Below, piece after piece: positions 1 to 60,423 of a DNA stretch of 60,423 nt (the stretch's first letter is position 1; each line of letters opens with the position of its first letter). The DNA lies in the NCBI GenBank assembly GCA_964398505.1, contig CAYNMZ010000002.1:1-60423 (forward strand). The letters are read 5' to 3'. Source of the DNA: an uncultured Spirochaetia bacterium (GTDB lineage: Bacteria; Oederibacteriota; PGYV01; CAYNMZ01). The notes under the pieces were generated by a model. The model saw only the letters and a program-made list of their open reading frames with translations, did not search any database and had not been told where the DNA came from. Position numbers and translations under genes: made by a program.

Positions 1-44
1 TTCAAATTATAACAAGACGGGTTTTGACTCAATAACGGGGGCGG

Positions 45-2333
45 ATGTTGAAAAGGCCGATAAAAAAAGCATTGATGGCGGTTTTTCCCGCAGCGGTTTT
101 ATGCGCGATTTTCCTTCCGGGTTTTGGGCCGGGCAAATTCCTATTCGGCATTGACACTTTTTCCCTTCACCTTCCGTTCTATTTGTACGCACAAAAAACA
201 TGGGCCATGTATGGCCAGCTTCCGCTTTGGCTGCCTTACATTTTCCTGGGCCTGCCCGCGATAGATTCTTCAAACCTTATTTTATTTTATCCAACCAACC
301 TTATCGCAATTATTTCCGGGCTGCAGCCAGGCCTGTTTTTCACGCTTGATATCTTTTTTCATTGCGCCCTGGCGTTCCTGGGAATGTTCCTTTTACTTAA
401 AAACAGAGGGATAGATGAAAAAGCGTCATATTTGGGGGCGTTCTGTTTTATGCTATCTGGCCCGCTTATCACCTATGTATATAATGGGCACTGGCTGGAT
501 ATAAAAGCGCTGGCGCTTGCGCCGTTTTTTATGTTATTTATTTCGCGCGCTGTTTATTCAGGAAAAATAACGGATTATTTATGCGCGGGTTTCATTGTCG
601 GCCTGCAGATACTCGCGCTCGGCATGCAGGTCGCGGCCTATACATTTATATGTGGCGCCGCTTTGGCCGCGTTCCTTGTTCATGAAAAAAAGCCGTCAGC
701 GAAAGAAGCCGTAAAAGCCTTCGGCATGCTCTTTTTAGCGGCCATTTCGGCCGCGGTATTTTCAGCCGCGCAGTTCTTACCCGCGCTTTCATACCTGCCC
801 TTCTCATCAAGGGCCTCATTTTCATACGCGGACTTTACTTCCTTTTCATTTCATCCGATTGAGACAATAACGCTCCTGTTTCCCTCATTTTTCGGCTTAA
901 AGGACGCCGCCTACTGGGGCCCGGCGCAGGGCCGCGCGCTTTCTTTTTACTGCGGGCTTTTGCCGGTTTTGCTGGTTCCCCCGGCTTTTTTGGGCGCTCA
1001 AAAGAGGCAGGCTTTGTTTTTCAGCGTGCTTGCGGTGTTTATACTGATACTTGGCTTCGGCGGATTTACCCCCTTGTATAAAATACTTTATTACATACCT
1101 GTTTTTAACAAATTAAAGAACCCCTCAAGCGCCGTGGCCATGCTTGGAATACCTCTGTCCTTTTTGGCAGCGCTAGGGGCGCAGAACATGCTTGACTGCC
1201 GCGTTTCAGAAGCGGGCAGAAGACTAATGAAAACATGGGCCCTTGCGGCCGCGGGTTTTGCCGCCGCGCTTTTTACAGCCAGACTTCTTGGCGGCACGTC
1301 AGCGCATATTGTTGGTTTTTTATTTTCAGCTTTCAGGGGCAAGGCAACAGGGTATCACATGACATCAGGCGAGCTGGAATCATCAGCCGCGCTTATAAAC
1401 GGTGATTTTATGGTAGCATCTCTTATATGCGCAGTATTTGCGGTTACAGTCTTTATCGCCTCGTCCAAAAGGATAAAAAACGCCGCGGCTGTGCTTTTAG
1501 TCCTGTGCCTTATAAATGCCGTTGACATGTACAGGGTTGAGAAAAAGTTTATCTCATACGCGAAGGCGGACGATATCGCGCCAAAAAGCCCTGCAGCTGA
1601 CTACATCAAGTCAGCGGGAATATACAGGATGGCGGACCTTGGCATGCGCTGGCACCTGAACAGGAACATGTATTACGGGATTGAGTCCTTTCTGGGCTTC
1701 CACGGCATAATGCCGGGTAAAATATACAAAATTCTTGAAGGAGAACTGAAAGCAACCTCACCGCTTATGAGGGTTTTTAACGTAAAATATTACATTGACA
1801 CGGAGGAGACGTCCGCACACGCCGGCCTGGGCCTTAAAAAGGTTTTTGACGGGAATATAAAAGTTTATGCGGACGAAAAGGCGAGGGCAAGGGCGTATTT
1901 TTGCCCGAATGTAATGACATGCGGATCGGACGACGAGATGCTGGCGCTTATGTCACGGGATGACTTTGACACTTCCTTCGCGCTTGTAAAAAAAGGCGAA
2001 ATGCCGGAGATTCGTGGGAAAGCCGCGTCTTTTGACGCGGACATAACATATTATTCAGCCTCACGGCTTAGGATAAGCGTCGTCAATACGGAGGCGGGCG
2101 TGCTTGTTGTATCAAATATGGGCCATGAAAACTGGAAGGCTTATGTTGATAAAAAGCGCGAAAAAATCTATAATGTAAACTACTGCCTGCAGGGAATAAG
2201 GCTTACGCCGGGCAGGCACGATATCGAGGTATCATACGACGGTTCATACATATATGCATGCATGGCGGTTTCTTTAATCTCGGCAGCCGCGCTTTTTGCC
2301 TTCATAATTTTACGGAGGAAAAAACAGGGTTGA
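45..2333 (+). CDS. YfhO-family multi-pass membrane protein (GT-C-fold glycosyltransferase-like)
   Basis: 762 aa with many TM segments. N-terminal LPLWLPY..LGLP motif; C-terminal periplasmic region LVVSNM..ENWKAYVD...VNYCLQGI.L.PG.H.I typical of YfhO. Confidence 0.8.
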   Translation: MLKRPIKKALMAVFPAAVLCAIFLPGFGPGKFLFGIDTFSLHLPFYLYAQKTWAMYGQLPLWLPYIFLGLPAIDSSNLILFYPTNLIAIISGLQPGLFFTLDIFFHCALAFLGMFLLLKNRGIDEKASYLGAFCFMLSGPLITYVYNGHWLDIKALALAPFFMLFISRAVYSGKITDYLCAGFIVGLQILALGMQVAAYTFICGAALAAFLVHEKKPSAKEAVKAFGMLFLAAISAAVFSAAQFLPALSYLPFSSRASFSYADFTSFSFHPIETITLLFPSFFGLKDAAYWGPAQGRALSFYCGLLPVLLVPPAFLGAQKRQALFFSVLAVFILILGFGGFTPLYKILYYIPVFNKLKNPSSAVAMLGIPLSFLAALGAQNMLDCRVSEAGRRLMKTWALAAAGFAAALFTARLLGGTSAHIVGFLFSAFRGKATGYHMTSGELESSAALINGDFMVASLICAVFAVTVFIASSKRIKNAAAVLLVLCLINAVDMYRVEKKFISYAKADDIAPKSPAADYIKSAGIYRMADLGMRWHLNRNMYYGIESFLGFHGIMPGKIYKILEGELKATSPLMRVFNVKYYIDTEETSAHAGLGLKKVFDGNIKVYADEKARARAYFCPNVMTCGSDDEMLALMSRDDFDTSFALVKKGEMPEIRGKAASFDADITYYSASRLRISVVNTEAGVLVVSNMGHENWKAYVDKKREKIYNVNYCLQGIRLTPGRHDIEVSYDGSYIYACMAVSLISAAALFAFIILRRKKQG

Positions 2334-3034
2334 AAACGCTCATAGTGATACCCACATACAATGAGAGGGAAAATCTAGTTAAGCTTCTGCCCGCGATAAG
2401 GCAAAACTGCCCCGGCTGCCATATCCTTATAGTTGATGATTCGTCCCCCGACGGCACGGGCACCGAGGTAAAAAGGATGTCCAAAAGGGCGGGATGGCTT
2501 AAGCTTATACAGAGAAAGGCAAAGCTTGGGCTTGGCACAGCGTATGTGGAAGGCTTTAAGTACGCGATAAAAAACAAATATGACCTTGTGTTTGAAATGG
2601 ACGCGGACCTTTCCCACGACCCGGGGTTCCTCCCGGATTTTTTAAGCGAAATAAGGTACAATGACCTTGTAATCGGCTCAAGGTATTTGAAGGGAGTGTC
2701 TGTCGTAAACTGGCCGATTTCAAGGCTGATACTGTCAAAGTTCGCGAGTTTTTACGCGAGGACAATAACCGGCATGCCGCTGACGGACTGTACGAGCGGT
2801 TTCAAGTGCTACAGGAGAAAAGTGCTGGAGGCAATAGACCTTGATTCCGTTCACTCCGACGGCTACGCTTTTCAGATAGAAATGCATTATAAAGCATGGA
2901 AAAAAGGTTTTAAGATAAAGGAAATTCCAATAATATTTGTGGACAGGCACTCTGGCACATCAAAGCTCTCTGAAAACATAGTATGGGAAGCGGTATTCCT
3001 GGTGTGGAAATTAAGATTAGGAATAAAAAAATAG
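2330..3034 (+). CDS. Polyprenol monophosphomannose synthase-like GT2 (Dpm1/Ppm1 family)
   Basis: IPTYNERENL, IVDDSSPDGT, MDADLSHDP, DCTSGFKCY and FVDRHSGTSK motifs. Start moved to TTG 2330, which overlaps the upstream TGA (TTGA). Confidence 0.9.
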   Translation: MKTLIVIPTYNERENLVKLLPAIRQNCPGCHILIVDDSSPDGTGTEVKRMSKRAGWLKLIQRKAKLGLGTAYVEGFKYAIKNKYDLVFEMDADLSHDPGFLPDFLSEIRYNDLVIGSRYLKGVSVVNWPISRLILSKFASFYARTITGMPLTDCTSGFKCYRRKVLEAIDLDSVHSDGYAFQIEMHYKAWKKGFKIKEIPIIFVDRHSGTSKLSENIVWEAVFLVWKLRLGIKK

Positions 3035-3037
3035 TTT

Positions 3038-3094
3038 ATATTTTATATTTGATAGCCAGGGTCAGGACACCTTTAACCATCAAATATGAAATAT
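3038..3094. repeat. 16-bp-stem hairpin between the GT2 and epimerase genes
   Basis: ATATTTTATATTTGAT ... ATCAAATATGAAATAT (15 Watson-Crick pairs plus 1 G.U). Confidence 0.8.
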
Positions 3095-3115
3095 CAATTT
3101 AATACGGAGGTTTTT

Positions 3116-4066
3116 ATGGCAAAAAGGGTTCTTGTAACAGGCGGGGCGGGCTTTATAGGCTCAAATATGACAGATGAACTGATAAAACGGGGCTATAAAG
3201 TTACGGTTATAGACAATCTTTCAACAGGCGAGAAAAAGAACTTGAACCCTTCCGCTGAATTTATAAGGGGTGACGTAAAAAAACAGGCTGACATTGAAAA
3301 GGCCTTCAGAAAAAAAATTGACGTCATATTCCACATAGCGGGATGCGCTTCAACCATCAAGTCATTTGATGACCCGGCGAAAGACCTTATGACAAATGTC
3401 CTGGGTACAGTTAACGTGATAAACGCGGCGGTCAGGCACCGTGTAAACAGGCTTCTGTACGCCTCGTCAATGACTTCCTACGGAGTTCCTGACGGGCTCC
3501 CCGTAAAGGAGACTATGGGTACAAGGCCCATAGCCTATTACGGCATAACCAAATACGCGGGCGAGCGCTACGCGCTGGCCACGGGATTAAGGACCGACAT
3601 GCCCGTAAAGATGAACACAACGGCTTTCCGCATGTTCAATGTCTACGGCAGGAGGCAGTCACTGACAAACCCATACCAGGGAGTGGTCTCCATTTTCATA
3701 GGAAATGTGCTGCGCGGGGAAACTGTCACAATATTCGGTGACGGCGAGCAGTCGAGGGATTACGTGCATATAAAGGATGTGGCAGACGCGTGGATAGGCG
3801 CTATAGACAATAAAAAGTCCTTTGGCGAGGTTTTTAACCTTGGCTCGGGAATGAGGATATCGGTAAACAGGCTGGTTGACGTTATACTTAAAAGTTTCGG
3901 CAAGAGCAGGAAAAATCACAGGGTTGTTTACAGGGATGCGAGGCCCGGCGACCAGCGTCACATGCAGGCTGATATAAGCAAAGCTGCAAGACTGCTTGGA
4001 TGGAAGCCAAAAATAAGCTTTGAGGAAGGCATGGCTGACACAATATCATGGGCAAGAGGGGAATAG
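3116..4066 (+). CDS. NAD-dependent nucleotide-sugar epimerase/dehydratase (extended SDR)
   Basis: VLVTGGAGFIGS Rossmann motif, YGITK (YxxxK), RMFNVYG. Start at ATG 3116 after a GGAGG SD. Confidence 0.9.
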   Translation: MAKRVLVTGGAGFIGSNMTDELIKRGYKVTVIDNLSTGEKKNLNPSAEFIRGDVKKQADIEKAFRKKIDVIFHIAGCASTIKSFDDPAKDLMTNVLGTVNVINAAVRHRVNRLLYASSMTSYGVPDGLPVKETMGTRPIAYYGITKYAGERYALATGLRTDMPVKMNTTAFRMFNVYGRRQSLTNPYQGVVSIFIGNVLRGETVTIFGDGEQSRDYVHIKDVADAWIGAIDNKKSFGEVFNLGSGMRISVNRLVDVILKSFGKSRKNHRVVYRDARPGDQRHMQADISKAARLLGWKPKISFEEGMADTISWARGE

Positions 4067-4073
4067 AAAAAGC

Positions 4074-4616
4074 ATGAGGCTTTTTATAGGAATACCTCTT
4101 GAAAACAGGGCACAGGAAAAACTGACCGCGCTTTATGACAAACTTGAGGGTTTTAGGACCGTAAAAAAAGAGAACCTGCACATAACTCTGCATTTTATGG
4201 GAGAACAGGACGAACAGGCACTTTTCGCCATAAAGGCCGCCATGGAAAACGCCTGCGACGGTTTTTACAGGTTCAAAATTTCCTCAAAGCGTGTTTCCGG
4301 GTTCCCGTCCGCAAAAAGCGCGCTTGTGGCCTGGGCCAACATAGAGGATGGCTCAGGGCCCGTCAAAAAGTTGCATTCGCTCCTTGAAAGCGGTCTTAAG
4401 AAAATAAAGTACAGGAGGGAAAAGAGGGTTTTCGTGCCCCATATAACGCTGGCAAGGTCAAAACAACCTGCTGACATATCGGCTATTGCAAATTCGCTGA
4501 AATTTGAGGTTTTCTCAGAGGCGCGCTCATGCGTTCTTTACAGCAGTTCGATTTCGTCTTGCGGGCCGGAATACAAGAAACTTTATGAAGTCAGTTTTAA
4601 GGAAAGGCCGGAATAA
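4074..4616 (+). CDS. thpR: RNA 2',3'-cyclic phosphodiesterase (2H phosphoesterase)
   Basis: MRLFIGI start and two HxT motifs (LHITLHF, PHITLAR). Confidence 0.9.
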   Translation: MRLFIGIPLENRAQEKLTALYDKLEGFRTVKKENLHITLHFMGEQDEQALFAIKAAMENACDGFYRFKISSKRVSGFPSAKSALVAWANIEDGSGPVKKLHSLLESGLKKIKYRREKRVFVPHITLARSKQPADISAIANSLKFEVFSEARSCVLYSSSISSCGPEYKKLYEVSFKERPE

Positions 4617-4617
4617 T

Positions 4618-5307
4618 ATGGCGACTGACAGGGAAACAACACGGAACTACGAGAGATGGTTCCTGACAGGCGAGGGAATGTACACGGATGAGAAACAAAA
4701 GGAGCTGCTCATAAACACGGCGCGTTTCAAGCGCGGCGAGCGTGTGCTGGAAATCGGATGCGGAACCGGCAGGATGATGGAATATTTATGCGACCTTGGG
4801 CTGGATGCGGCCGGTGTTGAGCCTGTTGAGGAACTTGTAAAAAAAGCAAGGCAGAAATCAGGCATACGAAAGGATCAGATAATCAGGGCGCCTTATTCGG
4901 CCCTGCCACTTGGTGACGGGAGTTTTGACAACGTTATATTTATGAACACTTTTGCCTTCGCTGATGACAGGGAAAAAACCCTTAAGGAAGCCTGGCGTGT
5001 GGCCTCAAGGCAGGTTTGTATTGGCTTTCTGAACAGGTATTCACTTACAAGGCTTTTTAAGGTAAAAGCGAGGAAGGAAGTTTACAGCGACGCATACCCG
5101 CTGTCAGGTTCGGAACTGACAGGGATAGTAAGCAGGGCGCTTAAAGGCGAAAATTACAGGTTAAATACTGCGTATACTCTGTTTTTACCCATACAGATCG
5201 CTCATTTTGTGCCTTTTGTGGATGACCTGCTTGAAAAAACAAGGCTTCCTTTCGGCGATTTCGGCGTGATGGTGATAGGTAAATTGAAAACTGAAAGTTT
5301 AAAATGA
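4618..5307 (+). CDS. Class I SAM-dependent methyltransferase
   Basis: VLEIGCGTG motif I and LPLGDGSFDNV motif. Start at ATG 4618, directly after the thpR stop. Confidence 0.85.
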   Translation: MATDRETTRNYERWFLTGEGMYTDEKQKELLINTARFKRGERVLEIGCGTGRMMEYLCDLGLDAAGVEPVEELVKKARQKSGIRKDQIIRAPYSALPLGDGSFDNVIFMNTFAFADDREKTLKEAWRVASRQVCIGFLNRYSLTRLFKVKARKEVYSDAYPLSGSELTGIVSRALKGENYRLNTAYTLFLPIQIAHFVPFVDDLLEKTRLPFGDFGVMVIGKLKTESLK

Positions 5308-5370
5308 TAGCCGGTATTTTTATGTTTTTATCCTGAAAAAACGTAACTTTAAGTTTTCAGTCTTAAATTT
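5281..5370. repeat. AT-rich heptamer inverted pair spanning the methyltransferase stop
   Basis: AAATTGA AAACTGA AAGTTTA AAAT versus 5346-5370: 20/25 complementary plus 2 G.U. Confidence 0.65.
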
Positions 5371-5390
5371 AATATTTACAAGGGGTAATT

Positions 5391-6323
5391 ATGGCCGTTA
5401 TCGGTTACATGTTCACAGCCGCAGGATACCAGTACCTTAATCTCGGCAAAAAGGCATATGACTCCACTTGGTCGGTCAGGCAGTACTACGACAAGGTTGA
5501 GAAAAAATACCCGGACTTTAAGATTAACAAGCTTTCTTTCATAGGCCCGCCCGAAGAGCTTATGGCCGAGGAAAACGGCCTTATCATAAACGCGGTTTAC
5601 CAGAGGGGCATATATGAACTTTTAAAGGATTACAGGGTGAATCCCGAACAGGTATTTGGGTACAAGTCAGGCGAAATTATGGCCCTGGCCTGCTGCCAGG
5701 CAATATCGTTTGAGGACGCGATTGACTTCCTGTTCAAAAAAAGGCGTATGATAATGGAGGAAGTAGGCAAGGGATTTTTTTCCCAAATACTCGTTAATTC
5801 CGTCAGGTCCGAGCAGGTGCTTCATATCTGCGAGGGGTTAAAGGGAAGGATAAGGGTTTCAGTTGTTTCCTATAACGGGAAGGACAGCCATGTGGTGGCT
5901 TGCGATTCAAAGTCAAAGCCCGCGGTAATTGACGTGTTCAAAAAAATCGGCGGAGCTGTCATAGACCTGCCGCACGAGGAATTCGCGTGCCTGCCTGAGC
6001 TTGAGCAGATAGCGGCAAGGCTAAAGGAGGAGTTTGTAAAGATTCCGATGGACAAGCCGCTTCACAGGCTCATATGCCAGACCACGGGCAATTTTTACGA
6101 GAACGTGCAGGAAATAAAGGAGCGTTTTACCGACTACATTTTCATGCCTTCGCGGGTGGATCTCTGCATAGAGACAATGCTGAAAAACGCCGTAAATACC
6201 TTCGTTGAGGTCGGACCGGGAACATTTTTGTCGCGCATGTCAAGAAAGCGCGACTCGGGAAAGCGCTCGCTGAATACTAATGACTTAGGTGAGCTGCAAA
6301 AGACCGTAAAGCTCGCGAACTAG
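5391..6323 (+). CDS. FabD/malonyl-CoA:ACP transacylase-like protein with degenerate active site
   Basis: FabD-like spacing and motifs (xQ..xG near the N-terminus, ISFEDA, FVEVGPGTFL), but GHSLG is replaced by GYKSG. Confidence 0.7.
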   Translation: MAVIGYMFTAAGYQYLNLGKKAYDSTWSVRQYYDKVEKKYPDFKINKLSFIGPPEELMAEENGLIINAVYQRGIYELLKDYRVNPEQVFGYKSGEIMALACCQAISFEDAIDFLFKKRRMIMEEVGKGFFSQILVNSVRSEQVLHICEGLKGRIRVSVVSYNGKDSHVVACDSKSKPAVIDVFKKIGGAVIDLPHEEFACLPELEQIAARLKEEFVKIPMDKPLHRLICQTTGNFYENVQEIKERFTDYIFMPSRVDLCIETMLKNAVNTFVEVGPGTFLSRMSRKRDSGKRSLNTNDLGELQKTVKLAN

Positions 6324-6344
6324 AGAATATTACAGCTTCTGCTG

Positions 6345-6372
6345 TTGACAAAAAATCTTTTACGCTTATAAT
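6345..6372 (+). promoter_or_regulatory. sigma70-type promoter of pcrA/uvrD
   Basis: TTGACA (6345-6350), 16-bp spacer, TATAAT (6367-6372). Confidence 0.8.
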
Positions 6373-6405
6373 CTTTCAGGCTTAAAAAAATCACCGGAGA
6401 AAATT

Positions 6406-8592
6406 TTGGACTTAAAGCAGCTTTTAAATAAGGAACAATACGAGGCAGTGTGCCACAAGGACGGCCCGCTACTGATACTCGCTGGCGCGGGATCTGGCAA
6501 GACACGTGTCATAACCTACAGGATAGCTAACCTTATATCAGCCTATGGAGTAGAACCCGGACATATTCTCGCTGTCACTTTTACAAATAAGGCCGCTGGA
6601 GAGATGAAGGAGCGCATACGCTCGGTCATAGGAAAAAAAGCCGAGGAGATATGGATGAGCACGTTCCACTCGCTCGGCTGCAGGCTTTTACGCCAGCACG
6701 CCGACGTGTTGGGCTATACAAAGGCCTTTTCCATTTACGATGAGGATGACAGGGAAAGGCTCGTGAAGGAATGCATGCATCAGGCAAAGGTTTCGGATAA
6801 GGATATGAAGCCGAACCAGATTATCCGGTACATCTCGGACATAAAAAACCAGCTTCTCTCGCCCGCGCAGTTTGAGGAAATAGCCTCTGACTATAACAAC
6901 AAGATAGTCTCAAGGGTCTACGGCATATACGAGGAAAAAATGAAGCGTAACAACGCAATGGACTTTGACGACCTTATAAAAAAGCCCATAGAACTCTTCG
7001 ACGCCCGCAGGGACATCCTTGACGCATACAGGGAAAAGTTCAGGTACATACTCATTGACGAGTACCAGGATATAAACAACTCCCAGTACACGCTCGTTTC
7101 AATGCTGGCTGAAAAATACAGGAACATATGCGTGGTAGGCGACGATGACCAGAGCATATACAGATTTCGAGGGGCTGACATAACCAACATACTTGAATTT
7201 GAGGACGATTACAAGGACGCCAAAGTCATCAGGTTGGAGCAGAATTACCGCTCCACAAAAAACATACTCAGGGCGGCTCACAGCGTCATAAGGAACAACA
7301 AGGGAAGGAAGGACAAGGAACTCTGGACAGAGAACAATGAGGGCGGCAAAATAGTGTTTTATTACACCGACGACGAGATAGCGGAGTCAGAGGCTGTCTT
7401 GCACGAGGTGGACAGGCTTATGCGCGTGTCTGACGTGAGCCTAAGGCAGATGGCGGTGTTTTACAGGACAAACGCCCAGTCGCGCGTGATAGAGGACCGC
7501 TTCAGGCGCGCGGGCCTGCCCTACAAGCTTGTAGGCGGCATATCTTTCTACGGCAGGATGGAGATAAAGGACCTGCTAGCCTATCTGCGCATAGTCTCAA
7601 ATCCTCATGACATAATAAGCTTCAAGAGGATAATTAATGTCCCGCCCAGGGGTATAGGCGATGCTTCAATTGACAGGGTTGAGGAGAACGCCATGGAAAA
7701 GGGCATTTCCTTCATTGACGGCCTGCTTGACGCCGCTTCTGTGGCTGATATAAAGGACAGCGTGAAGAATACGCTTGTAAGGTTCGGCACTTTCATAAAA
7801 CATCTTCACGACAACAAGTCAAACATGAAGCTCCAGGACATAATGAAGGAGATAATATCAAGGACAGGATACCTTGAATACTGGATGAAGGACACGTCAG
7901 TAAAGGCCAGGGATAGGGTGGAAAATATAAAGGAACTTGTGTCGGCTTTGTCCGAATATGAGGAAGGAAATGCCGGCGCGTCGCTTGAGGATTTTCTAAA
8001 CCAGGTGGCGCTTATATCCGATGTTGACAAGATGGATGATAAAGCCGAAGCTGTGACACTGATGACAATACACAGCGCGAAGGGATTGGAGTTTGATGTT
8101 GTATTTTTGACAGGGATGGACGAGGGGCTTTTTCCGCATAAGAACAGCATTGACGAGCCCGGGGGCATAGAGGAGGAAAGGCGGCTTGCCTATGTGGGTA
8201 TTACCAGGGCAAGGAAAAAGCTCTACCTCTTTTCAGCTGTTTCAAGGAGGCAGTACGGCACGAAAAAGCTGGGCCAGATCTCGCGCTACATAAACGAGAT
8301 TCCGCCGGAACTGCTGGAGCATAAGGGAAGGATGCCCGTAAAGACAGTGGAGGAGAAATACCTGAAAGGCAGTATTGAGGACACGATATCGGACATGGAG
8401 CCTGAGTTTGACATGCCCGTTGACGTGGCGCCCACATACAAGCCGGGCCAGAAAGTGAAGCATAAAAAAATGGGCGCAGGGGTTATAGTGAAAATAGAGC
8501 CTCACGGGGATGACTTCAAGCTTACGGTGAACTTCAAGGCGCACGGGAAAAAAGTGCTGTCAGCCAACCACGCGGGTCTGGAGAAGATATAA
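6406..8592 (+). CDS. pcrA: ATP-dependent DNA helicase PcrA/UvrD
   Basis: AGAGSGKT, TFTNKAA, DEYQD, VGDDDQSIYRFRGA, LEQNYRST, TIHSAKGLEF, EERRLAYVGITRA and a C-terminal Tudor-like domain. TTG start with GGAGA SD. Confidence 0.95.
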   Translation: MDLKQLLNKEQYEAVCHKDGPLLILAGAGSGKTRVITYRIANLISAYGVEPGHILAVTFTNKAAGEMKERIRSVIGKKAEEIWMSTFHSLGCRLLRQHADVLGYTKAFSIYDEDDRERLVKECMHQAKVSDKDMKPNQIIRYISDIKNQLLSPAQFEEIASDYNNKIVSRVYGIYEEKMKRNNAMDFDDLIKKPIELFDARRDILDAYREKFRYILIDEYQDINNSQYTLVSMLAEKYRNICVVGDDDQSIYRFRGADITNILEFEDDYKDAKVIRLEQNYRSTKNILRAAHSVIRNNKGRKDKELWTENNEGGKIVFYYTDDEIAESEAVLHEVDRLMRVSDVSLRQMAVFYRTNAQSRVIEDRFRRAGLPYKLVGGISFYGRMEIKDLLAYLRIVSNPHDIISFKRIINVPPRGIGDASIDRVEENAMEKGISFIDGLLDAASVADIKDSVKNTLVRFGTFIKHLHDNKSNMKLQDIMKEIISRTGYLEYWMKDTSVKARDRVENIKELVSALSEYEEGNAGASLEDFLNQVALISDVDKMDDKAEAVTLMTIHSAKGLEFDVVFLTGMDEGLFPHKNSIDEPGGIEEERRLAYVGITRARKKLYLFSAVSRRQYGTKKLGQISRYINEIPPELLEHKGRMPVKTVEEKYLKGSIEDTISDMEPEFDMPVDVAPTYKPGQKVKHKKMGAGVIVKIEPHGDDFKLTVNFKAHGKKVLSANHAGLEKI

Positions 8593-8669
8593 AAAATTCT
8601 GATACCCATAAGCCATAATAAAAATTATTCGCACACTGATTTTATGGTTTTCTGGCTTTCCGGATACTT

Positions 8670-8704
8670 TGAATTTTTACCTTGAATTGAATTTTTACCT
8701 GAAT
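8670..8704 (+). repeat. Tandem direct repeat TGAATTTTTACCT(T)GAAT x2 abutting a -35 box
   Basis: TGAATTTTTACCT at 8670-8682 and 8688-8700 (18-bp period). Confidence 0.8.
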
Positions 8705-8731
8705 TGACACCCCCACCTTAATATGTTAAAT
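8704..8731 (+). promoter_or_regulatory. sigma70-type promoter of the paralog pair/dGTPase operon
   Basis: TTGACA (8704-8709), 16 bp, TGn-TAAATT extended -10. Confidence 0.55.
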
Positions 8732-8763
8732 TACTAATATATTCTATTCTTGCGGGGAGAAAA

Positions 8764-9717
8764 ATGGTTTCAATGGACGACGATTTCAAGATAAGCATGG
8801 ACGATATAAAGGACATGGTCTCCGAGCTTTTCGGCGAAAAAATAGAGAAAGTCGAGGCGTCGAAGGCCAGGGACATACTGCGTGAGTTCACAGAGGAATT
8901 CCTTACGCGCGGCATAGAAGAGGTTGCGGCGGAAAAACTTACGCAAGAGGAGGAAAAGCTCCTGGCGGATTATGAAGCGTCAAAGCCCGGCAGGCCTGCT
9001 TCAGCCGATGAGCTTCCGGAAAAACTGCCCGACATACCTGACAGCGCGGTTGATATGGCGCGGATGAGGAAAAAAATAGAGGAAGAGACGCGCGCAAAAT
9101 TGGAAGCTGAGATGCGCGAAAAGATAAAGACAGAGCTTGAGCTTGAGAAAAAACGCAGGAAGGAAGAAATACTCGAAAAAATCAGCTCAATGAAAAAGGA
9201 GGAGGCGTCGCAGGCTGCCGCGCCTTCTGCCGGAACCGCCTTAAGCTACGCGGAATACATGAGCCTTATAAACATGTTTGAGCAGTCTCAGAAAATGCTC
9301 GCTGCAATACTTTCCAAATTCATGAAGAGACAGCCTGTTGAGACCATGTTTTTTAAGACTCTCGGAAAGGCCATACAGGCGCATCCTGTTTACCTGAAAA
9401 AAACCGACACCAACCAGTGCGGAAAGCCAAGGCAGGACGGGTCTCTGGAAGTTGCAAGGCTTGCCGCGAACCTGAATTCAATATACGGCCCTGAGCATAA
9501 GAGGGCCGAGGGTTTTTTTGCCTCGTTAAGGGAAATATTTGAGGAAAGGCTGATAGCCATAGAACTGGCGCTTGGCATAGAGACAAAGGATGACATACTT
9601 TCCAATCTTTTGACGCAACTTGAAAAAGTTTTCGGCAAAAGAGAATACAGTATTAAACTTAGGGATTTTTTTAAAGAAAAAATCGTGCCTGACACAACAA
9701 TTAAACCGGGCGGATAG
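8764..9717 (+). CDS. Hypothetical protein: E/K-rich coiled coil plus ~150-aa C-terminal domain (paralog A)
   Basis: 317 aa. The C-terminal domain aligns by eye with that of 9730..10839. Ends in PGG. Confidence 0.8.
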   Translation: MVSMDDDFKISMDDIKDMVSELFGEKIEKVEASKARDILREFTEEFLTRGIEEVAAEKLTQEEEKLLADYEASKPGRPASADELPEKLPDIPDSAVDMARMRKKIEEETRAKLEAEMREKIKTELELEKKRRKEEILEKISSMKKEEASQAAAPSAGTALSYAEYMSLINMFEQSQKMLAAILSKFMKRQPVETMFFKTLGKAIQAHPVYLKKTDTNQCGKPRQDGSLEVARLAANLNSIYGPEHKRAEGFFASLREIFEERLIAIELALGIETKDDILSNLLTQLEKVFGKREYSIKLRDFFKEKIVPDTTIKPGG

Positions 9718-9729
9718 GATGAAAAGAAA

Positions 9730-10839
9730 ATGAGCGAAGAAAAAAAGCTTACTGACGAGGAAGAGGCGCTTCTCAGGGAATTTGAGGAGGAACGCAAAGT
9801 CCTCAAGGAAAGTATGGCTAAAGAAGTTCATCAGGAGATAAAAGAGGCCATAGAAGAGCAGGTAAAAGAAGTAATGCAGCGAGAGGCGCAGGGCGGTATG
9901 GACGCTGAGGTAAAAAAGGAAGTCGATTTGGCAATGGACATTGCAGTGGAAAAGGCAATGGGCGCTGAGGATAAAAAAAGTGATTTAGAAGTCGAGCTAA
10001 GAAAGAAAATAGAGGAGGAGACAAGGGCCAGGCTTCAGAAGGAAATAGAGGAAAAGGTAAGGAAGGAAGTTGAGGAGAGGGAAAAACAGAGGAAAGAGGA
10101 GCTCCTGAAAAAAATACAGGCCTTAAAGCTTCTTGAAGACGAGATAAAGCTTGAAAAGGAAAAAGAGGCCAGGGAAAAGCAGGAACTTTTAAAAAAGCTT
10201 GAGGAAGTCGGCGTTGCGAAAACAAGCGAGGAGGAAATTAAGGCAAAGTTAAGGGAGGAGCTAAAGCGCGAAATGGAGGAAGAAAGGCAGAAAAAAAAGG
10301 AAGCGCTCCTTTCAAAGCTTGAGTCTGCCAAGCAGGCTGCCGCGGCTTCGCAGCCCAAGGGTCTTGACCATTCTGAAAAAGTAGTGGTGCTTCAGCTTTT
10401 TGAGGAGGCCCAGACCGTCATGGCATCTTTCCTGTCCACCAGGATACCGAAAAAGGACATTGAGGCCATGTACGCAAAGACGCTGATGTCGGGGCAAAAC
10501 ACATATCCTGACGTACTGCGCAGGGTCATGTACGACAAGACAGGCAACATGCTGCCGGGCGGCGGAATAAATGCCTCAAGGATAATAGCCAATACCGACA
10601 TGCTTCCTCTGGCTGAGGAAAAAAAGGCAGCGCGTTTCTTTGAGGCCCTGCGTTTTGTCTTCGAGGAGAGGGTGACAGCAATGGAAACCGCCACAAGCTA
10701 CGACATAAAAAACGGCATAATAAGCGACGTCTTAAACCAGATGAAAAAATCAATAACACGCAAGGGTTACGGCCCGAAGGTGGAGAGCATATTCCTAAAA
10801 CAGGTTTTCCCGACAACCACGTTGAGCCAGGGCGGATGA
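9730..10839 (+). CDS. Hypothetical protein: E/K-rich coiled coil plus ~150-aa C-terminal domain (paralog B)
   Basis: 369 aa. Shares KLTxEEExLLxxxE, RKKIEEETRAxL and FFxxLRxxFEERxxAxExA with paralog A. Ends in QGG. Confidence 0.8.
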   Translation: MSEEKKLTDEEEALLREFEEERKVLKESMAKEVHQEIKEAIEEQVKEVMQREAQGGMDAEVKKEVDLAMDIAVEKAMGAEDKKSDLEVELRKKIEEETRARLQKEIEEKVRKEVEEREKQRKEELLKKIQALKLLEDEIKLEKEKEAREKQELLKKLEEVGVAKTSEEEIKAKLREELKREMEEERQKKKEALLSKLESAKQAAAASQPKGLDHSEKVVVLQLFEEAQTVMASFLSTRIPKKDIEAMYAKTLMSGQNTYPDVLRRVMYDKTGNMLPGGGINASRIIANTDMLPLAEEKKAARFFEALRFVFEERVTAMETATSYDIKNGIISDVLNQMKKSITRKGYGPKVESIFLKQVFPTTTLSQGG

Positions 10840-10840
10840 C

Positions 10841-12043
10841 ATGGAAGAAAAAGACTATCTGTTGACCAGAGAAATGCTTGAAGAGCTTGAGGACAAGACA
10901 CTGGCGCCGTACGCCATGAAGAGCAGGCTGACACGCGGCAGGCGTTACAGGGAAAAAGAAGACAGCTTCAGGTCAGTATACCAGCGGGACCGCGACAGGA
11001 TAATACATTCCACGGCCTACAGGCGGCTTGAATACAAGACTCAGGTTTTTGTGAACCTTGAGGGTGACTATTACAGGACGAGGCTGACGCATACCGCGGA
11101 GGTTGCGCAGATTGCGCGTTCAGTGGCAAGGGCCCTGAGGCTGAACGAGGAACTGACCGAATCCATAGCGCTTGCCCATGACATAGGGCATACGCCTTTC
11201 GGGCATTCGGGTGAGACTGTCCTAAACAGGCTTATGAAGGACGAGGGTGGTTTTGAGCACAATATGCAGAGCCTTAGGGTACTTGACGAGCTTGAGGAAA
11301 AATACCCGGACTTCCCGGGATTGAACCTCTGCTGGGAGACCAGGGAAGGAATAATCAAGCATACAACTGACTACGACTCGCCGGTTTTCGCGGACTATGA
11401 GCCGGAGCTCTCGCCGACGCTTGAGTCCCAGGTAGTTAATATAGCGGACGAGATAGCCTACAATTCCCACGATGTGGACGACGGAATAACCTCAAGGATA
11501 CTGTCGCTGGAAGGCTTAAAGACTACAAAAATATGGAAGGAAATAGAAAAAACCGCTGATACTGAAAAGTTCGCGGGCCTTCCGCTGGATATGCAAAAAT
11601 ACAATTTGACCAGGGCGCTTATAAGCGTCCAGATAACTAACCTGATAAACAATTCTGTCAGGAACTTAAGGGAAAACAAGATAGATTCCATTGAAAAGGT
11701 GAGAAATCACAGGGGCTTGCTGATAGAGTTCAGCCCGGAAATGAAGGAGCTTCATAGGGACTTAAAGTCGCACCTGTACAATAATTTTTACAAGCATTAC
11801 AAGGTCATAAGGATGGAATACAAGGCAGAAAAGATAATACAGGACCTTTTTGACATTTACTTAAAGAGGGGCAGCACGGTTGACGAGCGCGGGGTTGAGA
11901 CCTCCATTCTGCCGCCTGAGACCAAAAAGAGGCTGAAAAAAGATTCCTTGAAGCGGGTTATATGCGATTACATAGCTTCAATGACAGACAGGTCCATTAT
12001 AGAGGAATATAAGAAGCTTTTTGACCCTTATGAGAAAGTATAG
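10841..12043 (+). CDS. dgt: Deoxyguanosinetriphosphate triphosphohydrolase (HD-domain dGTPase)
   Basis: YQRDRDRIIHSTAYRRLEYKTQVF, RTRLTH, LAHDIGHTPFGH, HDVDDG and DYIASMTDR motifs. Confidence 0.93.
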   Translation: MEEKDYLLTREMLEELEDKTLAPYAMKSRLTRGRRYREKEDSFRSVYQRDRDRIIHSTAYRRLEYKTQVFVNLEGDYYRTRLTHTAEVAQIARSVARALRLNEELTESIALAHDIGHTPFGHSGETVLNRLMKDEGGFEHNMQSLRVLDELEEKYPDFPGLNLCWETREGIIKHTTDYDSPVFADYEPELSPTLESQVVNIADEIAYNSHDVDDGITSRILSLEGLKTTKIWKEIEKTADTEKFAGLPLDMQKYNLTRALISVQITNLINNSVRNLRENKIDSIEKVRNHRGLLIEFSPEMKELHRDLKSHLYNNFYKHYKVIRMEYKAEKIIQDLFDIYLKRGSTVDERGVETSILPPETKKRLKKDSLKRVICDYIASMTDRSIIEEYKKLFDPYEKV

Positions 12044-12045
12044 AA

Positions 12046-12077
12046 AATCCGGGATCCAAAATCCAAAATCCGGAGCC
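12046..12077 (+). repeat. Heptamer tandem array (AATCCGG/GATCCAA/AATCCAA/AATCCGG)
   Basis: 7-bp periodicity directly after the dGTPase stop. Confidence 0.75.
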
Positions 12078-12085
12078 AATGCTTT

Positions 12086-13126
12086 ATGAATACACTAAAC
12101 CCGGCGAGCCCTTATACCCCGCGCGGGATTGTTTTTGTCCCTACTTTCAACTGCACTGCCATGTGCAGGCATTGTAATAACGACTTTGGAAAACACGACC
12201 TTTCAAAAAAAATGGACATAAAAAGGGCGGTTGAATTGCTCCATGAAATGAAGGCCCTGGGCATGAATTCCATACAATTTACGGGCGGCGAAATAACAAT
12301 GTATCCGGAGTTCATGCCGCCTGTCGTGGTTGAGGCAAGAAAACTCGCGATAAGGATAAACAAGCCTCCAACGAACTGCTATATAGCCCATGACAGGCGC
12401 GCGGCGGAAAAGTTTTTCAGCGATTTAAAGGAAGCCGGTTACACTTCGGGCTTCAGGCTGTCAGTAGACCCTTACCATAACGGCAAAATACCGCTGTCGT
12501 ACGTTGCGGCCTTCATAAAATATTACGCGGAACATTTCAGCGTATCGGGCCTGACGATAGGTTCAAGTTATTACGACAGGGAGGAGATTTTCAGGATATA
12601 TGACAGGCTTCTTGGGGAAATGGCGAAAGCAGGGATAAGTGACTGCCGGCTAGTAAGGGAAAAAAAAGGTATTTTTATCGGCGGCAAGAAAATAAAATAC
12701 GGCATCTGGAAACCCACCAGGCCTTCCTGGCAGGAGCTTGATGACCGCGAAGTTGAGCTGAAAATTATAAAAGACACGCCTGCCTGCCTCGGGCCGCATG
12801 GCGTAGGATATCTCTGGGTTGAACCGGATTTCAGGGCAAAGGTATGCTCGTGCAACGGCAACGGCTTCCTTGACTATTATTACATAGGAAACCTTTCGTC
12901 TGAAAGCGTAAAGGATGTGGTAAAAAGGGCTTCGGAAAATCCTGTTTTCCGCATCCTGGCCGAAGGCGGGCCCGCGAGGCTGCGTGAAGCAGTAAACGCT
13001 AAAAAGCGCGTCCTTGACCCGGAAAAAAAATACACCTTCATGTGCGAGCTGTGCAATGAGATAGTGGCAAGCAGGCAAATGCTGGAGGAAATAGGGAAAA
13101 CATCCAATAGCCGTATAAACATTTAG
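12086..13126 (+). CDS. Radical SAM protein with a C-terminal Cys-containing (SPASM/twitch-like) extension
   Basis: CTAMCRHC (CxxxCxxC), FTGGE, LSVDPYH; C-terminal PAC..., VCSCNG..IGNL and MCELC. Confidence 0.85.
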   Translation: MNTLNPASPYTPRGIVFVPTFNCTAMCRHCNNDFGKHDLSKKMDIKRAVELLHEMKALGMNSIQFTGGEITMYPEFMPPVVVEARKLAIRINKPPTNCYIAHDRRAAEKFFSDLKEAGYTSGFRLSVDPYHNGKIPLSYVAAFIKYYAEHFSVSGLTIGSSYYDREEIFRIYDRLLGEMAKAGISDCRLVREKKGIFIGGKKIKYGIWKPTRPSWQELDDREVELKIIKDTPACLGPHGVGYLWVEPDFRAKVCSCNGNGFLDYYYIGNLSSESVKDVVKRASENPVFRILAEGGPARLREAVNAKKRVLDPEKKYTFMCELCNEIVASRQMLEEIGKTSNSRINI

Positions 13127-13176
13127 CCAATAAACATATAAAGCCGGTAGATTATTGGCTTTATACAATGGTTTTA

Positions 13177-13205
13177 TTGACTTAGGCGTTATTTTGTCGC
13201 ATAAT
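13177..13205 (+). promoter_or_regulatory. sigma70-type promoter of the acyl-CoA ligase-nadE operon
   Basis: TTGACT, 17 bp, CATAAT. Confidence 0.65.
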
Positions 13206-13249
13206 ATACTGTATTAAGGCAATATTATAATGAAATGAGGGAGGCAATA

Positions 13250-14785
13250 ATGAACCTTATTGATGTTATGAAGCGCTCTGCAGAGCAATCCCCCAATAAA
13301 ATCTACTTAAAATACGGCAAAACAAGGGTGACTTTCAGGCAATTTTACGACTCGGCGCTTAAAATGGCCGGCGGCTTAAGGGAACTTGGCCTGAAAAAGG
13401 GAGACAGGGCAGCGCTTCTATTAAATAACAGCGTTGAATTTGTGGTTTCATATTTTGCGGTTCTTTCAGCGGGCGCTGAAGTTGTGCCGCTCAACACTTT
13501 TTTAAGGCAGGAAGAGATAATATACATATTGAACGACAGCAGGGCAAAGATACTGATAACATCCGCGGATTTTAAGGAGCAATTGAAGGATTTCAACTCA
13601 AACAAGGCACAGGCGCTTGAACATGTAATTTGCTCATGCGTGCCGTGGGACAAGAATTTTTTAAGCTATGAAAGCGTGATGAAAAAGGCGCCGGCCATAG
13701 CGCTGGATTCATCCATAAATGACTCCGATGTGGCGGTGATAATTTACACTTCCGGCACCACCGGGCATCCCAAGGGCGCCATGCTTACGCACAAAAATCT
13801 TGTGTCAAACGCTGATTCTTCCGTGAGGGCAATCAAAATAACCATAAAGGACAGGTTTATTACTTTCCTTCCGATGTTCCACGCTTTCACCTTCACTGTC
13901 TGCGTTTTTATTCCGCTTTACCTGCAATGCACAATGACTATTATAAAGTCAATACAGCCTTTTTCCCTAATATTAAAATCAATAATGTTTGACAGGATAA
14001 CCGTTTTTGTCGCTATACCTCAGGTTTATAATGTTCTTGCGGGCAAGAAGATACCGTTCTTTTTTAAAATGATAAATCCCATAAGGGTTTGCGTTTCCGG
14101 AGCGGCGCCGCTCGCTGGCGAGGTGCTGAAAAAATTTGAGGAAAAGATGAAAGTTCCGCTGGTAGAGGGTTATGGGCTGTCAGAAGCTTCTCCGGTTGTG
14201 TCAGTAAATCCGCTTGACGGGGTGAGGAAGCCGGGGTCAGTAGGACCGGCGATACCTGATGTAAAGGTTGAAATAGCGGATGAGAGCGGCGCGTTCGTAA
14301 AAAGAGGAGAGGTCGGCGAGATAGCCGTGAGCGGGCCCAACATAATGAAGGGATATTTCAACCGCGAAATGGAGACTTCAGAGATACTGAAAAACGGCTG
14401 GCTTTATACCGGCGACATAGGAAAAATGGATGAAGATGGGTACATATACATACTGGACAGGAAAAAAGACCTGATACTTGTAAACGGCATGAATCTCTAC
14501 CCCAGGGAAGTTGAGGAAGTGCTGTACAGGCACCCTGCTGTGCAGGACGCTGCTGTTGTGGGAATAAAGGACGAGGCGCACGGCGAGATCCCGGTATGTG
14601 TTATACAGTTAAAGGACGGCTCTTCTGCTTCGGACGCGGAAATGAGGAAATTTTGCAGACCGTATCTTGCCAATTTCAAGATACCGCACAGGTTTGAGTT
14701 CTGGAAGGAACTGCCCAGGACAGGGACAGGCAAGGTCCTAAAAAGGGAAATAAAGCGGCTGATGAACGAGAAAAACAAAAAATGA
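13250..14785 (+). CDS. Long-chain fatty acid-CoA ligase (AMP-binding family)
   Basis: YTSGTTGHPKG, EGYGLSEASP, GWLYTGDIG and LPRTGTGKV motifs. Start at ATG 13250 after GGAGG. Confidence 0.92.
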   Translation: MNLIDVMKRSAEQSPNKIYLKYGKTRVTFRQFYDSALKMAGGLRELGLKKGDRAALLLNNSVEFVVSYFAVLSAGAEVVPLNTFLRQEEIIYILNDSRAKILITSADFKEQLKDFNSNKAQALEHVICSCVPWDKNFLSYESVMKKAPAIALDSSINDSDVAVIIYTSGTTGHPKGAMLTHKNLVSNADSSVRAIKITIKDRFITFLPMFHAFTFTVCVFIPLYLQCTMTIIKSIQPFSLILKSIMFDRITVFVAIPQVYNVLAGKKIPFFFKMINPIRVCVSGAAPLAGEVLKKFEEKMKVPLVEGYGLSEASPVVSVNPLDGVRKPGSVGPAIPDVKVEIADESGAFVKRGEVGEIAVSGPNIMKGYFNREMETSEILKNGWLYTGDIGKMDEDGYIYILDRKKDLILVNGMNLYPREVEEVLYRHPAVQDAAVVGIKDEAHGEIPVCVIQLKDGSSASDAEMRKFCRPYLANFKIPHRFEFWKELPRTGTGKVLKREIKRLMNEKNKK

Positions 14786-16416
14786 GCTCCATTAGATTCT
14801 GCCTTTGCCAGATAAACACAACAGTAGGCGACATAAAGGGCAACAGCGACCTCATAAGCGCGGGCATAGAAAGGGCGCGTTCGGTAAGGGCCGACATAGC
14901 GCTTTTTCCGGAACTTTCCATAACAGGCTATCCGCCAGAGGACCTGCTCATGAAAAAAGGGTTTGTGCGTGCCAACCTGGCTGCTCTGCGGGCGCTTGCA
15001 GAAAAAACCAGGGGTATAACGGCTGTGGTAGGGTTTGTGGACCTAAGACATGAAAAGATATACAATTCTGCGGCTGTGCTTAAAGACGGAGCCGTAAATT
15101 CCGTGTATGACAAGATAAATTTGCCTAATTACGGCGTTTTTGACGAAAAAAGGTATTTTGAGCCGGGTAACAGGCCGCTAATAATAGAAGAAAAGGGCGC
15201 TAAAATATCTGTTTCCATATGCGAGGACATATGGCAGGAATGCGGAGTGCTTGACAAGACGCGCGGCAAGGCTGATTTTATGCTGAACCTCAGCGCTTCG
15301 CCTTACCACACGGAAAAATGGAAGCAGAGATTTTCCATGCTGAAAAAAAAAGCTGTCTATTACCGCGCGAACCTCTTGTACTGCAACCTTGTGGGCGGCC
15401 AGGATGAGCTTGTCTTTGACGGGCACTCCCTTGTGATAGACAAAAAAGGCAGGATGAAGGCGCAGGCCTGGCAGTTCGCGGAATACGACCTTGTGATTGA
15501 CATGAACGCAAAGCGCGAGGCTTCTTCAAAGGCTGAAAAAAGCGTGGTTATACCCGCATACAAGCCGATACCAAAGGACGAGGAAATATACGAAGCACTA
15601 AAGCTGGGTGTCAGGGATTATGTCGTGAAAAACGGGTTTAAAAAGGTGCTAGTCGCGCTTTCCGGCGGCGTTGACTCCGCGCTTGTGACGGCCATCGCCT
15701 GCGACGCGCTCGGCAGGGACAATGTCACGGTGATTTTCATGCCTTCAAAATTCTCATCCAAAGAATCATTGCGTGACGCTGAAAAATTGTCCGAAAACCT
15801 GGGGCTTAAGCTTAAAATAATTCCTATTCAGAAAATAGCGGATCTTTACCTTGATGTGCTGGAGCCTGAGTTCAGGGGAATGCCTCAGGACATAACCGAG
15901 GAAAACCTGCAGGCGCGCATAAGGGGCAACCTGATAATGGCCATGTCAAACAAGTTCAACTGGCTGGTCCTTACAACCGGGAACAAGAGCGAGATGTCCA
16001 CGGGCTACGCCACGCTTTACGGAGACATGGCCGGCGGTTTCGCTGTGATAAAGGATGTGCCAAAGACAGTCGTTTACAGGCTCTGCGGCATGAGGAACAA
16101 AAAGGCGGGCTTTGACCTGATACCTGAAAACATAATCAGGAAAGCCCCGACAGCCGAGCTTCGGCACAACCAAAAGGACCAGGACACGCTGCCGCCCTAC
16201 AGCCTGCTTGACGAGATAATAGAGGATTACATAGAAAATGACCTGACCATGTCGGAATTGAAAGGCCGCTACCCGCTCGAGACCCTGCGAAAAGTTATAA
16301 GGATGATAGATTTGAGCGAGTACAAGCGCAGGCAGGCCCCGCCGGGCGTGAAGATAACGCCGAAATCCTTCGGCAGGGACAGGCGCATGCCGATTACAAA
16401 CAAATACAGGGAATAA
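14782..16416 (+). CDS. nadE: Glutamine-dependent NAD+ synthetase
   Basis: N-terminal nitrilase domain (FPEL, YDK, ICEDIW triad) plus NAD synthase domain (ALSGGVDS, ENLQARIRG, TTGNKSE, YKRRQAPPG). Confidence 0.95.
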   Translation: MSSIRFCLCQINTTVGDIKGNSDLISAGIERARSVRADIALFPELSITGYPPEDLLMKKGFVRANLAALRALAEKTRGITAVVGFVDLRHEKIYNSAAVLKDGAVNSVYDKINLPNYGVFDEKRYFEPGNRPLIIEEKGAKISVSICEDIWQECGVLDKTRGKADFMLNLSASPYHTEKWKQRFSMLKKKAVYYRANLLYCNLVGGQDELVFDGHSLVIDKKGRMKAQAWQFAEYDLVIDMNAKREASSKAEKSVVIPAYKPIPKDEEIYEALKLGVRDYVVKNGFKKVLVALSGGVDSALVTAIACDALGRDNVTVIFMPSKFSSKESLRDAEKLSENLGLKLKIIPIQKIADLYLDVLEPEFRGMPQDITEENLQARIRGNLIMAMSNKFNWLVLTTGNKSEMSTGYATLYGDMAGGFAVIKDVPKTVVYRLCGMRNKKAGFDLIPENIIRKAPTAELRHNQKDQDTLPPYSLLDEIIEDYIENDLTMSELKGRYPLETLRKVIRMIDLSEYKRRQAPPGVKITPKSFGRDRRMPITNKYRE

Positions 16417-16450
16417 AGCCGGCGCTGTAAAAAAACCGGAAGGAGTTATT

Positions 16451-16927
16451 ATGACAGACACGTCGTTTCTTCTTACGTACCCGATTTACAGGGAATTTGA
16501 GCCGGATGACATTGATGTGCTTTCACGGATATGCGAATATGAAAAGCGCGCAGGCGGGGAGGAGATATTCAAGGCAGGCAGCCCCGGTGACGCCATGTAC
16601 ATAATAAAGTCAGGTTCTGTAAAGGTCTGGATAGAGTCGGGACGCAGGAAAAAAATGGTGGCCCTGCTTTCGGACGGCGAGTTTTTCGGAGAAATGGCCT
16701 TGATTGACGGCTCGCCAAGGTCAGCCACTGTCACAAGCGAGGGCGAGACAGAACTGGTGAAACTGCCGGCAGAAGGCCTTGTAAAACTCAAGACAGAGCA
16801 CGCTTCCACGGGCTTTAAGGTGCTTGGAGTGCTTTTGAAGTTCATGGCTCACAGGATAAGAAGGACCACGAAAAAGGCGGCAAAGCTGATAAAAGGAAGG
16901 AAAAAAACAGGGAGGCGGAATAAATGA
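16451..16927 (+). CDS. Stand-alone cyclic nucleotide-binding domain protein
   Basis: IFKAGSPGDAMYII.SG.V and FFGEMALIDGSPRSATV; no HTH follows. Confidence 0.88.
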   Translation: MTDTSFLLTYPIYREFEPDDIDVLSRICEYEKRAGGEEIFKAGSPGDAMYIIKSGSVKVWIESGRRKKMVALLSDGEFFGEMALIDGSPRSATVTSEGETELVKLPAEGLVKLKTEHASTGFKVLGVLLKFMAHRIRRTTKKAAKLIKGRKKTGRRNK

Positions 16928-18300
16928 GAAAACTGGCAATTGCCCTGGCGTTTTTGTTCGCGTTGACCGACGCGCAGGCGGCAAGGACATACCTTTTCGT
17001 TTCGCACATGAATGACAAAAAAATATCGGTCATAGACACTGCCACAAACGGCCTGATAAGGGACATAAAGCTTGACTGCCTTGCCCGGGACATGGAGCTT
17101 TCGCCGGACGGGGAATACCTTTATTTTGCGGGATTTGACACGAACTCCGTCGGCAGGATAAGGCTGAAAACCCTGGCTCCGGACAGCGAGACTGTGAGCG
17201 TCGGGCTCGCGCCGGTGGCGCTTGCCGTAAGCCGTGACGGCTCAACCGTTTACGCGGCAAACTCAAAGTCAAAGAACATTTCAATAATTGACACTGCCGC
17301 TTATGACGTAAGGGGCGAGCCCTTGCAGCTGCCGGGCACGCCAAAAGCGGTTGCCTTGAGTACGGACGGCGCAAGGCTTTACGCCGCGCTTGCGGGGCAG
17401 GGCGGTATCGCCGTCATGGACACAAAGACGGGTGAAATAAGCGGTGTAATACAGACAGGCGCCGACCCGTACGCCATGTGCGTCTCGGACAACAGGCTTT
17501 TTGTGACGAACGAAGGCATGGCAAGCATATCGGTCATTGACACGCGTAAGAACAGGCTGGTAAACGAGATAGTCTCCACAGACAGCCCGCGGGGCATTGA
17601 TTACATAGGCGGAATGCTTTATGTGGCTGTTATGAACGGGGTTGACATGTTTGAGACAGGCAAGTATGAAAAGCCGGCTTCTTCAGGCTTTGATTATCCT
17701 GTCTACGGGGTTGCGGCGGGCAAGTCGCCGTCCGGGCCCAGGGCATATGTGGCGGGATTCAATAAAGGCGAAAAGACAGGAAAAATAGCGGTGATAGACG
17801 CGTCTGAAAACGAGGTAATAGAGGAGTTTGACCTGGCCGGCTCTCCCATGTACCTGGAAATAAAAAAAGACAGGCCTACTACGGCGCCGACAAAGGCCGC
17901 GACAGCAATGCCGACAGACACGCCGGTTCCGGCAGCTACCGCGACGCCTGAGCCTACGGCAACTCCTGTTCCAAAAGCGGCAAAAAAGGCGGCAAAGAAG
18001 CCGGCGAAAAAGCCTGCGCCTGAGCCTACGGTAAATCCCGGGCTGACTTCGGCGCTTTCGGGCAGGGTGTTCATGGACAACAGCCCTGTGGCAAATGTCA
18101 GGATCAAAGCCTTAAGCAAGCATTCGGACAGGGTGTACAGGACGACAACTGACGAGGCCGGCAGGTTCGTTTTTGAGGCCCTGCCCATAGGAGGGTATGT
18201 TATTTCCGTGGAAGCCACATACATAAAAGAAACCGCCCTAGCTGTGACGGTAAACAAGGGTAAAAATCCGGCTATTACAATAAACGTGAAAAAGAGGTAA
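16924..18300 (+). CDS. Exported YVTN/YncE-type beta-propeller, Thr/Pro/Lys-rich linker, carboxypeptidase-regulatory-like Ig domain
   Basis: Signal peptide; repeated YxxN...ISVIDT blades; linker ~17875-18043; C-terminal LSGRV..TTTDEAGRFVFEALPIGGY.I.V. Confidence 0.8.
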   Translation: MRKLAIALAFLFALTDAQAARTYLFVSHMNDKKISVIDTATNGLIRDIKLDCLARDMELSPDGEYLYFAGFDTNSVGRIRLKTLAPDSETVSVGLAPVALAVSRDGSTVYAANSKSKNISIIDTAAYDVRGEPLQLPGTPKAVALSTDGARLYAALAGQGGIAVMDTKTGEISGVIQTGADPYAMCVSDNRLFVTNEGMASISVIDTRKNRLVNEIVSTDSPRGIDYIGGMLYVAVMNGVDMFETGKYEKPASSGFDYPVYGVAAGKSPSGPRAYVAGFNKGEKTGKIAVIDASENEVIEEFDLAGSPMYLEIKKDRPTTAPTKAATAMPTDTPVPAATATPEPTATPVPKAAKKAAKKPAKKPAPEPTVNPGLTSALSGRVFMDNSPVANVRIKALSKHSDRVYRTTTDEAGRFVFEALPIGGYVISVEATYIKETALAVTVNKGKNPAITINVKKR

Positions 18301-19199
18301 TGATGAATATAATCGGAGAAGCAAGGAAAAAGGAAGGCGCGATAATACTGTCAATAATTTCCAATACCAGCCTTGTGCTGATAAAGCTCCTCATAGGCGT
18401 AATGACCGGGCTGGTAAGCGTTGTTGCCGAGGCCCTGCACTCGGCAAATGACCTTATAGCGTCGCTGATAGCTTACTTTGGCGTAAAAGGCTCAATGAAG
18501 CCGCCTGACAAGGACCATCAGTTCGGCCACGGCAAGGTGGAGGTGGTGACGGGCTGGATAGAGAACGCCCTCATACTTATTATCGGCGCGGGGATAATAT
18601 TTGAAGGCGTAAAAAAACTGCTTGAACGCCAGGAGACGAGGATGCTGGAGGCGGGCATAGCCGTTATGCTTATGTCAGCTGCCGTGAATTTCTTTGTTTC
18701 AGGATACCTGATCAGGAAGGGAAAGGAGCTTCGCTCGCTTGGCGTTGAGGTTGACGGCGAGCATCTGCGCGCGGATGTCATAACCTCGGCGGGCATCGCG
18801 GCCGCGCTTATTGTAATGAAACTTACCGGGTTCTGGTGGATTGACCCTGTGGCAGCCATACTTGTGGGAGTCTGGGTGATAGGGATATTTGTGAGGCTTT
18901 CCATAAAACTGACACAGCAGGTCATTGACAAGGGCCTTGACGAGAAGGAAATAGGCGCGATTGAAGAGATATTAAAAGGTTTCCCTGAGATAATGTGCCA
19001 TCACAAGATAAGGACAAGGCAGTCCGGTTCCACGATTTTCATAGACATGCACATACAGGTTGACCCGCACCTGACGGTCATAAAATCCCACGACATAACC
19101 AAAGAAATAGAAATGAAACTGAAGGCAAGGTACAAAGACGTGAACGTGCTGGTGCATGTGGAGCCGTGCCTTACGGCCGGCTTTAAAGCAGGCGCGTAA
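18300..19199 (+). CDS. Cation diffusion facilitator family transporter
   Basis: AEALHSANDL, PPDKDHQFGHGK.E, HLRADVITS and SHDI..EIE...VLVHVEP motifs. Confidence 0.92.
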   Translation: MMNIIGEARKKEGAIILSIISNTSLVLIKLLIGVMTGLVSVVAEALHSANDLIASLIAYFGVKGSMKPPDKDHQFGHGKVEVVTGWIENALILIIGAGIIFEGVKKLLERQETRMLEAGIAVMLMSAAVNFFVSGYLIRKGKELRSLGVEVDGEHLRADVITSAGIAAALIVMKLTGFWWIDPVAAILVGVWVIGIFVRLSIKLTQQVIDKGLDEKEIGAIEEILKGFPEIMCHHKIRTRQSGSTIFIDMHIQVDPHLTVIKSHDITKEIEMKLKARYKDVNVLVHVEPCLTAGFKAGA

Positions 19200-20127
19200 G
19201 GCCGGCGAAGGCTGGCGCCAGGGAAAGCGCTTCTTTTACGTCTTTTGAGCTGAAAAAGCACGAGCCGCTGTATTTCGTGTTAGCCGCCCCGCATGCTGAG
19301 GCAAGAGCGCAGCTTTCATATATGTTTAAGCCTTTTTCAATTCCGAAAGCAAGTCCGGCTGAGTAGGCGTCTCCTGAACCGACTGAGGATACCGCTCCCG
19401 GCACGCTGACAGGCGGAATCATCGAAAACCCTGACTTATCGCATAAAGCCGACCCCCTTGCGCCAAGGGTTATGATGACAGCGTGAAGCCCGTACTTTTT
19501 CCTGGTTTTTTCCATGGAAGTCGCAAGCTGCTTTTTTCCTGCGCCGGTCTTTCCGAAAGCGAGAATATATTCCCCGAGGTTTTGCTTTATTATATGAGGC
19601 CTCGCCTTTACCCCCAGGCTCAGGTATTTTGAGGATGTATCAAGGATTACAACGCAGTTATCGCGCGAGTTATACACGCAGTCAGCGTAAAAGCCCGGGC
19701 TGAGCGCGAGGGGCAGTGAGCCCGAAAACACCATGACGCTGCTCTTTGCGGAAAGTTCACTGATGCGCGACAGCATTTTTTTTCTAAGGCCCGGTGTTAT
19801 ACCTATAGAAGACTCGCTGTTTATTACTGTCTCGCCGTCAGGCGAGGAAATAATGCAGCAGGGCCTGTTCCTGCCGGCCGCGGCAATAAGGCGCGGCTTA
19901 ACGCCGCCCTTTTCAAGGAAAGAGGCGCAGTCCTTAACGCTTTCGGCAGCGCAGAAGCCCAGGGCTGAAACTTTTCCGCCGAGCGCGGCGATGCCGCGCG
20001 CGACGTTTGTGCCCTTGCCGCCCGGATATGAAAAGGCGCGTTTTGCCCTGTGCACTGAGCCGGCTAAGAAGGCATCAATTTCAAAACATATGTCAAGCGT
20101 GGGGTTTAAGGTTACGGCTGTTATCAT
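19183..20127 (-). CDS. 1-phosphofructokinase-family (PfkB) hexose-phosphate kinase
   Basis: MITAVTLNPTLD, PGGKGTNVAR, VGSGDAYSAG. The start ATG overlaps the upstream TGA (ATGA). Confidence 0.88.
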   Translation of the reverse strand: MITAVTLNPTLDICFEIDAFLAGSVHRAKRAFSYPGGKGTNVARGIAALGGKVSALGFCAAESVKDCASFLEKGGVKPRLIAAAGRNRPCCIISSPDGETVINSESSIGITPGLRKKMLSRISELSAKSSVMVFSGSLPLALSPGFYADCVYNSRDNCVVILDTSSKYLSLGVKARPHIIKQNLGEYILAFGKTGAGKKQLATSMEKTRKKYGLHAVIITLGARGSALCDKSGFSMIPPVSVPGAVSSVGSGDAYSAGLAFGIEKGLNIYESCALASACGAANTKYSGSCFFSSKDVKEALSLAPAFAGLTRLL

Positions 20128-20999
20128 TTGAAGAAATAGACGATTGAAATGGTGGCTGAAAGCCATAACAGTATGTTTACTATGGTGGGGATGTCCCTTA
20201 AAAAAACCGTCTCAGGGCTTCCGCCCATGTTTTTCTTGTGAACCAGGTACAGGTAGCGGAAGATGCCGTAGAGCACAAACGGGATTGTGAGCATAAGGTA
20301 ATTGTGCCGCGCCGCTGTCTCAGAAGTGAAAGTATAAAGCGAATACGCTATGACCGTCGAGGCTGTCACCACTGAGGTCATCTCGTCCAGGAGAGGCACC
20401 GAATACTCGCTGAGTATCTTCCTGTGGCGGGCGGCGTCGGACAGCGTTGAGACCTCATGGCGCCTCTTTGCCATTATCACAAAAAGCGCGAGCAGGGAAG
20501 TGCATATCAGAAGCCATGGCGAGATGGCGACGCTTATTATAACGGCGCCTGCTATCGCGCGCAGCACGTATCCGGCTGCCACTATGAAAATGTCAAGTAT
20601 GACAGCGTGTTTTAGCTTCAATGTGTAGAGTATGTTCATCGCCAGGTAAACGCAGATGACATAAAAGAAATCCCTGCTTATCAAAAATGAGCCGGCAAGC
20701 GCCGAAACTGCCAGTATGGCGCTTATTGCCGAGGCGAAAGGCACCGATACCGAGCCTTTGGCGATCGGCCTGGATTTCTTATCTGGATGGTAAGCGTCCT
20801 CTTTCCTGTCGATTATGTCGTTTAAGATATAAATAGCGCTTGCGGCAAAGCAAAGCAGGAAAAACCCGGCTGTGACCCGCAGGAAAAGGCCGGCGTTAAA
20901 AAGGTTGTTCGTGAATATGAGGGCTATGTATATGAGAAGGTTCTTTATCCACTGCTTTACGCGCAATAGGTCGAGAAACGTGGCGGCCTGTAGCTTCAT
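20124..20999 (-). CDS. Decaprenyl-phosphate phosphoribosyltransferase-like UbiA prenyltransferase
   Basis: RVKQWIKN, YILNDIIDRKEDAYHPDKKSRPIAKG, KRRHE and FRYL motifs; multi-TM. Confidence 0.87.
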   Translation of the reverse strand: MKLQAATFLDLLRVKQWIKNLLIYIALIFTNNLFNAGLFLRVTAGFFLLCFAASAIYILNDIIDRKEDAYHPDKKSRPIAKGSVSVPFASAISAILAVSALAGSFLISRDFFYVICVYLAMNILYTLKLKHAVILDIFIVAAGYVLRAIAGAVIISVAISPWLLICTSLLALFVIMAKRRHEVSTLSDAARHRKILSEYSVPLLDEMTSVVTASTVIAYSLYTFTSETAARHNYLMLTIPFVLYGIFRYLYLVHKKNMGGSPETVFLRDIPTIVNILLWLSATISIVYFFK

Positions 21000-21008
21000 C
21001 TATCCCTT

Positions 21009-21638
21009 TTAAGGCATCAGCCTTACATTGTCTATGAAAAGCGTGACGTCCTTTTCCACGCCCTTGTTGTCAAGGAAAAGCGAGAGCGAAACTATTGATG
21101 CCGTGTCAACGCGGCTGTCCTTTACTTCCTGCAGGATTATTTCAAGCTTGTTCCTGCCGTTTTTTACGGGCCTTTCAGCGACGTATTCCTTGCCGTTGGA
21201 GTCGAGGAGCTTTATGTAAAACTTCCTCTCGGCCTCGTCCGGCACATATACGTCAACGCCGAATTTCTTGTATTTGCTCCAGTCAGTAACTTTCAGCCTT
21301 GTGAGCGTGCTTATGGAAAGTGTCATCGCGGATATCCAGGACTTTACCTTGGCCGCCTTGTCAGCGGGCATGAAGTCCGTCGGCACGGAAAATATTGCCT
21401 GCGCGGTGAACTTGCCGTTTGAGGCGTATTTCTTGAACTGTTCAAGCTTGACATATCCGTTTGTTTCCCAGTCAAAATCGCCTATCGCTGTCTCTGACGG
21501 AAGCGTCTCAAAAGAGCAGAGAAGGCCGCGTTCCTTCAGCATTTGTTTTGTTTCAGGCTTGGCCGCGCATCCGGCAAGCAGCAGAAGAGCTGATACGATT
21601 ATAATAAGGAACCTTGTCACAATTTTTCCTGAGCGCAC
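21009..21638 (-). CDS. Lipoprotein with a galactose-binding-like/CBM-like beta-sandwich
   Basis: Lipobox LLAGC; DWSKYKKFGVDVY and LFIDNVRL patterns typical of CBM-like jelly rolls. GTG start with GGAGG SD. Confidence 0.65.
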   Translation of the reverse strand: MRSGKIVTRFLIIIVSALLLLAGCAAKPETKQMLKERGLLCSFETLPSETAIGDFDWETNGYVKLEQFKKYASNGKFTAQAIFSVPTDFMPADKAAKVKSWISAMTLSISTLTRLKVTDWSKYKKFGVDVYVPDEAERKFYIKLLDSNGKEYVAERPVKNGRNKLEIILQEVKDSRVDTASIVSLSLFLDNKGVEKDVTLFIDNVRLMP

Positions 21639-21671
21639 AATTGCCCTCCGTATTATGGTGAAATTTAAAGT

Positions 21672-21700
21672 ATTTTAGCAATTATGGAGTGGGTTGTCAA
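21672..21700 (-). promoter_or_regulatory. sigma70-type promoter of the lipoprotein-ubiA-pfkB operon
   Basis: Minus strand: TTGACA, 17 bp, TG-n-TAAAAT extended -10. Confidence 0.78.
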
Positions 21701-21807
21701 TCGTTTAAATTTGCATAAATTTGCATATAGCCGCGCGGCTTTCAGCGCTTTACAACATGGTTTCTTTCTGTTATTGTATTAAAAATACTCGCGGACACGG
21801 AGGAAAA

Positions 21808-23082
21808 ATGGATACTGTCTTGCGGTCTTTTCTGGCCCGCTACAGGATTGAGTTCATAATAGCGTCTGCTGTTGCGCTCTTTTTTGCGGCGTTTTCCCCG
21901 GTTGGACGCTACATGCAGGCCATGACCGTATCAAAGGACGCGCCTGTCACATACGCGGTCATAATGGCTGTCCTCTCGGTCATGGTATTCTTCATAGCAA
22001 GGATATCCTACCCGAAGATTTACAAGTTCAAGATACTGCTGTCGGGTTACACGCTCGTTGCCTTTATAATATGCTTTTTCATAATATCCACGCCCCTGCC
22101 ACAGGACAGCTCAATAATGGAGCTGAACTTTTACGCAAAATCGCAGGCTATAAAACAGCCGGCGGGCGGCAATTTCGCTTTCAGGCTGCTTTTCACCATG
22201 CTGAACTTAAACCTCCTGATAGTGATGCTGGCCAGCTCTTACGTCACCTATAATACGGGTAAGAACTCGGCTTGGTTCGCCTTCGGGCTTAACATCATTG
22301 TTTACCTTACTATCCTTTTCCTGATTCCGGCCGGAAAGAAATCGGAATTTGTGAATGTTTTCTTAAAGATATACCTCGTTATAAACCTGATAATCACCGG
22401 GCTTACTGTGGTTATCTCGCTTTTCACGATAGAGGAGGAGCATAACTACGGCAGCATAATAGTCGCGCTTTCCCTGATGACGCTGTACTGCGTGATAAAT
22501 TCCCAGCATATAGGCAGGGTGAAGTTCCTGCTTCCGGTCATGGAGGTCGTGATAATCTGGGGCATGTTCGCGCACTGGGTGAACTGCCTGCACCACAAGG
22601 CGCACTATGACCCGCTGCTCAAGATTTACAACCGCCAGTACCTTGACGGCATACTTGGCGGCCTGTCAGAGATAACCCTGGGAAAAAAGCTCAGCATTAT
22701 GATGTGCGACATAGACCATTTCAAGAAGGTCAACGACACGTACGGCCATGCGGCCGGCGACGCGGTGCTTTTTTCAACTGCCCAGATAATAAGGGACGCT
22801 GCGCTTCCCGAGGGGGTCGTGTGCAGGTACGGCGGCGAGGAGATAGTCGTTATATTAAGGGACAAGACAGGGGAGGAAGCCAGGCTAAAGGGCGAGAAGA
22901 TAAGGAAAGCGGTCAAGGCGCATTCCGTAAAGTACAAGAGCAAGACTATAAAGGTGACGATGAGCATAGGAGTCGCTTCCACCAAGAACGGGCTCGAGGA
23001 CATCCAGAAAGTCATTAAGAAAGCGGACGACAACGTCTACAAGGCGAAAAAGGCCGGCAGGGACAGGGTGGTTAACGATTAG
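21808..23082 (+). CDS. Membrane-bound diguanylate cyclase (GGDEF)
   Basis: Multi-TM N-terminus; DIDHFKKVNDTYGHAAGD, RYGGEEI, ADDNVYKAKKAGRDRV. Start at ATG 21808 after GGAGG. Confidence 0.9.
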   Translation: MDTVLRSFLARYRIEFIIASAVALFFAAFSPVGRYMQAMTVSKDAPVTYAVIMAVLSVMVFFIARISYPKIYKFKILLSGYTLVAFIICFFIISTPLPQDSSIMELNFYAKSQAIKQPAGGNFAFRLLFTMLNLNLLIVMLASSYVTYNTGKNSAWFAFGLNIIVYLTILFLIPAGKKSEFVNVFLKIYLVINLIITGLTVVISLFTIEEEHNYGSIIVALSLMTLYCVINSQHIGRVKFLLPVMEVVIIWGMFAHWVNCLHHKAHYDPLLKIYNRQYLDGILGGLSEITLGKKLSIMMCDIDHFKKVNDTYGHAAGDAVLFSTAQIIRDAALPEGVVCRYGGEEIVVILRDKTGEEARLKGEKIRKAVKAHSVKYKSKTIKVTMSIGVASTKNGLEDIQKVIKKADDNVYKAKKAGRDRVVND

Positions 23083-23160
23083 TGCCGCGCTGTCCCGTAC
23101 GGCGCATGAATTTGATTAAAATCGAGCGGGAATCCTTGTAATAACTCCGCTGTTCCGCGA

Positions 23161-23189
23161 TTGACTCTTTATGAAAAACACTATATACT
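23161..23189 (+). promoter_or_regulatory. sigma70-type promoter of cutA(-pyk), probably leaderless
   Basis: TTGACT, 17 bp, TATACT ending 6 nt before the ATG. Confidence 0.65.
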
Positions 23190-23195
23190 TTTTGC

Positions 23196-23513
23196 ATGGA
23201 AAAAAAATGCGTTGTATTCGTAACTACAAACGGGGAAAAGACCTCGAAAAAAGTGTCTGACGCTGTCCTTGAAAACAGGCTTGCTGCCTGCGTAAACCGC
23301 GTGCCGGGCATAGTCTCGCGGTACTGGTGGAAGGGAAAGCTTGAAACGTCAAGGGAGGAACTCCTGATAATGAAAACGAAAAAATCCCTTGTGCCGCGAC
23401 TGATTAAGGCCGTCAAGAAAGCCCATCCATACGAGGTGCCTGAAATAATAGCCCTGGACATAAACGACGGAAACATAGAATACCTTAATTGGGTGGCGCG
23501 GGAAACAGAATGA
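23196..23513 (+). CDS. cutA: Divalent-cation tolerance protein CutA
   Basis: LENRLAACVN, SRYWWKGK, HPYEVPEII, YLNWV. Confidence 0.93.
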   Translation: MEKKCVVFVTTNGEKTSKKVSDAVLENRLAACVNRVPGIVSRYWWKGKLETSREELLIMKTKKSLVPRLIKAVKKAHPYEVPEIIALDINDGNIEYLNWVARETE

Positions 23514-23559
23514 GGATTTTTGCTTGCGGGTTTGAACATAAAATTTAAACGGGGAGCTT

Positions 23560-24930
23560 ATGCGAAAAACCAAGATCATAGCCACGCTCGGGCCTGCCAC
23601 TGCCTCGTACGGAAAAATAACCGCGCTTTTAAGGGCCGGCGTGAACGTGTTCAGGCTGAATTTTTCACACGGGAACAGGGAGTTCTTCAGGGGCCTTATT
23701 GAAAACATAAGGAAGGCGTCGCGGAAAACCGGCATACCTGCGGCGATAATGCAGGATTTACAGGGCCCGAAGATAAGGGTTGAGGGGCTAAAATCACCGG
23801 TAAGCGTAAAGCGCGGGGACAGCGTTGTAATCCAAAATTCAAGATCCAAAATCCGGGAAACCGGCATTTCCATAGACTTCAAGGACCTTCACAAGTATTT
23901 AAAGCCGGGGCAGAAAATACTGATAAACGACGGCATGGTTCAGCTGAAGGTTTCCTCGATAAGGGGCGGGAAGATTTTCTGCGCTGTCACCGCGGGCGGC
24001 GAGATAGCTCCGAGAAAAGGCGTGAACATACCGGGAGTGAAGCTCCCTGTGGACTCACTCACAAAAAAAGACAGGGAAAACCTGAAATTCGGCCTTAACA
24101 TGGGCGTTGATATCGTCTGCCTTTCATTTGTGCGCGATGAAAATGACGTGCTCGCGCTGAAAGCCGCGGTAAGGAAAAGGCGCGACATGCCGCTTTTGAT
24201 AGCGAAAATAGAGAAGCCTGAGGCCTTAAAACGGCTGGGGCGGATAATTGACGCCTGCGACGGCATAATGGCCGCGCGCGGCGACCTGGCGGTCGAGGCC
24301 GGCTACAGGGCAGTGCCCGCGGCGCAGAAAAAAATGGTGGCTATGGCAAATGACAGGGGAAAGCTTGTCATAGTCGCGACACAAATGCTGGAGTCCATGA
24401 TAAACTCGCCTTTTCCACAGAGGGCCGAGATAACGGATGTGTACAACGCGGTGTCTGACGGAGCCGACCTGCTCATGCTTTCAGCCGAGACTTCAATGGG
24501 AAAATACCCGGAGAGGACGGTCAGGGTAATGTCGGATATAATACATGAGGCTGAGAAAAAGGAAAAGGGCCGCTCATGCGCGGTCAGCAGGGTGACAAAG
24601 GGCCATGAAATGGAAAACGCGCTCTCAAAGGCGGCGGTTGAGGCCGCGTGCGTGCTCAGGAAAGCCGCCATTGCGGTAATGGTGAGGAAAAAGGAAGACA
24701 TAAGCTATATGTCGGATTACAGGCCCGAAAACGGCATAATAGCGGTTGTTGACAACGGCGCAATGCTGAGAAAAATGTGCGCCTATCACGGCGTCAGGCC
24801 GGTTTTATCCGGGCCTGCGCGGATCGCAAAAACGTTGAAAAGGGCCTGCAAAAAGGCGGAAAACATAATAATAGTTGACTATGGCGGCGCCGAAGGCGGC
24901 CGCCTGACAGTCAAAGCGCCGGCATTCTGA
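23560..24930 (+). CDS. pyk: Pyruvate kinase
   Basis: RKTKIIATLGP, RLNFSHG, DLQGPKIR, AKIE, ARGDL, ATQMLESM, AE..DVYNAV.DG. Confidence 0.95.
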   Translation: MRKTKIIATLGPATASYGKITALLRAGVNVFRLNFSHGNREFFRGLIENIRKASRKTGIPAAIMQDLQGPKIRVEGLKSPVSVKRGDSVVIQNSRSKIRETGISIDFKDLHKYLKPGQKILINDGMVQLKVSSIRGGKIFCAVTAGGEIAPRKGVNIPGVKLPVDSLTKKDRENLKFGLNMGVDIVCLSFVRDENDVLALKAAVRKRRDMPLLIAKIEKPEALKRLGRIIDACDGIMAARGDLAVEAGYRAVPAAQKKMVAMANDRGKLVIVATQMLESMINSPFPQRAEITDVYNAVSDGADLLMLSAETSMGKYPERTVRVMSDIIHEAEKKEKGRSCAVSRVTKGHEMENALSKAAVEAACVLRKAAIAVMVRKKEDISYMSDYRPENGIIAVVDNGAMLRKMCAYHGVRPVLSGPARIAKTLKRACKKAENIIIVDYGGAEGGRLTVKAPAF

Positions 24931-24978
24931 CAACAAAAACGCCGGCTGCCGCGTCAAAAGAAAAAAACGGAGGATTAA

Positions 24979-25896
24979 ATGAAAAAAATATGCCTGCTTG
25001 TTTTAAGCGCGTTCCTGATGGCTGCTTTTGCAGGGCCCCACTACGCCAAACAAAAGGAAGAGGACTATTCCATAGCGTATATAAACGATTATGACGGCGA
25101 CTGCGAGTTAAAAAGGAAAGGCCAGTCAACAGGGGAGGCCATACTTGACATTTTCATACCGCTTTACAGGGGCGACACGGTGATAACAGGAGCCGGCTCA
25201 AAGCTTGAGATTGTCTTTGACGACGCCACTATAATGCGGCTTGACCCCAACAGCAGGCTGGTCATAAAGGAATTGAAAAGGGAAAAATCCGCCGCCACGG
25301 TGCTTGAGCTCATAAAGGGAAGGGTAATGGGAGTGGTGAAGAAGCTCACGAAGCAGGAGGAATTCACGGTAAGGACAAAGATGGCCATGGCCGCGGTAAA
25401 GGGAACCGAGCTTTTGGTTGAGACAGGCGACGAGGACAAGGTCGCCGTATTTGAGGGCGCTGTTGAGGTGTCAAACCTGGACATGGACGGCAAGGTAAGG
25501 AGCAGGGTGATACTTGACAAGGACAGGGAAATAACCGTGGTAAAAAGGCTGAAAGGGCCCGCAAGGCCCGAGAAGCTGTCGCGCAATTTCGTGAAAAAAT
25601 ACAATGAAATCACGGACCTCAGGAAAAAAATAGAGCTTGTAAGGGAACACCGCCGCTCAAAAAGCTCCAGGGAATACAGGCTGGAAAGAAGGCTGCAAAG
25701 GATAGAGAACCTGAAAATGATGAGGTCAGACAGAGCAATGATGAAAAACATGACGCCTGAGCAGAGGCGGCTCATGGACGAGATGATAAGGCAGGAGGAG
25801 TTTTACCGCGCGCAGTATGATGACCTGAAAAAAAAGGACAGAAGGACAAAGACAAGGATAAAGCAGTACCTTGAGGAAAATAAGGAAAAAGAATAA
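24979..25896 (+). CDS. Exported FecR-domain protein with a C-terminal charged helical tail
   Basis: Signal peptide; GDTVITGAGSKLEIVFDDATIMRLDPNSRL, VRTKMAMAAVKGTEL, VAVFEGAVEV. Confidence 0.82.
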   Translation: MKKICLLVLSAFLMAAFAGPHYAKQKEEDYSIAYINDYDGDCELKRKGQSTGEAILDIFIPLYRGDTVITGAGSKLEIVFDDATIMRLDPNSRLVIKELKREKSAATVLELIKGRVMGVVKKLTKQEEFTVRTKMAMAAVKGTELLVETGDEDKVAVFEGAVEVSNLDMDGKVRSRVILDKDREITVVKRLKGPARPEKLSRNFVKKYNEITDLRKKIELVREHRRSKSSREYRLERRLQRIENLKMMRSDRAMMKNMTPEQRRLMDEMIRQEEFYRAQYDDLKKKDRRTKTRIKQYLEENKEKE

Positions 25897-25898
25897 GG

Positions 25899-27608
25899 AT
25901 GGCCCGCGGTTTTTGCCGCCTGTTTGCGGCTGTGGCGGTAGTTTTAGCGGCTGTAATGCCGGCAGCAGGGTCAGGCATAGAAACGATACTTGAAGGCGTG
26001 CCCCGTGAAGGCGCGCCTTTTGATTTTACAAGGGCAGCGCTCGCGCTTTCACGAATAGCCGACCCGGTCATGGACACTGCCTGGTGCGAGGATGAGATAA
26101 ACGCGATGGCCGAGGAAATACGGCCGGGCCTGGAGAAGGCGCGCTCGGCAGGGGAGAAGATCGCGGCTGTAAACCGCGTGCTTTTTGAAAGCCGCAATTT
26201 TAAGTTTGACGAGACAGCCAATTCATACGCCATGCGCAAAAGGTTCGCATCCGGGAGGATTGAGACAGCCAATTACGAGTCATTTGAGCGCGTACTGCGC
26301 GACCGCCGCGGCATTTGCGTCAGTTTCTCCCTCCTTTATATAATGCTCGCTGAAAAGCTGGGCCTTCCGGTTTATCCTGTGTTTATGCCGGGCCATGTCT
26401 TTGTGAGGTATGAAGGCAGGGACGGCCGCGTTAACATAGAGACCACTGCCGAGGGTCAAAGCGCGGCAGATTCATATTACCTGAAAAAATACGGCGTTGA
26501 CGGGCAAAGCGGAGTATTCGGAAAGACGCTCTCAAGAAGGCAGGCTCTCGGCGCTTTTTTGGGGAACATAGGGGTAAATTTGCAGCTGCAGGGAAGGCCA
26601 AAGGACGCGGTGCTTGTCCATAAAAAAGCAGTTGAAATAAACCCGTATCTTGCGGGAGCGCATTCAAACCTTGGGGCCGCTCTGCTGGAAGCGGGAATGC
26701 CGCAGGAGGCTATTGTGAGCCTGAAAAAGGCGCTTGAGCTTGCGCCCGCGAGCATTGACGCGCTTATAAACATGGGCCAAGCCCTGAGCGTTTCAGGAAG
26801 GCACGCGGACGCCGCCGCTGTTTTTGAGCGCGCTGTACGGGCAGGGCCTGACGAGCCCGCTTCATATGACGGGCTCGGCATGGCGTATTTCAGGGCAGGC
26901 ATGGAAAAAAAGGGCATAGAGTCCGTTGAAAAGGCGCTTCAGCTGGATTCCGGATACCATAACGCGTGGAACAACCTTGGCGTCATTTACATGAAAAAAG
27001 GGGACGCGGCTTCGGCCGCACGCATGTTCAGGCGGGCGGCGGACTTAAACAGGAACAGCCATGAGACACGCGCGAACCTTGCAAATGCCCTGCACAGGCT
27101 CGGCATGGATTATGAGGCCATAGGGGAGTATGAAAAGGCATTGAGCCTTTCGCCGGCTGATTTCGCTTCAGCTTACAACATGGGTCTCATTTACCACAAG
27201 ATGGGTAAAACAGCGGACGCAGAGGAGGCTTACCAAAGGGCGCTTTCCATAAATCCCAAAGAGGAACTGGCGCTTTACAACCTTGCGGTTCTGTACCAGG
27301 AAAACGGCAGGCGTGAAAAGGCAGTAAAGGTCTATGAAAGGCTGCTTGAAAAAAACCCCGGGCACAGGCAGGCGCGCTGCAACCTGGCCGCTGCCCTGCA
27401 GGAGGCCGGCGAGTACGAGAAGGCCCTGGTTGAATATGAAAAGGTCCTGAGAATCAGGCCCGACGACGCGAACGTGTACTTCAATATGGCGCTTATATGG
27501 CACAGCAGGGAAAATTACGAAAAAGCAGCCGTATATTACAGGAAGGCCTTAAAATACAGGCCCGATTTTAAGGAAGCAAAGGAGAATTTAAAGCTGCTGG
27601 GAATATGA
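25899..27608 (+). CDS. Exported transglutaminase-like (SirB1/Transglut_core2-type) domain plus TPR repeats
   Basis: Signal peptide; VLRDRRGICVSFSLLY..LAEKLGLPV.PV.MPGHVFVRY..NIET; about 9 TPRs (AxxNLG...). Confidence 0.82.
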   Translation: MARGFCRLFAAVAVVLAAVMPAAGSGIETILEGVPREGAPFDFTRAALALSRIADPVMDTAWCEDEINAMAEEIRPGLEKARSAGEKIAAVNRVLFESRNFKFDETANSYAMRKRFASGRIETANYESFERVLRDRRGICVSFSLLYIMLAEKLGLPVYPVFMPGHVFVRYEGRDGRVNIETTAEGQSAADSYYLKKYGVDGQSGVFGKTLSRRQALGAFLGNIGVNLQLQGRPKDAVLVHKKAVEINPYLAGAHSNLGAALLEAGMPQEAIVSLKKALELAPASIDALINMGQALSVSGRHADAAAVFERAVRAGPDEPASYDGLGMAYFRAGMEKKGIESVEKALQLDSGYHNAWNNLGVIYMKKGDAASAARMFRRAADLNRNSHETRANLANALHRLGMDYEAIGEYEKALSLSPADFASAYNMGLIYHKMGKTADAEEAYQRALSINPKEELALYNLAVLYQENGRREKAVKVYERLLEKNPGHRQARCNLAAALQEAGEYEKALVEYEKVLRIRPDDANVYFNMALIWHSRENYEKAAVYYRKALKYRPDFKEAKENLKLLGI

Positions 27609-27635
27609 CTTTTATGCCGCACGGTCAAGGACCTG

Positions 27636-28157
27636 TCAGTTGCCGCCGGACACGGGGTTTGAAGTAAAATTCAGCAACAGGGCCCTGACATAATAAAAAA
27701 CCGCGAATCCTGACACTGCCAGCTTCAGCGCTATGCCGGCAAGCAGGCCGAGGACAGTACCAAACGAGGTTTTCAGAGAGGACTCAAGGCCCCTTCCCGC
27801 GGTAAGCTCCGCAACAAGCGCGCCAAGAAAAGGGAAAATTACCATGCCGAGCGGCGGCAGTATAAATATTCCCGCGAAGAGGCCGATTAGCGAGCCTGTG
27901 ACAGCCCTTCTTGAGCCGCCTGTCTTTTGCACGCCGAGCACGGGCAGTATATTGTCCAATACCGCAGAAAGCACGGCGATTGCGCCGAAAGCTATGAGGA
28001 AAAACAGGGAAAATTCCGCGAATTTGGAAAAATGAAGCAGAAGTATGCCGAAAAATGACAATGGAGGGCCGGGAATAAAAGGCACTACACAGCCTATAAG
28101 CCCTAAAAGCACGCACAGGCCCGCCAGCAAGGTCAATATAATGTCAATTGCTTCCAT
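27636..28157 (-). CDS. DUF456-family membrane protein
   Basis: GLIGCVVPFIPGPPL, GSLIGLFAGIF, PFLGALVAEL, ALKLA pattern. Confidence 0.8.
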   Translation of the reverse strand: MEAIDIILTLLAGLCVLLGLIGCVVPFIPGPPLSFFGILLLHFSKFAEFSLFFLIAFGAIAVLSAVLDNILPVLGVQKTGGSRRAVTGSLIGLFAGIFILPPLGMVIFPFLGALVAELTAGRGLESSLKTSFGTVLGLLAGIALKLAVSGFAVFYYVRALLLNFTSNPVSGGN

Positions 28158-28256
28158 AATGCCTCCGAAAAGTTTTTTCCATTATATAATAATGAAAGCC
28201 TCCCTGAAAGCCTGTTTTTTGATTAGTCCTGTTCGTCATGTTCGTCAAAATTAGCC

Positions 28257-28285
28257 TTGTTAACCCCTTCCTGCGGGTGTATAAT
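28257..28285 (+). promoter_or_regulatory. sigma70-type promoter of the GH-like gene
   Basis: TTGTTA, 17 bp, TATAAT. Confidence 0.6.
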
Positions 28286-28313
28286 ATCTCTTGTTGGTGA
28301 AGGAGCAATCAGC

Positions 28314-29954
28314 ATGGGAAATACGGCTATTAAAAAGGATTTTGTGGACTCATTCAGCTACCCGTCAAAAAACCCGAGGCCGCTCGGAAAGGAACCCCTG
28401 TCTGTGCCGAGGGACCCGCTTATAACCGATTTTTCCGCGTTCGCGGGCAGGCCTTTCAAGCCCTCAAGCTTCAAATACGCGCTTTACCTTACGGCCTTTG
28501 ACGTGCGGGACTACGGGGCAGACATAAAGAAGTTCATTAAAATATTCAGCCCGCTTTCCTTAAGCCGTGTTTACCTTGAAACATACAGGGACGGCTACAG
28601 GGCGGACAAAAGCGTCCTTACTTCTGCGCAAAAAGCCCTGGAAAAGTCGGGCATATCCGTTTTTGGGGGCATTACCACCACGCATTTTTCCGACAAGTGC
28701 GGCTTCAATTCCTGGTACTCTGCGTCTTCCTGCTACACGGAAGCCGCGGCGCGGAAAAAATTGCGCGATGAGTTCTCGTTTTGCGCCGGGCTTTTTGACA
28801 ACATAATTATTGATGACTGGTTTTTTACGGTGTGCGAGTGCCCTGAATGCGTAAAGGCGAAGAAGAAAAAAACATGGGCCGAGTACAGGGGAAAGCTCAT
28901 GGCGGATGTCTCGAAAAAATACGCCATAGAACCCGCGAAAAAAACCAATAAAAAAGTAAAGCTCATACTGAAACTGCCGCACTGGTACGAAAAGTTTTAT
29001 TCTTCGGGATATGACCTTGAAAAGCTTATCCCGCTTTACGACGAGATAGCCGTGGGCACGGAGACGCGCGACCCGGCGACCACAAGGTTCATGCCTGTCC
29101 ACGGCGCGCTGCTTTTCAACTACATCGCAAGGCTCGCGCCAGGAAAGGTGAAAAAGGCGTGGTTTGATATTTACAACTGCAATAAGGAAATCTACACCGA
29201 ACAGGCTTACCAGTCGGTCCTGGGAGGCGCGGAAGAGCTCATACTTTTTTGCGGCGGCATACTGCCGCAGCCGCTCATGAGGCCGCTTGTGGAGGAAATG
29301 ATAGCTGCCACGCCGAAGATAGACAGGCTCAGCGGCTTCAAGGGACTTTTCAAGGCTCCCATAATAAGGGAGACAAACGCGGAGGATACCGTAAAGCTGG
29401 AGCAGTATTTCCTGATGGCGGGCATACCCGCTTACATAACACCTGAGACGGGTTTAAAGGAAAAATTTGTGGTGCTGACAGGGCAGTCCTGCGGCCCAAA
29501 ACAGTGCGCGCAACTTTTTAACGGCATGCTTAAGGCAGGCAAGGACATGCTGCTGACAGCGGAGTTCGCGTCCATGGCCGGCCGGGCCTTTAATGTAAGG
29601 AAGATGCCGCAGCAGGTGAAGATTGAGACGATAAAATACAACAGCAGGGAAGAAAACGTGGATAGCCGCGCATATGTAGGTTATGACATAAGGGACGGCA
29701 GGGAAATATGCCTGTCAAACGGCGCGTACCCGCTGCTGAGCTATTTTAAAATAAAGAACAGCTCAATATGGGTCATGGATGTGCCGGATGTAAAGTCGGA
29801 AATAACAACCCATGACGGCGGCAGGATAAACGAGGGACTGCGTTTCCTCCTGCGCTCAAGGGGGTTTGTGGAAGCGATAAAAGCCCCGTTTTCAGGGTAT
29901 GTGAACGTGAATTTGTATGACAGGGTGAAGACGATGTATAAGCATAAGTTATAA
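28314..29954 (+). CDS. Hypothetical protein, putative glycoside-hydrolase-like TIM barrel with CxCxxC
   Basis: VYLETYR, FDNIIIDDWFFTVCECPEC, GTETRDP and WFD strands. No signal peptide. Start at ATG 28314 after AGGAG. Confidence 0.55.
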   Translation: MGNTAIKKDFVDSFSYPSKNPRPLGKEPLSVPRDPLITDFSAFAGRPFKPSSFKYALYLTAFDVRDYGADIKKFIKIFSPLSLSRVYLETYRDGYRADKSVLTSAQKALEKSGISVFGGITTTHFSDKCGFNSWYSASSCYTEAAARKKLRDEFSFCAGLFDNIIIDDWFFTVCECPECVKAKKKKTWAEYRGKLMADVSKKYAIEPAKKTNKKVKLILKLPHWYEKFYSSGYDLEKLIPLYDEIAVGTETRDPATTRFMPVHGALLFNYIARLAPGKVKKAWFDIYNCNKEIYTEQAYQSVLGGAEELILFCGGILPQPLMRPLVEEMIAATPKIDRLSGFKGLFKAPIIRETNAEDTVKLEQYFLMAGIPAYITPETGLKEKFVVLTGQSCGPKQCAQLFNGMLKAGKDMLLTAEFASMAGRAFNVRKMPQQVKIETIKYNSREENVDSRAYVGYDIRDGREICLSNGAYPLLSYFKIKNSSIWVMDVPDVKSEITTHDGGRINEGLRFLLRSRGFVEAIKAPFSGYVNVNLYDRVKTMYKHKL

Positions 29955-29968
29955 AGTAAGAACCATAT

Positions 29969-30073
29969 CCATAAGCCATAATAAAACGCATTACAAATAA
30001 GACAAAAAATGAAGACGCGGGCAATGGCGTACAACACTTCCCAAACACTTCGCACTTCGCACGCACTTCGCAC
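29969..30073 (+). repeat. Heptamer-type repeats (CCATAAG CCATAAT; CACTTCG x3)
   Basis: CCATAAGCCATAATAAAA is identical to 8606-8623; CACTTCG at 30046, 30053 and 30064. Confidence 0.7.
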
Positions 30074-30080
30074 AATTTTC

Positions 30081-30109
30081 TTGCCTAAAAAACCCGTTTA
30101 TGCTATTAT
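30081..30109 (+). promoter_or_regulatory. rpsB promoter
   Basis: TTGCCT, 17 bp, TG-n-TATTAT. Confidence 0.7.
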
Positions 30110-30122
30110 TTCCCGATTTTAA

Positions 30123-30203
30123 AAAACGCATGCTTTTGGATCCCGAGCGGGTCCCGGTATCATCCGGGCGCACGGGAGATGAAAAAAGCAGAGGCAAAAA
30201 ACC
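30123..30203 (+). ncRNA. rpsB 5' leader (t44-like S2 autoregulatory element)
   Basis: Outer stem TGCTTTT(30131-37)/AAAAGCA(30184-90), inner stems TCCCG/CGGGA and CCCGG/CCGGG, followed by GAGGC...AACC as in rpsB leaders. Confidence 0.65.
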
Positions 30204-30219
30204 GTAAGGAGGATTTACC

Positions 30220-31077
30220 ATGCCACAGATTGCCATGAAAGCACTTCTTGAATCAGGTGTCCATTTCGGGCACCAAACCAAGCGTTGGAACCCCAAGATG
30301 AAGCCGTATATTTTCGCGGCGCGAAACGGCATTTACATCATTGACCTGCAGAAAACCCTGAAGTATACGCGCGAGGCCGTCACTTTCGTGAAAAGCGTGA
30401 TAAGGAACGGCGAAAAAATCCTGTTTGTCGGCACAAAAAAGCAGGCAAAGGAAGCGATAAAAGAGGAAGCCATGCGCTGCGGCATGCCTTATGTCTCCTC
30501 GCGCTGGCTCGGAGGCACGCTTACCAATTTCGTCACAATTCAGAAAAGGGTGGAGAGGCTGCGCGAGCTTGAAGAAATGGACGCGACCGGCGGGTTTGAC
30601 AAGTACCCGGTAAAGGAAAGGATGTCCATGCAAAAAGAGCTTGCCAAGCTCCGCAACAACCTTGACGGGTTGAAGGAAATGGACACCCTGCCCGGAGCGA
30701 TTTTTGTAATAGACACAAAGCGAGAGGAAAACGCCATACGGGAATGCAACAGGCTCGGCGTGCCGGTCTGCGCGGTTGTTGACACTAACTGCGACCCTGA
30801 CGGAATTGACGTCCTGATACCCGGCAATGACGATGCTATAAGGGCGGTCAGGCTTATGTGCAAGATAATGGCTGATTCCATAATAGAGGAAAAGGTCCAG
30901 ATGGAGAAAGACAAAGAAGTGGCAATGCAACAGGCTGAGGCGGAAGCCGCGGCTACTGCTGCTGCGGAAGGCACTCCAGAAGAAAAGGAAAAAGCAGAAG
31001 CAATGGCTTCAGCCGGGGAATATGAGAAGGTTTTTGTTGAAGAAGAAACAGAGGAAAAACACGAAGAGATAAAATAA
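30220..31077 (+). CDS. rpsB: 30S ribosomal protein S2
   Basis: [46 protein letters not shown]. Confidence 0.98.
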
Positions 31078-31101
31078 TAAAATTACAGGAGAACACGAAA
31101 T

Positions 31102-31698
31102 ATGGCTGACGTAAAAATAGAGCAGGTGAAGGAATTAAGGGAAAAGTCAGGAGCGGGAATGGGCGATTGCAGGGCGGCGCTGATTGAGACAGGCGGGGAT
31201 ATGGAAAAGGCCATGGAGTGGTTGAGGCAGAAGGGCATAGCGTCCGCGGGAAAGAGGAGCGGCAGGGCGGCCAAGGAAGGCAAAATACACGCTTACATAC
31301 ACGGAAACGGAAAGCTCGGCGTGCTTGTGGAAATAAATTGTGAAACTGATTTTGTCGCGAGGACCGAGGATTTTGAGGAGCTTTGTAAGGAAGCTGGTAT
31401 GCAGATAGCGGCAATGAACGCTCAGTATGTAAGGCGCGAGGATGTGCCTGCTGATGTAATTGCCAAGGAAAAGGAAATATACGCGGCACAGGTAAAGGAA
31501 TCCGGAAAGCCGGCCAATGTAGTGGATAAGATAGTTGAGGGAAAGCTTGAAAAGTTTTACAAGGAAGTGTGCCTGCTTGAGCAGGCTTATATAAAAGATG
31601 ACAAGAAGGATTTTGGGACATACCTTAAGGAAAAAATAGGAAAGCTCGGCGAGAACCTTGTGATAAAGAGGTTTGTGAGGTTTGTGCTGGGCGAGTGA
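31102..31698 (+). CDS. tsf: Elongation factor Ts (short, 198-aa type)
   Basis: VKELREKSGAGMGDC, VEINCETDFVAR, KEVCLLEQ, RFVRFVLGE. Confidence 0.97.
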   Translation: MADVKIEQVKELREKSGAGMGDCRAALIETGGDMEKAMEWLRQKGIASAGKRSGRAAKEGKIHAYIHGNGKLGVLVEINCETDFVARTEDFEELCKEAGMQIAAMNAQYVRREDVPADVIAKEKEIYAAQVKESGKPANVVDKIVEGKLEKFYKEVCLLEQAYIKDDKKDFGTYLKEKIGKLGENLVIKRFVRFVLGE

Positions 31699-31700
31699 TT

Positions 31701-31763
31701 TGAAATCCGGATTCCGGAATCAAGAACCGGGGCTTAGTAATTGACTCCGGACACCGGATTTCA
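31701..31763. repeat. Heptamer-built inverted repeat (23-bp arms, 20/23 complementary)
   Basis: TGAAATCCGGATTCCGGAATCAA ... TTGACTCCGGACACCGGATTTCA. Confidence 0.85.
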
Positions 31764-31811
31764 GGAACAGCGGTTTAGTATTTGACTCCGGGCTTCAATA
31801 AAGGGGTGTTT

Positions 31812-32522
31812 ATGCCAAAGGCAAAGTACAAGAGGATAATGCTAAAGATTTCCGGCGAGGCCTTAGCGGGCGAAAAAAAGGCGGGTATTGATTTTGAGAC
31901 AGTGCACGATATAGCGGCAGAGATCAAGGAAGTCCATAAAATGGGAGTCCAGGCGGGCGTGGTAATAGGCGGGGGCAACATATTCAGGGGCGGACGCGGC
32001 AAGATACAAATAGACCGCGTGGTGGGCGACTATATGGGAATGCTCGCGACTATCATAAACGCCATGGCCCTGCAGGATATACTGGAACAGATGGGAGTAA
32101 AGACACGCGTTCTTTCCGCTATAGAAATGAACGAGCTGACAGAGCCGTTCATTCGTCGCAGGGCAATTAGGCACCTTGAAAAGGGACGGGTCGTGATTTT
32201 CGGCGGCGGTACAGGTAACCCGTATTTTACAACCGACACGGCAGCGGCATTGCGCGCGACTGAAATCGGCGCGGAAGTTTTTCTTAAAGCTACAAAGGTT
32301 TCAGGCGTGTATTCCGGCGACCCTGAGACAGACAGTAACGCCAAGAAGTTCGGTAAGCTTAAATACATAGACGTGCTCAACAAGAACCTGAAGGTCATAG
32401 ATTCAACCGCGATATCTCTGTGCATGGAAAATAAGATACCGATTATAATTTTTAACCTCAAGGAAAAAGGAAATGTAAAGAAGGTGGTCCTTGGCAGGGA
32501 CATCGGGACCACAATCAGCTAA
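31812..32522 (+). CDS. pyrH: Uridylate kinase
   Basis: [39 protein letters not shown]. Confidence 0.97.
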
Positions 32523-32531
32523 GGGGGAGAA

Positions 32532-33086
32532 ATGGAAAATTCCATAAAGGAAATGGAAGCAAAGATGAGCAAGTCCATGGAGGTCTTCCAGAAGGACCTT
32601 TCAGTAATACGTACAGGCAGGGCAAATGTCTCGGTGCTTGACGGCGTGCGGGTGTCGTATTACGGCAACATGATGCCTATTAACCAGGTCGCGGGTGTGT
32701 CGGTTATTGAGGCAAAGACAATTGACATCAAGCCGTGGGACAAGTCATGCATAATAGAGATAGAAAAAGCCATAATGGCCGCGAACCTCGGCCTCGCTGT
32801 TGTAAACACGGGAGACTCGCTTAAGGTCAAGTTTCCTGAGCTTAATGAGGAAACAAGAAGGGATATGGTTAAGAAAGTCAAAAAGATTGGAGAGGAAGCC
32901 AAGGTAAACATAAGGAATATCAGGCGCGAGGCCAACGATAAGATAAAGTCGCTGCAAAAGGAAAAGAAGATTTCAGAGGACGACCAGAAACATTCTGAAG
33001 CAAGGATACAGAAGATTACGGACAAGTTTATAGCTGACATAGACCATATAGTTAAGGCAAAGGAAGAGGATTTGATGACGATATAG
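32532..33086 (+). CDS. frr: Ribosome recycling factor
   Basis: IRTGRAN, YYGNMMPINQ, FPELNEETRRD, VNIRNIRR. Confidence 0.97.
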   Translation: MENSIKEMEAKMSKSMEVFQKDLSVIRTGRANVSVLDGVRVSYYGNMMPINQVAGVSVIEAKTIDIKPWDKSCIIEIEKAIMAANLGLAVVNTGDSLKVKFPELNEETRRDMVKKVKKIGEEAKVNIRNIRREANDKIKSLQKEKKISEDDQKHSEARIQKITDKFIADIDHIVKAKEEDLMTI

Positions 33087-33112
33087 GAATCCGGAATCCG
33101 GATTCCGGATTC
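33087..33112. repeat. Perfect 26-bp palindrome made of heptamers
   Basis: GAATCCGGAATCCGGATTCCGGATTC is its own reverse complement. Confidence 0.92.
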
Positions 33113-33150
33113 AAAAAACCGGATCCTGAATAATCCAGGAAAGGCCCCTT

Positions 33151-33858
33151 ATGAAGGATAAAAAATTGCCCGTGCATGTAGCGGTAATAATGGACGGGAA
33201 CGGCAGGTGGGCTAAAAAAAGGAACCTGCCCAGGATTTTCGGACACAGGGAAGGCGCCAAGTCGGTCAGGGCTGTTACTGAAGCCGCTGCTGAGGCGGGT
33301 ATAAAATATCTTACCTTATACGCTTTCTCCACTGAAAACTGGAAGAGGCCGGAAAAGGAAGTGGATTTCCTCATGGGGCTCCTGGAAAACCACCTTAAAA
33401 CCGAGCTTCCTGTAATGATGAAAAACAATGTAAGGCTTCATACCATAGGCAATATACTGGCGCTTCCTGAGCGTGTTCAAAAAAAACTTAAAATTGTAAA
33501 AAGGAAAACCTCGTCTAATACTGGTTTAAACCTGGTCCTGGCGTTAAATTACGGCGCGAGGGATGAGATAACGGCTGCAGTCAGGAAAATAGCGTTTAAC
33601 GCGAAAAAAGGGCTTATAAATCCCTGTAAAATCGGGCATGAAGATATTTCAAGGCAACTTTACACCGCGGATATTCCGGACCCTGACCTTCTGATAAGGA
33701 CTAGCGGCGAGATGCGCATATCAAATTTTCTCCTCTGGCAGATAGCTTACTCCGAACTGTATGTCACAAAAGTATTGTGGCCTGATTTCAGGAAAAAGGA
33801 ATTTCTAAAGGCCTTGCGCGAGTTTTCAAGGCGCGAGCGAAGGTTTGGAGGAATATAA
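33151..33858 (+). CDS. uppS: Isoprenyl transferase (undecaprenyl diphosphate synthase)
   Basis: HVAVIMDGNGRWA, YAFSTENWKRP, PDLLIRTSGEMRISNFLLWQ. Confidence 0.97.
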   Translation: MKDKKLPVHVAVIMDGNGRWAKKRNLPRIFGHREGAKSVRAVTEAAAEAGIKYLTLYAFSTENWKRPEKEVDFLMGLLENHLKTELPVMMKNNVRLHTIGNILALPERVQKKLKIVKRKTSSNTGLNLVLALNYGARDEITAAVRKIAFNAKKGLINPCKIGHEDISRQLYTADIPDPDLLIRTSGEMRISNFLLWQIAYSELYVTKVLWPDFRKKEFLKALREFSRRERRFGGI

Positions 33859-34670
33859 TGCTGACAAGGATACTTGTGGCCGCGGTTTTAAGCCCCATTG
33901 TGATTTTTTTTGTGTTCTCAAAAAACCCGTATTTTTTTATAGGTATCGCCGTCATTTTCCTGACACTCGCGCTGAATGAAATGTACTCAATGCTGGATAA
34001 GAAGAAAATGAAGGCTTATGCAGTTACCGGAAACATATTCAGTCTTGTTACTTATGTGCTTGTAATTATACGTCCCGAACCGGCTTTTTATTTCGCCTGT
34101 TTCGGTTTTTTTGTAATGACCTGCCTTGCGCAGGTTATTTTTTCAAGGGACGAAAAGAACCTGTTAAGGGTTTTTTATACCGTGCTTCCCGTCGCGTATA
34201 TTACAACGCTCGGGACGTTCGGAATACACTTAAGGATGCTGGAAAACGGGAGCTGGCACATTTTCCTCCTGCTTTTGCTGACACTGGTATATGACAGCGG
34301 CGCATATTTCGCGGGGACGGCTTTCGGCAGGACAAAGCTGATACCCGAGCTGTCGCCGGGAAAATCGGTTGAGGGCTGCGTCGGCGGCGTTATAGTTAAC
34401 CTTATAACCGGGCTCGTCATATATTTCACCCTGCTTCCAAAGGGGCTGCTTGGTGAGCACGGCTGGATACATATGGCTGTCCTTTCCGTGCTCCTGGCTT
34501 TTACGGGGCAGATTGGCGACATTGCCGAATCGGTGTTCAAGAGATACACGGGCGTTAAAAACTCATCCAACATACTTTTAACCCACGGCGGCGCGCTTGA
34601 CAGGATAGACTCGGCAATGTTCAACGCGCCTGTGCTTTTTGTATACCTGAAACTTTTCTCGCTGGTGTAA
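33858..34670 (+). CDS. cdsA: Phosphatidate cytidylyltransferase
   Basis: DSGAYFAG..FG..KL.PELSPGKSVEG, GDIAES.FKR..GVKNS, HGGALDRIDS. Confidence 0.95.
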   Translation: MLTRILVAAVLSPIVIFFVFSKNPYFFIGIAVIFLTLALNEMYSMLDKKKMKAYAVTGNIFSLVTYVLVIIRPEPAFYFACFGFFVMTCLAQVIFSRDEKNLLRVFYTVLPVAYITTLGTFGIHLRMLENGSWHIFLLLLLTLVYDSGAYFAGTAFGRTKLIPELSPGKSVEGCVGGVIVNLITGLVIYFTLLPKGLLGEHGWIHMAVLSVLLAFTGQIGDIAESVFKRYTGVKNSSNILLTHGGALDRIDSAMFNAPVLFVYLKLFSLV

Positions 34671-34673
34671 AAA

Positions 34674-35825
34674 TTGAAAAAAAATGTCGTAATACTCGGC
34701 TCAACAGGCTCTATAGGCGTGTCTGCGCTGAACGGCATAAGGAAAAATCCGGGATTTAATGTGCTTGCGCTTTCGGCATACGCCAGCGCTGACATACTTT
34801 TAAGGCAGGCCGCTGAATTTAAACCGAAATACGCGGCGCTTTGCAGTCCTGCACCGGGTCTTTTGAATCCGGGAATAAGGGGCCTTAAATTCTTGACAGG
34901 GGAAAAAAGCCAGGAGGAACTGGCCTCCCTTCCCGAGGCTGACGTGGTATTGATAAGCATAACGGGCGCCGCTGCTATAAAGCCGCTGCTTGCCGCGGTC
35001 AGGGCAGGCAAGCGTGTTGCGCTCGCGAACAAGGAAGCGCTTGTCATGGCAGGCGGGCTGATAAAAAAAGAGGCCAAAAGGCACGGGGCCGAGATAATAC
35101 CCGTTGACAGCGAGCACAATGCCATGTTCCAGGCCATGGCGGGCAACAACCCGGATGAAATAAGGAAGCTCCATATAACCGCGTCAGGCGGGCCGTTCAA
35201 GAATTACACCAGGGCCATGCTTGATAAAATAACAGTTGAGCAGGCTTTAAAACACCCGACCTGGAAGATGGGAAAAAAGATAACCATAGATTCCGCCACA
35301 CTCATGAACAAGGGCCTTGAAGTCATAGAGGCGCATCACTTGTTTTCCATGCCCTATGAAAAGATAGACGTAATAATACACCCGCAGTCAATAGTGCACT
35401 CAATGGTGGAGTACGTGGACGGCTCCATAATTGCGCAGATGTCGGTGCCTGACATGACGCTGCCCATAATGTACGCGCTCTCATACCCGAAGAGGGCGGA
35501 TTCGGCCGTGGCCGGCCTTGATCTTAAAAAGACCGGAAGGCTCGACTTTTTCCCGGTGGATTTCGGAAAATTCCCGGCTTTTTCACTTGCGATTGAGGCG
35601 GGCAGGGCAGGCGGCACAATGCCGGCTTGCATGAACGCCGCTAACGAGGAAGCTGTGAAAAATTTTCTGGAACGCAGGATAAAATTTGTTAAGATACCTT
35701 ATTATATAGAAATGGCGATGCGGAGACATAAGACAGTAAAAAACCCGGGTTTGGCTGAAATACTTGAAGCTGACCGGGAAGCAAGGGTAAAAGTGAAAAG
35801 TCTCATATCTGGCGCAGGAGCATAA
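34674..35825 (+). CDS. dxr: 1-deoxy-D-xylulose-5-phosphate reductoisomerase
   Basis: LGSTGSIG, LANKEALV, PVDSEHNA, TASGGPF, HPTWKMGKKITIDSATLMNKGLE. Confidence 0.97.
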   Translation: MKKNVVILGSTGSIGVSALNGIRKNPGFNVLALSAYASADILLRQAAEFKPKYAALCSPAPGLLNPGIRGLKFLTGEKSQEELASLPEADVVLISITGAAAIKPLLAAVRAGKRVALANKEALVMAGGLIKKEAKRHGAEIIPVDSEHNAMFQAMAGNNPDEIRKLHITASGGPFKNYTRAMLDKITVEQALKHPTWKMGKKITIDSATLMNKGLEVIEAHHLFSMPYEKIDVIIHPQSIVHSMVEYVDGSIIAQMSVPDMTLPIMYALSYPKRADSAVAGLDLKKTGRLDFFPVDFGKFPAFSLAIEAGRAGGTMPACMNAANEEAVKNFLERRIKFVKIPYYIEMAMRRHKTVKNPGLAEILEADREARVKVKSLISGAGA

Positions 35826-35854
35826 AGTAAAAGAACGAAAAAAAGGAGTTAATC

Positions 35855-37183
35855 ATGCTGGAGATTGTTTATATAATAATAGCCCTGGGGCTTACCATAC
35901 TTGTCCACGAGCTCGGGCATTTTCTTGTAGCAAAGGCCTTAAAAATCAGGGTTGAGGCCTTTTCAATCGGTTTCGGGCCGCAGATTGTCTCGTGGAAAAG
36001 CGGGGACACAGAATACAGGCTGTCCTGGCTGTTTTTTCTTGGAGGTTATGTAAAGCTCTCCGGCGAGGACCCTGAAAAGGTGGACCCGTCGGACGAGAAA
36101 GCTTTTTTGAACCAGCACCCCTTCAAGAAAATACTTATAGCAGTGTCAGGCGTGATACAGAACTTTATTTTCGCCTTTGTGCTTGTGTGGGTTGTTTTTA
36201 TGGCCGGAACAGACGCGTTAAAGCCCGTTATAGGGACAGTTAAACAGGGTTATCCTGCGGCTGAAGCTGGCTTAAGGCCCGGCGACGAGGTTATAAGCGT
36301 GAACGGAAAGGAAATAAAATATTGGGGCGACTTAACTGACGCGATTGTCTCGTCAGGAAATACGGAACTCGTTGTTGCCGCGCGCAGGGGTAGTAAAATA
36401 ATTTCACTTAAAATAAAGCCCAGGATTGAGGAAACTGAGGACCATTTTGGCGAGAAAAAGCCAAAACCCGTGATAGGCATAACGCCTTTGGCTGTTCTCG
36501 CCGAAATAGAGGATTTTGAGAAAGGCCTTCCGGCCGCTTCTTCGGGCCTGAAAAAAGGCGATGTCATAATATCAGTAAACGGCAAAAAAACCGGTTCGTG
36601 GGACGAGGTAAGGGAAAATATAGAGTCTTCCGATGAAGAGGTAGAAATAGGCGTAATGCGCGGGACCGAAACACTCGCGTTTAAAATTAAGACAGAGCAG
36701 AAGCAATACAAGGACAGGTCCTCGGGCAAAAAAACATCGGTTAGGGTAATAGGAATAATACCGAAAGCAAATTCCACAAAGGAAAGATACGGGCCTGTAA
36801 AGGCCGCTGACAAGGCGGCAAGGCAGGTCGCGGAATTTACGGACCTTACGGTGCGCTCAATATACAAGATGATAACAAGGAAGATAAAACCGGACGTGGC
36901 AGGGCCCATAGGAGTTATGCAGATAAGCTATGAGGTGGCAAAGACAGGCCTTTTGAACCTTCTTTTCCTTTTTGCCATAATAAACATTAACCTGGCGCTT
37001 GTGAACTTCCTTCCTGTTCTGCCGCTTGACGGAGGCCTGGCGCTTGTATTCCTAATAGAATGGTTAACGGGCAGGAAAATGCCGCTAAAGGCGCAGGAAA
37101 CGCTGATGCAGATAGGCTGGATGCTGTTGATAGCTCTGCTGTTTTTTCTTACATACCAGGACATATTAAGGCTGGTCAAATAG
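35855..37183 (+). CDS. rseP: RIP metalloprotease RseP with two PDZ domains
   Basis: HELGH, FSIGFGP, two GD.VISVNG PDZ repeats, NFLPVLPLDGG. Confidence 0.95.
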   Translation: MLEIVYIIIALGLTILVHELGHFLVAKALKIRVEAFSIGFGPQIVSWKSGDTEYRLSWLFFLGGYVKLSGEDPEKVDPSDEKAFLNQHPFKKILIAVSGVIQNFIFAFVLVWVVFMAGTDALKPVIGTVKQGYPAAEAGLRPGDEVISVNGKEIKYWGDLTDAIVSSGNTELVVAARRGSKIISLKIKPRIEETEDHFGEKKPKPVIGITPLAVLAEIEDFEKGLPAASSGLKKGDVIISVNGKKTGSWDEVRENIESSDEEVEIGVMRGTETLAFKIKTEQKQYKDRSSGKKTSVRVIGIIPKANSTKERYGPVKAADKAARQVAEFTDLTVRSIYKMITRKIKPDVAGPIGVMQISYEVAKTGLLNLLFLFAIININLALVNFLPVLPLDGGLALVFLIEWLTGRKMPLKAQETLMQIGWMLLIALLFFLTYQDILRLVK

Positions 37184-37238
37184 GCGGCCGGGCTTAAAAG
37201 AAAAAACAGGTTTTTGACATTAAGCAAGGAGACAGGAA

Positions 37239-38309
37239 ATGGCTTTTAAAAGGCTAAAGACAAGGCAGGTAAGAATAGGAAGGGCAGTTATAGGCGCGGG
37301 AAACCCGGTCCTTGTGCAGTCAATGACAAACACAAGGACCTCTGACGTCAGGGGAACTGTAAGCCAGATAAAAAGGCTGGCTGACGCGGGCTGTGAGATA
37401 GTGCGCTGCGGCGTGCCTGACATGGAGTCCGCAAAAGCCCTGAAAGCCATAAAAAAGAAGGTTAAAATTCCGCTTGTGGCGGACATTCATTACGATTACA
37501 GGCTCGCTCTTGAGGCTATAAAAAGCGGGGCTGACAAGATAAGGATCAATCCAGGAAACATAGGCTCAGCGGACAAGGTGTCGCAGGTCATACTGGCGGC
37601 AAAGGAACGCGGGGTGGCAATAAGGGTCGGGGTGAACGCGGGAAGCCTGAAGAAAATTGAAAATCTGAAACTTAAGACCGAAAGCGGGAACAGGACAGCG
37701 GACGCCATGGTCGCCTCGCTTCTTGAGTATATTGAGTTCTTTGAGATGCATGATTTCACGGATATTGTAGTTTCTTTGAAAGCATCAGATGTCGTGACCA
37801 CAATAGAAGCATATAAGCTGTTCTCGCAAATGAGGGATTATCCTCTACATATAGGGGTGACTGAAGCCGGTACAGAGCTTGGAGGCACGATAAAGACGGC
37901 CGCAGGACTGGGAATACTCCTGTATGAGGGGCTTGGAGACACTTTGCGAGTTTCGCTCACTGCCGAGCCTGAAAAGGAAGTCTATGTGGCGTACAGGCTG
38001 CTTGACGCTCTCGGCATGAGGAAAAGGGGCGCCGAGATAGTATCATGCCCTACGTGCGCCAGGACCGAGATTGACGTGATAAAGCTGGCGCATGACGTTG
38101 AAAAGGCGGCTATGGGAATAAAAAAACCCGTAAAAATAGCAGTGATGGGTTGTTCTGTGAACGGACCGGGTGAGGCCGCTCACGCCGACATAGGCGTTTC
38201 AGGCGGCAGGGGCGTGGGCCTGATATTTAGGAAGGGAAAGATATTGAAAAAAGTGCCGAAGAAAGACCTGATGAAAGAATTTAATAAAGAGCTTAAAAAA
38301 CTTATATAG
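37239..38309 (+). CDS. ispG: (E)-4-hydroxy-3-methylbut-2-enyl-diphosphate synthase
   Basis: VQSMTNT, ADIHYD, RINPGN, SCPTCAR, MGCSVNGPGEA. Confidence 0.97.
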   Translation: MAFKRLKTRQVRIGRAVIGAGNPVLVQSMTNTRTSDVRGTVSQIKRLADAGCEIVRCGVPDMESAKALKAIKKKVKIPLVADIHYDYRLALEAIKSGADKIRINPGNIGSADKVSQVILAAKERGVAIRVGVNAGSLKKIENLKLKTESGNRTADAMVASLLEYIEFFEMHDFTDIVVSLKASDVVTTIEAYKLFSQMRDYPLHIGVTEAGTELGGTIKTAAGLGILLYEGLGDTLRVSLTAEPEKEVYVAYRLLDALGMRKRGAEIVSCPTCARTEIDVIKLAHDVEKAAMGIKKPVKIAVMGCSVNGPGEAAHADIGVSGGRGVGLIFRKGKILKKVPKKDLMKEFNKELKKLI

Positions 38310-38369
38310 TTTATATTTGATACTTTATGGTTAAGACGCAAAGGTTTTCACCGTCAAATATAAGCTATA
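38305..38369. repeat. 16-bp-stem hairpin homologous to the 3038-3094 hairpin
   Basis: TATAGTTTATATTTGA ... TCAAATATAAGCTATA (15 Watson-Crick pairs plus 1 G.U). Confidence 0.8.
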
Positions 38370-38390
38370 AATTTACAAGGAGTTAACGAA

Positions 38391-40112
38391 ATGAGATGGT
38401 CCAATGCCCTGATAAACACATTGCGAGAGACGCCGAAGGAAGCTGAGGCGGTAAGCCACAAGCTGATGATGAGGGCCGGGCTTATAGCCAAGCTGGGCTC
38501 AGGAATATACGATTTCCTGCCGCTGGGATGGAAAGCCGTAAAAAAGGTAATGAACATAATCAGGGAGGAAATGGACGCCGCGGGCGCGCAGGAAGTCCTG
38601 CTGCCGATTTTATCCCCGGCGGAGCTGTGGAAAGAGACAGGGCGCTGGTCGCTTTACGGAAAGGAAATGATGCGGTTAAAGGACAGGAACGACGCGGAGT
38701 ACGGGCTGGGGCCGACGCACGAGGAAGTCATAACCGACCTTGTAAGGAGGCAGGTGACCTCATACAAGCAGCTGCCCGTCAACCTTTACCAGATACAGAT
38801 AAAGTTCCGTGACGAGATAAGGCCGCGCTTCGGCATAATGCGCGCGAGGGAATTCATGATGAAAGACGCTTACTCCTTTGACAGGAACGAGGAGGAGGCG
38901 CAGAAAAGCTACAGGAAAATGTTTGAGACGTACAATAAAATATGCAGGCGTATCGGCTTTAAGTTCAGGCCAGTAGAGGCGGATTCCGGCGCCATAGGCG
39001 GCTCGTCGTCGGCCGAATTCATGGTGCTGGCCGAGACCGGCGAGGAGACGATAGCTTATTGTGAAAAATGCGATTACGCGGCCAATGTAGAGAAAGCCTC
39101 GGGAAAAATAGCGGCCATAGGCGGGAACGCCGGGGAGAAGCTTGAAAAGATCCACACGCCGGACATAAGGACTGTGGAGGAACTGGCAGCTTTTGTAAAA
39201 ATGAAGCCCGAAGACACGGCAAAGACGATATTTTACATGGCTGACGGCGTGATGACAGCGGCCATGATGAGGGGGGACAGGGAAATAAACGAGATTAAGC
39301 TGAAGAATGTGGCAGGCGCGGCCGACCTGAGGCTCGCGACGCCCGAGGAGATAAAGGCAAAGACAGGCGCGCCCGTGGGTTTTGCCGGGCCGATTAACCT
39401 TAAGGAAAAAGGAATAAAACTTATAATAGACAATACTGTCGCGGCAATGGGATCAATGGTATGCGGCGGGAATGAAAAGGATTACCACTATGTGGGCGTA
39501 AAAAGGGGCAGGGATTTTAACGAGGACATGACGGCTGACATCATAAAACTGAAAAAAGGCGACATTTGCGCGAAATGCGGGGGCGCGATAAACGAGCAAA
39601 AAGGCATAGAAATGGGCCATGTGTTTTATCTCGGCACAAAGTACTCAAAAGCCATGAAAGCAACTTTCCTTGACGAAAACCAGAAGGCCGTGGAATTTGT
39701 AATGGGCTGTTACGGCATAGGCGTGACAAGGATAGTGGCCGCTGCCATAGAACAGGGCAATGACGAGAACGGCATAATCTGGCCCATGGCGATCGCGCCT
39801 TACGAGGTTTACGTGGCGCCGGTGAATAACAAATACAAGGAAGGACTGGATTTCGCGTTTGAGCTGTATGAGAGGCTGAAGGCCGCGGGTATTGATGTTA
39901 TATTTGATGACCGCGACATATCGCCGGGAGTAAAGTTCAAGGACGCGGATTTAATAGGCTTTCCCGTACGGGTAGTGGTTGGAGAGAAGCATTTTAAGGA
40001 CAATAAGGTGGAGTTCAAGCTGAGAAAGGAAAAGAACCTTGAGCTTGTCGGAAGGGATGAGGTTTTTGACAGGGTTGTTGCGGCAGTAAGGGCGGAAAAA
40101 AGCATTTCGTAA
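38391..40112 (+). CDS. proS: Proline-tRNA ligase (bacterial type with insertion editing domain)
   Basis: SHKLMMRAG, GPTHEE, KFRDEIRPRFG.MRAREF.MKDAYSF, MGCYGIGVTR, KFKDADLIGFP. Confidence 0.98.
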   Translation: MRWSNALINTLRETPKEAEAVSHKLMMRAGLIAKLGSGIYDFLPLGWKAVKKVMNIIREEMDAAGAQEVLLPILSPAELWKETGRWSLYGKEMMRLKDRNDAEYGLGPTHEEVITDLVRRQVTSYKQLPVNLYQIQIKFRDEIRPRFGIMRAREFMMKDAYSFDRNEEEAQKSYRKMFETYNKICRRIGFKFRPVEADSGAIGGSSSAEFMVLAETGEETIAYCEKCDYAANVEKASGKIAAIGGNAGEKLEKIHTPDIRTVEELAAFVKMKPEDTAKTIFYMADGVMTAAMMRGDREINEIKLKNVAGAADLRLATPEEIKAKTGAPVGFAGPINLKEKGIKLIIDNTVAAMGSMVCGGNEKDYHYVGVKRGRDFNEDMTADIIKLKKGDICAKCGGAINEQKGIEMGHVFYLGTKYSKAMKATFLDENQKAVEFVMGCYGIGVTRIVAAAIEQGNDENGIIWPMAIAPYEVYVAPVNNKYKEGLDFAFELYERLKAAGIDVIFDDRDISPGVKFKDADLIGFPVRVVVGEKHFKDNKVEFKLRKEKNLELVGRDEVFDRVVAAVRAEKSIS

Positions 40113-40167
40113 TCCGCGGAAAAGGCCTTTAAAATAAGGTGTTTATATGAAAAACCCTAAAAACACC

Positions 40168-40195
40168 TTGACACAGCCGGAAAAACTGGTATAAT
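40168..40195 (+). promoter_or_regulatory. Cold-shock gene promoter
   Basis: TTGACA, 16 bp, TG-n-TATAAT. Confidence 0.82.
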
Positions 40196-40274
40196 CATTA
40201 GCGTTCCCAAAAATAGGGGGCATTTGTAGATTTAAGGTCTACAAGTAACAAAATTTTCAGGAGGCAACAGAAAC

Positions 40275-40478
40275 ATGGCAACAGGAAAAGTGAAGTGGTT
40301 CAATGAAAAGAAAGGCTACGGATTCATTGAACAGGAAGGCGGCAAGGACGTGTTCGTGCATTATGAAGCGATTCAGATGGACGGGTTCAAGACCTTAAAA
40401 GAGGGCGAGACCGTGACCTTTGACATCGTTGAAGGCGCGAAAGGCCCCCAGGCAGCCAACGTAAAAAGCGCCGGCTAA
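40275..40478 (+). CDS. Cold-shock protein (CspA family)
   Basis: [15 protein letters not shown] (RNP1), DVFVHY (RNP2), KGPQAANV. Confidence 0.96.
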
Positions 40479-40501
40479 TCACAGCGGACGCTTTACGATA
40501 G

Positions 40502-40534
40502 AAGCCCGGCAGGATTTCCTGCCGGGCTTTTTTT
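40502..40534 (+). terminator. Rho-independent terminator after csp
   Basis: AAGCCCGGCAGG-ATTT-CCTGCCGGGCTT followed by a T-run. Confidence 0.92.
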
Positions 40535-40644
40535 ATTTAGATGCACTTATGCCCGGGATAAAAATAGCTGCTACGTGTTTCTTGCCTGAAAAACGAGTTT
40601 TTATATTAAAGATTTAACCCGCTGTCCTAAAATTCCCTAAAAAA

Positions 40645-40673
40645 TTGACAAAACAGCCTTATAATGATAAAAT
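40645..40673 (+). promoter_or_regulatory. Promoter at the head of the chemosensory locus
   Basis: TTGACA, 17 bp, TG-n-TAAAAT. Confidence 0.78.
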
Positions 40674-40709
40674 AAATTATATTATTTTAATGCTCATGAG
40701 GAGACAAAA

Positions 40710-41111
40710 ATGGGGATAAAGCAGTTGATTATTATTTTTTTGGTTATTGTTTTCGGTGCTTCATATCTTATCGGCGGGTCTGAGTCAATCAGCGAAAAAA
40801 TAGAAAAATATTTGGACTCTAATTTTAAGTATGACCCTGAAAACTACGAAAAGTACTCTTATTTAAACATTGTTTATATGAACCTTACCGCAAAATATGA
40901 CAGAGCCCTGCAGCTTATTGAAAAGTACGAGGCGCGGTTTGAAAAGGACGAGCAGAAGGCAAAGGCCCAGTTTCAGAGGGCGAGCGCCTATGACCGCAAG
41001 CTGGATGGTAAGAGGGCGAGGGCTGAGTACCAGAAATATGTTGACCTTTACCCTGAAGGACCCAATGCAAAAAAGGCACGGGAAAGAATAAACTTCCTAA
41101 AATTTTATTGA
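40710..41111 (+). CDS. Small membrane-anchored TPR-like protein (BamD/CpoB-like end)
   Basis: N-terminal hydrophobic anchor; AQFQRASAY...ARAEYQKYVDLYPEG..AKKA. Confidence 0.65.
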   Translation: MGIKQLIIIFLVIVFGASYLIGGSESISEKIEKYLDSNFKYDPENYEKYSYLNIVYMNLTAKYDRALQLIEKYEARFEKDEQKAKAQFQRASAYDRKLDGKRARAEYQKYVDLYPEGPNAKKARERINFLKFY

Positions 41112-41121
41112 AAATGGTGAA

Positions 41122-42162
41122 TTGATGGACAAAATAATTCTTGCGCTTATGACCGCCGTTTTATTTTTATCCTCATGCGTGTCAACGGGCGGTGAAGCCG
41201 GCAATTACGCTCAAAAGACTCAACAGGAAGAAGCGGACGATGATTTTGTAAAACAGGCGCCTATAGACGAAAATTACGTTGACACTGACGGCATAATAAT
41301 ACTTTCCCCGGGAGAATCAGAGGCGTCCGAGCTTGAGAAGTATATACTTGGCAGGAGAAAACAGGTGACAGAAGCCGGGGATGAAACAGAGAAAGGCACG
41401 GGCGAGGAGATAACCTTTGAATATGAGCCCGATTCCTCGGGAGTTTTGCTTGTAGAGTCCGAGTCAAATGCCACGGTTGACAGGGCGGGATTTGTCCTTG
41501 TGGAAAAAGCCGGGTTTATCAGCCAGAATTTCACTGAGGACGGTTTCGTTTATTCGCTTGACGAGCACAAGGAGCTTATTGCCGCGGGCGACATGGTTTA
41601 CATAAAGCTTACTGTAGGCAAGGGCGCGCCCAAAGGCAGGCAGTTTTCCATATATGAGGATTCCGAGGAAGTGGTGAACAAGCTTACGGGAGAGCCTATG
41701 GGAAAGCTGATAAAGTTCGTCGGCGTGCTGAAAATCATAGGCAATGTGGAGGACAATATTTACAGGGCCAAGATAACAAAGAGTTATGAGCCGATAAGGA
41801 ACAACTACAAGATAAAAACAAGGCAGGACATGCAGAAATACCACAAGGAAATATCCATGAAGGTGAAAAAAAAGAACCTTGCGGTCCGGGCAAACATAGT
41901 TAAGGTAAAGGACGACACAAAGAGCCTGAAAAGCACTGACCTGATATACCTGGACGCGGGTATTTCCTCCGGCCTGCTGCCCGGGGAAAAACTGGGTATA
42001 TACAGGCCGCGGCAGATAAAGGAAACAGGCAAGGAAGAGGAATATAACAGGATAGGCACCTGCCTCATAATGAACTCCATGCAAAATTCCGCGGTAGCAC
42101 TTATAGTCAAGCAGGACGATATAATAAGGGCCGGCGATATTGTAAAAACGCCTTTAAAGTAG
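41122..42162 (+). CDS. Lipoprotein with two FlgT-C/TsaP-like beta domains
   Basis: Lipobox LFLSSC; GDMVYI..G....FSIY....V....TGEPMG and DLIYLDAG.SSGL.PGEKLGIY repeats. Confidence 0.6.
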   Translation: MMDKIILALMTAVLFLSSCVSTGGEAGNYAQKTQQEEADDDFVKQAPIDENYVDTDGIIILSPGESEASELEKYILGRRKQVTEAGDETEKGTGEEITFEYEPDSSGVLLVESESNATVDRAGFVLVEKAGFISQNFTEDGFVYSLDEHKELIAAGDMVYIKLTVGKGAPKGRQFSIYEDSEEVVNKLTGEPMGKLIKFVGVLKIIGNVEDNIYRAKITKSYEPIRNNYKIKTRQDMQKYHKEISMKVKKKNLAVRANIVKVKDDTKSLKSTDLIYLDAGISSGLLPGEKLGIYRPRQIKETGKEEEYNRIGTCLIMNSMQNSAVALIVKQDDIIRAGDIVKTPLK

Positions 42163-42214
42163 GAAAAGATGCAAAAGCATTACCGGGCTTCTTACGGCTT
42201 GAGCGGCATCGCCA

Positions 42215-43027
42215 ATGATTGAAAAAGAAGGGTTTGAAAAGCTTAAAAATTTGGTATTTGCCGTCCGCGGCCTTGATGTGGGCCAGTACAAGGAAAATTA
42301 CCTAAAGAGAAGGTTTGCTGTCAGGATGAGGGCGCTTCAAATAAGTGATTACGGGGCTTACGCTTCTTTCCTTGAAAAAAATCCTCAGGAATTTGACATA
42401 TTGATGGATAAACTCACCATAAACGTCACGCAGTTTTTCAGGGATACCGAGGTTTTCAGCGAATTTGAGAATACCGTGCTTTTGGAACTTTTTGAAAACA
42501 AAAAAAACAGGCTGTGTATATGGAGTGCCGGATGTTCCTCTGGCGAGGAGCCGTATTCAATAGCGATTTCCGTGATGGAAACTGCTGAAAAATCGGGCAT
42601 AGGCAGCCTTGACCTTGAAATACAAGCTACAGATATTGACAATGCCGTGCTTTTCAAGGCGGTTTCCGGCAAGTACGAGGGACGAACGCTGGACAATGTG
42701 CCTGAAACCAGGAAAAAAAAGTATTTCAACTTTGACGGCAAAAATTATATAATAAATGAAGAAGTAAGGCAAAAAGTAAAGTTTATCAGGGCCAACCTGA
42801 TGGAACCCTATAAAACGGCATATTTTGACGTGGTTTTCTGCAGGAATGTGATTATTTATTTTTCCAGGGAGCTGCAGAAAAAGGTCATAGGTTTTTTTTA
42901 TGACGCTTTAAAGGAAGGCGGATATTTTTTCATGGGTAAGACAGAGACAATGCTTATGGAAATGCGCGAAAAGTTTGAATGCGTGAATATAAAGGAGAGA
43001 ATTTTCAGGAAGACCTCGCGGAAATGA
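42215..43027 (+). CDS. cheR: Chemotaxis protein-glutamate methyltransferase
   Basis: TINVTQFFRD, IWSAGCSSGEEPYS, ATDID, DVVFCRNVIIYF, MGKTE. Confidence 0.95.
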   Translation: MIEKEGFEKLKNLVFAVRGLDVGQYKENYLKRRFAVRMRALQISDYGAYASFLEKNPQEFDILMDKLTINVTQFFRDTEVFSEFENTVLLELFENKKNRLCIWSAGCSSGEEPYSIAISVMETAEKSGIGSLDLEIQATDIDNAVLFKAVSGKYEGRTLDNVPETRKKKYFNFDGKNYIINEEVRQKVKFIRANLMEPYKTAYFDVVFCRNVIIYFSRELQKKVIGFFYDALKEGGYFFMGKTETMLMEMREKFECVNIKERIFRKTSRK

Positions 43028-43078
43028 CATATTAATTTAAATCAGGCAGTATAAAAGAAGTGCAAAAGGCGGAACAAA

Positions 43079-44257
43079 ATGGAAACAGTACAGGATCATA
43101 TAAATCTCGGAATGGCGTTCACTGTAAGCAAGAATTACGCCATGGCCATAAAAGAGTTTGAGAAGGCGCTGTCCATAAACCCCGAGGACGCCGAGGTCCA
43201 TGCCCACCTTGCCAACGCCTACATATACAAGGGCGATTACGAGAAAGCTGTTGCAAGTTATGAGAAATCCCTAAAAATAAACCCGATGAATGTTTCTGTG
43301 ATAACAAAGCTTGGCAGGCTGTACGCTAACATGGGCAAGGCTGATAAGGCGCTTGAGGAATATAAGAAAGCCATAGAGATAAACCCTAATGACATCGCTG
43401 TCAGGCACTCGCTTGCGGACGTTTACGTGAAGCTTGAAAAATATGATGACGCGAGCAGGGAATACGGGTTGATACTAAAAAAGGAGCCTGAAAATACCGA
43501 GATTAGGTTCAAAATGGGTTATATTTTTGAGGCGCAGAAAAAATTTGTCGAGGCGGCCGCGGAATACGAGCAGGTTTTAAAGTCAAACCCTAAAAGCCCC
43601 GGAATAAACTCAATGTTGGGCAATGTATACAGGCACATGAAGAATTATGACAAGGCAATAGAGGCATATACAAGGGCGATAAAAGTCAACCCGAATGAAG
43701 CGGGAGTGGCTTTCAACTTGGGTGTGCTTTATTACGAGCGCGGCGAGCTGGAAAAGGCGCTTGAACAGCTGGAAAAAGCAAAGCAGAACAAGTTTAAAAA
43801 TCCTGAAGTTTATACGCTTACGGCTGAAATATACAATAAGCTCGGCAAAAAGACCGAAGCCATGCAAGAATACAAGAAAATAGCGGGTTCGGGTACCGCG
43901 GATCCCGAGACTCACAAGGCCATGGGTTTTGTTTTCAGCGAGGAAGGACAGCTGGACGATGCTATCAGGGAATATAATGCCGCGTTAAAGCAGAAAAAGG
44001 ACGATCCTGCCGTGTACGAGGCGCTGGGCCATTTATATTACAAGAAGCTAATGTACGGCGAGGCCAAGGAAAATTTCCTTAAAAGCGCGGAACTGGGAAG
44101 GGAAAGCGCCGATATGTATTACAAACTTGGTAACATTTCAATGAAGGAAAATGACCCTGCAAAGGCGGCCGATTACTGGAAAAAATCCCTGCGAATTAAT
44201 CCGTCAAATGAGATAATAAAAAAGAACCTCAAATTGCTTACCGGCGAAAGCCTGTAG
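43079..44257 (+). CDS. Cytoplasmic TPR-repeat protein (~10 TPRs)
   Basis: Repeated LG..Y...G.Y.KA...Y.KA..INP; no signal peptide. Confidence 0.88.
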   Translation: METVQDHINLGMAFTVSKNYAMAIKEFEKALSINPEDAEVHAHLANAYIYKGDYEKAVASYEKSLKINPMNVSVITKLGRLYANMGKADKALEEYKKAIEINPNDIAVRHSLADVYVKLEKYDDASREYGLILKKEPENTEIRFKMGYIFEAQKKFVEAAAEYEQVLKSNPKSPGINSMLGNVYRHMKNYDKAIEAYTRAIKVNPNEAGVAFNLGVLYYERGELEKALEQLEKAKQNKFKNPEVYTLTAEIYNKLGKKTEAMQEYKKIAGSGTADPETHKAMGFVFSEEGQLDDAIREYNAALKQKKDDPAVYEALGHLYYKKLMYGEAKENFLKSAELGRESADMYYKLGNISMKENDPAKAADYWKKSLRINPSNEIIKKNLKLLTGESL

Positions 44258-44265
44258 GGCCGTCT

Positions 44266-44868
44266 ATGGATGTCATAAAAAAACAGCAGAAAAGCCTCGG
44301 CGAGATACTTGTTCATTCCGGGCTGATAACGAGGGAACAGCTTGATGAGGCCTTGGCGGATCAGAAGCAAAGCTCGGAGCCGCTCGGCAAGGTGCTGGTC
44401 AGGAAGGGTTATGTAAGCGAGCATGACATAATGGACGCCTTAAAGGGCATGCTTGTCGTAGTAGTCCGGGCGGGCGGCGAGGATTTTGGCGTTGAGATAA
44501 TATTTGCTCGCGAGATACTCAATTACAGGAAAATAACGCCCCTGCCTGAAATGCCGCCTTATATACTGGGAATGATAAGCCTAAGGGATGAGATAATCCC
44601 TGTGATTTCTCTGGCAGGTATGGTTTTTGGCGGGCCCTGTGCGGCCGGTGAAGACTCAAAGATTATCGTTATTGAGCGAAAAAATGAATGCGTCGGCCTG
44701 CTTGTGGACTCGGTGATAGCCGTCAGGAACTTCTCAAAGGAAAATTTTGAGGACATGAAGAGAAGCATAATATCAAGGGAAAAGAAATACATTGAGGGCA
44801 TTATAAAGAACAAGGGAGAAATAATAACACTACTTAAGCCGGAATACTTCTTTTCCCGGAGGGATTAA
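44266..44868 (+). CDS. MshEN-like domain fused to CheW
   Basis: SLGEILVHSGLITREQLDEALADQ-5aa-PLGKVLVRKGYV, followed by CheW motifs (TPLPEMPPYILGMISLR, VGLLVDSV). Confidence 0.85.
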   Translation: MDVIKKQQKSLGEILVHSGLITREQLDEALADQKQSSEPLGKVLVRKGYVSEHDIMDALKGMLVVVVRAGGEDFGVEIIFAREILNYRKITPLPEMPPYILGMISLRDEIIPVISLAGMVFGGPCAAGEDSKIIVIERKNECVGLLVDSVIAVRNFSKENFEDMKRSIISREKKYIEGIIKNKGEIITLLKPEYFFSRRD

Positions 44869-47051
44869 TGGAAAATCAGCGGGAAAATCCGGGCATCGGC
44901 GAAAATGACGCCATTGGCCACAACAATGTCGGGGTATATTATTACTCAAAGGGCATGTTCCAGCAGGCAATAGAGGAATTCAAAAAATCCCTGTCAATAA
45001 ATCCGGGCTATATACAGGCTCAGCAGAATTTAAAGGCAGTCAATAAGCAGACCGGGATATACGACCGCGCCATACAGGCATATAAGAAGGTCCTGCAGCT
45101 GCGCGCGGATGACCCTGAAGCATATTACAATCTGGGCAAGGCTTTAAGCTATACCGGTGAATATGCAGCGGCCGCTTCCCATCTTGAGACGGCGCTGAAG
45201 ATAAACCCGGAGCATTTACCTGCCGTCAATTTGCTCGGATTGATATACATTAATAACGGCGAATATGACAAAGCTGTGGGAATACTTGGGCCCGCGACGC
45301 AAAAATACCCGAATTACGCGGAATTAAGAAATACGCTCGGCGAGACTTTCTATAAGATGGGACATTATGCCGAGGCTGAAGAACAGTTAAAGCTCGCGAT
45401 AAAGGCTGACCCTGAGAATTCAACCGCTTATTACACATTAAGCTTTGTATATGGCGAGATGAACAGGGAAGATGACGCCTCAGCGGCTTACGCTAAGGCG
45501 GTAGAGATAAATCCTTCATTTGTGCAGTATAACAAGAGTCTTTTAATAGATGTCTCGGATACCTGCGCGCCAAAAAGGGAGAATGAGGCTGAGAAAGCGC
45601 CTGAGGAAAGGAAAGAGGAAGCTTTTTTCAATCTCGCGAAGGTTTACAGGCTGAAGGGTTATATTGATGATGCCATAACGCAGATAAAAAGGACAATCAC
45701 CTATAACATAAAAAAACCCGACTATTACAATTTTTTCGGCGAACTGCTGATTAAAAAAGGGCTTGTTAAGGACGCGATAGAAATTTTCAGACAGACGCTT
45801 AAAATTGACCCTGATTTTGTTGAGGCTAAGGTCAATATTGGCCGAGCTTACAGGGAAATGAAGGAATTTGACAAAGCCAGGGGCGTTATGGACGCCATAG
45901 AGGAGGAAAACCCGGGGTATTCAAACATCAACCTGGAGAGGGGCATAATATCCTACAAGGAAGAGAAGTTGGATGAGGCAATGGTGTTTTTCAAAAAACA
46001 GATTGAGGTCGAGCCTTACAATGACGACGCTCACTACTATCTTGGTGTGTCCTATTACAGGAAAAAGGAATATGACGCCGCGATTACAGAGCTTCGCCGC
46101 GCGCTGGAACTGGTGCCTGATTACATAAAAAAGCCGGATGTAAACCTTTACCTGGGTCTTGTCCTGACGGACAAAGGCAGGAACGAGGAAGCCATAATAG
46201 AGTACCAAAAGGCGCTGTCGGTACAGCCCGACAACGCTGTGGCGCACAATTCAATGGGAGTCGCTTTCAAAAACCTCGGCAATATAGAAAAGGCAATAGA
46301 GGAATACAAGCGGGCTGTAGCTATAGATAAAAATTATTACAAGGCTTACAATAATCTGGGAGTAGCTTATTACAAGAAGAACTTTTTCAGTGAAGCTGAA
46401 AAATATTTCCAAAAGGCGCTTGAGATTGAGCCTAATTACGAGGTGGCTAAAAAGAACCTGGAAGCCGCCAGGAAAAAGGACTCTGTTTTCAGGGAAACAG
46501 CCGAAAAGATAAAGGAAAAACTGAAAACAGCCCCATCTGACGCGGCCCTAAGGTACGAGCTGGCCAATACGTCCAGAAATACTGGACAATTGAAGGACGC
46601 TATTGTAGAATATAAGAAGGCCATAGAAATTAAGCCTGATTTTATTGATGCGGCAATAAACCTGGGCGCCGCTTACCTTGAGTCAGGGGAATACGATGCG
46701 GCTATAAAGGCCTTTATTTCCGTTATTTCCAGGCAGCCGCTTAATGAAAAAGCTCATTTTATGCTCGCTGAAGCGTACCTGAAAAAGGACTGGTACGACG
46801 AGGCTGACATTGAGTTCCATAAGTCGCTTGAATTAAACCCTGAAAACGACGAGGTTTTTTTCAAGCTGGGCGAAGTTTACAGGAAAAAGGCCTGGTGGGA
46901 CGAGGCGACGGCCATGTGGAAAAAATACATTGACAGCAACCCGGAATCAGAGACCGCAAGACAGGCCCAGGAAAATATCAGGATGGTGGAGCTTTGGAAA
47001 AAGGAGCTTGTGATTTCGCCCTCCGCCGGGAAGAAGAAGATTATAAAATGA
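44868..47051 (+). CDS. Large cytoplasmic TPR-repeat protein (727 aa)
   Basis: Well over a dozen TPRs throughout; no signal peptide; TAATG overlap with the upstream gene. Confidence 0.88.
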   Translation: MENQRENPGIGENDAIGHNNVGVYYYSKGMFQQAIEEFKKSLSINPGYIQAQQNLKAVNKQTGIYDRAIQAYKKVLQLRADDPEAYYNLGKALSYTGEYAAAASHLETALKINPEHLPAVNLLGLIYINNGEYDKAVGILGPATQKYPNYAELRNTLGETFYKMGHYAEAEEQLKLAIKADPENSTAYYTLSFVYGEMNREDDASAAYAKAVEINPSFVQYNKSLLIDVSDTCAPKRENEAEKAPEERKEEAFFNLAKVYRLKGYIDDAITQIKRTITYNIKKPDYYNFFGELLIKKGLVKDAIEIFRQTLKIDPDFVEAKVNIGRAYREMKEFDKARGVMDAIEEENPGYSNINLERGIISYKEEKLDEAMVFFKKQIEVEPYNDDAHYYLGVSYYRKKEYDAAITELRRALELVPDYIKKPDVNLYLGLVLTDKGRNEEAIIEYQKALSVQPDNAVAHNSMGVAFKNLGNIEKAIEEYKRAVAIDKNYYKAYNNLGVAYYKKNFFSEAEKYFQKALEIEPNYEVAKKNLEAARKKDSVFRETAEKIKEKLKTAPSDAALRYELANTSRNTGQLKDAIVEYKKAIEIKPDFIDAAINLGAAYLESGEYDAAIKAFISVISRQPLNEKAHFMLAEAYLKKDWYDEADIEFHKSLELNPENDEVFFKLGEVYRKKAWWDEATAMWKKYIDSNPESETARQAQENIRMVELWKKELVISPSAGKKKIIK

Positions 47052-47386
47052 AAAATATCACGATAATAATTCCGCCGGCAAGGTTTGATAACGTGAAAAA
47101 AAGGCTCGTGGAAATCGGAGTTTGCGGCATGACCGTATCTGATGTCAGGGGCTTTGGATACGAGAAAAAACGCATGAAACTCCACGATGACAGGGAAATG
47201 ACAGTTGAGCTCTCGGAAAAGGTAAGGATTGACATAGCGCTTAAGGAAGAAGACGTGGAACAGGTTATTTCTGCCGTGACAGAGGAGGCCAGGACAGGCA
47301 GGCTCGGTGACGGAAAAATATTCATAAGCGAATTGACAGACGCGGTGAGGGTAAGGACGGGCGAGCGCGGGGAACACGCTTTGTAA
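47048..47386 (+). CDS. P-II family signal transduction protein, divergent T-loop
   Basis: 112 aa; GMTVSDVRGFG, K58, TGRLGDGKIF, RVRTGERG. ATGA overlap with the TPR stop. Confidence 0.93.
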   Translation: MKNITIIIPPARFDNVKKRLVEIGVCGMTVSDVRGFGYEKKRMKLHDDREMTVELSEKVRIDIALKEEDVEQVISAVTEEARTGRLGDGKIFISELTDAVRVRTGERGEHAL

Positions 47387-47387
47387 A

Positions 47388-47515
47388 GTCCGGAATCCGG
47401 AATCAAGGATAAAAGATAATTTTTATAATAAGGTTTTTGATACAAGAAGTAAAAAAACTCGCAATTGTTTTTTAAATGATTATGACTCCGGACTCCGGAC
47501 CACGGATTTCGGATT
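47388..47515. repeat. Heptamer-built inverted pair flanking an AT-rich spacer
   Basis: GTCCGGAATCCGGAATCA (47388-47405) versus TGACTCCGGACTCCGGAC (47483-47500): 16/18 complementary. Confidence 0.8.
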
Positions 47516-47535
47516 ATAAAAACGCGGAGGACAAT

Positions 47536-47901
47536 ATGGCAAAACGTGTGCTTATAGCGGATGACGCTTCTTTTATGAGGCTTATGCTTAAGAACATACT
47601 TGAAGGCGCGGGTTATGAAGTTGTGGGAGAGGCCGGAAACGGTAAGGAAGCCATACAAAAATACAGGGAATTAAAGCCTGATATGTTGATTTCCGACATG
47701 GTAATGCCGGAAATGGGCGGTATTGACGTCTTAAAGGAAGTGTTGGCGGAGTTCCCGGACGCGAATGTGCTTATATGCAGCGCGATTGGGCAGCAGGCGC
47801 TTGTTATAGAGGCCATACAGGCGGGCGCGAAGGACTATATTGTAAAGCCTTTTGAACAGTCAAATGTTCTTGAGACTGTGGCAAAAATAATAGGTAAATG
47901 A
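47536..47901 (+). CDS. cheY: Single-domain response regulator CheY (copy 1)
   Basis: VLIADDASFMR, SDMVMPEM, SAIGQQ, YIVKPF. ATG 47536 after GGAGG. Confidence 0.9.
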   Translation: MAKRVLIADDASFMRLMLKNILEGAGYEVVGEAGNGKEAIQKYRELKPDMLISDMVMPEMGGIDVLKEVLAEFPDANVLICSAIGQQALVIEAIQAGAKDYIVKPFEQSNVLETVAKIIGK

Positions 47902-47902
47902 C

Positions 47903-48526
47903 ATGACACAGGAAAAGCTAACAGATTTCCAGAGAGACGCGCTTAAAGAACTCGGCAATATTGGCGCCGGCAGCGCCGCCACGGCGCTTTCCCAGCTGAT
48001 AGGAAGGGATGTCGGCCTTGACGTGCCGCGTGTGGCCATAATACCCGTTGAAAAAATCGCGGAAAAGCTGGGTGCGCAGAAAAAAATAGTCGCGGCAGTA
48101 TATCTGCGCGTGTTCGGGGAGATAAAGGCAAGGACACTGCTCATATTCCCGCAGGAAAAGGTAATGCTGCTTCTTGACCTCCTGATGAAAAGGGAACTCG
48201 GCCAGACCAGGGAGTTCGGCGAGACAGAGCAGTCGGCGTTAAAGGAAGTGGGGAACATAATAATATCCTCATATCTTAACGCGATTGCCAAATTCATAGG
48301 GTTGAATTCAGTGCCTTCGGTGCCTGCTTTGGCAGTTGACATGCTTGATGCTATATTTGAGACAGTATCAACAGAAATGGCGGAAATGGGGCCTGAAGCC
48401 ATGCTAATAGAAAATGAAATGACAGAGGAAGTAACAAAGGTTACCAGCACATTACTTATAATACCTGATAAGGATGCCATGGGCCGCATACTTAAGGCCT
48501 TGAACGACACGATGAAAGGCGCGTAA
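47903..48526 (+). CDS. cheC: CheC phosphatase (copy 1)
   Basis: Two S/DxxxExxN motifs: DALKELGNIG and SALKEVGNII. Confidence 0.92.
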   Translation: MTQEKLTDFQRDALKELGNIGAGSAATALSQLIGRDVGLDVPRVAIIPVEKIAEKLGAQKKIVAAVYLRVFGEIKARTLLIFPQEKVMLLLDLLMKRELGQTREFGETEQSALKEVGNIIISSYLNAIAKFIGLNSVPSVPALAVDMLDAIFETVSTEMAEMGPEAMLIENEMTEEVTKVTSTLLIIPDKDAMGRILKALNDTMKGA

Positions 48527-48535
48527 GAGTAAAAA

Positions 48536-49009
48536 GTGGGCGCGATAAAGACCGCGGGCATGGGCGAGCTTAAAATCGGAGGCAACGGGGATACGTTGGC
48601 TGCCTACGGTATAGGTTCCTGCCTTGTGGTGATTTGCAGGGACAAATCAAGGCCGGTTGCCGGCATACTTCACGCCATGTTGCCGGAAAAGCCCGCGAAA
48701 AAAGCCGAAGCTGCGAAATACGTGGATTCAGGCATTGACGCTCTTGTAAAGGAAATGATAGGGCTGGGAACAGGCATTGGCGCGCTTGAGGCCAAAATAT
48801 TCGGCGGAGCCAGGATGTTTGACACAAAGCAGGAAGGCGAGACAATAGGCGAACGCAATATCAGAAAAGCCAGGGAAGTTCTTCAAAAAATGGGCATAAG
48901 AATTACCGGAGATGACACGGGAAGCACATACGGCAGAAATATTGAATATTCTGTCGATGAGAACAGGGCAGTGGTCCGCAGTTTTATGAGCGGCACAAAA
49001 ATAATATGA
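48536..49009 (+). CDS. cheD: Chemoreceptor glutamine deamidase CheD
   Basis: [41 protein letters not shown] start. Confidence 0.92.
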
Positions 49010-50301
49010 ACGGAGGAAAGATGCCGTCCAAAAAAGGCGGGTTCGGGATTGCCGGCAGGCTGGTATTGGCCAATATCTTGATAGGTTTTACTGTAGCCGC
49101 TGTTATGACCATATACATCTGGCTTGAGTCCGTAAGGATACCAAGCCCGGAGTTTTTTATATCAGCCTTGGCTGCCGTGCTTGTGATGGTGGCGGTGAAT
49201 ACAATTATAAGCGTTTTAATGATAACCGGGAAAACCCGTGAGATATCGGAAAAATGTGACAGAATATCATCCGGCGACCTTACTGTTGAGTTTAATTCGG
49301 ATGACAAATCCTTCGGCGCCATATCCTCGGCGCTTTCCAAGACCGTCGTGGGATTAAGGGAAATAGTTGGAAAAGTCAATGAGTCTACCGAAAGCATAAT
49401 GAATCTGGCGGAGAACCTCTCCGCCTCAACCCAGGAAATAAATGCCTCATCTGAGGAAATCTCATCCACTGTCCAGCAGATAGCGCGGGGCGTTGAACAG
49501 CAGGCTGAGCGTACTGTGGATACCTCACGTATAATGGAAAAGATGTCAACCTCAATTCAGGAAGTAGCCCAGAAATCAGAGGAAGTTCTCGCGGCTGCAA
49601 CATCGGCCAGGGACGCGACCGAAAAGGGCATTGGCACGGTCGGCGAAACCATGAAAAAAATGGACGACATAGTCGAGGCCACGAATGTGGCGAAAAATTC
49701 CATAATGGACCTTAGGAACTATTCTGAAAAGATAGAGGAAGTAGTAAATTTTATAACTGAAATCGCCGACGAGACCAACCTGCTGGCCCTGAACGCGGCA
49801 ATAGAGGCCGCACGCGCGGGTGAAGCGGGCAGGGGTTTTGCGGTAGTGGCAGACGAGGTGAGAAAACTGGCCGAACAGTCAGCTAACGCGGCCAAGGACA
49901 TAGAGAAGCTGGTTGAGGAAATACATGAGAAGACCGGCGCAGTTGAGAAGGCGGTTTTGACCGGCGTAAGGGAGACAGAGGAGGGTAAGAAAGCCGCGAA
50001 AATGAGCGGCGACTCGCTGAGAGCCATAAGCGAAGTTGTTGAAAAGACCGTCGGGCTTTCAAAAGAGATTTTCGCGCTTACGCGCGCGCAGGCCGAGGAT
50101 ACTGACAGGGTGGTCAAGGCCGTGGAGGAGATAGCGGCTGTGGCAGAGGAAACCGCGGCAGGCACTGAGCAGGCTTCTGCGTCCACGCAGGAACAGACAG
50201 CCTCAATGCAGGAAATAGCCGCCCAGGCGCAGGAACTGGCCCATACAGCAGAGGCGTTGAGGGCCGGTATTGGAAGGTTCAAACTGAAGGGGGGGCAATA
50301 G
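49006..50301 (+). CDS. Methyl-accepting chemotaxis protein lacking an extracytoplasmic sensor domain
   Basis: TM1, ~9-aa loop, TM2, HAMP, then a signalling domain with [34 protein letters not shown]. Confidence 0.95.
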
Positions 50302-50303
50302 CC

Positions 50304-50795
50304 GTGGAGAGGAAGGTTGTCGGATTTAAACTCGGCGGTGAAGAGTTCGCCTTTGACATAATGAGAGTTGTTGAAATAATAAAGATCAAGGAAATAACCG
50401 AGGTTCCCACAGCCCCTTCTTTTATAGAAGGAGTGATAAATTTAAGGGGTAAAATAATCCCTATAATAGACCTGCGTAGGCGTTTTAAGATGGAAGGCCG
50501 GGAAAGAGACAAGAAGTTCCGGATAATAATAGTGGAGCTCAGGAAAAGCCAGCTTGTGGGTGTAATAGTTGACGAGGTGGAAAAAGTAATGGTTGTGCAG
50601 GATGGGCAGATGATGTCGCCGCCTGCAACAGTCACAGAGGCCGGAGCGAGGTACATTGAGGCTGTGGCGAAAATTGAGGACAGGATAGTTGTAATTCTGG
50701 AAATAGAGAAGATATTTTCCGAAGAGGAACAGGAAGGCCTAAAGGACATAAATGAAATGGACGGAGGTAAAATTGAAGAAAGTACTGATAGTTGA
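50304..50795 (+). CDS. cheW: CheW coupling protein
   Basis: VVGFKLGGEEFAF, ITEVPTAPSFIEGVINLRGKIIPIIDLR. Confidence 0.95.
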   Translation: MERKVVGFKLGGEEFAFDIMRVVEIIKIKEITEVPTAPSFIEGVINLRGKIIPIIDLRRRFKMEGRERDKKFRIIIVELRKSQLVGVIVDEVEKVMVVQDGQMMSPPATVTEAGARYIEAVAKIEDRIVVILEIEKIFSEEEQEGLKDINEMDGGKIEESTDS

Positions 50796-51138
50796 CGACA
50801 CAAAGTTCATGAGGGACATATTGAGGGGCATACTCAAAAAAAAAGATATTGAGGTCGCGGCTGAGGCGGGAAACGGCCGCGAGGCAGTGGAAAAATACAA
50901 GGAAATAAAGCCCGACCTTGTTACCATGGACATAATAATGCCGGAAATGGACGGAATAGAGGCTGTAAGGAATATAATTGCCTTTGACCCGTCCGCGAGG
51001 ATACTTATGTGCAGCGCTATGGGCCAGCAGGCGCTTGTGATAGAGGCAATACAGGCCGGTGCGCGTGATTTTGTTATAAAACCATTCCAGCCTACAAGGG
51101 TTCTGGAAGCGGTGGACCGTGCCCTGCAGGAGGGCTGA
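50773..51138 (+). CDS. cheY: Single-domain response regulator CheY (copy 2)
   Basis: VLIVDDTKFMR, TMDIIMPEMDG, SAMGQQ, FVIKPF. TTG 50773 after GGAGG. Confidence 0.9.
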   Translation: MKKVLIVDDTKFMRDILRGILKKKDIEVAAEAGNGREAVEKYKEIKPDLVTMDIIMPEMDGIEAVRNIIAFDPSARILMCSAMGQQALVIEAIQAGARDFVIKPFQPTRVLEAVDRALQEG

Positions 51139-51140
51139 TT

Positions 51141-52208
51141 TTGTCTGAAAAAATCCGCGTGTTGGTTGTGGACGACTCGGCATTCATGAGGAAAGTAATA
51201 CCCCAGATAATACAGGAAGACACGTCCATGGAAGTTGTGGGAACTGCAAGGGACGGCAAAGATGCGTTCAAAAAGGCGGCGGAACTTTCACCCGACGTAA
51301 TAACAATGGATGTGGAAATGCCCGGCATGGACGGGCTCAGCACCATAGGCCTCATTATGAAGGAAAAACCCACGCCGGTAATAATGCTTTCAGCCTACAC
51401 GCCAAGGGGTGCGGAAATAACGCTGCGGGCGCTTGAACAGGGAGCCGTTGATTTTGTATGCAAGCCTTCAGGCGCTATATCCCTTGACATAAAAAAAGTG
51501 CAAAAAGAGCTGCATGAAAAGATACGGGCGGCCGCGAACATAGACATGTCAAAAATTACTCCTGTAGAAGAGGGCGGCGCGGAGGTCAGCAAGGAAAAAT
51601 TTCAGGATAAGACGCCGACCGTTATGGTCTGTATAGCATCATCCACCGGCGGTCCCAGGGCGCTGACTTCTGTTGTGCCAAAAATCACGAAAATGAGCCT
51701 GCCTGCCGCATATCTTGTTGTACAGCACATGTCAGAGGGTTTTACGGCAACGCTCGCGTCAAGGCTGAACTCGCAGTCTGTAATAAAGGTAAGGGAGGCA
51801 AAGGACGGCGAGGAAATACTGGCAGGCACAGCCTATCTCGCGCCCGGAAATTTTCATATGGAAATATTAAGGGACAATGGCAGGTATTTTATCACGCTCA
51901 ACCAAAAACCGCAAAAGAACGGTGTCAGGCCTTCGGCTGATTATACAATGGCTTCGGTAGCCGAGAGGTTTGAGGGTAAAAAGATAGGCGTTATACTCAC
52001 GGGCATGGGTAAGGACGGCGCCGAAGGCGCTGAAAAGATGAAAAAAGCCGGGGCTGTCGTGATGGCTCAGGACAGGGAAACAAGCGTGATTTACGGCATG
52101 CCGCGGGTTGTGACAGAGCGCGGTTTAGCTGACAGGGTTCTGCCGCTTGAAAGCGTGGCAGACAATATAATGGACGAAATTGAAAAGGCTATGGTGCCTG
52201 AAAAATGA
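51141..52208 (+). CDS. cheB: Chemotaxis response-regulated methylesterase CheB
   Basis: REC domain plus ASSTGGP, VQHM and LTGMGKDGA catalytic motifs. Confidence 0.96.
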   Translation: MSEKIRVLVVDDSAFMRKVIPQIIQEDTSMEVVGTARDGKDAFKKAAELSPDVITMDVEMPGMDGLSTIGLIMKEKPTPVIMLSAYTPRGAEITLRALEQGAVDFVCKPSGAISLDIKKVQKELHEKIRAAANIDMSKITPVEEGGAEVSKEKFQDKTPTVMVCIASSTGGPRALTSVVPKITKMSLPAAYLVVQHMSEGFTATLASRLNSQSVIKVREAKDGEEILAGTAYLAPGNFHMEILRDNGRYFITLNQKPQKNGVRPSADYTMASVAERFEGKKIGVILTGMGKDGAEGAEKMKKAGAVVMAQDRETSVIYGMPRVVTERGLADRVLPLESVADNIMDEIEKAMVPEK

Positions 52209-54208
52209 ATATGGAAGGATACAGGGAGGTATTCCTCGAGGAAGCTGAGGAAAACATAGGCAATATGAATTCTGAGCTTCTCGCCTTTGAGAAGGACACA
52301 CGGGATCTGACTCCGGTTGACGGGCTTTTCAGGGCAGCCCACACTTTAAAGGGCATGTCCGCCACAATGGGTTATGACAGGCTGGCGGAATTTACGCACG
52401 CGCTTGAGGACGCGCTGGACAGGATAAGGAGCGGGTCTTTAAAGCCGGAGCAGTCCGTCATCAACCTATTGTACAAGGGCGTTGACGCGGTGCAGGAGTT
52501 CGTCTCGTCCATAAAGGAAAACAACGTTGATTACTCAAAGAGCGCGGCGTCAATTATTGACGAGATAAGGCAGAATTTCAGCTCCGCGCCCGAAGCCGCT
52601 GTTACGGCAAAGCCAAAGCGCGCGGCAGGGGCTCCAAGTCTGGAAATTGAACAGCAGCTTTTGCTCGCGGCCGAGGAGCAGGGGCTTCATGTGCATGAAA
52701 TAGAGGTGAATATCGCCAAAACCTGCGCGTTCAAGAACGTGCGCGCTTTCATGGTCGTCAGAAACCTGTCAGAAAAGGGCGAAATAATAAAGTCCGTGCC
52801 TTCGGGCAGGGACATTGAGGAAGGAAACATAGAGGGCGCCTTAAGGCTTGGTTTTGTGTCCGCAATTGGCGCCGAGGAAATTGAAAAAATCATAATGAAG
52901 ATATCCGAGATTGAATCCGTTAGCGTGAGAACTCTCGGGACGGAAAAGCCGCCTGAAAATGCCGCTGCCAAGCCAGTGCCTCCGGAAAAGGCCGGCAAAA
53001 CAGCCTCAAAAAAGGACAAGGCCGGGGTAACACAGAGCGTAAGGGTCAACATAGAAAAAATAGACGCGCTTATGAACCTGGTGGGAGAACTTGTGATAAC
53101 CAAAATAAGGCTTGACCAGATAACCAGGGAAAAGAAATTCAATATGCTGGTGGAGGCTGTTGACGAGTTTGACAGGATAATAGACGACCTGCAGATAGAG
53201 GTGACCGACGTAAGGATGCTGCCCGTGTCCCAGATTTTTGACAGGTATCCAAGGGTGGTGCGCGATCTCGCCGCTGAAGCCGGAAAGCAGGTTGAGTGCG
53301 AGATAACGGGCGGCGACATAGAAATTGACAGGACCGTTCTTGAGGAAATAAACGAGCCTGTAATGCACCTTGTGAGAAACGCGGTTGCGCACGGAATAGA
53401 AACTCCGCAACAGAGGGAAATGGCCGGTAAAGCGAAAAAGGGCCTGATAAGGTTATCCGCGCGAAGGGAAAGAAACTCCGTGATAATTGAAGTGTCCGAC
53501 GACGGCCGCGGAATTCAGGTGGAAAAAGTAAGGCAAAAGGCGGTTGAAAAAGGCATAGTAACAAGGGAGAGGGCATCGCTCATGACTCCCGAGGAAATTG
53601 TGAACCTGGTCGCGCTTCCCGGATTTTCAACCATGGAAAAAGCCGATCAGGTCGCCGGCCGCGGCGTGGGAGTGGATGTGGTAAAGACCAAGGTTGAGGC
53701 CTTTGGCGGGGTTTTCAGGATAGAGAATTACGAAGGCGAAGGCTGCAAGTTTATAATGAAACTGCCGCTTACGCTTGCTATAATACAATCATTGCTTGTA
53801 AAATGTGGCGGCGCAGTTTACGCAATGCCGGTAATACACACCACAGAGACTATAGAGGTCCCGGCGGCTGACGTCAGGATGATACAGAAAAAAAGAGTGA
53901 TAATACTCCGCGGGGAGGTACTGCCGGTCGTGTCGCTGGCCGAACTGCTGAAAAAACAGAGGAAAGAAAGCGATATTATAAATCTCGTGATAGTTGAGGC
54001 GAGAGACAGGAAAATAGGCCTTGAAGTTGACAGCGTCGTGGGACAGCAGGAAGTGGCGATAAAAAGCCTGGGAGAATTCTTGAAATACGCAAAGGGCTTT
54101 TCCGGCGTGACGATACTGGGCGACGGCTCAATAAGTCTTATAATAGACATACAGGCACTGCTTGAGACAGGAACACTTACCGGAAGTATTGACCAAAATA
54201 ACACGTAA
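52205..54208 (+). CDS. cheA: Chemotaxis histidine kinase CheA
   Basis: Hpt FRAAHTLKGMS, P2 domain, HLVRNAV.HG, DDGRGI, PGFST...SGRGVGVDVVK-like G boxes, C-terminal CheW-like P5. Confidence 0.97.
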   Translation: MNMEGYREVFLEEAEENIGNMNSELLAFEKDTRDLTPVDGLFRAAHTLKGMSATMGYDRLAEFTHALEDALDRIRSGSLKPEQSVINLLYKGVDAVQEFVSSIKENNVDYSKSAASIIDEIRQNFSSAPEAAVTAKPKRAAGAPSLEIEQQLLLAAEEQGLHVHEIEVNIAKTCAFKNVRAFMVVRNLSEKGEIIKSVPSGRDIEEGNIEGALRLGFVSAIGAEEIEKIIMKISEIESVSVRTLGTEKPPENAAAKPVPPEKAGKTASKKDKAGVTQSVRVNIEKIDALMNLVGELVITKIRLDQITREKKFNMLVEAVDEFDRIIDDLQIEVTDVRMLPVSQIFDRYPRVVRDLAAEAGKQVECEITGGDIEIDRTVLEEINEPVMHLVRNAVAHGIETPQQREMAGKAKKGLIRLSARRERNSVIIEVSDDGRGIQVEKVRQKAVEKGIVTRERASLMTPEEIVNLVALPGFSTMEKADQVAGRGVGVDVVKTKVEAFGGVFRIENYEGEGCKFIMKLPLTLAIIQSLLVKCGGAVYAMPVIHTTETIEVPAADVRMIQKKRVIILRGEVLPVVSLAELLKKQRKESDIINLVIVEARDRKIGLEVDSVVGQQEVAIKSLGEFLKYAKGFSGVTILGDGSISLIIDIQALLETGTLTGSIDQNNT

Positions 54209-54224
54209 ACAGGGAGCGTAAATA

Positions 54225-54848
54225 ATGTCTGATTCGCAGCTTTTGCATTTGACAGAGGCCCAAGTAGACGCATTAAGGGAAGTGGGAAACATAGGTGCGG
54301 GACACGCGGCCACGGCGCTTTCCCAGCTCATAAAGAAAAAAATAATGATATCTGTGCCCGAGGCCAAGGTAATAGCTTTAAAAGATGTGCCAAACCTGAT
54401 AGGCGACTCCACGAGCATAGTGGCAGGCATAGTGATGAACGTCCTGGGCGACGTGACAGCCAAAATCCTGCTGCTTTTAACAAGGGAGTCGGCGCTTTCT
54501 CTCGCGGACATGCTGCTCCAGAAAAAAGTGGGTTCCTCAAAAGTGCTCTCCGAAGTCGGCAACTCGGCTATCAAGGAGACCGGCAACATATTGTCTGGCG
54601 CCTACATGAACGCGTTAAACGAGTTTCTGGGACTTATGCTGCTGCCCTCTGTCCCAAACCTTGTATTTGACATGGCAAGCGCCATACTTGGTTCCATATC
54701 CGACGGGTTTGAGGGCATGTCGGACAGCATCCTTTCCATAGAGACGCAGTTTTCCGAGCCGAATGAAAAGGCGATAAAGGGTTATTTGCTTCTGATACCC
54801 GACATAGCGTCAGTGAGCGTGCTGCTACAGGCGATAAAGGTTAAGTAA
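54225..54848 (+). CDS. cheC: CheC phosphatase (copy 2)
   Basis: DALREVGNIGAGHAAT and SAIKETGNIL motifs. Confidence 0.92.
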   Translation: MSDSQLLHLTEAQVDALREVGNIGAGHAATALSQLIKKKIMISVPEAKVIALKDVPNLIGDSTSIVAGIVMNVLGDVTAKILLLLTRESALSLADMLLQKKVGSSKVLSEVGNSAIKETGNILSGAYMNALNEFLGLMLLPSVPNLVFDMASAILGSISDGFEGMSDSILSIETQFSEPNEKAIKGYLLLIPDIASVSVLLQAIKVK

Positions 54849-54915
54849 AAAAAAGCAAAATCTTCGGATTGAATCTTTGAAGAAAATGCTCGAATTTGAG
54901 CAAACGGAGAATTGA

Positions 54916-57024
54916 ATGATATTCGCGCTTGACATAGGAACAAGAAAAGTGGCTGGCCTGATAGGCGGGGAAAAGGACGGCAGGGTAGTCATATCGGCAT
55001 CGGCTGTTCGCGAGCATGAGAAGCGTGCCATGCTTGACGGCCAGATACATTCCATACAGGGCGTAAGCTCGATAGTGGCGCGTATAAAGTCCGAGCTTGA
55101 GGAAAAAACAGGCGTAAAATTGCGGTCAGTTGTGACTGCGCTTGCCGGACGCAACCTGCATACGGAGAGCGCCGCGGCAGTTATCAGGAAAAAAGGCGAG
55201 ATAACGCGTGATGACATTTCCATAGCGGAACTTACCGCGGTCAGGGAAGCGTGCACGAAGCTTGAGGACTCGAAAAAAAAGCAGTATTATTGCGTGGGGT
55301 TCTCGCCTGTTGAATACATGATAGACGGGGAAGCGACAAAGTCACCGCTCCAGCACCCCGTAAAGGAATCGTTTTCCGTTTCCGTAATTGCCACGTTCCT
55401 GCCAAGGCCCGCGCTTGACAGCATGATAGCCGTATTCAGGAACTGCGGGCTGGAAATGGAAGCGATAACGCTTGAGCCTATAGCCGCCCTGAACGTCACC
55501 ATACCCGAGGACATGAGGCTTTTAAACCTCGCGCTTGTGGATGTGGGCGCGGGCACTTCAGACATAGCTGTGACCGAAAAGGGAAGGATAACCGCCTATG
55601 GAATGATACCAAAGGCGGGAGACGAGATAACCGAGGAAATATGCCACAGGTTGCTTGTGGATTTTAACGAAGCTGAAAGGATAAAAAGGTCGGCTGAGTC
55701 AGGGCCTGTGGAATACAGGGATATTTTTAACAACCTTAATACGCTGGCCGCGCAGGATTTCGTTTCCATTGTGTCTGATAAGGCGTCCGAGATAGCGTCT
55801 GAAATAGCGGATGCCATACTGGAACTGAACAAAAAGCAGCCTGCGGCAGTTGTAATGGTGGGCGGAGGCAGCTCGCTCGCGATACTGCGCGAAAAGGTGG
55901 CTGACAAGCTCGGTCTCCCGCGCAACCGGGTGGGAAGCAGGATGCCTGAAAATGTCATGCCAATAGACGGGCTTCCTCCGGAATTAAAGGGAGCTGAGGG
56001 TATTACGCCGGTTGGCATACTGGAAACAGCGCTTTCGGGCAGGGGCCTTGGTTTTGTTGACGTATACCTTAACGGAGAAAAGGAATATATAGTGAACCTT
56101 GAGCAGGAAATAAAGGTAATGGACGTGCTTGTGTCGGCCGGGCTGGACATGAAAGCCCTGTACGGCAGGCCGGGCAGCTCCATTACATATACCCTGAACG
56201 GCAAGCTGGGAATAATACGCGGCCAGAAGGCTGAACACGCGAAAATATTCATTAATGGCGTGGAATGCGACATATACAGGCGTGTTAGCAGGGGGGACAA
56301 GATATTCATCACTGCCGCAAAGGACGGAAGGGACGCATCGGCTAAAATAGGCGACGCGCTTCCGCCTGATTCGTTCATGACCGTGGAGATAAACGGGAGA
56401 CCTTTCAGGGTGGAACCCGTAATATACCTTAATAACAGGCAGGTGGCCGCTGACGAACCCCTGCCTGACAGGGCTGAAATAAAAACAGAGTATCCCGTGA
56501 CGGCCGAGGAAATACTTACAAAGGCAGGCTACGGCATCAGCAAGGGCGGCGAGCGGGACATAATAATAACACTGAACTCCGAGCCAGTGGTGTTAAAGCA
56601 GAGGAATTACAGGCTGAAGGCCAACGGTTCTGATATAAGCCCGGATTACAGGGTAAAGAGCATGGACAAGCTTGAATACAGTGACACTCCGTCGTTTTTC
56701 AGGATCAAGGATTTGACTGGCAATATGCCGCCGAAAAAGATGAGGATAAAGATAAACGGCAGGGAATTTGAGATAGAGACAGTAAGGCAGGAAATAACCA
56801 TGAACGGAAGGAAGGCCTCGCCCGATGAGTTCATAATAAACGGCGCGAACATAGAGGTCAGGATGTCCGAGGAGAGGCCGCTTTTATCTAGCATATTCAG
56901 GGTTTTCCCCATAGACTCGCAGAAAATGCGCGGCAAGCTGCTTGAGCTTAAGGTTAACGGTGAGAAAGCCGGCTACACTACTCAGCTTTCCGAGGGCGCT
57001 GAAATAGAAGTGAACTTCATCTAG
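54916..57024 (+). CDS. FtsA-like actin-fold ATPase with C-terminal beta-grasp-like repeats
   Basis: ALDIGTRKV, LEPIAA, VDVGAGTSD and VGGGS actin-fold motifs. The ~320-aa tail carries repeated I/VxxNG units. Confidence 0.8.
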   Translation: MIFALDIGTRKVAGLIGGEKDGRVVISASAVREHEKRAMLDGQIHSIQGVSSIVARIKSELEEKTGVKLRSVVTALAGRNLHTESAAAVIRKKGEITRDDISIAELTAVREACTKLEDSKKKQYYCVGFSPVEYMIDGEATKSPLQHPVKESFSVSVIATFLPRPALDSMIAVFRNCGLEMEAITLEPIAALNVTIPEDMRLLNLALVDVGAGTSDIAVTEKGRITAYGMIPKAGDEITEEICHRLLVDFNEAERIKRSAESGPVEYRDIFNNLNTLAAQDFVSIVSDKASEIASEIADAILELNKKQPAAVVMVGGGSSLAILREKVADKLGLPRNRVGSRMPENVMPIDGLPPELKGAEGITPVGILETALSGRGLGFVDVYLNGEKEYIVNLEQEIKVMDVLVSAGLDMKALYGRPGSSITYTLNGKLGIIRGQKAEHAKIFINGVECDIYRRVSRGDKIFITAAKDGRDASAKIGDALPPDSFMTVEINGRPFRVEPVIYLNNRQVAADEPLPDRAEIKTEYPVTAEEILTKAGYGISKGGERDIIITLNSEPVVLKQRNYRLKANGSDISPDYRVKSMDKLEYSDTPSFFRIKDLTGNMPPKKMRIKINGREFEIETVRQEITMNGRKASPDEFIINGANIEVRMSEERPLLSSIFRVFPIDSQKMRGKLLELKVNGEKAGYTTQLSEGAEIEVNFI

Positions 57025-57083
57025 GCCGGGTCAAAACGCCTGAAAAAATCAAACATTCCTGTTGTGCCTGAAAATCATTAATA

Positions 57084-57112
57084 TTGACATTAATACACTT
57101 CGGCTGTAAAAT
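57084..57112 (+). promoter_or_regulatory. dprA-topA promoter
   Basis: TTGACA, 17 bp, TAAAAT. Confidence 0.75.
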
Positions 57113-57155
57113 CTCACAAATTTTGGCACAGGCACATAAATAGAGGGGGTGCTTT

Positions 57156-58256
57156 ATGGACGAGCGGGGCGCGCTTATCGCGCTGAACATGGTTGACGGC
57201 ATCGGCAGCGTAAAGCTTCACAGGCTGATAGGCAGGTTTTCCTGCGCCAAGGATGTCTTTTCAGCTTCGGAAAACGAGCTCAGGTCAGTTGAAGGAATAG
57301 GCCCGGAGCTTGCGGCAAAAATAACATCGTTCAACGAGAGCGCGCTTGATGCAGAGTTAAAGGACGCTTCTGAAAAAAATATAAGCATAATAACAGTGCT
57401 TGACACTTCATACCCGGCGCTTTTGCGTGATATTTACGATCCGCCGCCTGTCCTTTACCAATACGGCAGGCCCTTGCCGGAAAACGGGCTGAAAATCGGC
57501 ATTGTGGGCACGCGCCAGGTGACAGAATACGGCAGGCAGGTCGTGAAAAAACTCACGGCCGAGATGGCCTCGTCAGGCAGGGAAATAAGCGTAATAAGCG
57601 GCATGGCAAAGGGAGTGGACTGCATTGCGCACAATGAGGCGTCAAGGCACGGCATTTACAACGCGGCTGTACTGGGCTACGGGCTGAACCTGGTTTACCC
57701 GTTTCACGCGCATTATACGGCGCGCGAGATAATAAAAAACGGCTGCCTTATGTCGGAGTTTCCCCTTAATGCATTAGGCTTAAAGCAAAATTTTCCGAGG
57801 CGTAACAGGGTGATAAGCGGCTTGTCACACGGCTGTGTGGTTGTGGAAGCCGGGGTAAAAAGCGGGGCGCTAATAACCGCTGACGCGGCCTTGGAACAGG
57901 GCAGGGAAGTTTTTGCGGTGCCTGGCAGTGTTTTTTCGGAAAAATCAGCAGGTACAAACAGCTTAATCAGGCAGGGAGCTAAGGCAGTCTCGTGCCTTGA
58001 TGACATACTGGAGGAAATCTCGCAAAGGTATGAAAGGAAAAAAAACCCGCAAACTTCAGGAACGTTCCTGCCCGAAGGTTTAAGCGAAGATGAAAAAAGA
58101 ATACTTGCCGCCATAGGCACTGAGAAAAAACATATTGACAATATAGCGATAGAAAGTAATATGGATACGGTCAAACTCAATTCGGTTATGACAATCCTTG
58201 AAATGAAAGGAATTGTCAGGCAGCTGGCGGGAAAGAATTTCACGCGCAGCGCCTGA
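57156..58256 (+). CDS. dprA: DNA-processing protein DprA
   Basis: YPALLRDIYDPPPVL, IVGTR, ISGMAKGVD, FPRRNRVISGLS, VVEAGVKSGALITA; C-terminal winged helix. Confidence 0.95.
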   Translation: MDERGALIALNMVDGIGSVKLHRLIGRFSCAKDVFSASENELRSVEGIGPELAAKITSFNESALDAELKDASEKNISIITVLDTSYPALLRDIYDPPPVLYQYGRPLPENGLKIGIVGTRQVTEYGRQVVKKLTAEMASSGREISVISGMAKGVDCIAHNEASRHGIYNAAVLGYGLNLVYPFHAHYTAREIIKNGCLMSEFPLNALGLKQNFPRRNRVISGLSHGCVVVEAGVKSGALITADAALEQGREVFAVPGSVFSEKSAGTNSLIRQGAKAVSCLDDILEEISQRYERKKNPQTSGTFLPEGLSEDEKRILAAIGTEKKHIDNIAIESNMDTVKLNSVMTILEMKGIVRQLAGKNFTRSA

Positions 58257-58288
58257 AGAAAAGCGTGAATATTCCGCCGGAGGAGAAC

Positions 58289-60423
58289 TTGGAAGAAAAA
58301 AAGGAAGAGTCAGGAAAAAAAAAGGCGAAAAAGACGAAAAAGGCCGGCAAGAACATAATCCTCGTCGAGTCCCCCACGAAGGTCAAGACCATAAATAAAT
58401 TCGTTAAGAACAAGTACGAGGTCCTTGCCACAAAAGGGCATATTATGGACCTGCCCAAGTCAAAACTCGGTATAGACATTGAAAATAATTTTGAACCCAC
58501 TTATATAGTCCTGCGCGACAAACGGAAAACCTTGAGCGAGCTTAAAAAAGAGATAAAAAAGGCTGACGAGGTGTTCCTGGCGGCCGACCCTGACCGAGAG
58601 GGCGAGGCCATATGCTGGCACGTGGCCGAAGAAATCAAGCGGTCGCTTAAAAAGCTCGGGGAGAAAAAATTGCACAGGGTCATGTTCAACGAGATAACCG
58701 AGGCCGCTGTGCTGAAGGCGCTTGAAAACCCTCGTGACATAGACATGAAGCTTGTTGACGCTCAGCAGGCGCGGCGCGTGCTTGACAGGCTGGTGGGATA
58801 CAAGATAAGCCCTCTTCTCTGGGGCGCGATAAGAAAGGGCCTCTCGGCAGGACGTGTACAGTCAGTGGCCTTAAAACTTATAGTTGACAGGCAGAGGGAA
58901 ATTGACGCGTTTAAGCCCGAGGAATACTGGAGCGTTGAGGCCAGGCTTGAGACGCCGAGGAAGGAAACTTTTACAGCCAAACTGTCAGAAAAGGACGGGG
59001 TCAAGATTGACCTGAAAAATTCCGGCCAGTCGCAGGAAGTGGTTGAAGACCTTAAAAAACAGGCTTACGTAGTATCCGAAGTCATAAAAAAGGAGCGCCG
59101 CAGGAAGGCGCTGCCTCCTTTTATAACTTCCACACTGCAACAGGAAGCCGCAAGACGGTATCATTTTACCGCGCAAAAGACCATGATAATAGCGCAGCAG
59201 CTTTACGAGGGAATTGAGCTTAAGGGCGAGGGACAGGCAGGCTTGATTACATATATGAGGACAGACTCATTGAGGGTGTCTGAGGACGCGCAAAAAGAGG
59301 CTGCTTCATATATTAAGGAAACCCTCGGCGATAAATACCTTCCTGAGACTCCGAACGTTTACAAGAGCAAGAAATCCGCCCAGGACGCGCATGAAGCCAT
59401 AAGGCCGTCATCTGCTTTCAGGACGCCGGAGAAAATAAGGGATTCATTGGACTCGGACCAGTACAAGATATATTCAATAATATGGAAGAGGTTCATAGCG
59501 TCGCAGATGACACAGGCTGTATTTGATGACACAAGGGTAAGGGTATCTGCCGGGCCTTATGTGTTTTTGGCAAGCGGTTCAGTGCAGAAATTTGACGGGT
59601 TTTTAAAGGTTTACGAGGAAGTAAAGACCGTAAACAGCGGGGAGGAGCTTTCAGAGCAGGAGGACAATTCTCTTCCTGAAATAAACCAGTCTGAAAACCT
59701 CGGCCTTATTGAGCTGCTGCCCGAGCAGCATTTTACCCAGCCGCCGCCCGCTTACACCGACGCCACGCTTGTCAAGACGCTGGAGGAAAAGGACATTGGA
59801 AGGCCGTCAACTTACGCGTCTATAATCTCCACGCTTGTGGCAAGGCGCTACATAGACAGGGAAAGGAATCGTTTCATACCCACGGAACTGGGGTTTCTTG
59901 TGTCCGACGTCCTGCTTAAGAGCTTTCCTGCTGTCATAAACGAGGAGTTCACGGCAAAGATGGAGGATGACCTTGACGCCATAGAGGAAGGAAAAGTTAA
60001 CTGGCGCGAGCTTATCAGAAATTTTTATGTGCCTTTTGAGCGGATGTTGAAAAACGCCGAAACCCATATGGATGAGCTTAAAAAGGAAATAGAAGGCGAC
60101 TTGAAGGAAACCTGCGAAAAGTGCGGGGGAAGGATGATAGTGAAATGGGGACGCTTCGGAAAGTTCATGTCCTGCGAAAAATACCCGGAATGCAAGAACG
60201 CCAAGCCGCTGCCCGGCAGCGAGCGGCCTGAGGAAAAGATAGACGAAAAATGCCCGACCTGCGGGGCTGACCTCCTGGTGAAGCAGGGGCCGTTCGGCAG
60301 CTTCGTGGCGTGCTCAAAATACCCCGACTGCAGGTATACGCGCCAGATAATAAAGGAAACCGGGGTTGAATGCCCTGACTGCGGGGGCAAGATAATAGAG
60401 CGCACTTTCAAGCGTTTCAGGAA
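58289..60423 (+). CDS. topA: DNA topoisomerase I (3'-truncated by the window edge; missing from the ORF track)
   Basis: TTG 58289 after GGAGG; ILVESPTK, AADPDREGEAI, SAGRVQS, ITYMRTDS, IGRPSTY and C-terminal zinc ribbons (CEKC..CEKYPEC, CPTC..CSKYPDC). No stop before the end. Confidence 0.95.
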   Translation, partial: MEEKKEESGKKKAKKTKKAGKNIILVESPTKVKTINKFVKNKYEVLATKGHIMDLPKSKLGIDIENNFEPTYIVLRDKRKTLSELKKEIKKADEVFLAADPDREGEAICWHVAEEIKRSLKKLGEKKLHRVMFNEITEAAVLKALENPRDIDMKLVDAQQARRVLDRLVGYKISPLLWGAIRKGLSAGRVQSVALKLIVDRQREIDAFKPEEYWSVEARLETPRKETFTAKLSEKDGVKIDLKNSGQSQEVVEDLKKQAYVVSEVIKKERRRKALPPFITSTLQQEAARRYHFTAQKTMIIAQQLYEGIELKGEGQAGLITYMRTDSLRVSEDAQKEAASYIKETLGDKYLPETPNVYKSKKSAQDAHEAIRPSSAFRTPEKIRDSLDSDQYKIYSIIWKRFIASQMTQAVFDDTRVRVSAGPYVFLASGSVQKFDGFLKVYEEVKTVNSGEELSEQEDNSLPEINQSENLGLIELLPEQHFTQPPPAYTDATLVKTLEEKDIGRPSTYASIISTLVARRYIDRERNRFIPTELGFLVSDVLLKSFPAVINEEFTAKMEDDLDAIEEGKVNWRELIRNFYVPFERMLKNAETHMDELKKEIEGDLKETCEKCGGRMIVKWGRFGKFMSCEKYPECKNAKPLPGSERPEEKIDEKCPTCGADLLVKQGPFGSFVACSKYPDCRYTRQIIKETGVECPDCGGKIIERTFKRFR

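Follow-up and report, generated by a model that had tools for sequence, protein, structure and literature searches.

We interpret the 7-bp-periodic elements at the gene junctions of the stretch of DNA analyzed here (60,423 nt, hereafter the window) as heptanucleotide simple-sequence arrays and small REP/MITE-like palindromes, which turn over by unit slippage and insertion and probably function in the manner of REP stem-loops, a reading to which we give a probability of roughly 0.6. The host is Goldbacteria-like, with Candidatus Goldbacteria as its closest named relatives, and comes from anaerobic digesters. The elements show the marks of heptanucleotide long simple-sequence repeats (LSSRs), namely head-to-tail 7-nt copies beyond chance, a preference for period 7 over neighboring periods, and copy-number change by whole units between related genomes, as well as that of REP-type sequences, namely extragenic imperfect palindromes near stop codons, often inverted doublets forming a hairpin.

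Period-7 elements of the window

A sequence-only reading of the window had described 7-bp-periodic repeats at gene junctions, and the periodicity is real. Lag-7 autocorrelation over the 25 intergenic segments that span 30 nt or more (2454 nt in total) reached z = 3.40 relative to 300 dinucleotide-preserving shuffles, of which 0/300 attained this value, with harmonics at lags 14 (z 1.8) and 21 (z 1.9), z ~0.6 at neighboring lags 6 and 8, and troughs at lags 4–5, 10–11, and 17. Perfect lag-7 stretches of at least 16 nt number 6–7 in the window vs. 0.3–0.4 in whole-window shuffles, and every one is intergenic, intergenic DNA being ~5% of the window; the other lags from 4 to 18 gave 0–2 perfect stretches each. 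TRF called period-7 arrays at 3031, 12054, 30046, 33086, 37652, 47389, and 47484. Since both the stretch count and the autocorrelation exceed those of shuffles, chance is excluded, and an assembly artefact is likewise excluded because independent JGI, NCBI, ENA, and Logan assemblies carry identical window DNA. Across these assemblies, no change in array copy number was seen in the window's own strain.

Elements occupy nine of the 25 spacers, all between same-strand genes. The starts of the nine range from 22 nt upstream to ~14 nt downstream of a stop codon, in line with the placement after stop codons noted earlier; six have their start in the interval from 22 nt upstream of it to 3 nt past it, and two CCATAAG arrays begin 9 and 14 nt past it. 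As for the hairpins, their starts fall from 22 nt upstream to 1 nt downstream of the stop codon, and their ends 10–20 nt upstream of the next Shine-Dalgarno sequence. The heptamer units are AATCCGG, ATCCAAA, CACTTCG, CCATAAG, and TTTATAT, and the 60 kb of the genome covered here hold five TCCGG-family, two family B, and two CCATAAG sites. The hexamer TCCGGA occurs 23 times in the window, 12 of them intergenic vs. 1.2 expected (10-fold enriched in spacers). The elements had also been described as often forming inward-facing inverted pairs. Upon inspection of the sequence at all 11 places proposed, this stood for six (3033–3099, 5283–5361, 31700–31764, 33087–33112, 38305–38369, and 47387–47515), all of which fold well (z −1.7 to −6.4), so that hairpin formation is borne out computationally, while 8593, 12040, and 29955 show little or no pairing. 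The palindromes, the inverted pairs, and the array at 8606 are given below without a strand, and the remaining arrays on the + strand.

Two copies of a palindromic element, family B, lie at 3033–3099, between a glycosyltransferase gene (stop TAG, 3032–3034) and an epimerase gene (likely start 3116), and at 38305–38369, between ispG and proS, where the element itself provides the ispG stop codon (TAG, 38307–38309). The 5′ arm of the first reads TTTATAT TTTATAT TTGATAG (TRF period 7, 3.4 copies), with an inner hairpin within the loop, and holds one extra TTTATAT unit relative to the second. Folded as RNA, the first gives −18.0 kcal/mol on the + strand (z −4.3) and −20.6 on the − strand (z −4.7), and the second −23.1 kcal/mol (z −6.4, + strand). 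Reading of the sequence also revealed an inverted pair at 5283–5361 (AAATTGA AAACTGA AAGTTTA ... TAACTTT AAGTTTT CAGTCTT), whose 5′ arm lies within the final codons of a methyltransferase gene (stop TGA, 5305–5307); its 7-nt periodicity is imperfect, and its fold scores are z −1.7 (+ strand) and −2.75 (− strand).

The TCCGG family comprises hairpins and unpaired arrays. Between tsf (stop TGA, 31696–31698) and pyrH, the hairpin at 31700–31764 pairs GAAATCCGG..TCCGGA..TCAA with TTGA..TCCGGA..CCGGATTTC and lies within a 41-nt tandem repeat of 2.3 copies (31698–31791), folding at −34.7 kcal/mol on the + strand (z −3.2) and −39.8 on the − strand (z −5.5). Directly 3′ of the frr stop codon (TAG, 33084–33086) and before uppS, a 26-nt perfect palindrome, GAATCCGGAATCC|GGATTCCGGATTC, occupies 33087–33112 (TRF period 7, 94% identity; fold z −2.0 and −2.5 on the two strands). 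A third pair, found by TRF and sequence reading at 47387–47515, separates a P-II gene (stop TAA, 47384–47386) from cheY (start 47536); its arms, AGTCCGG AATCCGG AATC (47387–47404) and GACTCCG GACTCCG GACCACGGATTTCGGATT (47484–47515), flank a 79-nt AT-rich spacer, the fold scores are z −3.8 (+ strand) and −5.3 (− strand), and the sequence is identical in two MAGs. The direct array AATCCGG GATCCAA AATCCAA AATCCGG at 12046–12075 (repeat families D8/D9; TRF 12054–12071, 100% identity), between an HD-domain gene (stop TAG, 12041–12043) and a radical SAM gene, has no inverted partner and no structure (fold z +0.3).

Two sites within coding sequence had been proposed, of which one held. The degenerate array AATCCAA AATTCAA GATCCAA AATCCGG inside pyk (23829–23862, family D9) is genuine, shares 82% identity with the 12046 array, and is translated as IQNSRSKIRETG; in a related genome (L206), a perfect (AAAAGTC)x5 array occupies this codon position of pyk, and the protein is 11 residues longer there. 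The weak 7/8-nt periodicity inside ispG (37652–37670) scored 31 in TRF, with 2.5 copies and one indel; the coding sequence there is ordinary and lysine-rich, and this is probably a chance match outside the family.

The remaining arrays carry little structure in the window. The CCATAAG CCATAAT AAAA array at 8606–8660, 3′ of a UvrD/PcrA-type helicase gene (stop 8590–8592), has a weak inverted partner (TTTTATGG TTTTCTGG) and no significant fold (z −1.4 and −0.4 on the two strands). It has a 22-nt stretch in common, with one mismatch, with positions 29966–29987 of a (NCCATAA)x3 array of the same family (29963–29987) that follows a glycoside-hydrolase-like (GH) gene (stop 29952–29954). The same spacer holds a CACTTCC/CACTTCG array (30035–30073, TRF), upstream of the rpsB promoter and leader, with no significant fold in the window; at this junction, the related genome L211 has the inverted pair (GAGTGWA)n...(CACGCTC)2(CACTTCC)2.

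Turnover of the arrays in related genomes

A single general process had been proposed to generate the elements, and comparison with relatives agrees with this. Five of six related genomes show an excess of period 7 at the junctions that carry it in the window, with mostly different heptamers; the arrays number 8 in L206, 3 in L208, 2 in L210, 3 in L211, 3 in L212, and 4 in L336 vs. ~0–0.3 in shuffles, and periods 6 and 8–12 are near zero. In other phyla too, period 7 lies far above periods 8–12. At the frr/uppS junction, the window has (GGAATCC)2(GGATTCC)2, L206 (TAGATTT)3...(AAATCYA)4, L211 an ACGTGCC-type pair, L208 (GCGAAAT)3, and L212 (AGTCCGGATTCCGG)2, where the array reads (AGTCCGG ATTCCGG)x2. 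At tsf/pyrH, CAGTTYA units number ~2.7 in L206 vs. ~4.7 in L211. In most relatives, an array persists at both junctions, frequently in the form of an inverted pair or hairpin, with complete turnover of sequence. The spacer between the GH gene and rpsB provides an internal control, in that its arrays are different in each genome although the rpsB leader next to them is conserved, with 11 compensatory pairs.

Gain and loss can be followed at two places. The near-identical strains L208 and L209 (99.76% identity over 8.2 kb) differ by a sole indel, which is one AGAGATT unit, and the pyrH/frr spacer, 9–16 nt in six genomes, is filled in L212 by a heptamer palindrome of 75 nt. Comparison of this filled site with the empty ones shows no target-site duplication, though the flanks are diverged enough that one could be missed. 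The mobile-like behavior suggested earlier is seen in family B, whose loop motif (GTTAAGAC) has further copies in L265/L328, in L290, and probably in L212; the copies in L265 and L290 run antisense to their neighboring genes, so both orientations occur. Its exact core has only a handful of occurrences in GTDB representative genomes, and a metagenome scan for copies was dominated by AT-rich chance matches.

Classical REPs (GTAGGGGCGATTCACGAATCGCCC) are present in L336 and L210, and L336 also encodes a RAYT-like gene, flanked by a different repeat, a classical REP. The idea that the elements are footprints of excised small genes found no support, as no heptamer arms were found at the borders of extra ORFs at ispG/proS and cdsA/dxr of L210, which carry classical REPs or nothing.

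Likeness to known repeats

The sequence-only reading had compared the elements with the STRRs of cyanobacteria. These, which Mazel is said to have described in 1990, are reportedly tandem 7-nt units that form the dominant long-repeat class and are intergenic. In filamentous cyanobacteria, the STRR1–3 units are CCCCAGT, TTGGTCA, and CAACAGT. None of the three occurs in the window and the host is not a cyanobacterium, so the comparison is apt as an analogy and not as an identity.

Closer precedents are the heptanucleotide LSSRs and the GGGAATC arrays of Xanthomonas. In many bacteria, no long simple-sequence repeat is as common as those with heptamer units, and slippage of the polymerase has been put forward as their origin (Mrázek, Guo & Shah 2007, as cited in PMC4692102 and PMC4679880); as far as those citations describe the class, the window shares its dominant 7-nt tandem units, its intergenic and phylogenetically patchy occurrence, and its slippage-type gain and loss of units. 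Xanthomonas GGGAATC forms 70–75 convergent pairs that are intergenic, near stop codons, transcribed, and variable in length between species (Rehm et al. 2015, PMC4692102). These arrays and the GGGGA(C/T)T arrays of Nostoc favor non-coding DNA between same-direction genes within 50 bp of a stop codon, and related species agree in their type (single array or pair) and differ in their length and sequence (PMC4692102). The window resembles them in its unit, one base apart (CGGAATC), in its convergent NGGAATC inverted pairs near stop codons (31700, 33087, and 47387), and in its non-coding bias, same-direction genes, and variation of length and sequence between relatives. It differs in its host and habitat, in its short arrays (2–4 units), in the coexistence of several unrelated heptamers, and in a unit without G-tracts of three or more; because its longest G run is 2, no G-quadruplex can form from it.

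Similar repeats of TAACTGA occur in marine Beggiatoaceae, cyanobacteria, and Bacteroidetes, with the same unit across distant phyla (MacGregor 2015, PMC4679880). Like the window arrays, they are short (2–6 copies), lie in spacers by the start codons of genes that are unrelated and in many cases essential, and are sometimes inside ORFs; AAACTGA in the window and TAAACTG and CAGTTYA in relatives also resemble the unit. However, TAACTGA arrays are almost all direct, in one orientation, and over the ribosome-binding site (1 indirect among 170 sets; PMC4679880), whereas about half of those in the window are inverted pairs abutting the stop codon. With REPs and REPINs, the window elements share the form of short extragenic palindromes after stop codons, spacer-separated inverted doublets, long hairpins, and occurrence in both orientations. 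A REP/REPIN family has a single conserved sequence, repeated tens to hundreds of times and linked to a RAYT gene (Bertels & Rainey 2011, PMC3116915), whereas the window has many sequences, made of 7-nt units subject to unit slippage, and no linked RAYT. The resemblance to MITEs lies in the inverted-repeat arms.

Origin and possible role of the arrays

Inverted partners accompany 13/29 arrays in this lineage (controls 5) and 94/212 in other phyla (controls 5). Approximately 45% of arrays thus have a partner within 200 nt, and polycistronic mRNA or DNA can therefore form stem-loops of 9–20 bp. The arms have a preferred polarity, 25:1 among CGGAATC/TGGAATC pairs (at least six genomes, four phyla) and 0:9 among GGGAATC pairs, that is, of opposite sense to the former set. 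The GGAATC arm comes first in all three window pairs (31700, 33087, and 47387), as it does in 9/9 GGGAATC pairs of other genomes. Slippage alone accounts neither for the near-fixed NGGAATC polarity nor for each genome favoring few heptamers at many sites.

The reading we favor combines two processes. Whole 7-nt units are gained and lost, after which units mutate and the variants re-amplify, as the comparisons above show; ready-made palindromes, with arms built of heptamer units, are in addition inserted at gene junctions, as the empty and filled sites and the two orientations of dispersed elements show. As their locations show, arrays persist almost only between a stop codon and the next ribosome-binding site where successive genes share a strand, with rare exceptions in a protein loop that tolerates them, such as that of pyk. 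Once established, the hairpins may behave like REP elements, blocking 3′ exonucleases or marking sites of processing, and, with starts no more than 15 nt from the stop codon, they could also impede a ribosome that terminates there. For REPs located this close (within 15 nt), ribosome stalling and effects on translation and mRNA decay are on record (RepRanger 2025, PMC12306157). The candidate role in mRNA processing put forward earlier is plausible.

The hairpins might instead be selected post-transcriptional regulators, i.e., intercistronic stem-loops whose main purpose would be to adjust how strongly neighboring cistrons are expressed relative to each other, through RNase III/E processing, exonuclease block, or ribosome stalling at the stop codon, with slippage merely tuning them. 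The REP precedent, the placement of the hairpins between stop codon and Shine-Dalgarno sequence, and the retention of arrays at tsf/pyrH and frr/uppS despite full sequence turnover speak for this, and the polarity bias could also reflect selection at the RNA level, because pair polarity is identical in RNA from either strand. We nevertheless consider it unlikely. The sense strand is not consistently preferred in folding, the antisense strand being equal or better at 3028, 31696, 33080, and 47384, so that RNA-level selection is not indicated; roughly one array in two is unpaired and unstructured; gains and losses affect any junction, even those tightly coupled in most relatives, and arrays also lie within pyk; and the functional rpsB leader is conserved where the arrays beside it are not.

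Somewhat less likely again is that a dedicated process writes or spreads the units, either a REPIN/RAYT-like or MITE-like element mobilized in trans by a transposase, or a templated or fold-back-primed addition that would lay the same heptamer on both arms. The dispersal of family B in both orientations with a conserved loop, the filled and empty pyrH/frr sites, the recurrence of one heptamer family at five window sites and of GTCAAAA at three sites within 20 kb of L206, the Isosphaeraceae loci where different heptamers are mirrored on both arms, and the RAYT-like gene with classical REPs in L336 are all compatible with it, as is the near-fixed arm polarity, the only observation that leaves room for templated addition, of which no direct sign was found. 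However, the 60-kb window has no transposase, reverse transcriptase, or nuclease gene, and no RAYT homologue was found in it or in any fetched locus except L336 (~10,000 ORF segments). Moreover, spacers between arms are unrelated within one genome (7–198 nt), which means that the pairs did not arise by copying of a single element, no target-site duplication is visible at the filled site, and the exact family B core is rare among representative genomes.

It is improbable that the arrays are putative binding sites for a nucleic-acid-binding protein with a ~7-nt footprint, such as S1 or a protein with a cold-shock domain bound to RNA, CsrA bound to the GGA motifs within the TCCGG family, or a regulator that binds DNA at TCCGGA palindromes. 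MacGregor's proposal of S1, Csp, or CsrA for TAACTGA repeats (PMC4679880), a csp gene with a strongly expressed look inside the window, and the enrichment of TCCGGA in spacers would suit such a protein, but a single specific binder cannot explain at least five unrelated heptamers in the window, with different ones at the same junction in relatives, and the adjoining genes are unrelated housekeeping genes. Ordinary intrinsic terminators, for which the position after stop codons would speak, can be set aside together with chance low-complexity sequence and assembly artefact as very improbable, as most hairpins lie inside same-strand gene strings (e.g., rpsB-tsf-pyrH-frr-uppS) rather than as a GC-rich stem with a U-tract at an operon end, their stems are AT-rich or have no T-run behind them, and a terminator scan of 29000–48900 called no heptamer hairpin, giving one minus-strand call (33119–33140) adjoining the 33087 palindrome, while a canonical terminator (14 pairs and a T-run) is present at 40500–40531.

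Returning to slippage-prone heptamer arrays and inserted palindromes as the favored explanation, we think that the elements would mostly be tolerated, self-renewing passengers and not dedicated regulators, because their sequences are not conserved. The repeat class is already known from the heptanucleotide repeats of Mrázek (2007), the Xanthomonas GGGAATC pairs, STRRs, and TAACTGA repeats; the lineage that carries it here is new.

Heptamer-periodic elements at gene junctions of the window

The eleven places named by the sequence-only reading were all inspected by direct sequence reading, against a gene map drawn from an ORF list and Pfam scans that leaves ~3 kb of intergenic DNA in the 60.4-kb window. 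Tandem Repeats Finder returned period-7 arrays at 3031, 12054, 30046, 33086, 37652, 47389, and 47484. Runs of 16 nt or more that repeat perfectly at lag 7 formed seven clusters across the whole window, compared to 0.36 in dinucleotide shuffles, and all seven were intergenic, confirming a family of 7-bp-periodic elements at gene junctions; each of the other lags from 4 to 18 gave 0–2 perfect stretches in the same local test. In the 25 spacers that reach 30 nt or more, identity at lag 7 was 0.301, higher than the 0.269 seen in shuffled controls (z = 3.4, 0/300); lags 14 and 21 gave harmonics, separated by troughs. The hexamer TCCGGA occurs 23 times in the window, 12 of these in spacers (1.2 expected). 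Heptamer elements were present in 9 of the 25 spacers, in every case between same-strand genes; divergent and convergent spacers of the window carry none. Given that identical DNA was recovered in independent JGI, NCBI, ENA, and Logan assemblies, an assembly artefact is excluded. The other assemblies of the window's strain showed no variation, nor were population indels seen at 29900–33300 among digester contigs, which are of low depth and drop variants.

The elements fall into several types. The TCCGG family (12046, 23829, 31700, 33087, and 47387/47484) comprises direct arrays and inverted pairs of AATCCGG, ATTCCGG, AATCCAA, and AATCAAG units (degenerate), including a perfect 26-nt palindrome at 33087–33112; a literature string search for its double unit returned no paper. 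Family B, at 3033–3099 and 38305–38369, is a ~65-nt palindrome with TTTATAT/TTGATAN arms and a conserved loop, one of the two copies bearing an extra TTTATAT unit. The remainder are short CCATAAG arrays at 8606 (with a weak partner) and 29963, a direct CACTTCG array at 30035, and an AAACTGA-type inverted pair at 5283–5361. The proposed member within ispG (37652) was dropped, being a weak match within ordinary coding sequence. Longer units were also noted: 2.3 copies of a 41-nt unit at 31698–31791, duplicating half of the tsf–pyrH hairpin, and 2.2 copies of an 18-nt unit (TTGAATTTTTACCTTGAA) at 8669–8707, upstream of an ORF without a Pfam match. Two candidate explanations of the unit itself were rejected: provision of stop codons in every frame (AATCCGG is stop-free in all frames on both strands) and a shared core of GANTC or Dam-type methylation sites (absent from many units).

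The hairpins begin 22 nt before to 1 nt after a stop codon and end 10–20 nt upstream of the next Shine-Dalgarno sequence; the TAG stop codon is itself part of the element at 3032 and 38307. Their description as often forming inverted pairs held, and the predicted stems are stable. Six elements folded far better than shuffles as RNA (z on the plus and minus strands, respectively): 3028 (−4.3, −4.7), 31696 (−3.2, −5.5), 38302 (−6.4, −2.4), 47384 (−3.8, −5.3), 33080 (−2.0, −2.5), and 5278 (−1.7, −2.75). Those at 8593, 12040, and 29955 had no significant fold relative to shuffles.

Some further features of the window were noted. The starts at 3086 and 47476 in the mechanical ORF list fall within repeat elements, and the true starts are likely 3116 and 47536 (30 and 60 nt downstream), each after GGAGG. 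A cold-shock protein gene (40275–40478, region 40113–40709) is preceded by a promoter that matches the consensus perfectly (TG-extended TTGACA-16-TATAAT, 40168–40195) and a ~80-nt leader, and is followed by a GC-rich terminator of 14 bp (40500–40531). A large chemotaxis cluster spans 42215–57024 (cheR, two cheW, two cheY-like, two cheC/X, cheD, an MCP gene, cheB, and cheA). Stretches within the cluster are paralogous to one another (repeat families D2 and D6), and its TPR proteins contain repeated modules (D1 and D3). No tRNA or tmRNA was found in the window, nor did any Rfam family reach the gathering threshold there; over 29900–33200 none matched even at E ≤ 1.

Turnover of the elements in relatives

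Judged by protein similarity, the host is not a cyanobacterium; its PyrH relatives are named Candidatus Goldbacteria/Goldiibacteriota (79–81% identity), with closer, metagenome-derived relatives at 82–90% in a protein database search, while a PyrH search of genome contigs gave best matches of at most 65% identity in many phyla. The window's DNA was found in anaerobic digester or activated-sludge samples. Seven syntenic relative loci were compared, at ~70–77% nucleotide identity to the window over three shared genes. Period-7 arrays numbered eight in L206, four in L336, three each in L208, L211, and L212, two in L210, and none in L335, and seven was the sole period above 5 nt clearly exceeding shuffles.

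The comparison of orthologous junctions proposed by the sequence-only reading found that the same junctions bear arrays in relatives, mostly of other heptamers. At frr–uppS, the window has (GGAATCC)2(GGATTCC)2, L206 (TAGATTT)3...(AAATCYA)4, L208 (GCGAAAT)3, L211 an ACGTGCC-type pair, and L212 (AGTCCGG ATTCCGG)2. At tsf–pyrH, the TCCGG pair of the window corresponds to CAGTTYA arrays in L206 and L211 and an (AGTTCGG)...(GAACTCC) pair in L336, and at the junction of a glycoside-hydrolase-like gene with rpsB, CACTTCG in the window corresponds to GGGTWTN...CCCGATT (L206), AGAGATT (L208), and GAGTGWA...CACKCTC (L211). The sequence of the unit turns over, but a given junction retains its type of element. 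Heptamers are also gained and lost unit by unit: L208 and the related locus L209 are 99.76% identical over 8.2 kb with a single indel, one AGAGATT unit, and the CAGTTYA arrays of L206 and L211 differ by two units.

The spacer between the glycoside-hydrolase-like gene and rpsB provides an internal control. Its 3′ 110 nt, the rpsB leader, are conserved in all relatives, and the arrays a few dozen bases upstream are different in every genome. The leader (30130–30219 in the window; 8198–8310 in L206, 8135–8243 in L208, 8318–8430 in L210, and also in L335 and L336) has a 19-pair consensus structure, 11 pairs of which show compensatory changes, and is a candidate S2 autoregulatory leader outside Rfam, matching no family even at E ≤ 1.

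Insertion at an empty site is seen at pyrH–frr, where the spacer is a 9–16-nt coupling signal in six genomes and a 75-nt heptamer palindrome in L212; the latter is apparently related to family B, and its first units resemble the final bases of pyrH itself. The array claimed within pyk is real. It is translated and degenerate in the window (IQNSRSKIRETG, 23829–23862), and at the same codon of the L206 gene (1863–1930) stands (AAAAGTC)5 followed by decayed units, encoding KVKSQKSKVKSKTKTKNKIQNE with a KVKSQKS-type seven-residue periodicity and making that pyruvate kinase 11 residues longer at this point. The B-domain loop of this enzyme tolerates translated heptamer arrays, and apart from this one protein loop the elements are confined to the stretch from a stop codon to the Shine-Dalgarno sequence that follows. 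A metagenome scan for the AT-rich family B pattern gave mostly chance hits among the matches listed, the informative ones being contigs L265/L328 and L290, in which copies run antisense to their neighbouring genes, here too in the interval from a stop codon to a Shine-Dalgarno sequence; the elements are independent of orientation. A GTDB scan for the family B core gave five matches, one of them real.

Repeats of other kinds were also present in the relatives. L336 encodes a RAYT-like Y1 transposase (HUH motif, 18677–19222) flanked by several classical REP copies (GTAGGGGCGATTCACGAATCGCCC), and in L210 this REP (12900–13120) also lies at the border of a 4-kb insertion of extra ORFs that separates cdsA from dxr. 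Junctions with heptamer hairpins in the window are therefore occupied in relatives by ordinary REP/RAYT systems. A phmmer search with the L336 protein of ~10,000 ORF segments from all fetched loci found only itself. The suggestion that the heptamer elements are footprints of excised small genes was abandoned, given that the extra L210 ORFs are bordered by classical REPs, not heptamers. A GC-rich palindromic dispersed repeat, GTCATCGCGAGCC...AAGATTGCTTCGTCG...CTCGCAATGAC, lies at several junctions of relatives (L206 9836–10000 and 3013–3337, L208 11287–11539, and L211 3746–3921), at times directly adjoining heptamer arrays.

Inverted pairs and arm polarity across phyla

GTDB species representatives were scanned for two TCCGG units, and 120 loci were taken from among the matches listed, which included long arrays in Acidobacteriota, Isosphaeraceae, Phycisphaeraceae, Opitutaceae, Anaerolinea, Syntrophaceae, and Paraburkholderia. 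These loci held 235 arrays of period 7, compared to 14 of period 8 and 8 of period 9, and the units other than those searched for were mostly one-base neighbours (e.g., AATCTGG and AATCAGG). Inverted pairing was frequent: 44% of arrays had an inverted partner within 200 nt (2% in controls), as did 13 of 29 arrays in the Goldbacteria-like set (5 in controls).

The order of the arms is biased. Among the matches listed, 25 NGGAATC pairs of CGGAATC/TGGAATC carriers read 5′-(GATTCCN)n...(NGGAATC)n-3′ and one was reversed, these pairs coming from Acidobacteriota, Planctomycetota, Verrucomicrobiota, and Syntrophaceae. A second scan, for GGGAATC, whose matches included Xanthomonadales, Gemmatimonadaceae, cyanobacteria, and others, gave the opposite order, with the GGAATC arm first in nine of nine pairs, and all three window pairs follow the GGGAATC carriers. 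This bias is not a search artefact because the arrangement of a pair is strand-symmetric. The spacers between arms (7–198 nt) are unrelated within one genome, and Isosphaeraceae loci contain nested palindromes whose two arms mirror each other in several different GAT-N4 units.

Origin and significance

Heptamer arrays have been known since 1990 (STRR); to our knowledge, they have no established function, nor is there an established reason for seven. The window elements, accurately described by the sequence-only reading, belong to this known, still unexplained repeat class, here in a new uncultured lineage. In many bacteria, heptanucleotides are reported to outnumber all other long simple repeats, and slippage of the polymerase has been proposed as the cause (Mrázek 2007, as cited in PMC4692102 and PMC4679880). 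GGGAATC arrays in Xanthomonas are non-coding, transcribed, lie within 50 bp of a stop codon, and include 70–75 convergent inverted pairs; the arrays differ from species to species and are not known to have a function (Rehm et al., PMC4692102), and TAACTGA arrays lie beside start codons in Beggiatoaceae, cyanobacteria, and Bacteroidetes (MacGregor, PMC4679880).

We favor, with a probability of roughly 60%, heptamer simple-sequence arrays together with small REP/MITE-like palindromes built from them. The palindromes would be maintained either through template switching or because pairing is selected for, and the hairpins may have a REP-like effect on polycistronic mRNA; REP elements that lie no more than 15 nt from a stop codon cause ribosome stalling and mRNA cleavage (PMC12306157). 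That the elements are primarily selected regulators is unlikely: folding has no consistent sense-strand preference. It is doubtful, yet conceivable, that heptamer palindromes are a distinct cross-phylum element class from a dedicated polar process, be it copying primed by a fold-back or hairpin, or an enzyme, encoded by the element or the host, that adds identical 7-nt units outward along the two arms; the near-fixed NGGAATC polarity, mirrored heptamers, and unrelated spacers within one genome would fit such a process. A dedicated mobile or templated writer, for which the polarity bias and the repeated use of favoured units still speak, we regard as improbable. Specific protein-binding sites, at junctions whose units mostly differ between relatives, are very improbable. 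The case for terminators, chance, or artefact is negligible: a terminator scan of 29000–48900 called no heptamer hairpin (one minus-strand call, 33119–33140, adjoins the 33087 palindrome), and the same organism has a canonical-looking terminator and promoter at its cold-shock gene.

The syntenic relatives give a clean view of element evolution, from full sequence turnover with the element type kept, through single-unit indels between strains, to invasion of a tightly coupled junction and a protein loop. In practice, short-read assemblies break at heptamer elements, and gene callers can be misled by them. The arm polarity, specific to each family and seen in several phyla, is a concrete clue to the making of the inverted pairs that can be put to the test, and the one lead that could make the origin of heptamer palindromes experimentally tractable.

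Follow-up and report, generated by a model that had tools for sequence, protein, structure and literature searches.

An MshEN_N-CheW fusion protein encoded in a chemosensory operon, a candidate c-di-GMP-responsive coupling protein

CheW is the physical coupler of chemoreceptors and kinase, and no second-messenger input to it has been documented. The known routes of c-di-GMP into chemotaxis are PilZ proteins, whose targets are receptors, CheR, CheX or the motor, and a further route, through a CheA that bears an MshEN_N module, is suggested by binding data only. A gene at positions 44266..44868 (forward strand) of the window analyzed here, a stretch of 60,423 nucleotides from an uncultured Spirochaetia bacterium, raises the question of whether such an input could be built into CheW itself. 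The open reading frame has exactly the limits first given for it, with an ATG start and the stop codon included, and encodes 200 residues.

Residues 10-62 of the protein are an MshEN_N module, the 53-residue four-helix unit with which ATPases of the MshE/PilF type bind c-di-GMP, and it is followed directly by a complete CheW domain (residues 64-197, 44455..44856, forward strand). In the secondary structure of an AlphaFold2 model a single residue, Gly61 (44446..44448, forward strand), links the fourth helix of the module (residues 52-60) to the first strand of CheW (residues 62-69). This glycine is without variation in an alignment of 85 family sequences. In MshE and PilF, their own C-terminal subdomain starts at the same point. 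The fusion, as proposed in the initial annotation, is borne out by matches of residues 11-60 to the NCBIfam model NF053729 and of residues 64-197 to Pfam PF01584. A Response_reg domain was not found in the protein with Pfam.

The module has the two 24-residue motifs and the five-residue spacer first noted for it, in the register of MshE. Motif I (residues 10-33, SLGEILVHSGLITREQLDEALADQ, 44293..44364, forward strand) aligns without gaps to Arg9-Gln32 of MshE, and Lys9 lies just before it, as had been pointed out. The spacer (residues 34-38, KQSSE, 44365..44379, forward strand) ends in Glu38, which is nearly invariant in the family, and motif II (residues 39-62, PLGKVLVRKGYVSEHDIMDALKGM, 44380..44451, forward strand) has Met62 at the place of Gln61 in MshE. 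The ungapped phmmer alignment equates residues 4-63 of the fusion with residues 3-62 of Vibrio cholerae MshE (5htl_A), at an offset of -1, and there are no gaps relative to the liganded structures 5htl and 8pdk. The equivalent pairs (fusion=MshE) are S10=R9, L11=L10, G12=G11, G19=G18, L26=L25, L30=L29 and Q33=Q32 in motif I, and P39=R38, L40=L39, G41=G40, G48=G47, I55=L54, L59=L58 and M62=Q61 in motif II.

The match to NF053729 ('c-di-GMP_motif, MshE-related', 53 positions) has a score of 72.5 bits, with a cutoff of 38 and an E value of 1.8e-20. With phmmer, the c-di-GMP-binding domain of Thermus PilF was matched at E 8.6e-8 and MshE at E 3.6e-7. All 85 of 85 full-length relatives match NF053729 at E ≤ 0.001. 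Of the two domains, CheW is recognized by Pfam, whereas MshEN is recognized by NCBIfam and not by Pfam, as PF05157 (MshEN/T2SSE_N) gave no match to the fusion protein at E ≤ 1. This silence is expected, because the Pfam model begins only within motif II (alignment in the supplement of Wang et al. 2016) and continues into the C-terminal subdomain, which is absent from the fusion protein. The protein has the 'MshEN_N only' architecture of Wang's Supplementary Table 4, with CheW at the place of MshEN_C. Fusions of this type are missed by architecture surveys based on Pfam.

The AlphaFold2 model (pLDDT 84.5) consists of four helices and then the CheW barrel. The helices of the module (residues 11-17, 23-35, 40-46 and 52-60) are predicted with pLDDT of about 80-94, and the pTM of 0.69 makes the mutual orientation of the two domains moderately confident only. 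A Foldseek search with the model recovered c-di-GMP-bound PilF and MshE, after CheW structures, with probability 1.0 and E 3e-3; as the second domains differ, the whole-model alignments to MshE and PilF have rmsd of about 12 Å, and only the match itself is informative. An MshEN profile match and a predicted helical bundle, on which the initial annotation had let the fusion stand or fall, are thus both found. An ordinary CheW whose N-terminal extension is unstructured or whose start was mis-called could likewise leave PF05157 silent, and would agree with the public annotation of all 92 full-length relatives as plain CheW and nothing more. We regard such an artefact as extremely improbable, given the E value to a dedicated model, the confident prediction of four helices and an N-terminus, M-[ED]-x-x-K-x-Q-x-K-S-L-G, that is kept in 92 fusion proteins. 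Chance resemblance and annotation error are ruled out by the profile match, the alignment to MshE and PilF, the conservation across the family and the NF053729 matches of its members.

The CheW half is equally clear. The match to PF01584 has an E value of 3.5e-31 and a score of 108.1 bits, versus a gathering score of 23.5, and the model is matched by Foldseek to the solved CheW structures 2qdl, 6s1k and 2ch4 (2qdl_B, E 7.5e-13, TM score 0.82, target-normalized). In the ungapped alignment to E. coli CheW (2ho9), Arg107 is equivalent to Arg62 and Glu83 to Glu38; this Arg/Glu pair is kept in 92/92 and 91/92 of the relatives, respectively. The NLRG motif reads SLRD, as the initial annotation had it, with Asp108 at the place of Gly63 of E. 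coli CheW. Position 108 varies in the family (31 Gly, 20 Asp, 14 Glu, 14 Ser and 10 Asn), and the loss of the glycine is, judged from these sequences, a variation of the subclade and not a trait of the family.

All 92 relatives come from Goldiibacteriota/FCPU426-like uncultured bacteria. The MshEN_N module is better conserved than the CheW domain, with a mean pairwise identity of 63% versus 49%. A profile search of 1.84 billion representatives returned, among its best 150 matches, mostly proteins with 3-5 CheW repeats and four single-stretch, full-length MshEN_N-CheW fusions. A word-indexed search with divergent family members as queries was more useful than this exhaustive profile search.

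Whether the module may bind c-di-GMP cannot be read from the profile score. The module alone (residues 1-67) scores 75.9 bits against NF053729, inside the range of 53.9-85.2 bits of proven binders scanned likewise. However, PilF GSPII-A, a non-binder, also passes the cutoff at 54.8 bits, which makes the score unfit as a proxy for binding, and residue-level arguments were used instead. In MshE, the G11L variant does not bind c-di-GMP and G40I binds 72-fold more weakly, and both remain folded. The L10A, L29A and L39A variants bind 28-38-fold more weakly. The non-binders XpsE, PilB of P. aeruginosa and V. cholerae, Dgeo PilB_3 (RLE) and PilF GSPII-A (SLA) have lost motif Gly or Leu-cluster residues. 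The decisive residues for binding are the two glycines and the Leu clusters, and all are retained in the fusion. Across the family, Gly12 is kept in 86/86 and Gly41 in 91/91 sequences, and the Leu-cluster positions (L11/I55/L59 and L40/L26/L30) are all Leu, Ile, Val or Met (Leu26 in 90/91, Leu30 in 91/91 and Leu40 in 90/91; Leu in 78 and Met in 14 at position 59). Gln33, equivalent to Gln32 of MshE, is kept in 89/91. The positions where mutation abolishes or strongly weakens binding by MshE are thus retained in essentially all 92 relatives. The turn glycine Gly48, which is purely structural, varies (24/40 in the subclade of the fusion protein). That the motif glycines are invariant while Gly48 drifts, and that the MshE glycine variants stay folded, points to ligand contact over the fold alone as what is maintained.

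There are differences, however, at three peripheral contacts. The published residue sets for the stacking positions are Arg, then Arg/Lys/Leu in the extended consensus and [RKPN] in the relaxed pattern. Position 10, the stacking position of motif I, is Ser, Thr, Gly, Ala or Asn, never Arg, Lys or Leu in 92 sequences, and Ser10 is outside every published set. Position 39 of motif II is Pro in 48, Lys in 37, Leu in three, Ala in two and Arg in one, and the stricter published sets exclude Pro39, which agrees with the relaxed pattern and has precedents in NfrB and PilF GSPII-C. Each of these five residues is found at a first motif position of a proven binder (NfrB, PilF GSPII-B or Dgeo PilB_2). 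Position 62 is Leu, Met, Ile or Thr, never Gln. A counterpart of the Asp contact from the C-terminal subdomain of MshE and PilF is also absent from the fusion. The site pattern of the variant is [KR]-S-L-G ... E-P/K-L-G ... L-x-G-[ML]. None of the tested binders begins motif I with Ser or Thr, an observation that counts against binding, and one face of a guanine may be left uncovered unless Lys or Arg at position 9 substitutes.

The initial annotation took the Arg of the RLG motif as a key contact. This is not supported by the published work, in which the Arg contributes no more than 5-fold (Wang et al. 2016, PMC5013675). Moreover, Thermus PilF GSPII-B, which has Lys and Leu at the Arg positions, binds at 6 nM, and restoring Arg weakens its binding; NfrB (P489-L490-G491) binds c-di-GMP at 1 µM, and the MshEN_N module of Aeromonas CheA (MLG) at 2.6 µM (Wang et al. 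2016, PMC5013675). As the Arg is dispensable, its loss in the fusion is of less concern than was stated. Met62 in place of the second Gln, which was not flagged earlier, is a change with a measured cost (11.8-fold for Q61A of MshE; 77-fold for Q218E of PilF). Neither motif of the fusion satisfies in full the relaxed regular expression of Wang et al. The expression is not a necessary condition for binding, since PilF GSPII-B, which binds at 6 nM, likewise fails it in motif II.

These replacements, which extend through the family (Ser/Thr-type, mostly Pro/Lys, and Met/Leu), could also mean that the retained MshEN_N fold now serves for docking or positioning, as a small helical domain that has lost nucleotide binding. 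Like the unsatisfied relaxed motif, the existence of MshEN-type domains that do not bind and can still pass the profile, such as PilF GSPII-A, is in keeping with this possibility. The position of the gene is as well, between those of two TPR proteins: a 392-residue one directly upstream (43079..44257) and a 727-residue one downstream (44868..47051), both identified by Pfam TPR and on the forward strand, the former syntenic in all loci and the latter in all but one (L019). The fusion gene is translationally coupled to the downstream gene, the ATG of which shares one base with its TAA (TAATG). The flanking TPR proteins, a PII-like protein or an HD-GYP enzyme could be the docking partners. On the other hand, known non-binders characteristically lose the motif Gly or Leu-cluster residues that the fusion family keeps, the structural Gly48 drifts while Gly12 and Gly41 are fixed, and the replaced positions are those shown to be tolerant in published binders. 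A ligand-blind module is therefore a serious alternative that we nevertheless hold to be rather unlikely. Of the two readings offered initially, c-di-GMP gating and docking, both still lead, and the fusion itself stands.

The surrounding genes form a chemosensory cluster in the order CheR, TPR, fusion, TPR, PII, CheY, CheC, CheD, MCP, CheW, CheY, CheB, CheA, CheC and PilM-like, and this operon is present in every related locus of sufficient length. All of the following genes are on the forward strand. The first recognizable che gene, cheR (42215..43027; Pfam CheR and CheR_N), is syntenic in all loci that extend far enough upstream. The PII-like protein (47048..47386; Pfam P-II, E 4.7e-26) has 112 residues from the ATG at 47048; the listed start of its reading frame is a TTG at 46994, and the proteins of relatives have 112 residues. 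It is followed by a CheY-like receiver (47476..47901; Pfam Response_reg, synteny), the start of which is likely later than listed because the relatives have 121 residues, and by cheC (47903..48526) and cheD (48536..49009), each recognized by the Pfam model of that name. The 431-residue MCP (49006..50301; Pfam MCPsignal, E 2.8e-46) has a transmembrane hairpin at residues 12-77 and lacks a periplasmic domain in a hydropathy scan. The fusion was described initially as a second CheW, and the cluster does encode a canonical single-domain one (50304..50795; Pfam CheW, E 4.3e-39), which has 163 residues, an intact NLRG motif and 32% identity (BLASTP) to the CheW half of the fusion. A second CheY (50752..51138), cheB (51141..52208), cheA (52205..54208) and a second cheC (54225..54848) were assigned by Pfam and synteny. 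The conserved cluster ends with a 702-residue PilM/FtsA-like protein (54916..57024; Pfam FtsA and PilM_2), also downstream in relatives. In locus L017 the MCP and CheA are outside the cluster.

In nine relatives, a membrane HD-GYP phosphodiesterase is encoded directly upstream of cheR, and a REC-GAF-HD-GYP gene adjoins the cluster in L017. The HD-GYP gene beside cheR is absent from this window, where no c-di-GMP gene was found in or beside the che cluster, and no Rfam match of any kind, hence no c-di-GMP riboswitch, was found in the window. A membrane GGDEF protein had been suggested as the source of the ligand. The gene exists (21721..23082; PF00990, E 8e-42, signature GGEEI, multiple transmembrane segments), whereas a specific link to the cluster does not follow: it is 21 kb from the fusion gene, housekeeping genes lie between it and the cluster, and no counterpart was found at that position in relatives. 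As a partner of the fusion it is without synteny support.

The site might instead be adapted to another cyclic dinucleotide or nucleotide, such as 3'3'-cGAMP, with Ser10, Pro39 and Met62 as marks of altered specificity. These three substitutions are fixed family-wide and not random, and MshEN of V. cholerae accepts cGAMP as a weaker ligand. In MshEN, however, guanine is selected by backbone amides at the Gly positions together with the Leu clusters, and both features are unaltered here; moreover, the recurring neighbors are c-di-GMP enzymes (HD-GYP, GGDEF), and a cGAMP synthase was seen in none of the loci. A different ligand thus appears quite improbable.

From its sequence, the fusion is, on balance, probably a c-di-GMP-responsive coupling protein. 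Its CheW domain would take CheW positions in the receptor/CheA baseplate, and the module would bind a single c-di-GMP by way of main-chain amides at Gly12/Glu13 and Gly41/Lys42, with further contacts from the Leu triads (Leu11, Ile55, Leu59 and Leu40, Leu26, Leu30) and Gln33. The affinity is expected to be micromolar rather than nanomolar, because Ser10, Pro39 and Met62 replace three peripheral contacts. The ligand state would shift how the module is oriented on the CheW barrel, and this reorientation would alter how, or whether, the fusion CheW couples receptors to CheA. More tentatively, the protein could be the first second-messenger receptor built into CheW, an arginine-free, single-Gln MshEN_N variant that binds c-di-GMP and, via a one-glycine hinge, directly gates receptor-kinase coupling; together with the membrane HD-GYP phosphodiesterase of the operon, it would complete a local loop in most members of the lineage. 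Should binding be kept, the family, with Ser at position 1 and the second Gln lost, would be a natural test of how much drift an MshEN_N module tolerates.

The 24-5-24 register is shared with V. cholerae MshE (PDB 5HTL) and Thermus thermophilus PilF GSPII-B (PDB 8PDK), as are the Gly, Leu-cluster and first-Gln residues and, by prediction, the four-helix bundle. The resemblance to PilF GSPII-B is closest in motif II (EPLGKVLVRKG in the fusion, DLLGRILVRKG in PilF), and both proteins have Arg at neither first motif position. In comparison, the fusion differs from the two in the Ser at the start of motif I, the Met for the second Gln and the missing Asp contact. In MshE and PilF the module precedes MshEN_C and a secretion ATPase, in the fusion a CheW domain.

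A regulatory input domain on CheW is found in CheV (CheW-REC), which occurs alongside plain CheW. The regulatory domain of CheV is C-terminal and controlled by phosphorylation, whereas that of the fusion is N-terminal, of a nucleotide-binding type and not a REC domain.

MshEN_N has been found fused to CheA and to CheX before, and CheW is a further partner. The CheA of Aeromonas veronii (EKB11881, PMC5013675) is similar in having an Arg-less motif I (MLG) and an MshEN_N module in a baseplate protein with a CheW-like domain. Its module lies between P2 and the dimerization domain, however, far from the CheW-like P5, while that of the fusion runs straight into strand 1 of a free-standing CheW. In Geobacter lovleyi Glov_2742, (MshEN_N)2-CheX (Wang et al. 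2016, Supplementary Table 4), MshEN_N is likewise found without its C-terminal subdomain on a small chemotaxis protein. The partner there is a CheY-P phosphatase and not the coupling protein, and the module is present twice.

A search of open-access papers and bioRxiv found nothing relevant on MshEN or c-di-GMP acting through CheW. PilZ-based c-di-GMP inputs to chemotaxis are described for chemoreceptors (Cbp1, PMC6454048), for MapZ-CheR1 (PMC6370697) and for PlzC-CheX (PMC12799141). In these systems c-di-GMP acts on a component of the chemosensory pathway and not on the motor, as proposed for the fusion, but through PilZ domains on a receptor, methyltransferase or phosphatase, and none acts via CheW. 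In comparison, the fusion, a soluble protein of 200 residues, would offer a compact, expressible system for asking whether a small molecule can tune the coupling strength of an array.

The MshEN_N-CheW fusion protein is encoded at 44266..44868 on the + strand of the window (ATG start, 200 aa). Its CheW domain covers residues 64-197 (Pfam, E 3.5e-31). The MshEN model PF05157 has no match in the fusion in the Pfam scan. The NCBIfam model NF053729 ('c-di-GMP_motif, MshE-related', 53 positions) matches residues 11-60 with 72.5 bits (E 1.8e-20), against a cutoff of 38 bits. Residues 4-63 are aligned without gaps to residues 3-62 of V. cholerae MshE (5htl), and the N-terminus also has a gapless alignment (E 8.6e-8) with GSPII-B (8pdk), a c-di-GMP-binding domain of Thermus PilF. 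In the MshE register, Ser10, Leu11, Gly12, Gly19, Leu26, Leu30 and Gln33 of motif I are equivalent to Arg9, Leu10, Gly11, Gly18, Leu25, Leu29 and Gln32, while Pro39, Leu40, Gly41, Gly48, Ile55, Leu59 and Met62 of motif II are equivalent to Arg38, Leu39, Gly40, Gly47, Leu54, Leu58 and Gln61. The 24-5-24 spacing and the Lys9 residue adjacent to Ser10, both described in the initial annotation, are correct.

The AlphaFold2 model of the fusion (pLDDT 84.5, pTM 0.69, 85-sequence alignment; a 24-sequence run gave a similar result) has predicted helices at residues 11-17, 23-35, 40-46 and 52-60, followed directly by a strand of the CheW barrel (residues 62-69). Only the invariant Gly61 is located between helix 4 and strand 1. 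A Foldseek search with this model finds CheW structures at the top (2qdl, E 7.5e-13), and then c-di-GMP-bound GSPII-B and MshE (E about 3e-3, probability 1.0). Based on the modeled junction and these matches, the CheW domain is predicted to start exactly where MshE and PilF run on into their C-terminal subdomain.

Two protein searches, both seeded on the fusion family (independent MshEN_N-CheW fusions may exist elsewhere), find 92 proteins of about 200-225 aa that share this architecture. Their precomputed annotation is PF01584 only, and those with names are all called 'CheW'. The named host genomes are Candidatus Goldiibacteriota, candidate division FCPU426 and a few MAGs labelled Spirochaetia. 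All of the full-length relatives (85/85) match NF053729. A chance resemblance or artefact as the origin of the module, which has a negligible probability, is refuted.

Gly12 (86/86), Gly41 (91/91) and Leu30 (91/91) are invariant in the family, and Leu26 (90/91), Leu40 (90/91) and Gln33 (89/91) are nearly so. Position 55 is Ile in 72, Val in 19 and Leu in 1, and position 59 is Leu in 78 and Met in 14. Lys9 (Lys8 in MshE) is Lys in 46 and Arg in 39. Ser10 is mostly Ser (77), with Thr (5), Gly, Ala and Asn (1 each), Pro39 is Pro (48), Lys (37), Leu (3), Ala (2) or Arg (1), and Met62 is Leu (47), Met (42), Ile (2) or Thr (1). The turn glycine Gly48 is Gly in only 24/40 members of the window's subclade. 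The mean pairwise identity is 63% for the MshEN_N module compared to 49% for the CheW domain. The motif is a stable, derived variant rather than a decaying remnant.

The binding of c-di-GMP by MshE rests on the backbone amides of the motif glycines, two leucine triads and two glutamines (Wang et al. 2016, PMC5013675). By ITC, binding is undetectable for G11L, 72-fold weaker for G40I, 28-38-fold weaker for L10A, L29A and L39A, 9-fold weaker for Q32A and 11.8-fold weaker for Q61A, and the Gly variants stay folded (PMC5013675). The effects of Arg9, Asp12 and Gln32 in an earlier study, as cited in the same paper, are apparently at most fivefold. GSPII-B has an affinity of 6 nM with Lys and Leu replacing both arginines (25-fold weaker for K167R, 4-fold for L196R), and GSPII-C, in which one first position is Pro, about 460 nM (Neissner et al. 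2024, PMC11731258). NfrB (P489-L490-G491 in motif I) binds c-di-GMP at 1 µM. The affinity is 2.6 µM for the MshEN_N module of Aeromonas CheA (MLG) and 13.5 nM for Dgeo PilB_2, whose motif II begins with Ala in the supplement alignment as printed, while Dgeo PilB_3, with RLE in motif II at the site of the motif Gly, shows no binding (PMC5013675; some comparison sequences are from machine-read supplement text). With these Pro, Lys and Leu binders, the worry of the initial annotation over the lost arginines is largely removed for Pro39; it stays for Ser10, because Ser or Thr is found there in no tested binder. The quantifiable cost is the absence of the second Gln (Met62 at the Gln61 position).

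On balance, a c-di-GMP-responsive CheW is the slightly favored reading. The Ser/Thr, Pro and Met/Leu substitutions are fixed across the family and the fusion gene has TPR neighbors, as might be expected of a ligand-blind docking module, a less probable reading given the invariant ligand-contact glycines. An altered nucleotide specificity of the module is improbable.

As a calibration, characterised domains were scanned against NF053729. The binders MshE (85.2 bits), GSPII-C (84.0), GSPII-B (63.4) and NfrB (53.9) are all matched, and the window module (residues 1-67) falls within their range (75.9 bits). TM0837, for which no binding value was found, has 78.8 bits. The non-binders PilB of P. aeruginosa and PilB of V. 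cholerae have no match, but the non-binder GSPII-A (54.8 bits) passes the cutoff, and therefore the score alone is insufficient to establish binding. The weight rests on the residues: the non-binders lose the motif Gly or cluster residues, and the fusion family never does so. Labels of 'c-di-GMP-binding' from NF053729 alone can over-call.

The CheW domain is aligned without gaps to E. coli CheW, with Arg107 and Glu83 (92/92 and 91/92 in the family) equivalent to Arg62 and Glu38. This alignment also bears out the earlier reading of 'SLRD' in place of 'NLRG'. The residue after the Arg is Asp in the fusion and Gly in 31/92 relatives, and 'SLRD' is therefore a subclade feature, not a hallmark of the family. 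There is no sign of a broken CheW.

In a c-di-GMP-responsive CheW, the barrel would occupy CheW positions of the baseplate. The P4 domain of CheA enters P5 at an N-terminus equivalent to that of CheW in established array structures, and by this homology the module is expected at the cytoplasmic side of the baseplate. The module would bind one c-di-GMP, probably with micromolar affinity, and the ligand state would shift its orientation on the barrel, changing coupling or occupancy. The domain that comes after the module in PilF changes its orientation upon ligand binding (Neissner et al. 2024, PMC11731258).

The operon (+ strand) consists of cheR (starting at 42215), a TPR protein (392 aa, 43079..44257), the fusion, a second TPR protein (727 aa, 44868..47051, with a TAATG overlap with the fusion stop), a PII-like protein (112 aa, 47048..47386), CheY, CheC, CheD, an MCP (49006..50301), a canonical CheW (starting at 50304, 32% identical to the CheW domain of the fusion), CheY, CheB, CheA, CheC and a PilM/FtsA-like protein (about 700 aa, 54916..57024), the last gene of the cluster here and in most relatives. 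This order recurs in 20/20 related loci, the most divergent member among them, with exceptions in L017, L019 and L020. Two TPR genes flank the fusion in nearly all loci, L019 having none downstream, and L017 and L020 have no MCP between cheD and cheW. In the MCP, two neighboring TM segments (residues 12-77) form a hairpin with essentially no periplasmic loop, and the protein therefore probably senses membrane or cytoplasmic signals. The PII-like protein, unusual within a chemotaxis operon, is fixed in the window and every related locus extending far enough. Its T-loop is divergent, but GlnB-like sequence is retained in the C-terminal part (TGRLGDGKIF...RVRTGE).

Two + strand genes without a Pfam family open the neighborhood in almost all loci, at 40710..41111 (133 aa) and 41122..42162 (346 aa; its lipoprotein-like signal ends in LSSC). 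In a second subgroup, a T2SSE-family ATPase of about 766 aa with TPR-type matches is located three genes upstream of cheR (L018, 3876-6176; L019, 3859-6159; L020, 4235-6538). No flagellar genes are found in the 60-kb window. The pathway may have a pilus-like or secretion-like machine as its output, and one could speculate that the MshEN_N module is derived from such an ATPase. No Rfam family reaches the gathering score across 1..60423 (neither a tRNA nor a riboswitch nor any other known RNA).

A membrane-anchored HD-GYP protein of about 460 aa (PF13487, E about 1e-38 to 1e-40; HD...HHExxDGxGYP intact) is encoded directly upstream of cheR, after the conserved lipoprotein gene, in nine loci (L002, L007-L011, L013, L014 and L016). 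It is absent from the window (42162..42215), L001, L005 and L006 (both Goldiibacteriota) and L015. In L017, a REC-GAF-HD-GYP gene is two genes past cheB, and L017-L019 have a GAF-GGDEF gene 8-10 kb upstream, past housekeeping genes. The initial annotation proposed a membrane GGDEF protein as a possible ligand source. The organism does encode a GGDEF-domain protein (21721..23082, +, about 8 predicted TM segments), with the signature GGEEI instead of GG(D/E)EF and no RxxD I-site found. However, a specific link to the cluster is absent, as the gene is 21 kb from the fusion, separated from it by pyruvate kinase, ribosomal and isoprenoid genes, with no syntenic counterpart in the related loci. A further protein (158 aa, 16451..16927, +), encoded amid housekeeping genes, has a stand-alone cNMP-binding domain.

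In the open-access literature, no paper was found on c-di-GMP acting through CheW. Two MshEN_N-only fusions are known in chemotaxis, (MshEN_N)2-CheX and a module inserted in CheA (PMC5013675), and relative to these the concept of the fusion is incremental. The MshEN_N-CheW architecture is missing from the MshEN_N-only fusion catalogue of Wang et al. 2016 (PMC5013675). With fusions to CheA and CheX known and one to CheW not, MshEN_N-CheW therefore appears to be a new domain combination, with a distinct motif subtype, confined to one candidate-phylum-level lineage.

Follow-up and report, generated by a model that had tools for sequence, protein, structure and literature searches.

A P-II family protein in a conserved slot of a chemosensory operon in Candidatus Goldiibacteriota and a sister lineage

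Introduction

What does a P-II protein do in the middle of a chemosensory operon? Few signal processors in biology are as widespread as the P-II proteins, and each of the earlier target classes (among them AmtB, NAGK, PipX and SbtA) showed how core metabolism is tied to a process. Several P-II-like proteins are specialised to a context (SbtB encoded with sbtA, PstA/DarA, the carboxysome-linked CPII and NifI1/NifI2), each wired by gene order to one system: transporters, c-di-AMP, carbon concentration or nitrogenase. To our knowledge, chemosensory pathways are not among these systems. Chemotaxis receives metabolic inputs through the PTS acting on CheA, energy taxis receptors and c-di-GMP effectors acting on Che proteins, and we know of no P-II protein or TPR scaffold used in these inputs.

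The window analysed here, a stretch of 60,423 nucleotides from an uncultured bacterium of Candidatus Goldiibacteriota, carries a P-II family gene midway within a 17-gene chemosensory operon (Table 1). An initial annotation had proposed that this P-II was repurposed as a sensor of ATP/ADP or another ligand, docking on the neighboring TPR protein or the receptor array. In the literature on P-II with chemotaxis or chemosensory clusters and on Goldbacteria chemotaxis, we found no description of a che-linked P-II subfamily.

Table 1 Features of the chemosensory operon and its surroundings in the window
Feature	Position	Strand	Basis and remarks
Glutamine-dependent NAD synthetase	14782-16416		Pfam scan
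Strong terminator-like hairpin of cold-shock gene	40500-40531		precedes the operon promoter-like site
Promoter-like TTGACA-17-TAAAAT	40645-40673	+	consensus scan only; ahead of operon
Operon genes 1-2	40710-42162	+	133-aa protein (signal peptide, TPR-like region); 346-aa predicted lipoprotein, family unknown
CheR methyltransferase	42215-43027	+	Pfam
392-aa all-TPR protein	43079-44257	+	Pfam; orthologues in all loci
CheW with N-terminal MshEN-type c-di-GMP-binding motif	44266-44868	+	NF053729, 72.5 bits versus cutoff 38; Pfam CheW
727-aa cytoplasmic all-TPR protein (TPR727)	44868-47051	+	Pfam TPR repeats over residues 7-709
Purine-rich RBS-like stretch GGGAAGAAGAAG	47027-47039	+	inside TPR gene end, 9-21 nt upstream of P-II start
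ATGA start/stop overlap of P-II and TPR727 genes	47048-47051	+	sequence; P-II ATG 47048-47050, TPR TGA 47049-47051; translational coupling
P-II family gene, 112 aa	47048-47386	+	che-linked subfamily, clade A (Goldiibacteriota type); T-loop base G-F-G-Y38-E39-K-K; stop codon TAA
REP-like 18-nt inverted repeat pair	47388-47500	.	in P-II–cheY spacer; intergenic motif occurring genome-wide
CheY1, 121 aa	47537-47901	+	likely start ATG 47537 (MAKRVLIA, preceded by GGAGGA), not longest-ORF start 47476
CheC1	47903-48526	+	Pfam/NCBIfam
CheD	48536-49009	+	Pfam/NCBIfam
MCP	49006-50301	+	Pfam MCPsignal; hydropathy: two N-terminal transmembrane helices, almost no periplasmic loop
CheW2	50304-50795	+	Pfam
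CheY2	50752-51138	+	Pfam
CheB	51141-52208	+	Pfam
CheA (Hpt-P2-dimerisation-HATPase-CheW)	52205-54208	+	Pfam
CheC2	54225-54848	+	Pfam
FtsA/PilM-like actin-fold protein, 702 aa	54916-57024	+	last gene of operon

Results

The operon encodes a protein of the GlnB/GlnK type

The product of the P-II gene matches the P-II profile PF00543 (residues 1-106 on profile positions 1-102, E 2.8e-26, 92.3 bits against a cutoff of 25). Its closest solved structure is 2eg1 (E 1.3e-30, residues 1-112 on 1-112), and all named structure matches are GlnB/GlnK-type nitrogen regulators, except for one chain labelled only 'Signaling protein'. An AlphaFold2 monomer model (pLDDT 89.2, with 53 at the T-loop apex) has the order beta-alpha-beta-beta-alpha-beta (strands at residues 2-8, 29-40, 50-65 and 90-95, helices at 10-22 and 67-81), and its top PDB fold matches are all GlnB/GlnK with TM values of 0.8-0.87. 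The canonical proteins compared (Aquifex 2eg1, E. coli GlnB and GlnK, S. elongatus P-II and A. brasilense GlnZ) have the same length and align without gaps at 38-47% identity; they share with the window protein the fold, the ATP/ADP cleft, the B-loop, R101 and R103, and the length of the T-loop. As the alignment with E. coli GlnB is free of gaps, residues can be numbered one to one on that protein, as had been done initially. Among the relatives of the gene dN/dS is 0.02-0.12 (median 0.08, 28 pairs), strong purifying selection which shows that this is not a chance ORF. Together, the profile match and the predicted fold identify the product as a true P-II fold protein, of the GlnB/GlnK type.

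A chemosensory operon whose MCP has no ligand-binding domain

The operon encodes a full Che set (CheA, CheW, MCP, CheY, CheR and CheB, plus two CheC proteins and CheD), all above the Pfam threshold, and no flagellar genes were found in the 60-kb window. The first two operon genes are syntenic in loci L001, L004, L005 and L007. The MCP is without a ligand-binding domain. The fusion of an MshEN-type motif to CheW also occurs in L005, L094 and L095, and the motif is present in both clades of the subfamily described below. TPR727 has no predicted transmembrane segment, and its orthologues of 702-768 residues are found in all clades with a mean column identity of 0.66. The shorter start was assigned to CheY1 on the basis that the Response_reg domain covers the long ORF only from residue 25 onwards and that orthologues have 120-123 residues. 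Loci of relatives carry a GGDEF, HD-GYP or T2SSE-TPR gene (GGDEF in clade B, HD-GYP in L005), and the closest CheAs outside the group are those of Negativicutes.

The reported lack of amtB or nitrogen genes nearby held throughout the window, where no amtB, glnA or nif gene was found among the Pfam-scanned ORFs and the sole nitrogen-related gene, that of the NAD synthetase, lies 30 kb upstream. The same scan found no transporter gene near the P-II gene. Linkage to amtB, glnA or nif is a mark of canonical GlnB/GlnK genes; the window gene instead lies among che genes, coupled to the gene of a TPR protein.

The slot is conserved across two lineages

In every relative that bears the residue signature of the subfamily (given below) and has enough flank (>40 loci), the order is a TPR gene of about 730 codons, P-II, CheY, CheC and CheD. 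The lineages that have the slot are Candidatus Goldiibacteriota, to which the window belongs, and at least one unclassified sister lineage, in which CheA is only 42% identical to that of the window (L095). The loci examined were P0020, P0017, P0025, P0022 and P0068, the genome MAG L010, the loci L094 and L095, a further 29 obtained by scanning metagenomes for a pattern (a scan that also recovered the window, as L103), and the divergent members P0418, P0415 and P0409. A scan of genome contigs with the clade alignment gave at least one true subfamily member (L010) among the matches listed, whereas che synteny was absent at the 79 ordinary P-II genome loci among those matches. The nearest ordinary P-II looked up, the outgroup P0029, adjoins amtB; linkage to amtB, glnA or nif was found in none of the subfamily loci examined.

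The initial annotation had named linkage of the orthologues to che genes as one test of its proposal. All orthologues with signature and flank lie between the gene of the ~730-residue TPR protein and cheY, and since the ordinary P-II genes examined do not, it is well supported by gene order that the P-II is dedicated to the chemosensory locus. It is this part of the proposed repurposing that the conserved slot bears out; the ligand and the partner are treated below as proposals.

The P-II proteins of clades A and B are 45% identical to each other and each is 43-45% identical to ordinary P-II, values by which the two clades do not group together. The best neighbor-joining tree of the P-II sequences joins the two clades with 40% bootstrap, or 14% when the T-loop is left out. 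A common origin of the clades is therefore weakly supported by the P-II sequences and rests mainly on synteny.

Coupling of the P-II gene to the TPR gene

The overlap of the P-II start codon with the TPR stop codon was confirmed from the codon positions in the sequence. Purine-rich stretches similar to that ahead of the window gene (AAGAAGAAG) lie upstream of the P-II gene in L004 and L130. Of the 30 distinct loci in which the junction could be measured, 27 have a gap of -4 to +19 nt between the TPR stop and the P-II start. The spacer between P-II and cheY is longer and more variable (19-161 nt). Note that translational coupling indicates co-expression and is not a sign of contact. In L093 a single deletion took out exactly the TPR and P-II genes and the remaining che operon persists. 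This was one event on adjacent genes, which proves only that the pair is dispensable and not that the proteins interact. The inverted repeat in the window's P-II–cheY spacer was considered as a locus-specific regulatory hairpin and rejected, because the same REP-like motif recurs at other intergenic sites in the window.

These data bear on the partner of the P-II protein. Its T-loops could act on a core Che protein (CheY1, CheA, CheC/CheD or the MshEN-CheW), for example by sequestering CheY or by gating the use of ATP by CheA. The cheY1 gene is always downstream of the P-II gene, CheY1 is the best conserved protein between the clades (64%), and P-II proteins bind many unrelated enzymes (PMC7646526). 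However, the more distant and variable junction is that with cheY, and in L093 it was the TPR gene that went with the P-II gene while the che operon persisted. We regard a Che protein as a possible but rather unlikely partner.

The ATP site is intact and the 2-oxoglutarate pocket is altered

Residue signatures were compared between 54 che-linked subfamily members and 105 canonical P-II proteins. The ATP/ADP cleft of the window protein is complete (G27, T29, G35-x-G37, K58, T83-G-x-x-G-D-G-K90, F92, R101 and R103), in agreement with the retained ATP-site residues listed initially. G27, T29, G35, G37, T83, G84, D88, G89, K90, F92, R101 and R103 are invariant among the 54 members, and position 58 is Lys in 28 and Arg in 26. 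In contrast, five residues common in the canonical set are found in none of the 54: K/R9 (100 of the 105 canonical proteins), G41 (100), Y46 (85), R38 (87) and F11 (76). A sixth, R47, is present in 98 of the 105 and was lost in all but 3 of the che-linked proteins.

The window protein carries P9, A11, Y38, E39, K41, H46, D47 and M51, and thus differs from canonical GlnB/GlnK at all six positions as well as in having E39 and M51. The T-loop described as rewritten is indeed so in this protein, with Y38, E39, H46, D47 and M51 all as annotated, as is P9, but Q39E and Y51M are traits of the window's sub-clade only, Q39 being retained in 28 of the 54 members and Y51 only in the sister clade. Uridylylation of Tyr51 is relevant only where GlnD is present.

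In canonical P-II, 2-oxoglutarate is bound by the side chains of Arg9 and Lys58 and by the backbone of Gln39 and Gly41, and Gln39, as the initial annotation stated, binds the Mg ion (PMC8395244, PMC6908673). The contacts of Gln39 and Gly41 with 2-oxoglutarate are main-chain contacts, and any residue offers a main chain. The change R38Y was down-weighted as a key functional change: the GlnKs of Methanococcales carry Ile38, and their binding of ATP and 2-oxoglutarate is normal (PMC8395244), so R38 is not essential for binding.

Judging from the residues kept, the subfamily could still bind 2-oxoglutarate, because K58 or R58 is retained, Q39 is present in half of the members and E39 could still coordinate Mg. 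The protein might thus be a sensor of C/N balance as before, binding MgATP and 2-oxoglutarate much like canonical P-II and differing only in its chemosensory target, with the operon following C/N balance. The Mg-ATP site is intact, the contacts of residues 39 and 41 are main-chain (PMC8395244), and the K41 or R41 of clade A could replace the lost K/R9. However, Gly41 is missing throughout the subfamily, and the E39 of the window protein puts a carboxylate where 2-oxoglutarate or K58 pairs. On balance we consider an unchanged C/N sensor somewhat unlikely.

Alternatively, the reshaped pocket might bind another effector, a cyclic nucleotide (as in SbtB and PstA/DarA) or another organic acid. Each of the four positions that line the pocket (9, 38, 39 and 41) is altered and the operon is rich in c-di-GMP parts (the MshEN-CheW, and the GGDEF and HD-GYP genes of relatives). 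Yet the B-loop that holds ATP/ADP (T-G-x-x-G-D-G-K) and F92, R101 and R103 are kept without exception, the structure and fold matches are of the GlnB/GlnK type apart from the one loosely labelled chain, and the chain stops at residue 112 (…GERGEHAL), lacking a C-terminal extension like that of SbtB. A different effector therefore seems improbable.

The altered positions also include those through which P-II proteins act on their targets. F11 is a target-contact residue (PMC6908673), and F11 and the T-loop residues Y46 and R47 used by canonical P-II on known targets are missing from the subfamily, except for R47 in three members. This bears on the possibility that the protein is the general nitrogen regulator of the cell, placed among the che genes by coincidence. 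Source pipelines do annotate the window gene as 'nitrogen regulatory protein P-II'. However, the NCBIfam GlnB/GlnK equivalogs are missed by far (NF007946, 106 bits against a cutoff of 181; NF008111, 93 against 202), K/R9 is lost along with F11, Y46 and R47, the slot is conserved over lineages with widely diverged CheAs, and in L093 the P-II gene was lost together with the TPR gene while the remaining operon stayed. We consider a general nitrogen regulator highly improbable.

Discussion

The protein belongs to a P-II subfamily of its own, a constant part of the chemosensory operon. Our preferred reading is that it senses adenylates, has a changed 2-oxoglutarate pocket and docks on TPR727. This is a tentative reading, which we find plausible although somewhat short of probable. 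The presumed P-II trimer would read the adenylate state, ATP versus ADP, with a weakened or changed response to 2-oxoglutarate. Its rewritten T-loops would bind a partner from the operon reversibly, the likeliest being the co-translated TPR727 scaffold, and docking would alter how an array of sensor-less MCP, c-di-GMP-binding CheW and CheA controls CheA. The input to the pathway would then be the metabolic state of the cell and c-di-GMP rather than an external ligand. Cytoplasmic inputs are plausible because the MCP has no periplasmic domain and the neighboring CheW carries an MshEN motif in both clades. A bolder version, that the ~730-residue TPR protein and P-II pair together with the c-di-GMP-binding CheW form a new cytoplasmic input module which replaces the ligand-binding domain of a chemoreceptor, so that adenylate or metabolite state drives the array, we hold to be doubtful.

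Parts of this scheme have parallels. PTS, energy taxis and c-di-GMP inputs likewise bring cytoplasmic metabolic state into CheA-CheY signalling, as proposed for the window operon. The principle that the window P-II has in common with SbtB, PstA, CPII and NifI is wiring by gene order with changed effector or target specificity. SbtB is recognised by the transporter gene sbtA next to its own gene and by a CGPxGC extension at the C-terminus; the window protein differs in retaining the canonical ATP-binding B-loop and in having no extension. A precedent for P-II influence on motility and c-di-GMP signalling is A. brasilense GlnZ, which controls c-di-GMP enzymes and aerotaxis (PMC7646526). GlnZ, however, is a general canonical P-II acting on unlinked enzymes, whereas the window P-II is a putative dedicated paralogue inside a che operon.

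The subfamily also provides a natural experiment on the P-II effector pocket, in which every member has lost K/R9 and G41, Q39 and K58 are variable and the ATP site has stayed as it was. The hypothesis can be tested directly with recombinant proteins, even though the organisms are uncultured. If the reading as an input module is true, this would be the first P-II to regulate a chemosensory array or to form a subunit of one, and TPR proteins would join the classes of P-II target as a new one. The P-II of the operon points to an undescribed route that feeds metabolic state into a chemotaxis-type pathway, and the CheW next to it, with its c-di-GMP-binding motif, suggests that a second cytoplasmic signal enters there. 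A P-II in the chemosensory operon across a candidate phylum and its sister lineage would tie energy or carbon state directly to CheA-type signalling.

A P-II protein within a chemosensory operon

The ATG of the P-II gene (47048-47050) overlaps the TGA (47049-47051) of the 727-aa TPR ORF, the ATGA junction reported in the initial annotation, and a gap-free alignment with E. coli GlnB bore out the residue numbering and each residue listed there. The protein matched the Pfam P-II family (PF00543) over the whole domain (92.3 bits, E 2.8e-26) and solved P-II structures end to end (best 2eg1, E 1.3e-30). An AlphaFold2 model built from 52 relatives (mean pLDDT 89.2) had the beta-alpha-beta-beta-alpha-beta order expected for P-II, with the T-loop apex as the sole low-confidence region, and its best 50 PDB matches were all GlnB/GlnK proteins (TM 0.8-0.87). 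By fold and nucleotide site the window protein is a GlnB/GlnK-type P-II, and its gene is under strong constraint (dN/dS 0.02-0.12, median 0.08).

The neighbours are chemosensory, as had been described, in the order CheR, 392-aa TPR, CheW, 727-aa TPR, P-II, CheY, CheC, CheD, MCP, CheW, CheY, CheB, CheA, CheC and FtsA/PilM-like. The first gene (40710) is preceded by a strong hairpin resembling a terminator and by a near-consensus promoter-like site. As no convincing terminator was found within the run from 40710 to 57024, its 17 genes look like a single operon. The receiver domain begins at residue 25 of the long first CheY ORF and orthologues have 120-123 aa, which points to the internal ATG as the start. 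The near-absence of a periplasmic loop implies that the operon's sole MCP has no extracellular ligand-binding domain. Operons of clade B, a sister lineage, contained no MCP gene, including between cheD and cheW.

The remainder of the window, as far as scanned, is ordinary chromosome (uvrD, nadE, pyk, rpsB-tsf-pyrH, uppS, dxr, ispG, proS, cspA and dprA). The absence of nitrogen genes nearby held for amtB, glnA, nif and ure throughout the scanned part. At 25-32 kb upstream of the P-II gene are genes encoding a cNMP-binding protein, a GGDEF protein and a glutamine-dependent NAD synthetase, the last belonging to a class that P-II is known to target in other bacteria (PMC7196632); no evidence connected any of the three with the P-II gene. 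A palindromic motif, TCCGGAATCCGGA, occurs repeatedly between genes (16 matches at ≤2 mismatches, where 1.2 would be expected) and resembles a REP element. Between P-II and cheY it makes up an 18-nt inverted repeat flanking 77 AT-rich bases.

Coordinates of features in the window and in DNA loci of relatives (L numbers)
Feature	Locus	Position	Strand	Remark
P-II gene	window	47048-47386	+	intact ORF, 112 codons
CheY1	window	longest ORF 47476-47901; likely start ATG 47537	+	GGAGGA precedes 47537
MCP	window	49006-50301	+	two N-terminal transmembrane helices, almost no periplasmic loop
CheW with N-terminal MshEN-type c-di-GMP-binding motif	window	44266-44868	+	NF053729
MshEN-type CheW	L005; L094; L095	7204-7815; 1897-2496; 1877-2608		NF053729
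GGDEF protein after CheC2	L095	12921-14021		clade B
HD-GYP protein before CheR	L005	3862-5214		L093 also
767-aa T2SSE ATPase-TPR fusion, upstream	L132; L133	1-1923; 1-1181
TPR~730 and P-II genes	L005	7795-10344
Replacement stretch	L093	4863-5292
P-II with F/Y for R38	L111; L118; L120	253-588; 3241-3576; 391-726
NAD synthetase; cNMP-binding protein; GGDEF protein	window	14782-16416; 16451-16927; 21721-23082
TCCGGAATCCGGA repeats	window	31706-31758; 33090-33109; 47388-47500

P-II relatives occupy the same operon position

A protein search returned 25 clusters at 52-100% identity, below which identity fell sharply to the 43-47% of ordinary P-II proteins. Four of the clusters (P0020, P0017, P0025 and P0022) were viewed in their DNA context, and in every case the P-II gene had a ~730-aa gene on one side and cheY on the other, in an operon with full synteny; the nearest outgroup checked, P0029, lies directly 3' of an ammonium transporter gene. 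Among the 80 P-II loci listed in a one-genome-per-species scan, a single group member (L010, from an uncultured 'Spirochaetia' MAG) had the same operon, and none of the other 79 listed showed this synteny. When 1.84 billion representatives were searched with a profile, 13,003 belonged to the P-II family, and among these the whole che-linked group corresponds to roughly one, P0068, whose gene is followed by cheY-cheC-cheD. Top matches in the same search included chains with two or three tandem P-II domains (P0066, P0069 and P0070, 247-362 aa) and one with a partial domain preceding a full one (P0067, 182 aa).

A DNA pattern encoding G-[FY]-G-[FY]-[EQ]-K, then 138 nt, then G-D-G-K matched the che-linked loci alone among the 95 compared. 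It had 35 matches in a metagenome collection: 30 in a TPR~730, P-II, CheY, CheC context (one of them, L103, being the window itself), three in GlnB-like genes with F/Y38 on short contigs without che neighbours, one weak match and one outside any P-II gene. Querying with the clade B protein added about 78 further clusters; three divergent ones, P0418, P0415 and P0409, also occupy the slot between TPR~730 and CheY. The linkage of orthologues to che genes, posed as a test in the initial annotation, was found at more than 40 distinct loci in at least three branches, with no exception where flanks were usable. A che-dedicated P-II subfamily is highly probable, and a general regulator merely hitchhiking in a che operon very improbable.

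The association extends beyond the window's lineage

Homologues of the operon CheA at 57-72% identity make up a block of some 50 clusters, all Candidatus Goldbacteria/Goldiibacteriota where named, before a fall to 41-44%. Among the members of this block, L094 carries both the TPR and the P-II gene, and L093 lacks the pair with the remainder of the che operon intact. Relative to the 80%-identical L005, L093 has 430 bp in place of exactly 2,550 bp carrying both genes, and in this stretch a frameshifted vestige of the 3' end of the P-II gene persists (GKIFISD / RIRTG). In the 42% CheA tier, L095 (labelled just 'bacterium') encodes TPR737, P-II, CheY, CheC, CheD ... CheA, CheC, with dprA and topA next, an arrangement shared with Goldiibacteriota. 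Its proteins align with those of the window over their full lengths (TPR 40%, P-II 47%, CheA 42%, CheR 35%). Judged from these sequence comparisons, the P-II/che association predates the window's lineage. Neighbour-joining bootstrap values were 90% for clade A (the window's sub-clade, of Goldiibacteriota type) and 100% for clade B; their grouping, present in the best tree, had just 40% support.

Residues that define the subfamily

The comparison set comprised 54 non-identical che-linked proteins and 105 ordinary P-II proteins. The nucleotide-cleft residues G27, T29, G35, G37, T83, G84, D88, G89, K90, F92, R101 and R103 were retained in all 54; binding of a different effector is improbable. Four residues common in ordinary P-II were absent from every che-linked protein: K/R9 (100/105), F11 (76/105), R38 (87/105; Y or F in 53 che-linked members, V in one) and G41 (100/105; replaced by K, V, R or S). 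Y46 was likewise absent (0/54), R47 occurred in three, D/E18 had become K, and K/R34 had become E or S. The Q39E and Y51M substitutions emphasized initially are real, yet confined to the window's sub-clade: position 39 was Q in 28 and E in 26, and Y51 was kept solely in clade B.

In published P-II structures Arg9 and Lys58 form salt bridges with 2-oxoglutarate, the backbone of Gln39 and Gly41 also holds it, and Gln39 completes Mg coordination (PMC8395244). Another paper regards Lys58 and Gln39 as the key ligands and places F11 among the residues that contact targets (PMC6908673). Position 58 was K in 28 and R in 26 of the che-linked proteins. It seems rather unlikely that this P-II still senses 2-oxoglutarate. 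R38Y, also read as a telling change, means little alone, since archaeal GlnKs with Ile38 bind all ligands (PMC8395244). The otherwise GlnB-like proteins of L111, L118 and L120 (GFG[FY]QKGHREIYPGSEY) have F/Y at this position without che genes on their short contigs, so an aromatic residue 38 alone is not diagnostic. The residue set gives a consistent picture of a subfamily with a predicted intact ATP/ADP site, a probably altered 2-oxoglutarate pocket and an apparently replaced target surface.

The window protein differs from canonical GlnB/GlnK in its 2-oxoglutarate residue set, T-loop residues, gene context and NCBIfam equivalog scores (106 vs 181 and 93 vs 202, both below cutoff), and it falls outside the canonical family on these tests.

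Candidate inputs to the pathway

In 27 of 30 measurable loci the P-II start lay -4 to +19 nt from the TPR stop, and the spacer from P-II to cheY spanned 19-161 nt. TPR~730 is a specific orthologue family of conserved length (702-768 aa) with conserved patches; no membrane segment was found in the 727-aa protein. MshEN-type CheWs scored 54-72 bits against NF053729 (cutoff 38), with the motif conserved in both deep clades. Relatives carry extra GGDEF, HD-GYP or T2SSE-TPR genes, and an FtsA/PilM-like protein of ~700 aa is the last product of most operons; the periphery is variable and rich in c-di-GMP and pilus-type parts. Taken together, the junction distances, the TPR family, the MshEN-type CheW, the c-di-GMP and T2SSE-TPR genes and the near-loopless or absent MCP suggest that the pathway is driven by cytoplasmic inputs.

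Our best explanation, put forward tentatively from comparative evidence, is that the P-II trimer would report adenylate state as its putative ligand, that its T-loops would bind the co-translated TPR scaffold as the candidate partner, and that this binding would tune CheA. A core Che protein as the partner seems rather unlikely.

In its manner of working the proposed TPR-bound P-II resembles context-specialised P-II paralogues; its partner system is new. A literature search found no published account of a P-II gene within a che operon, the nearest link being Azospirillum brasilense GlnZ, which acts on c-di-GMP enzymes and aerotaxis (PMC7646526). If the MshEN-type CheW binds c-di-GMP, it would feed this second messenger directly into the chemosensory array.
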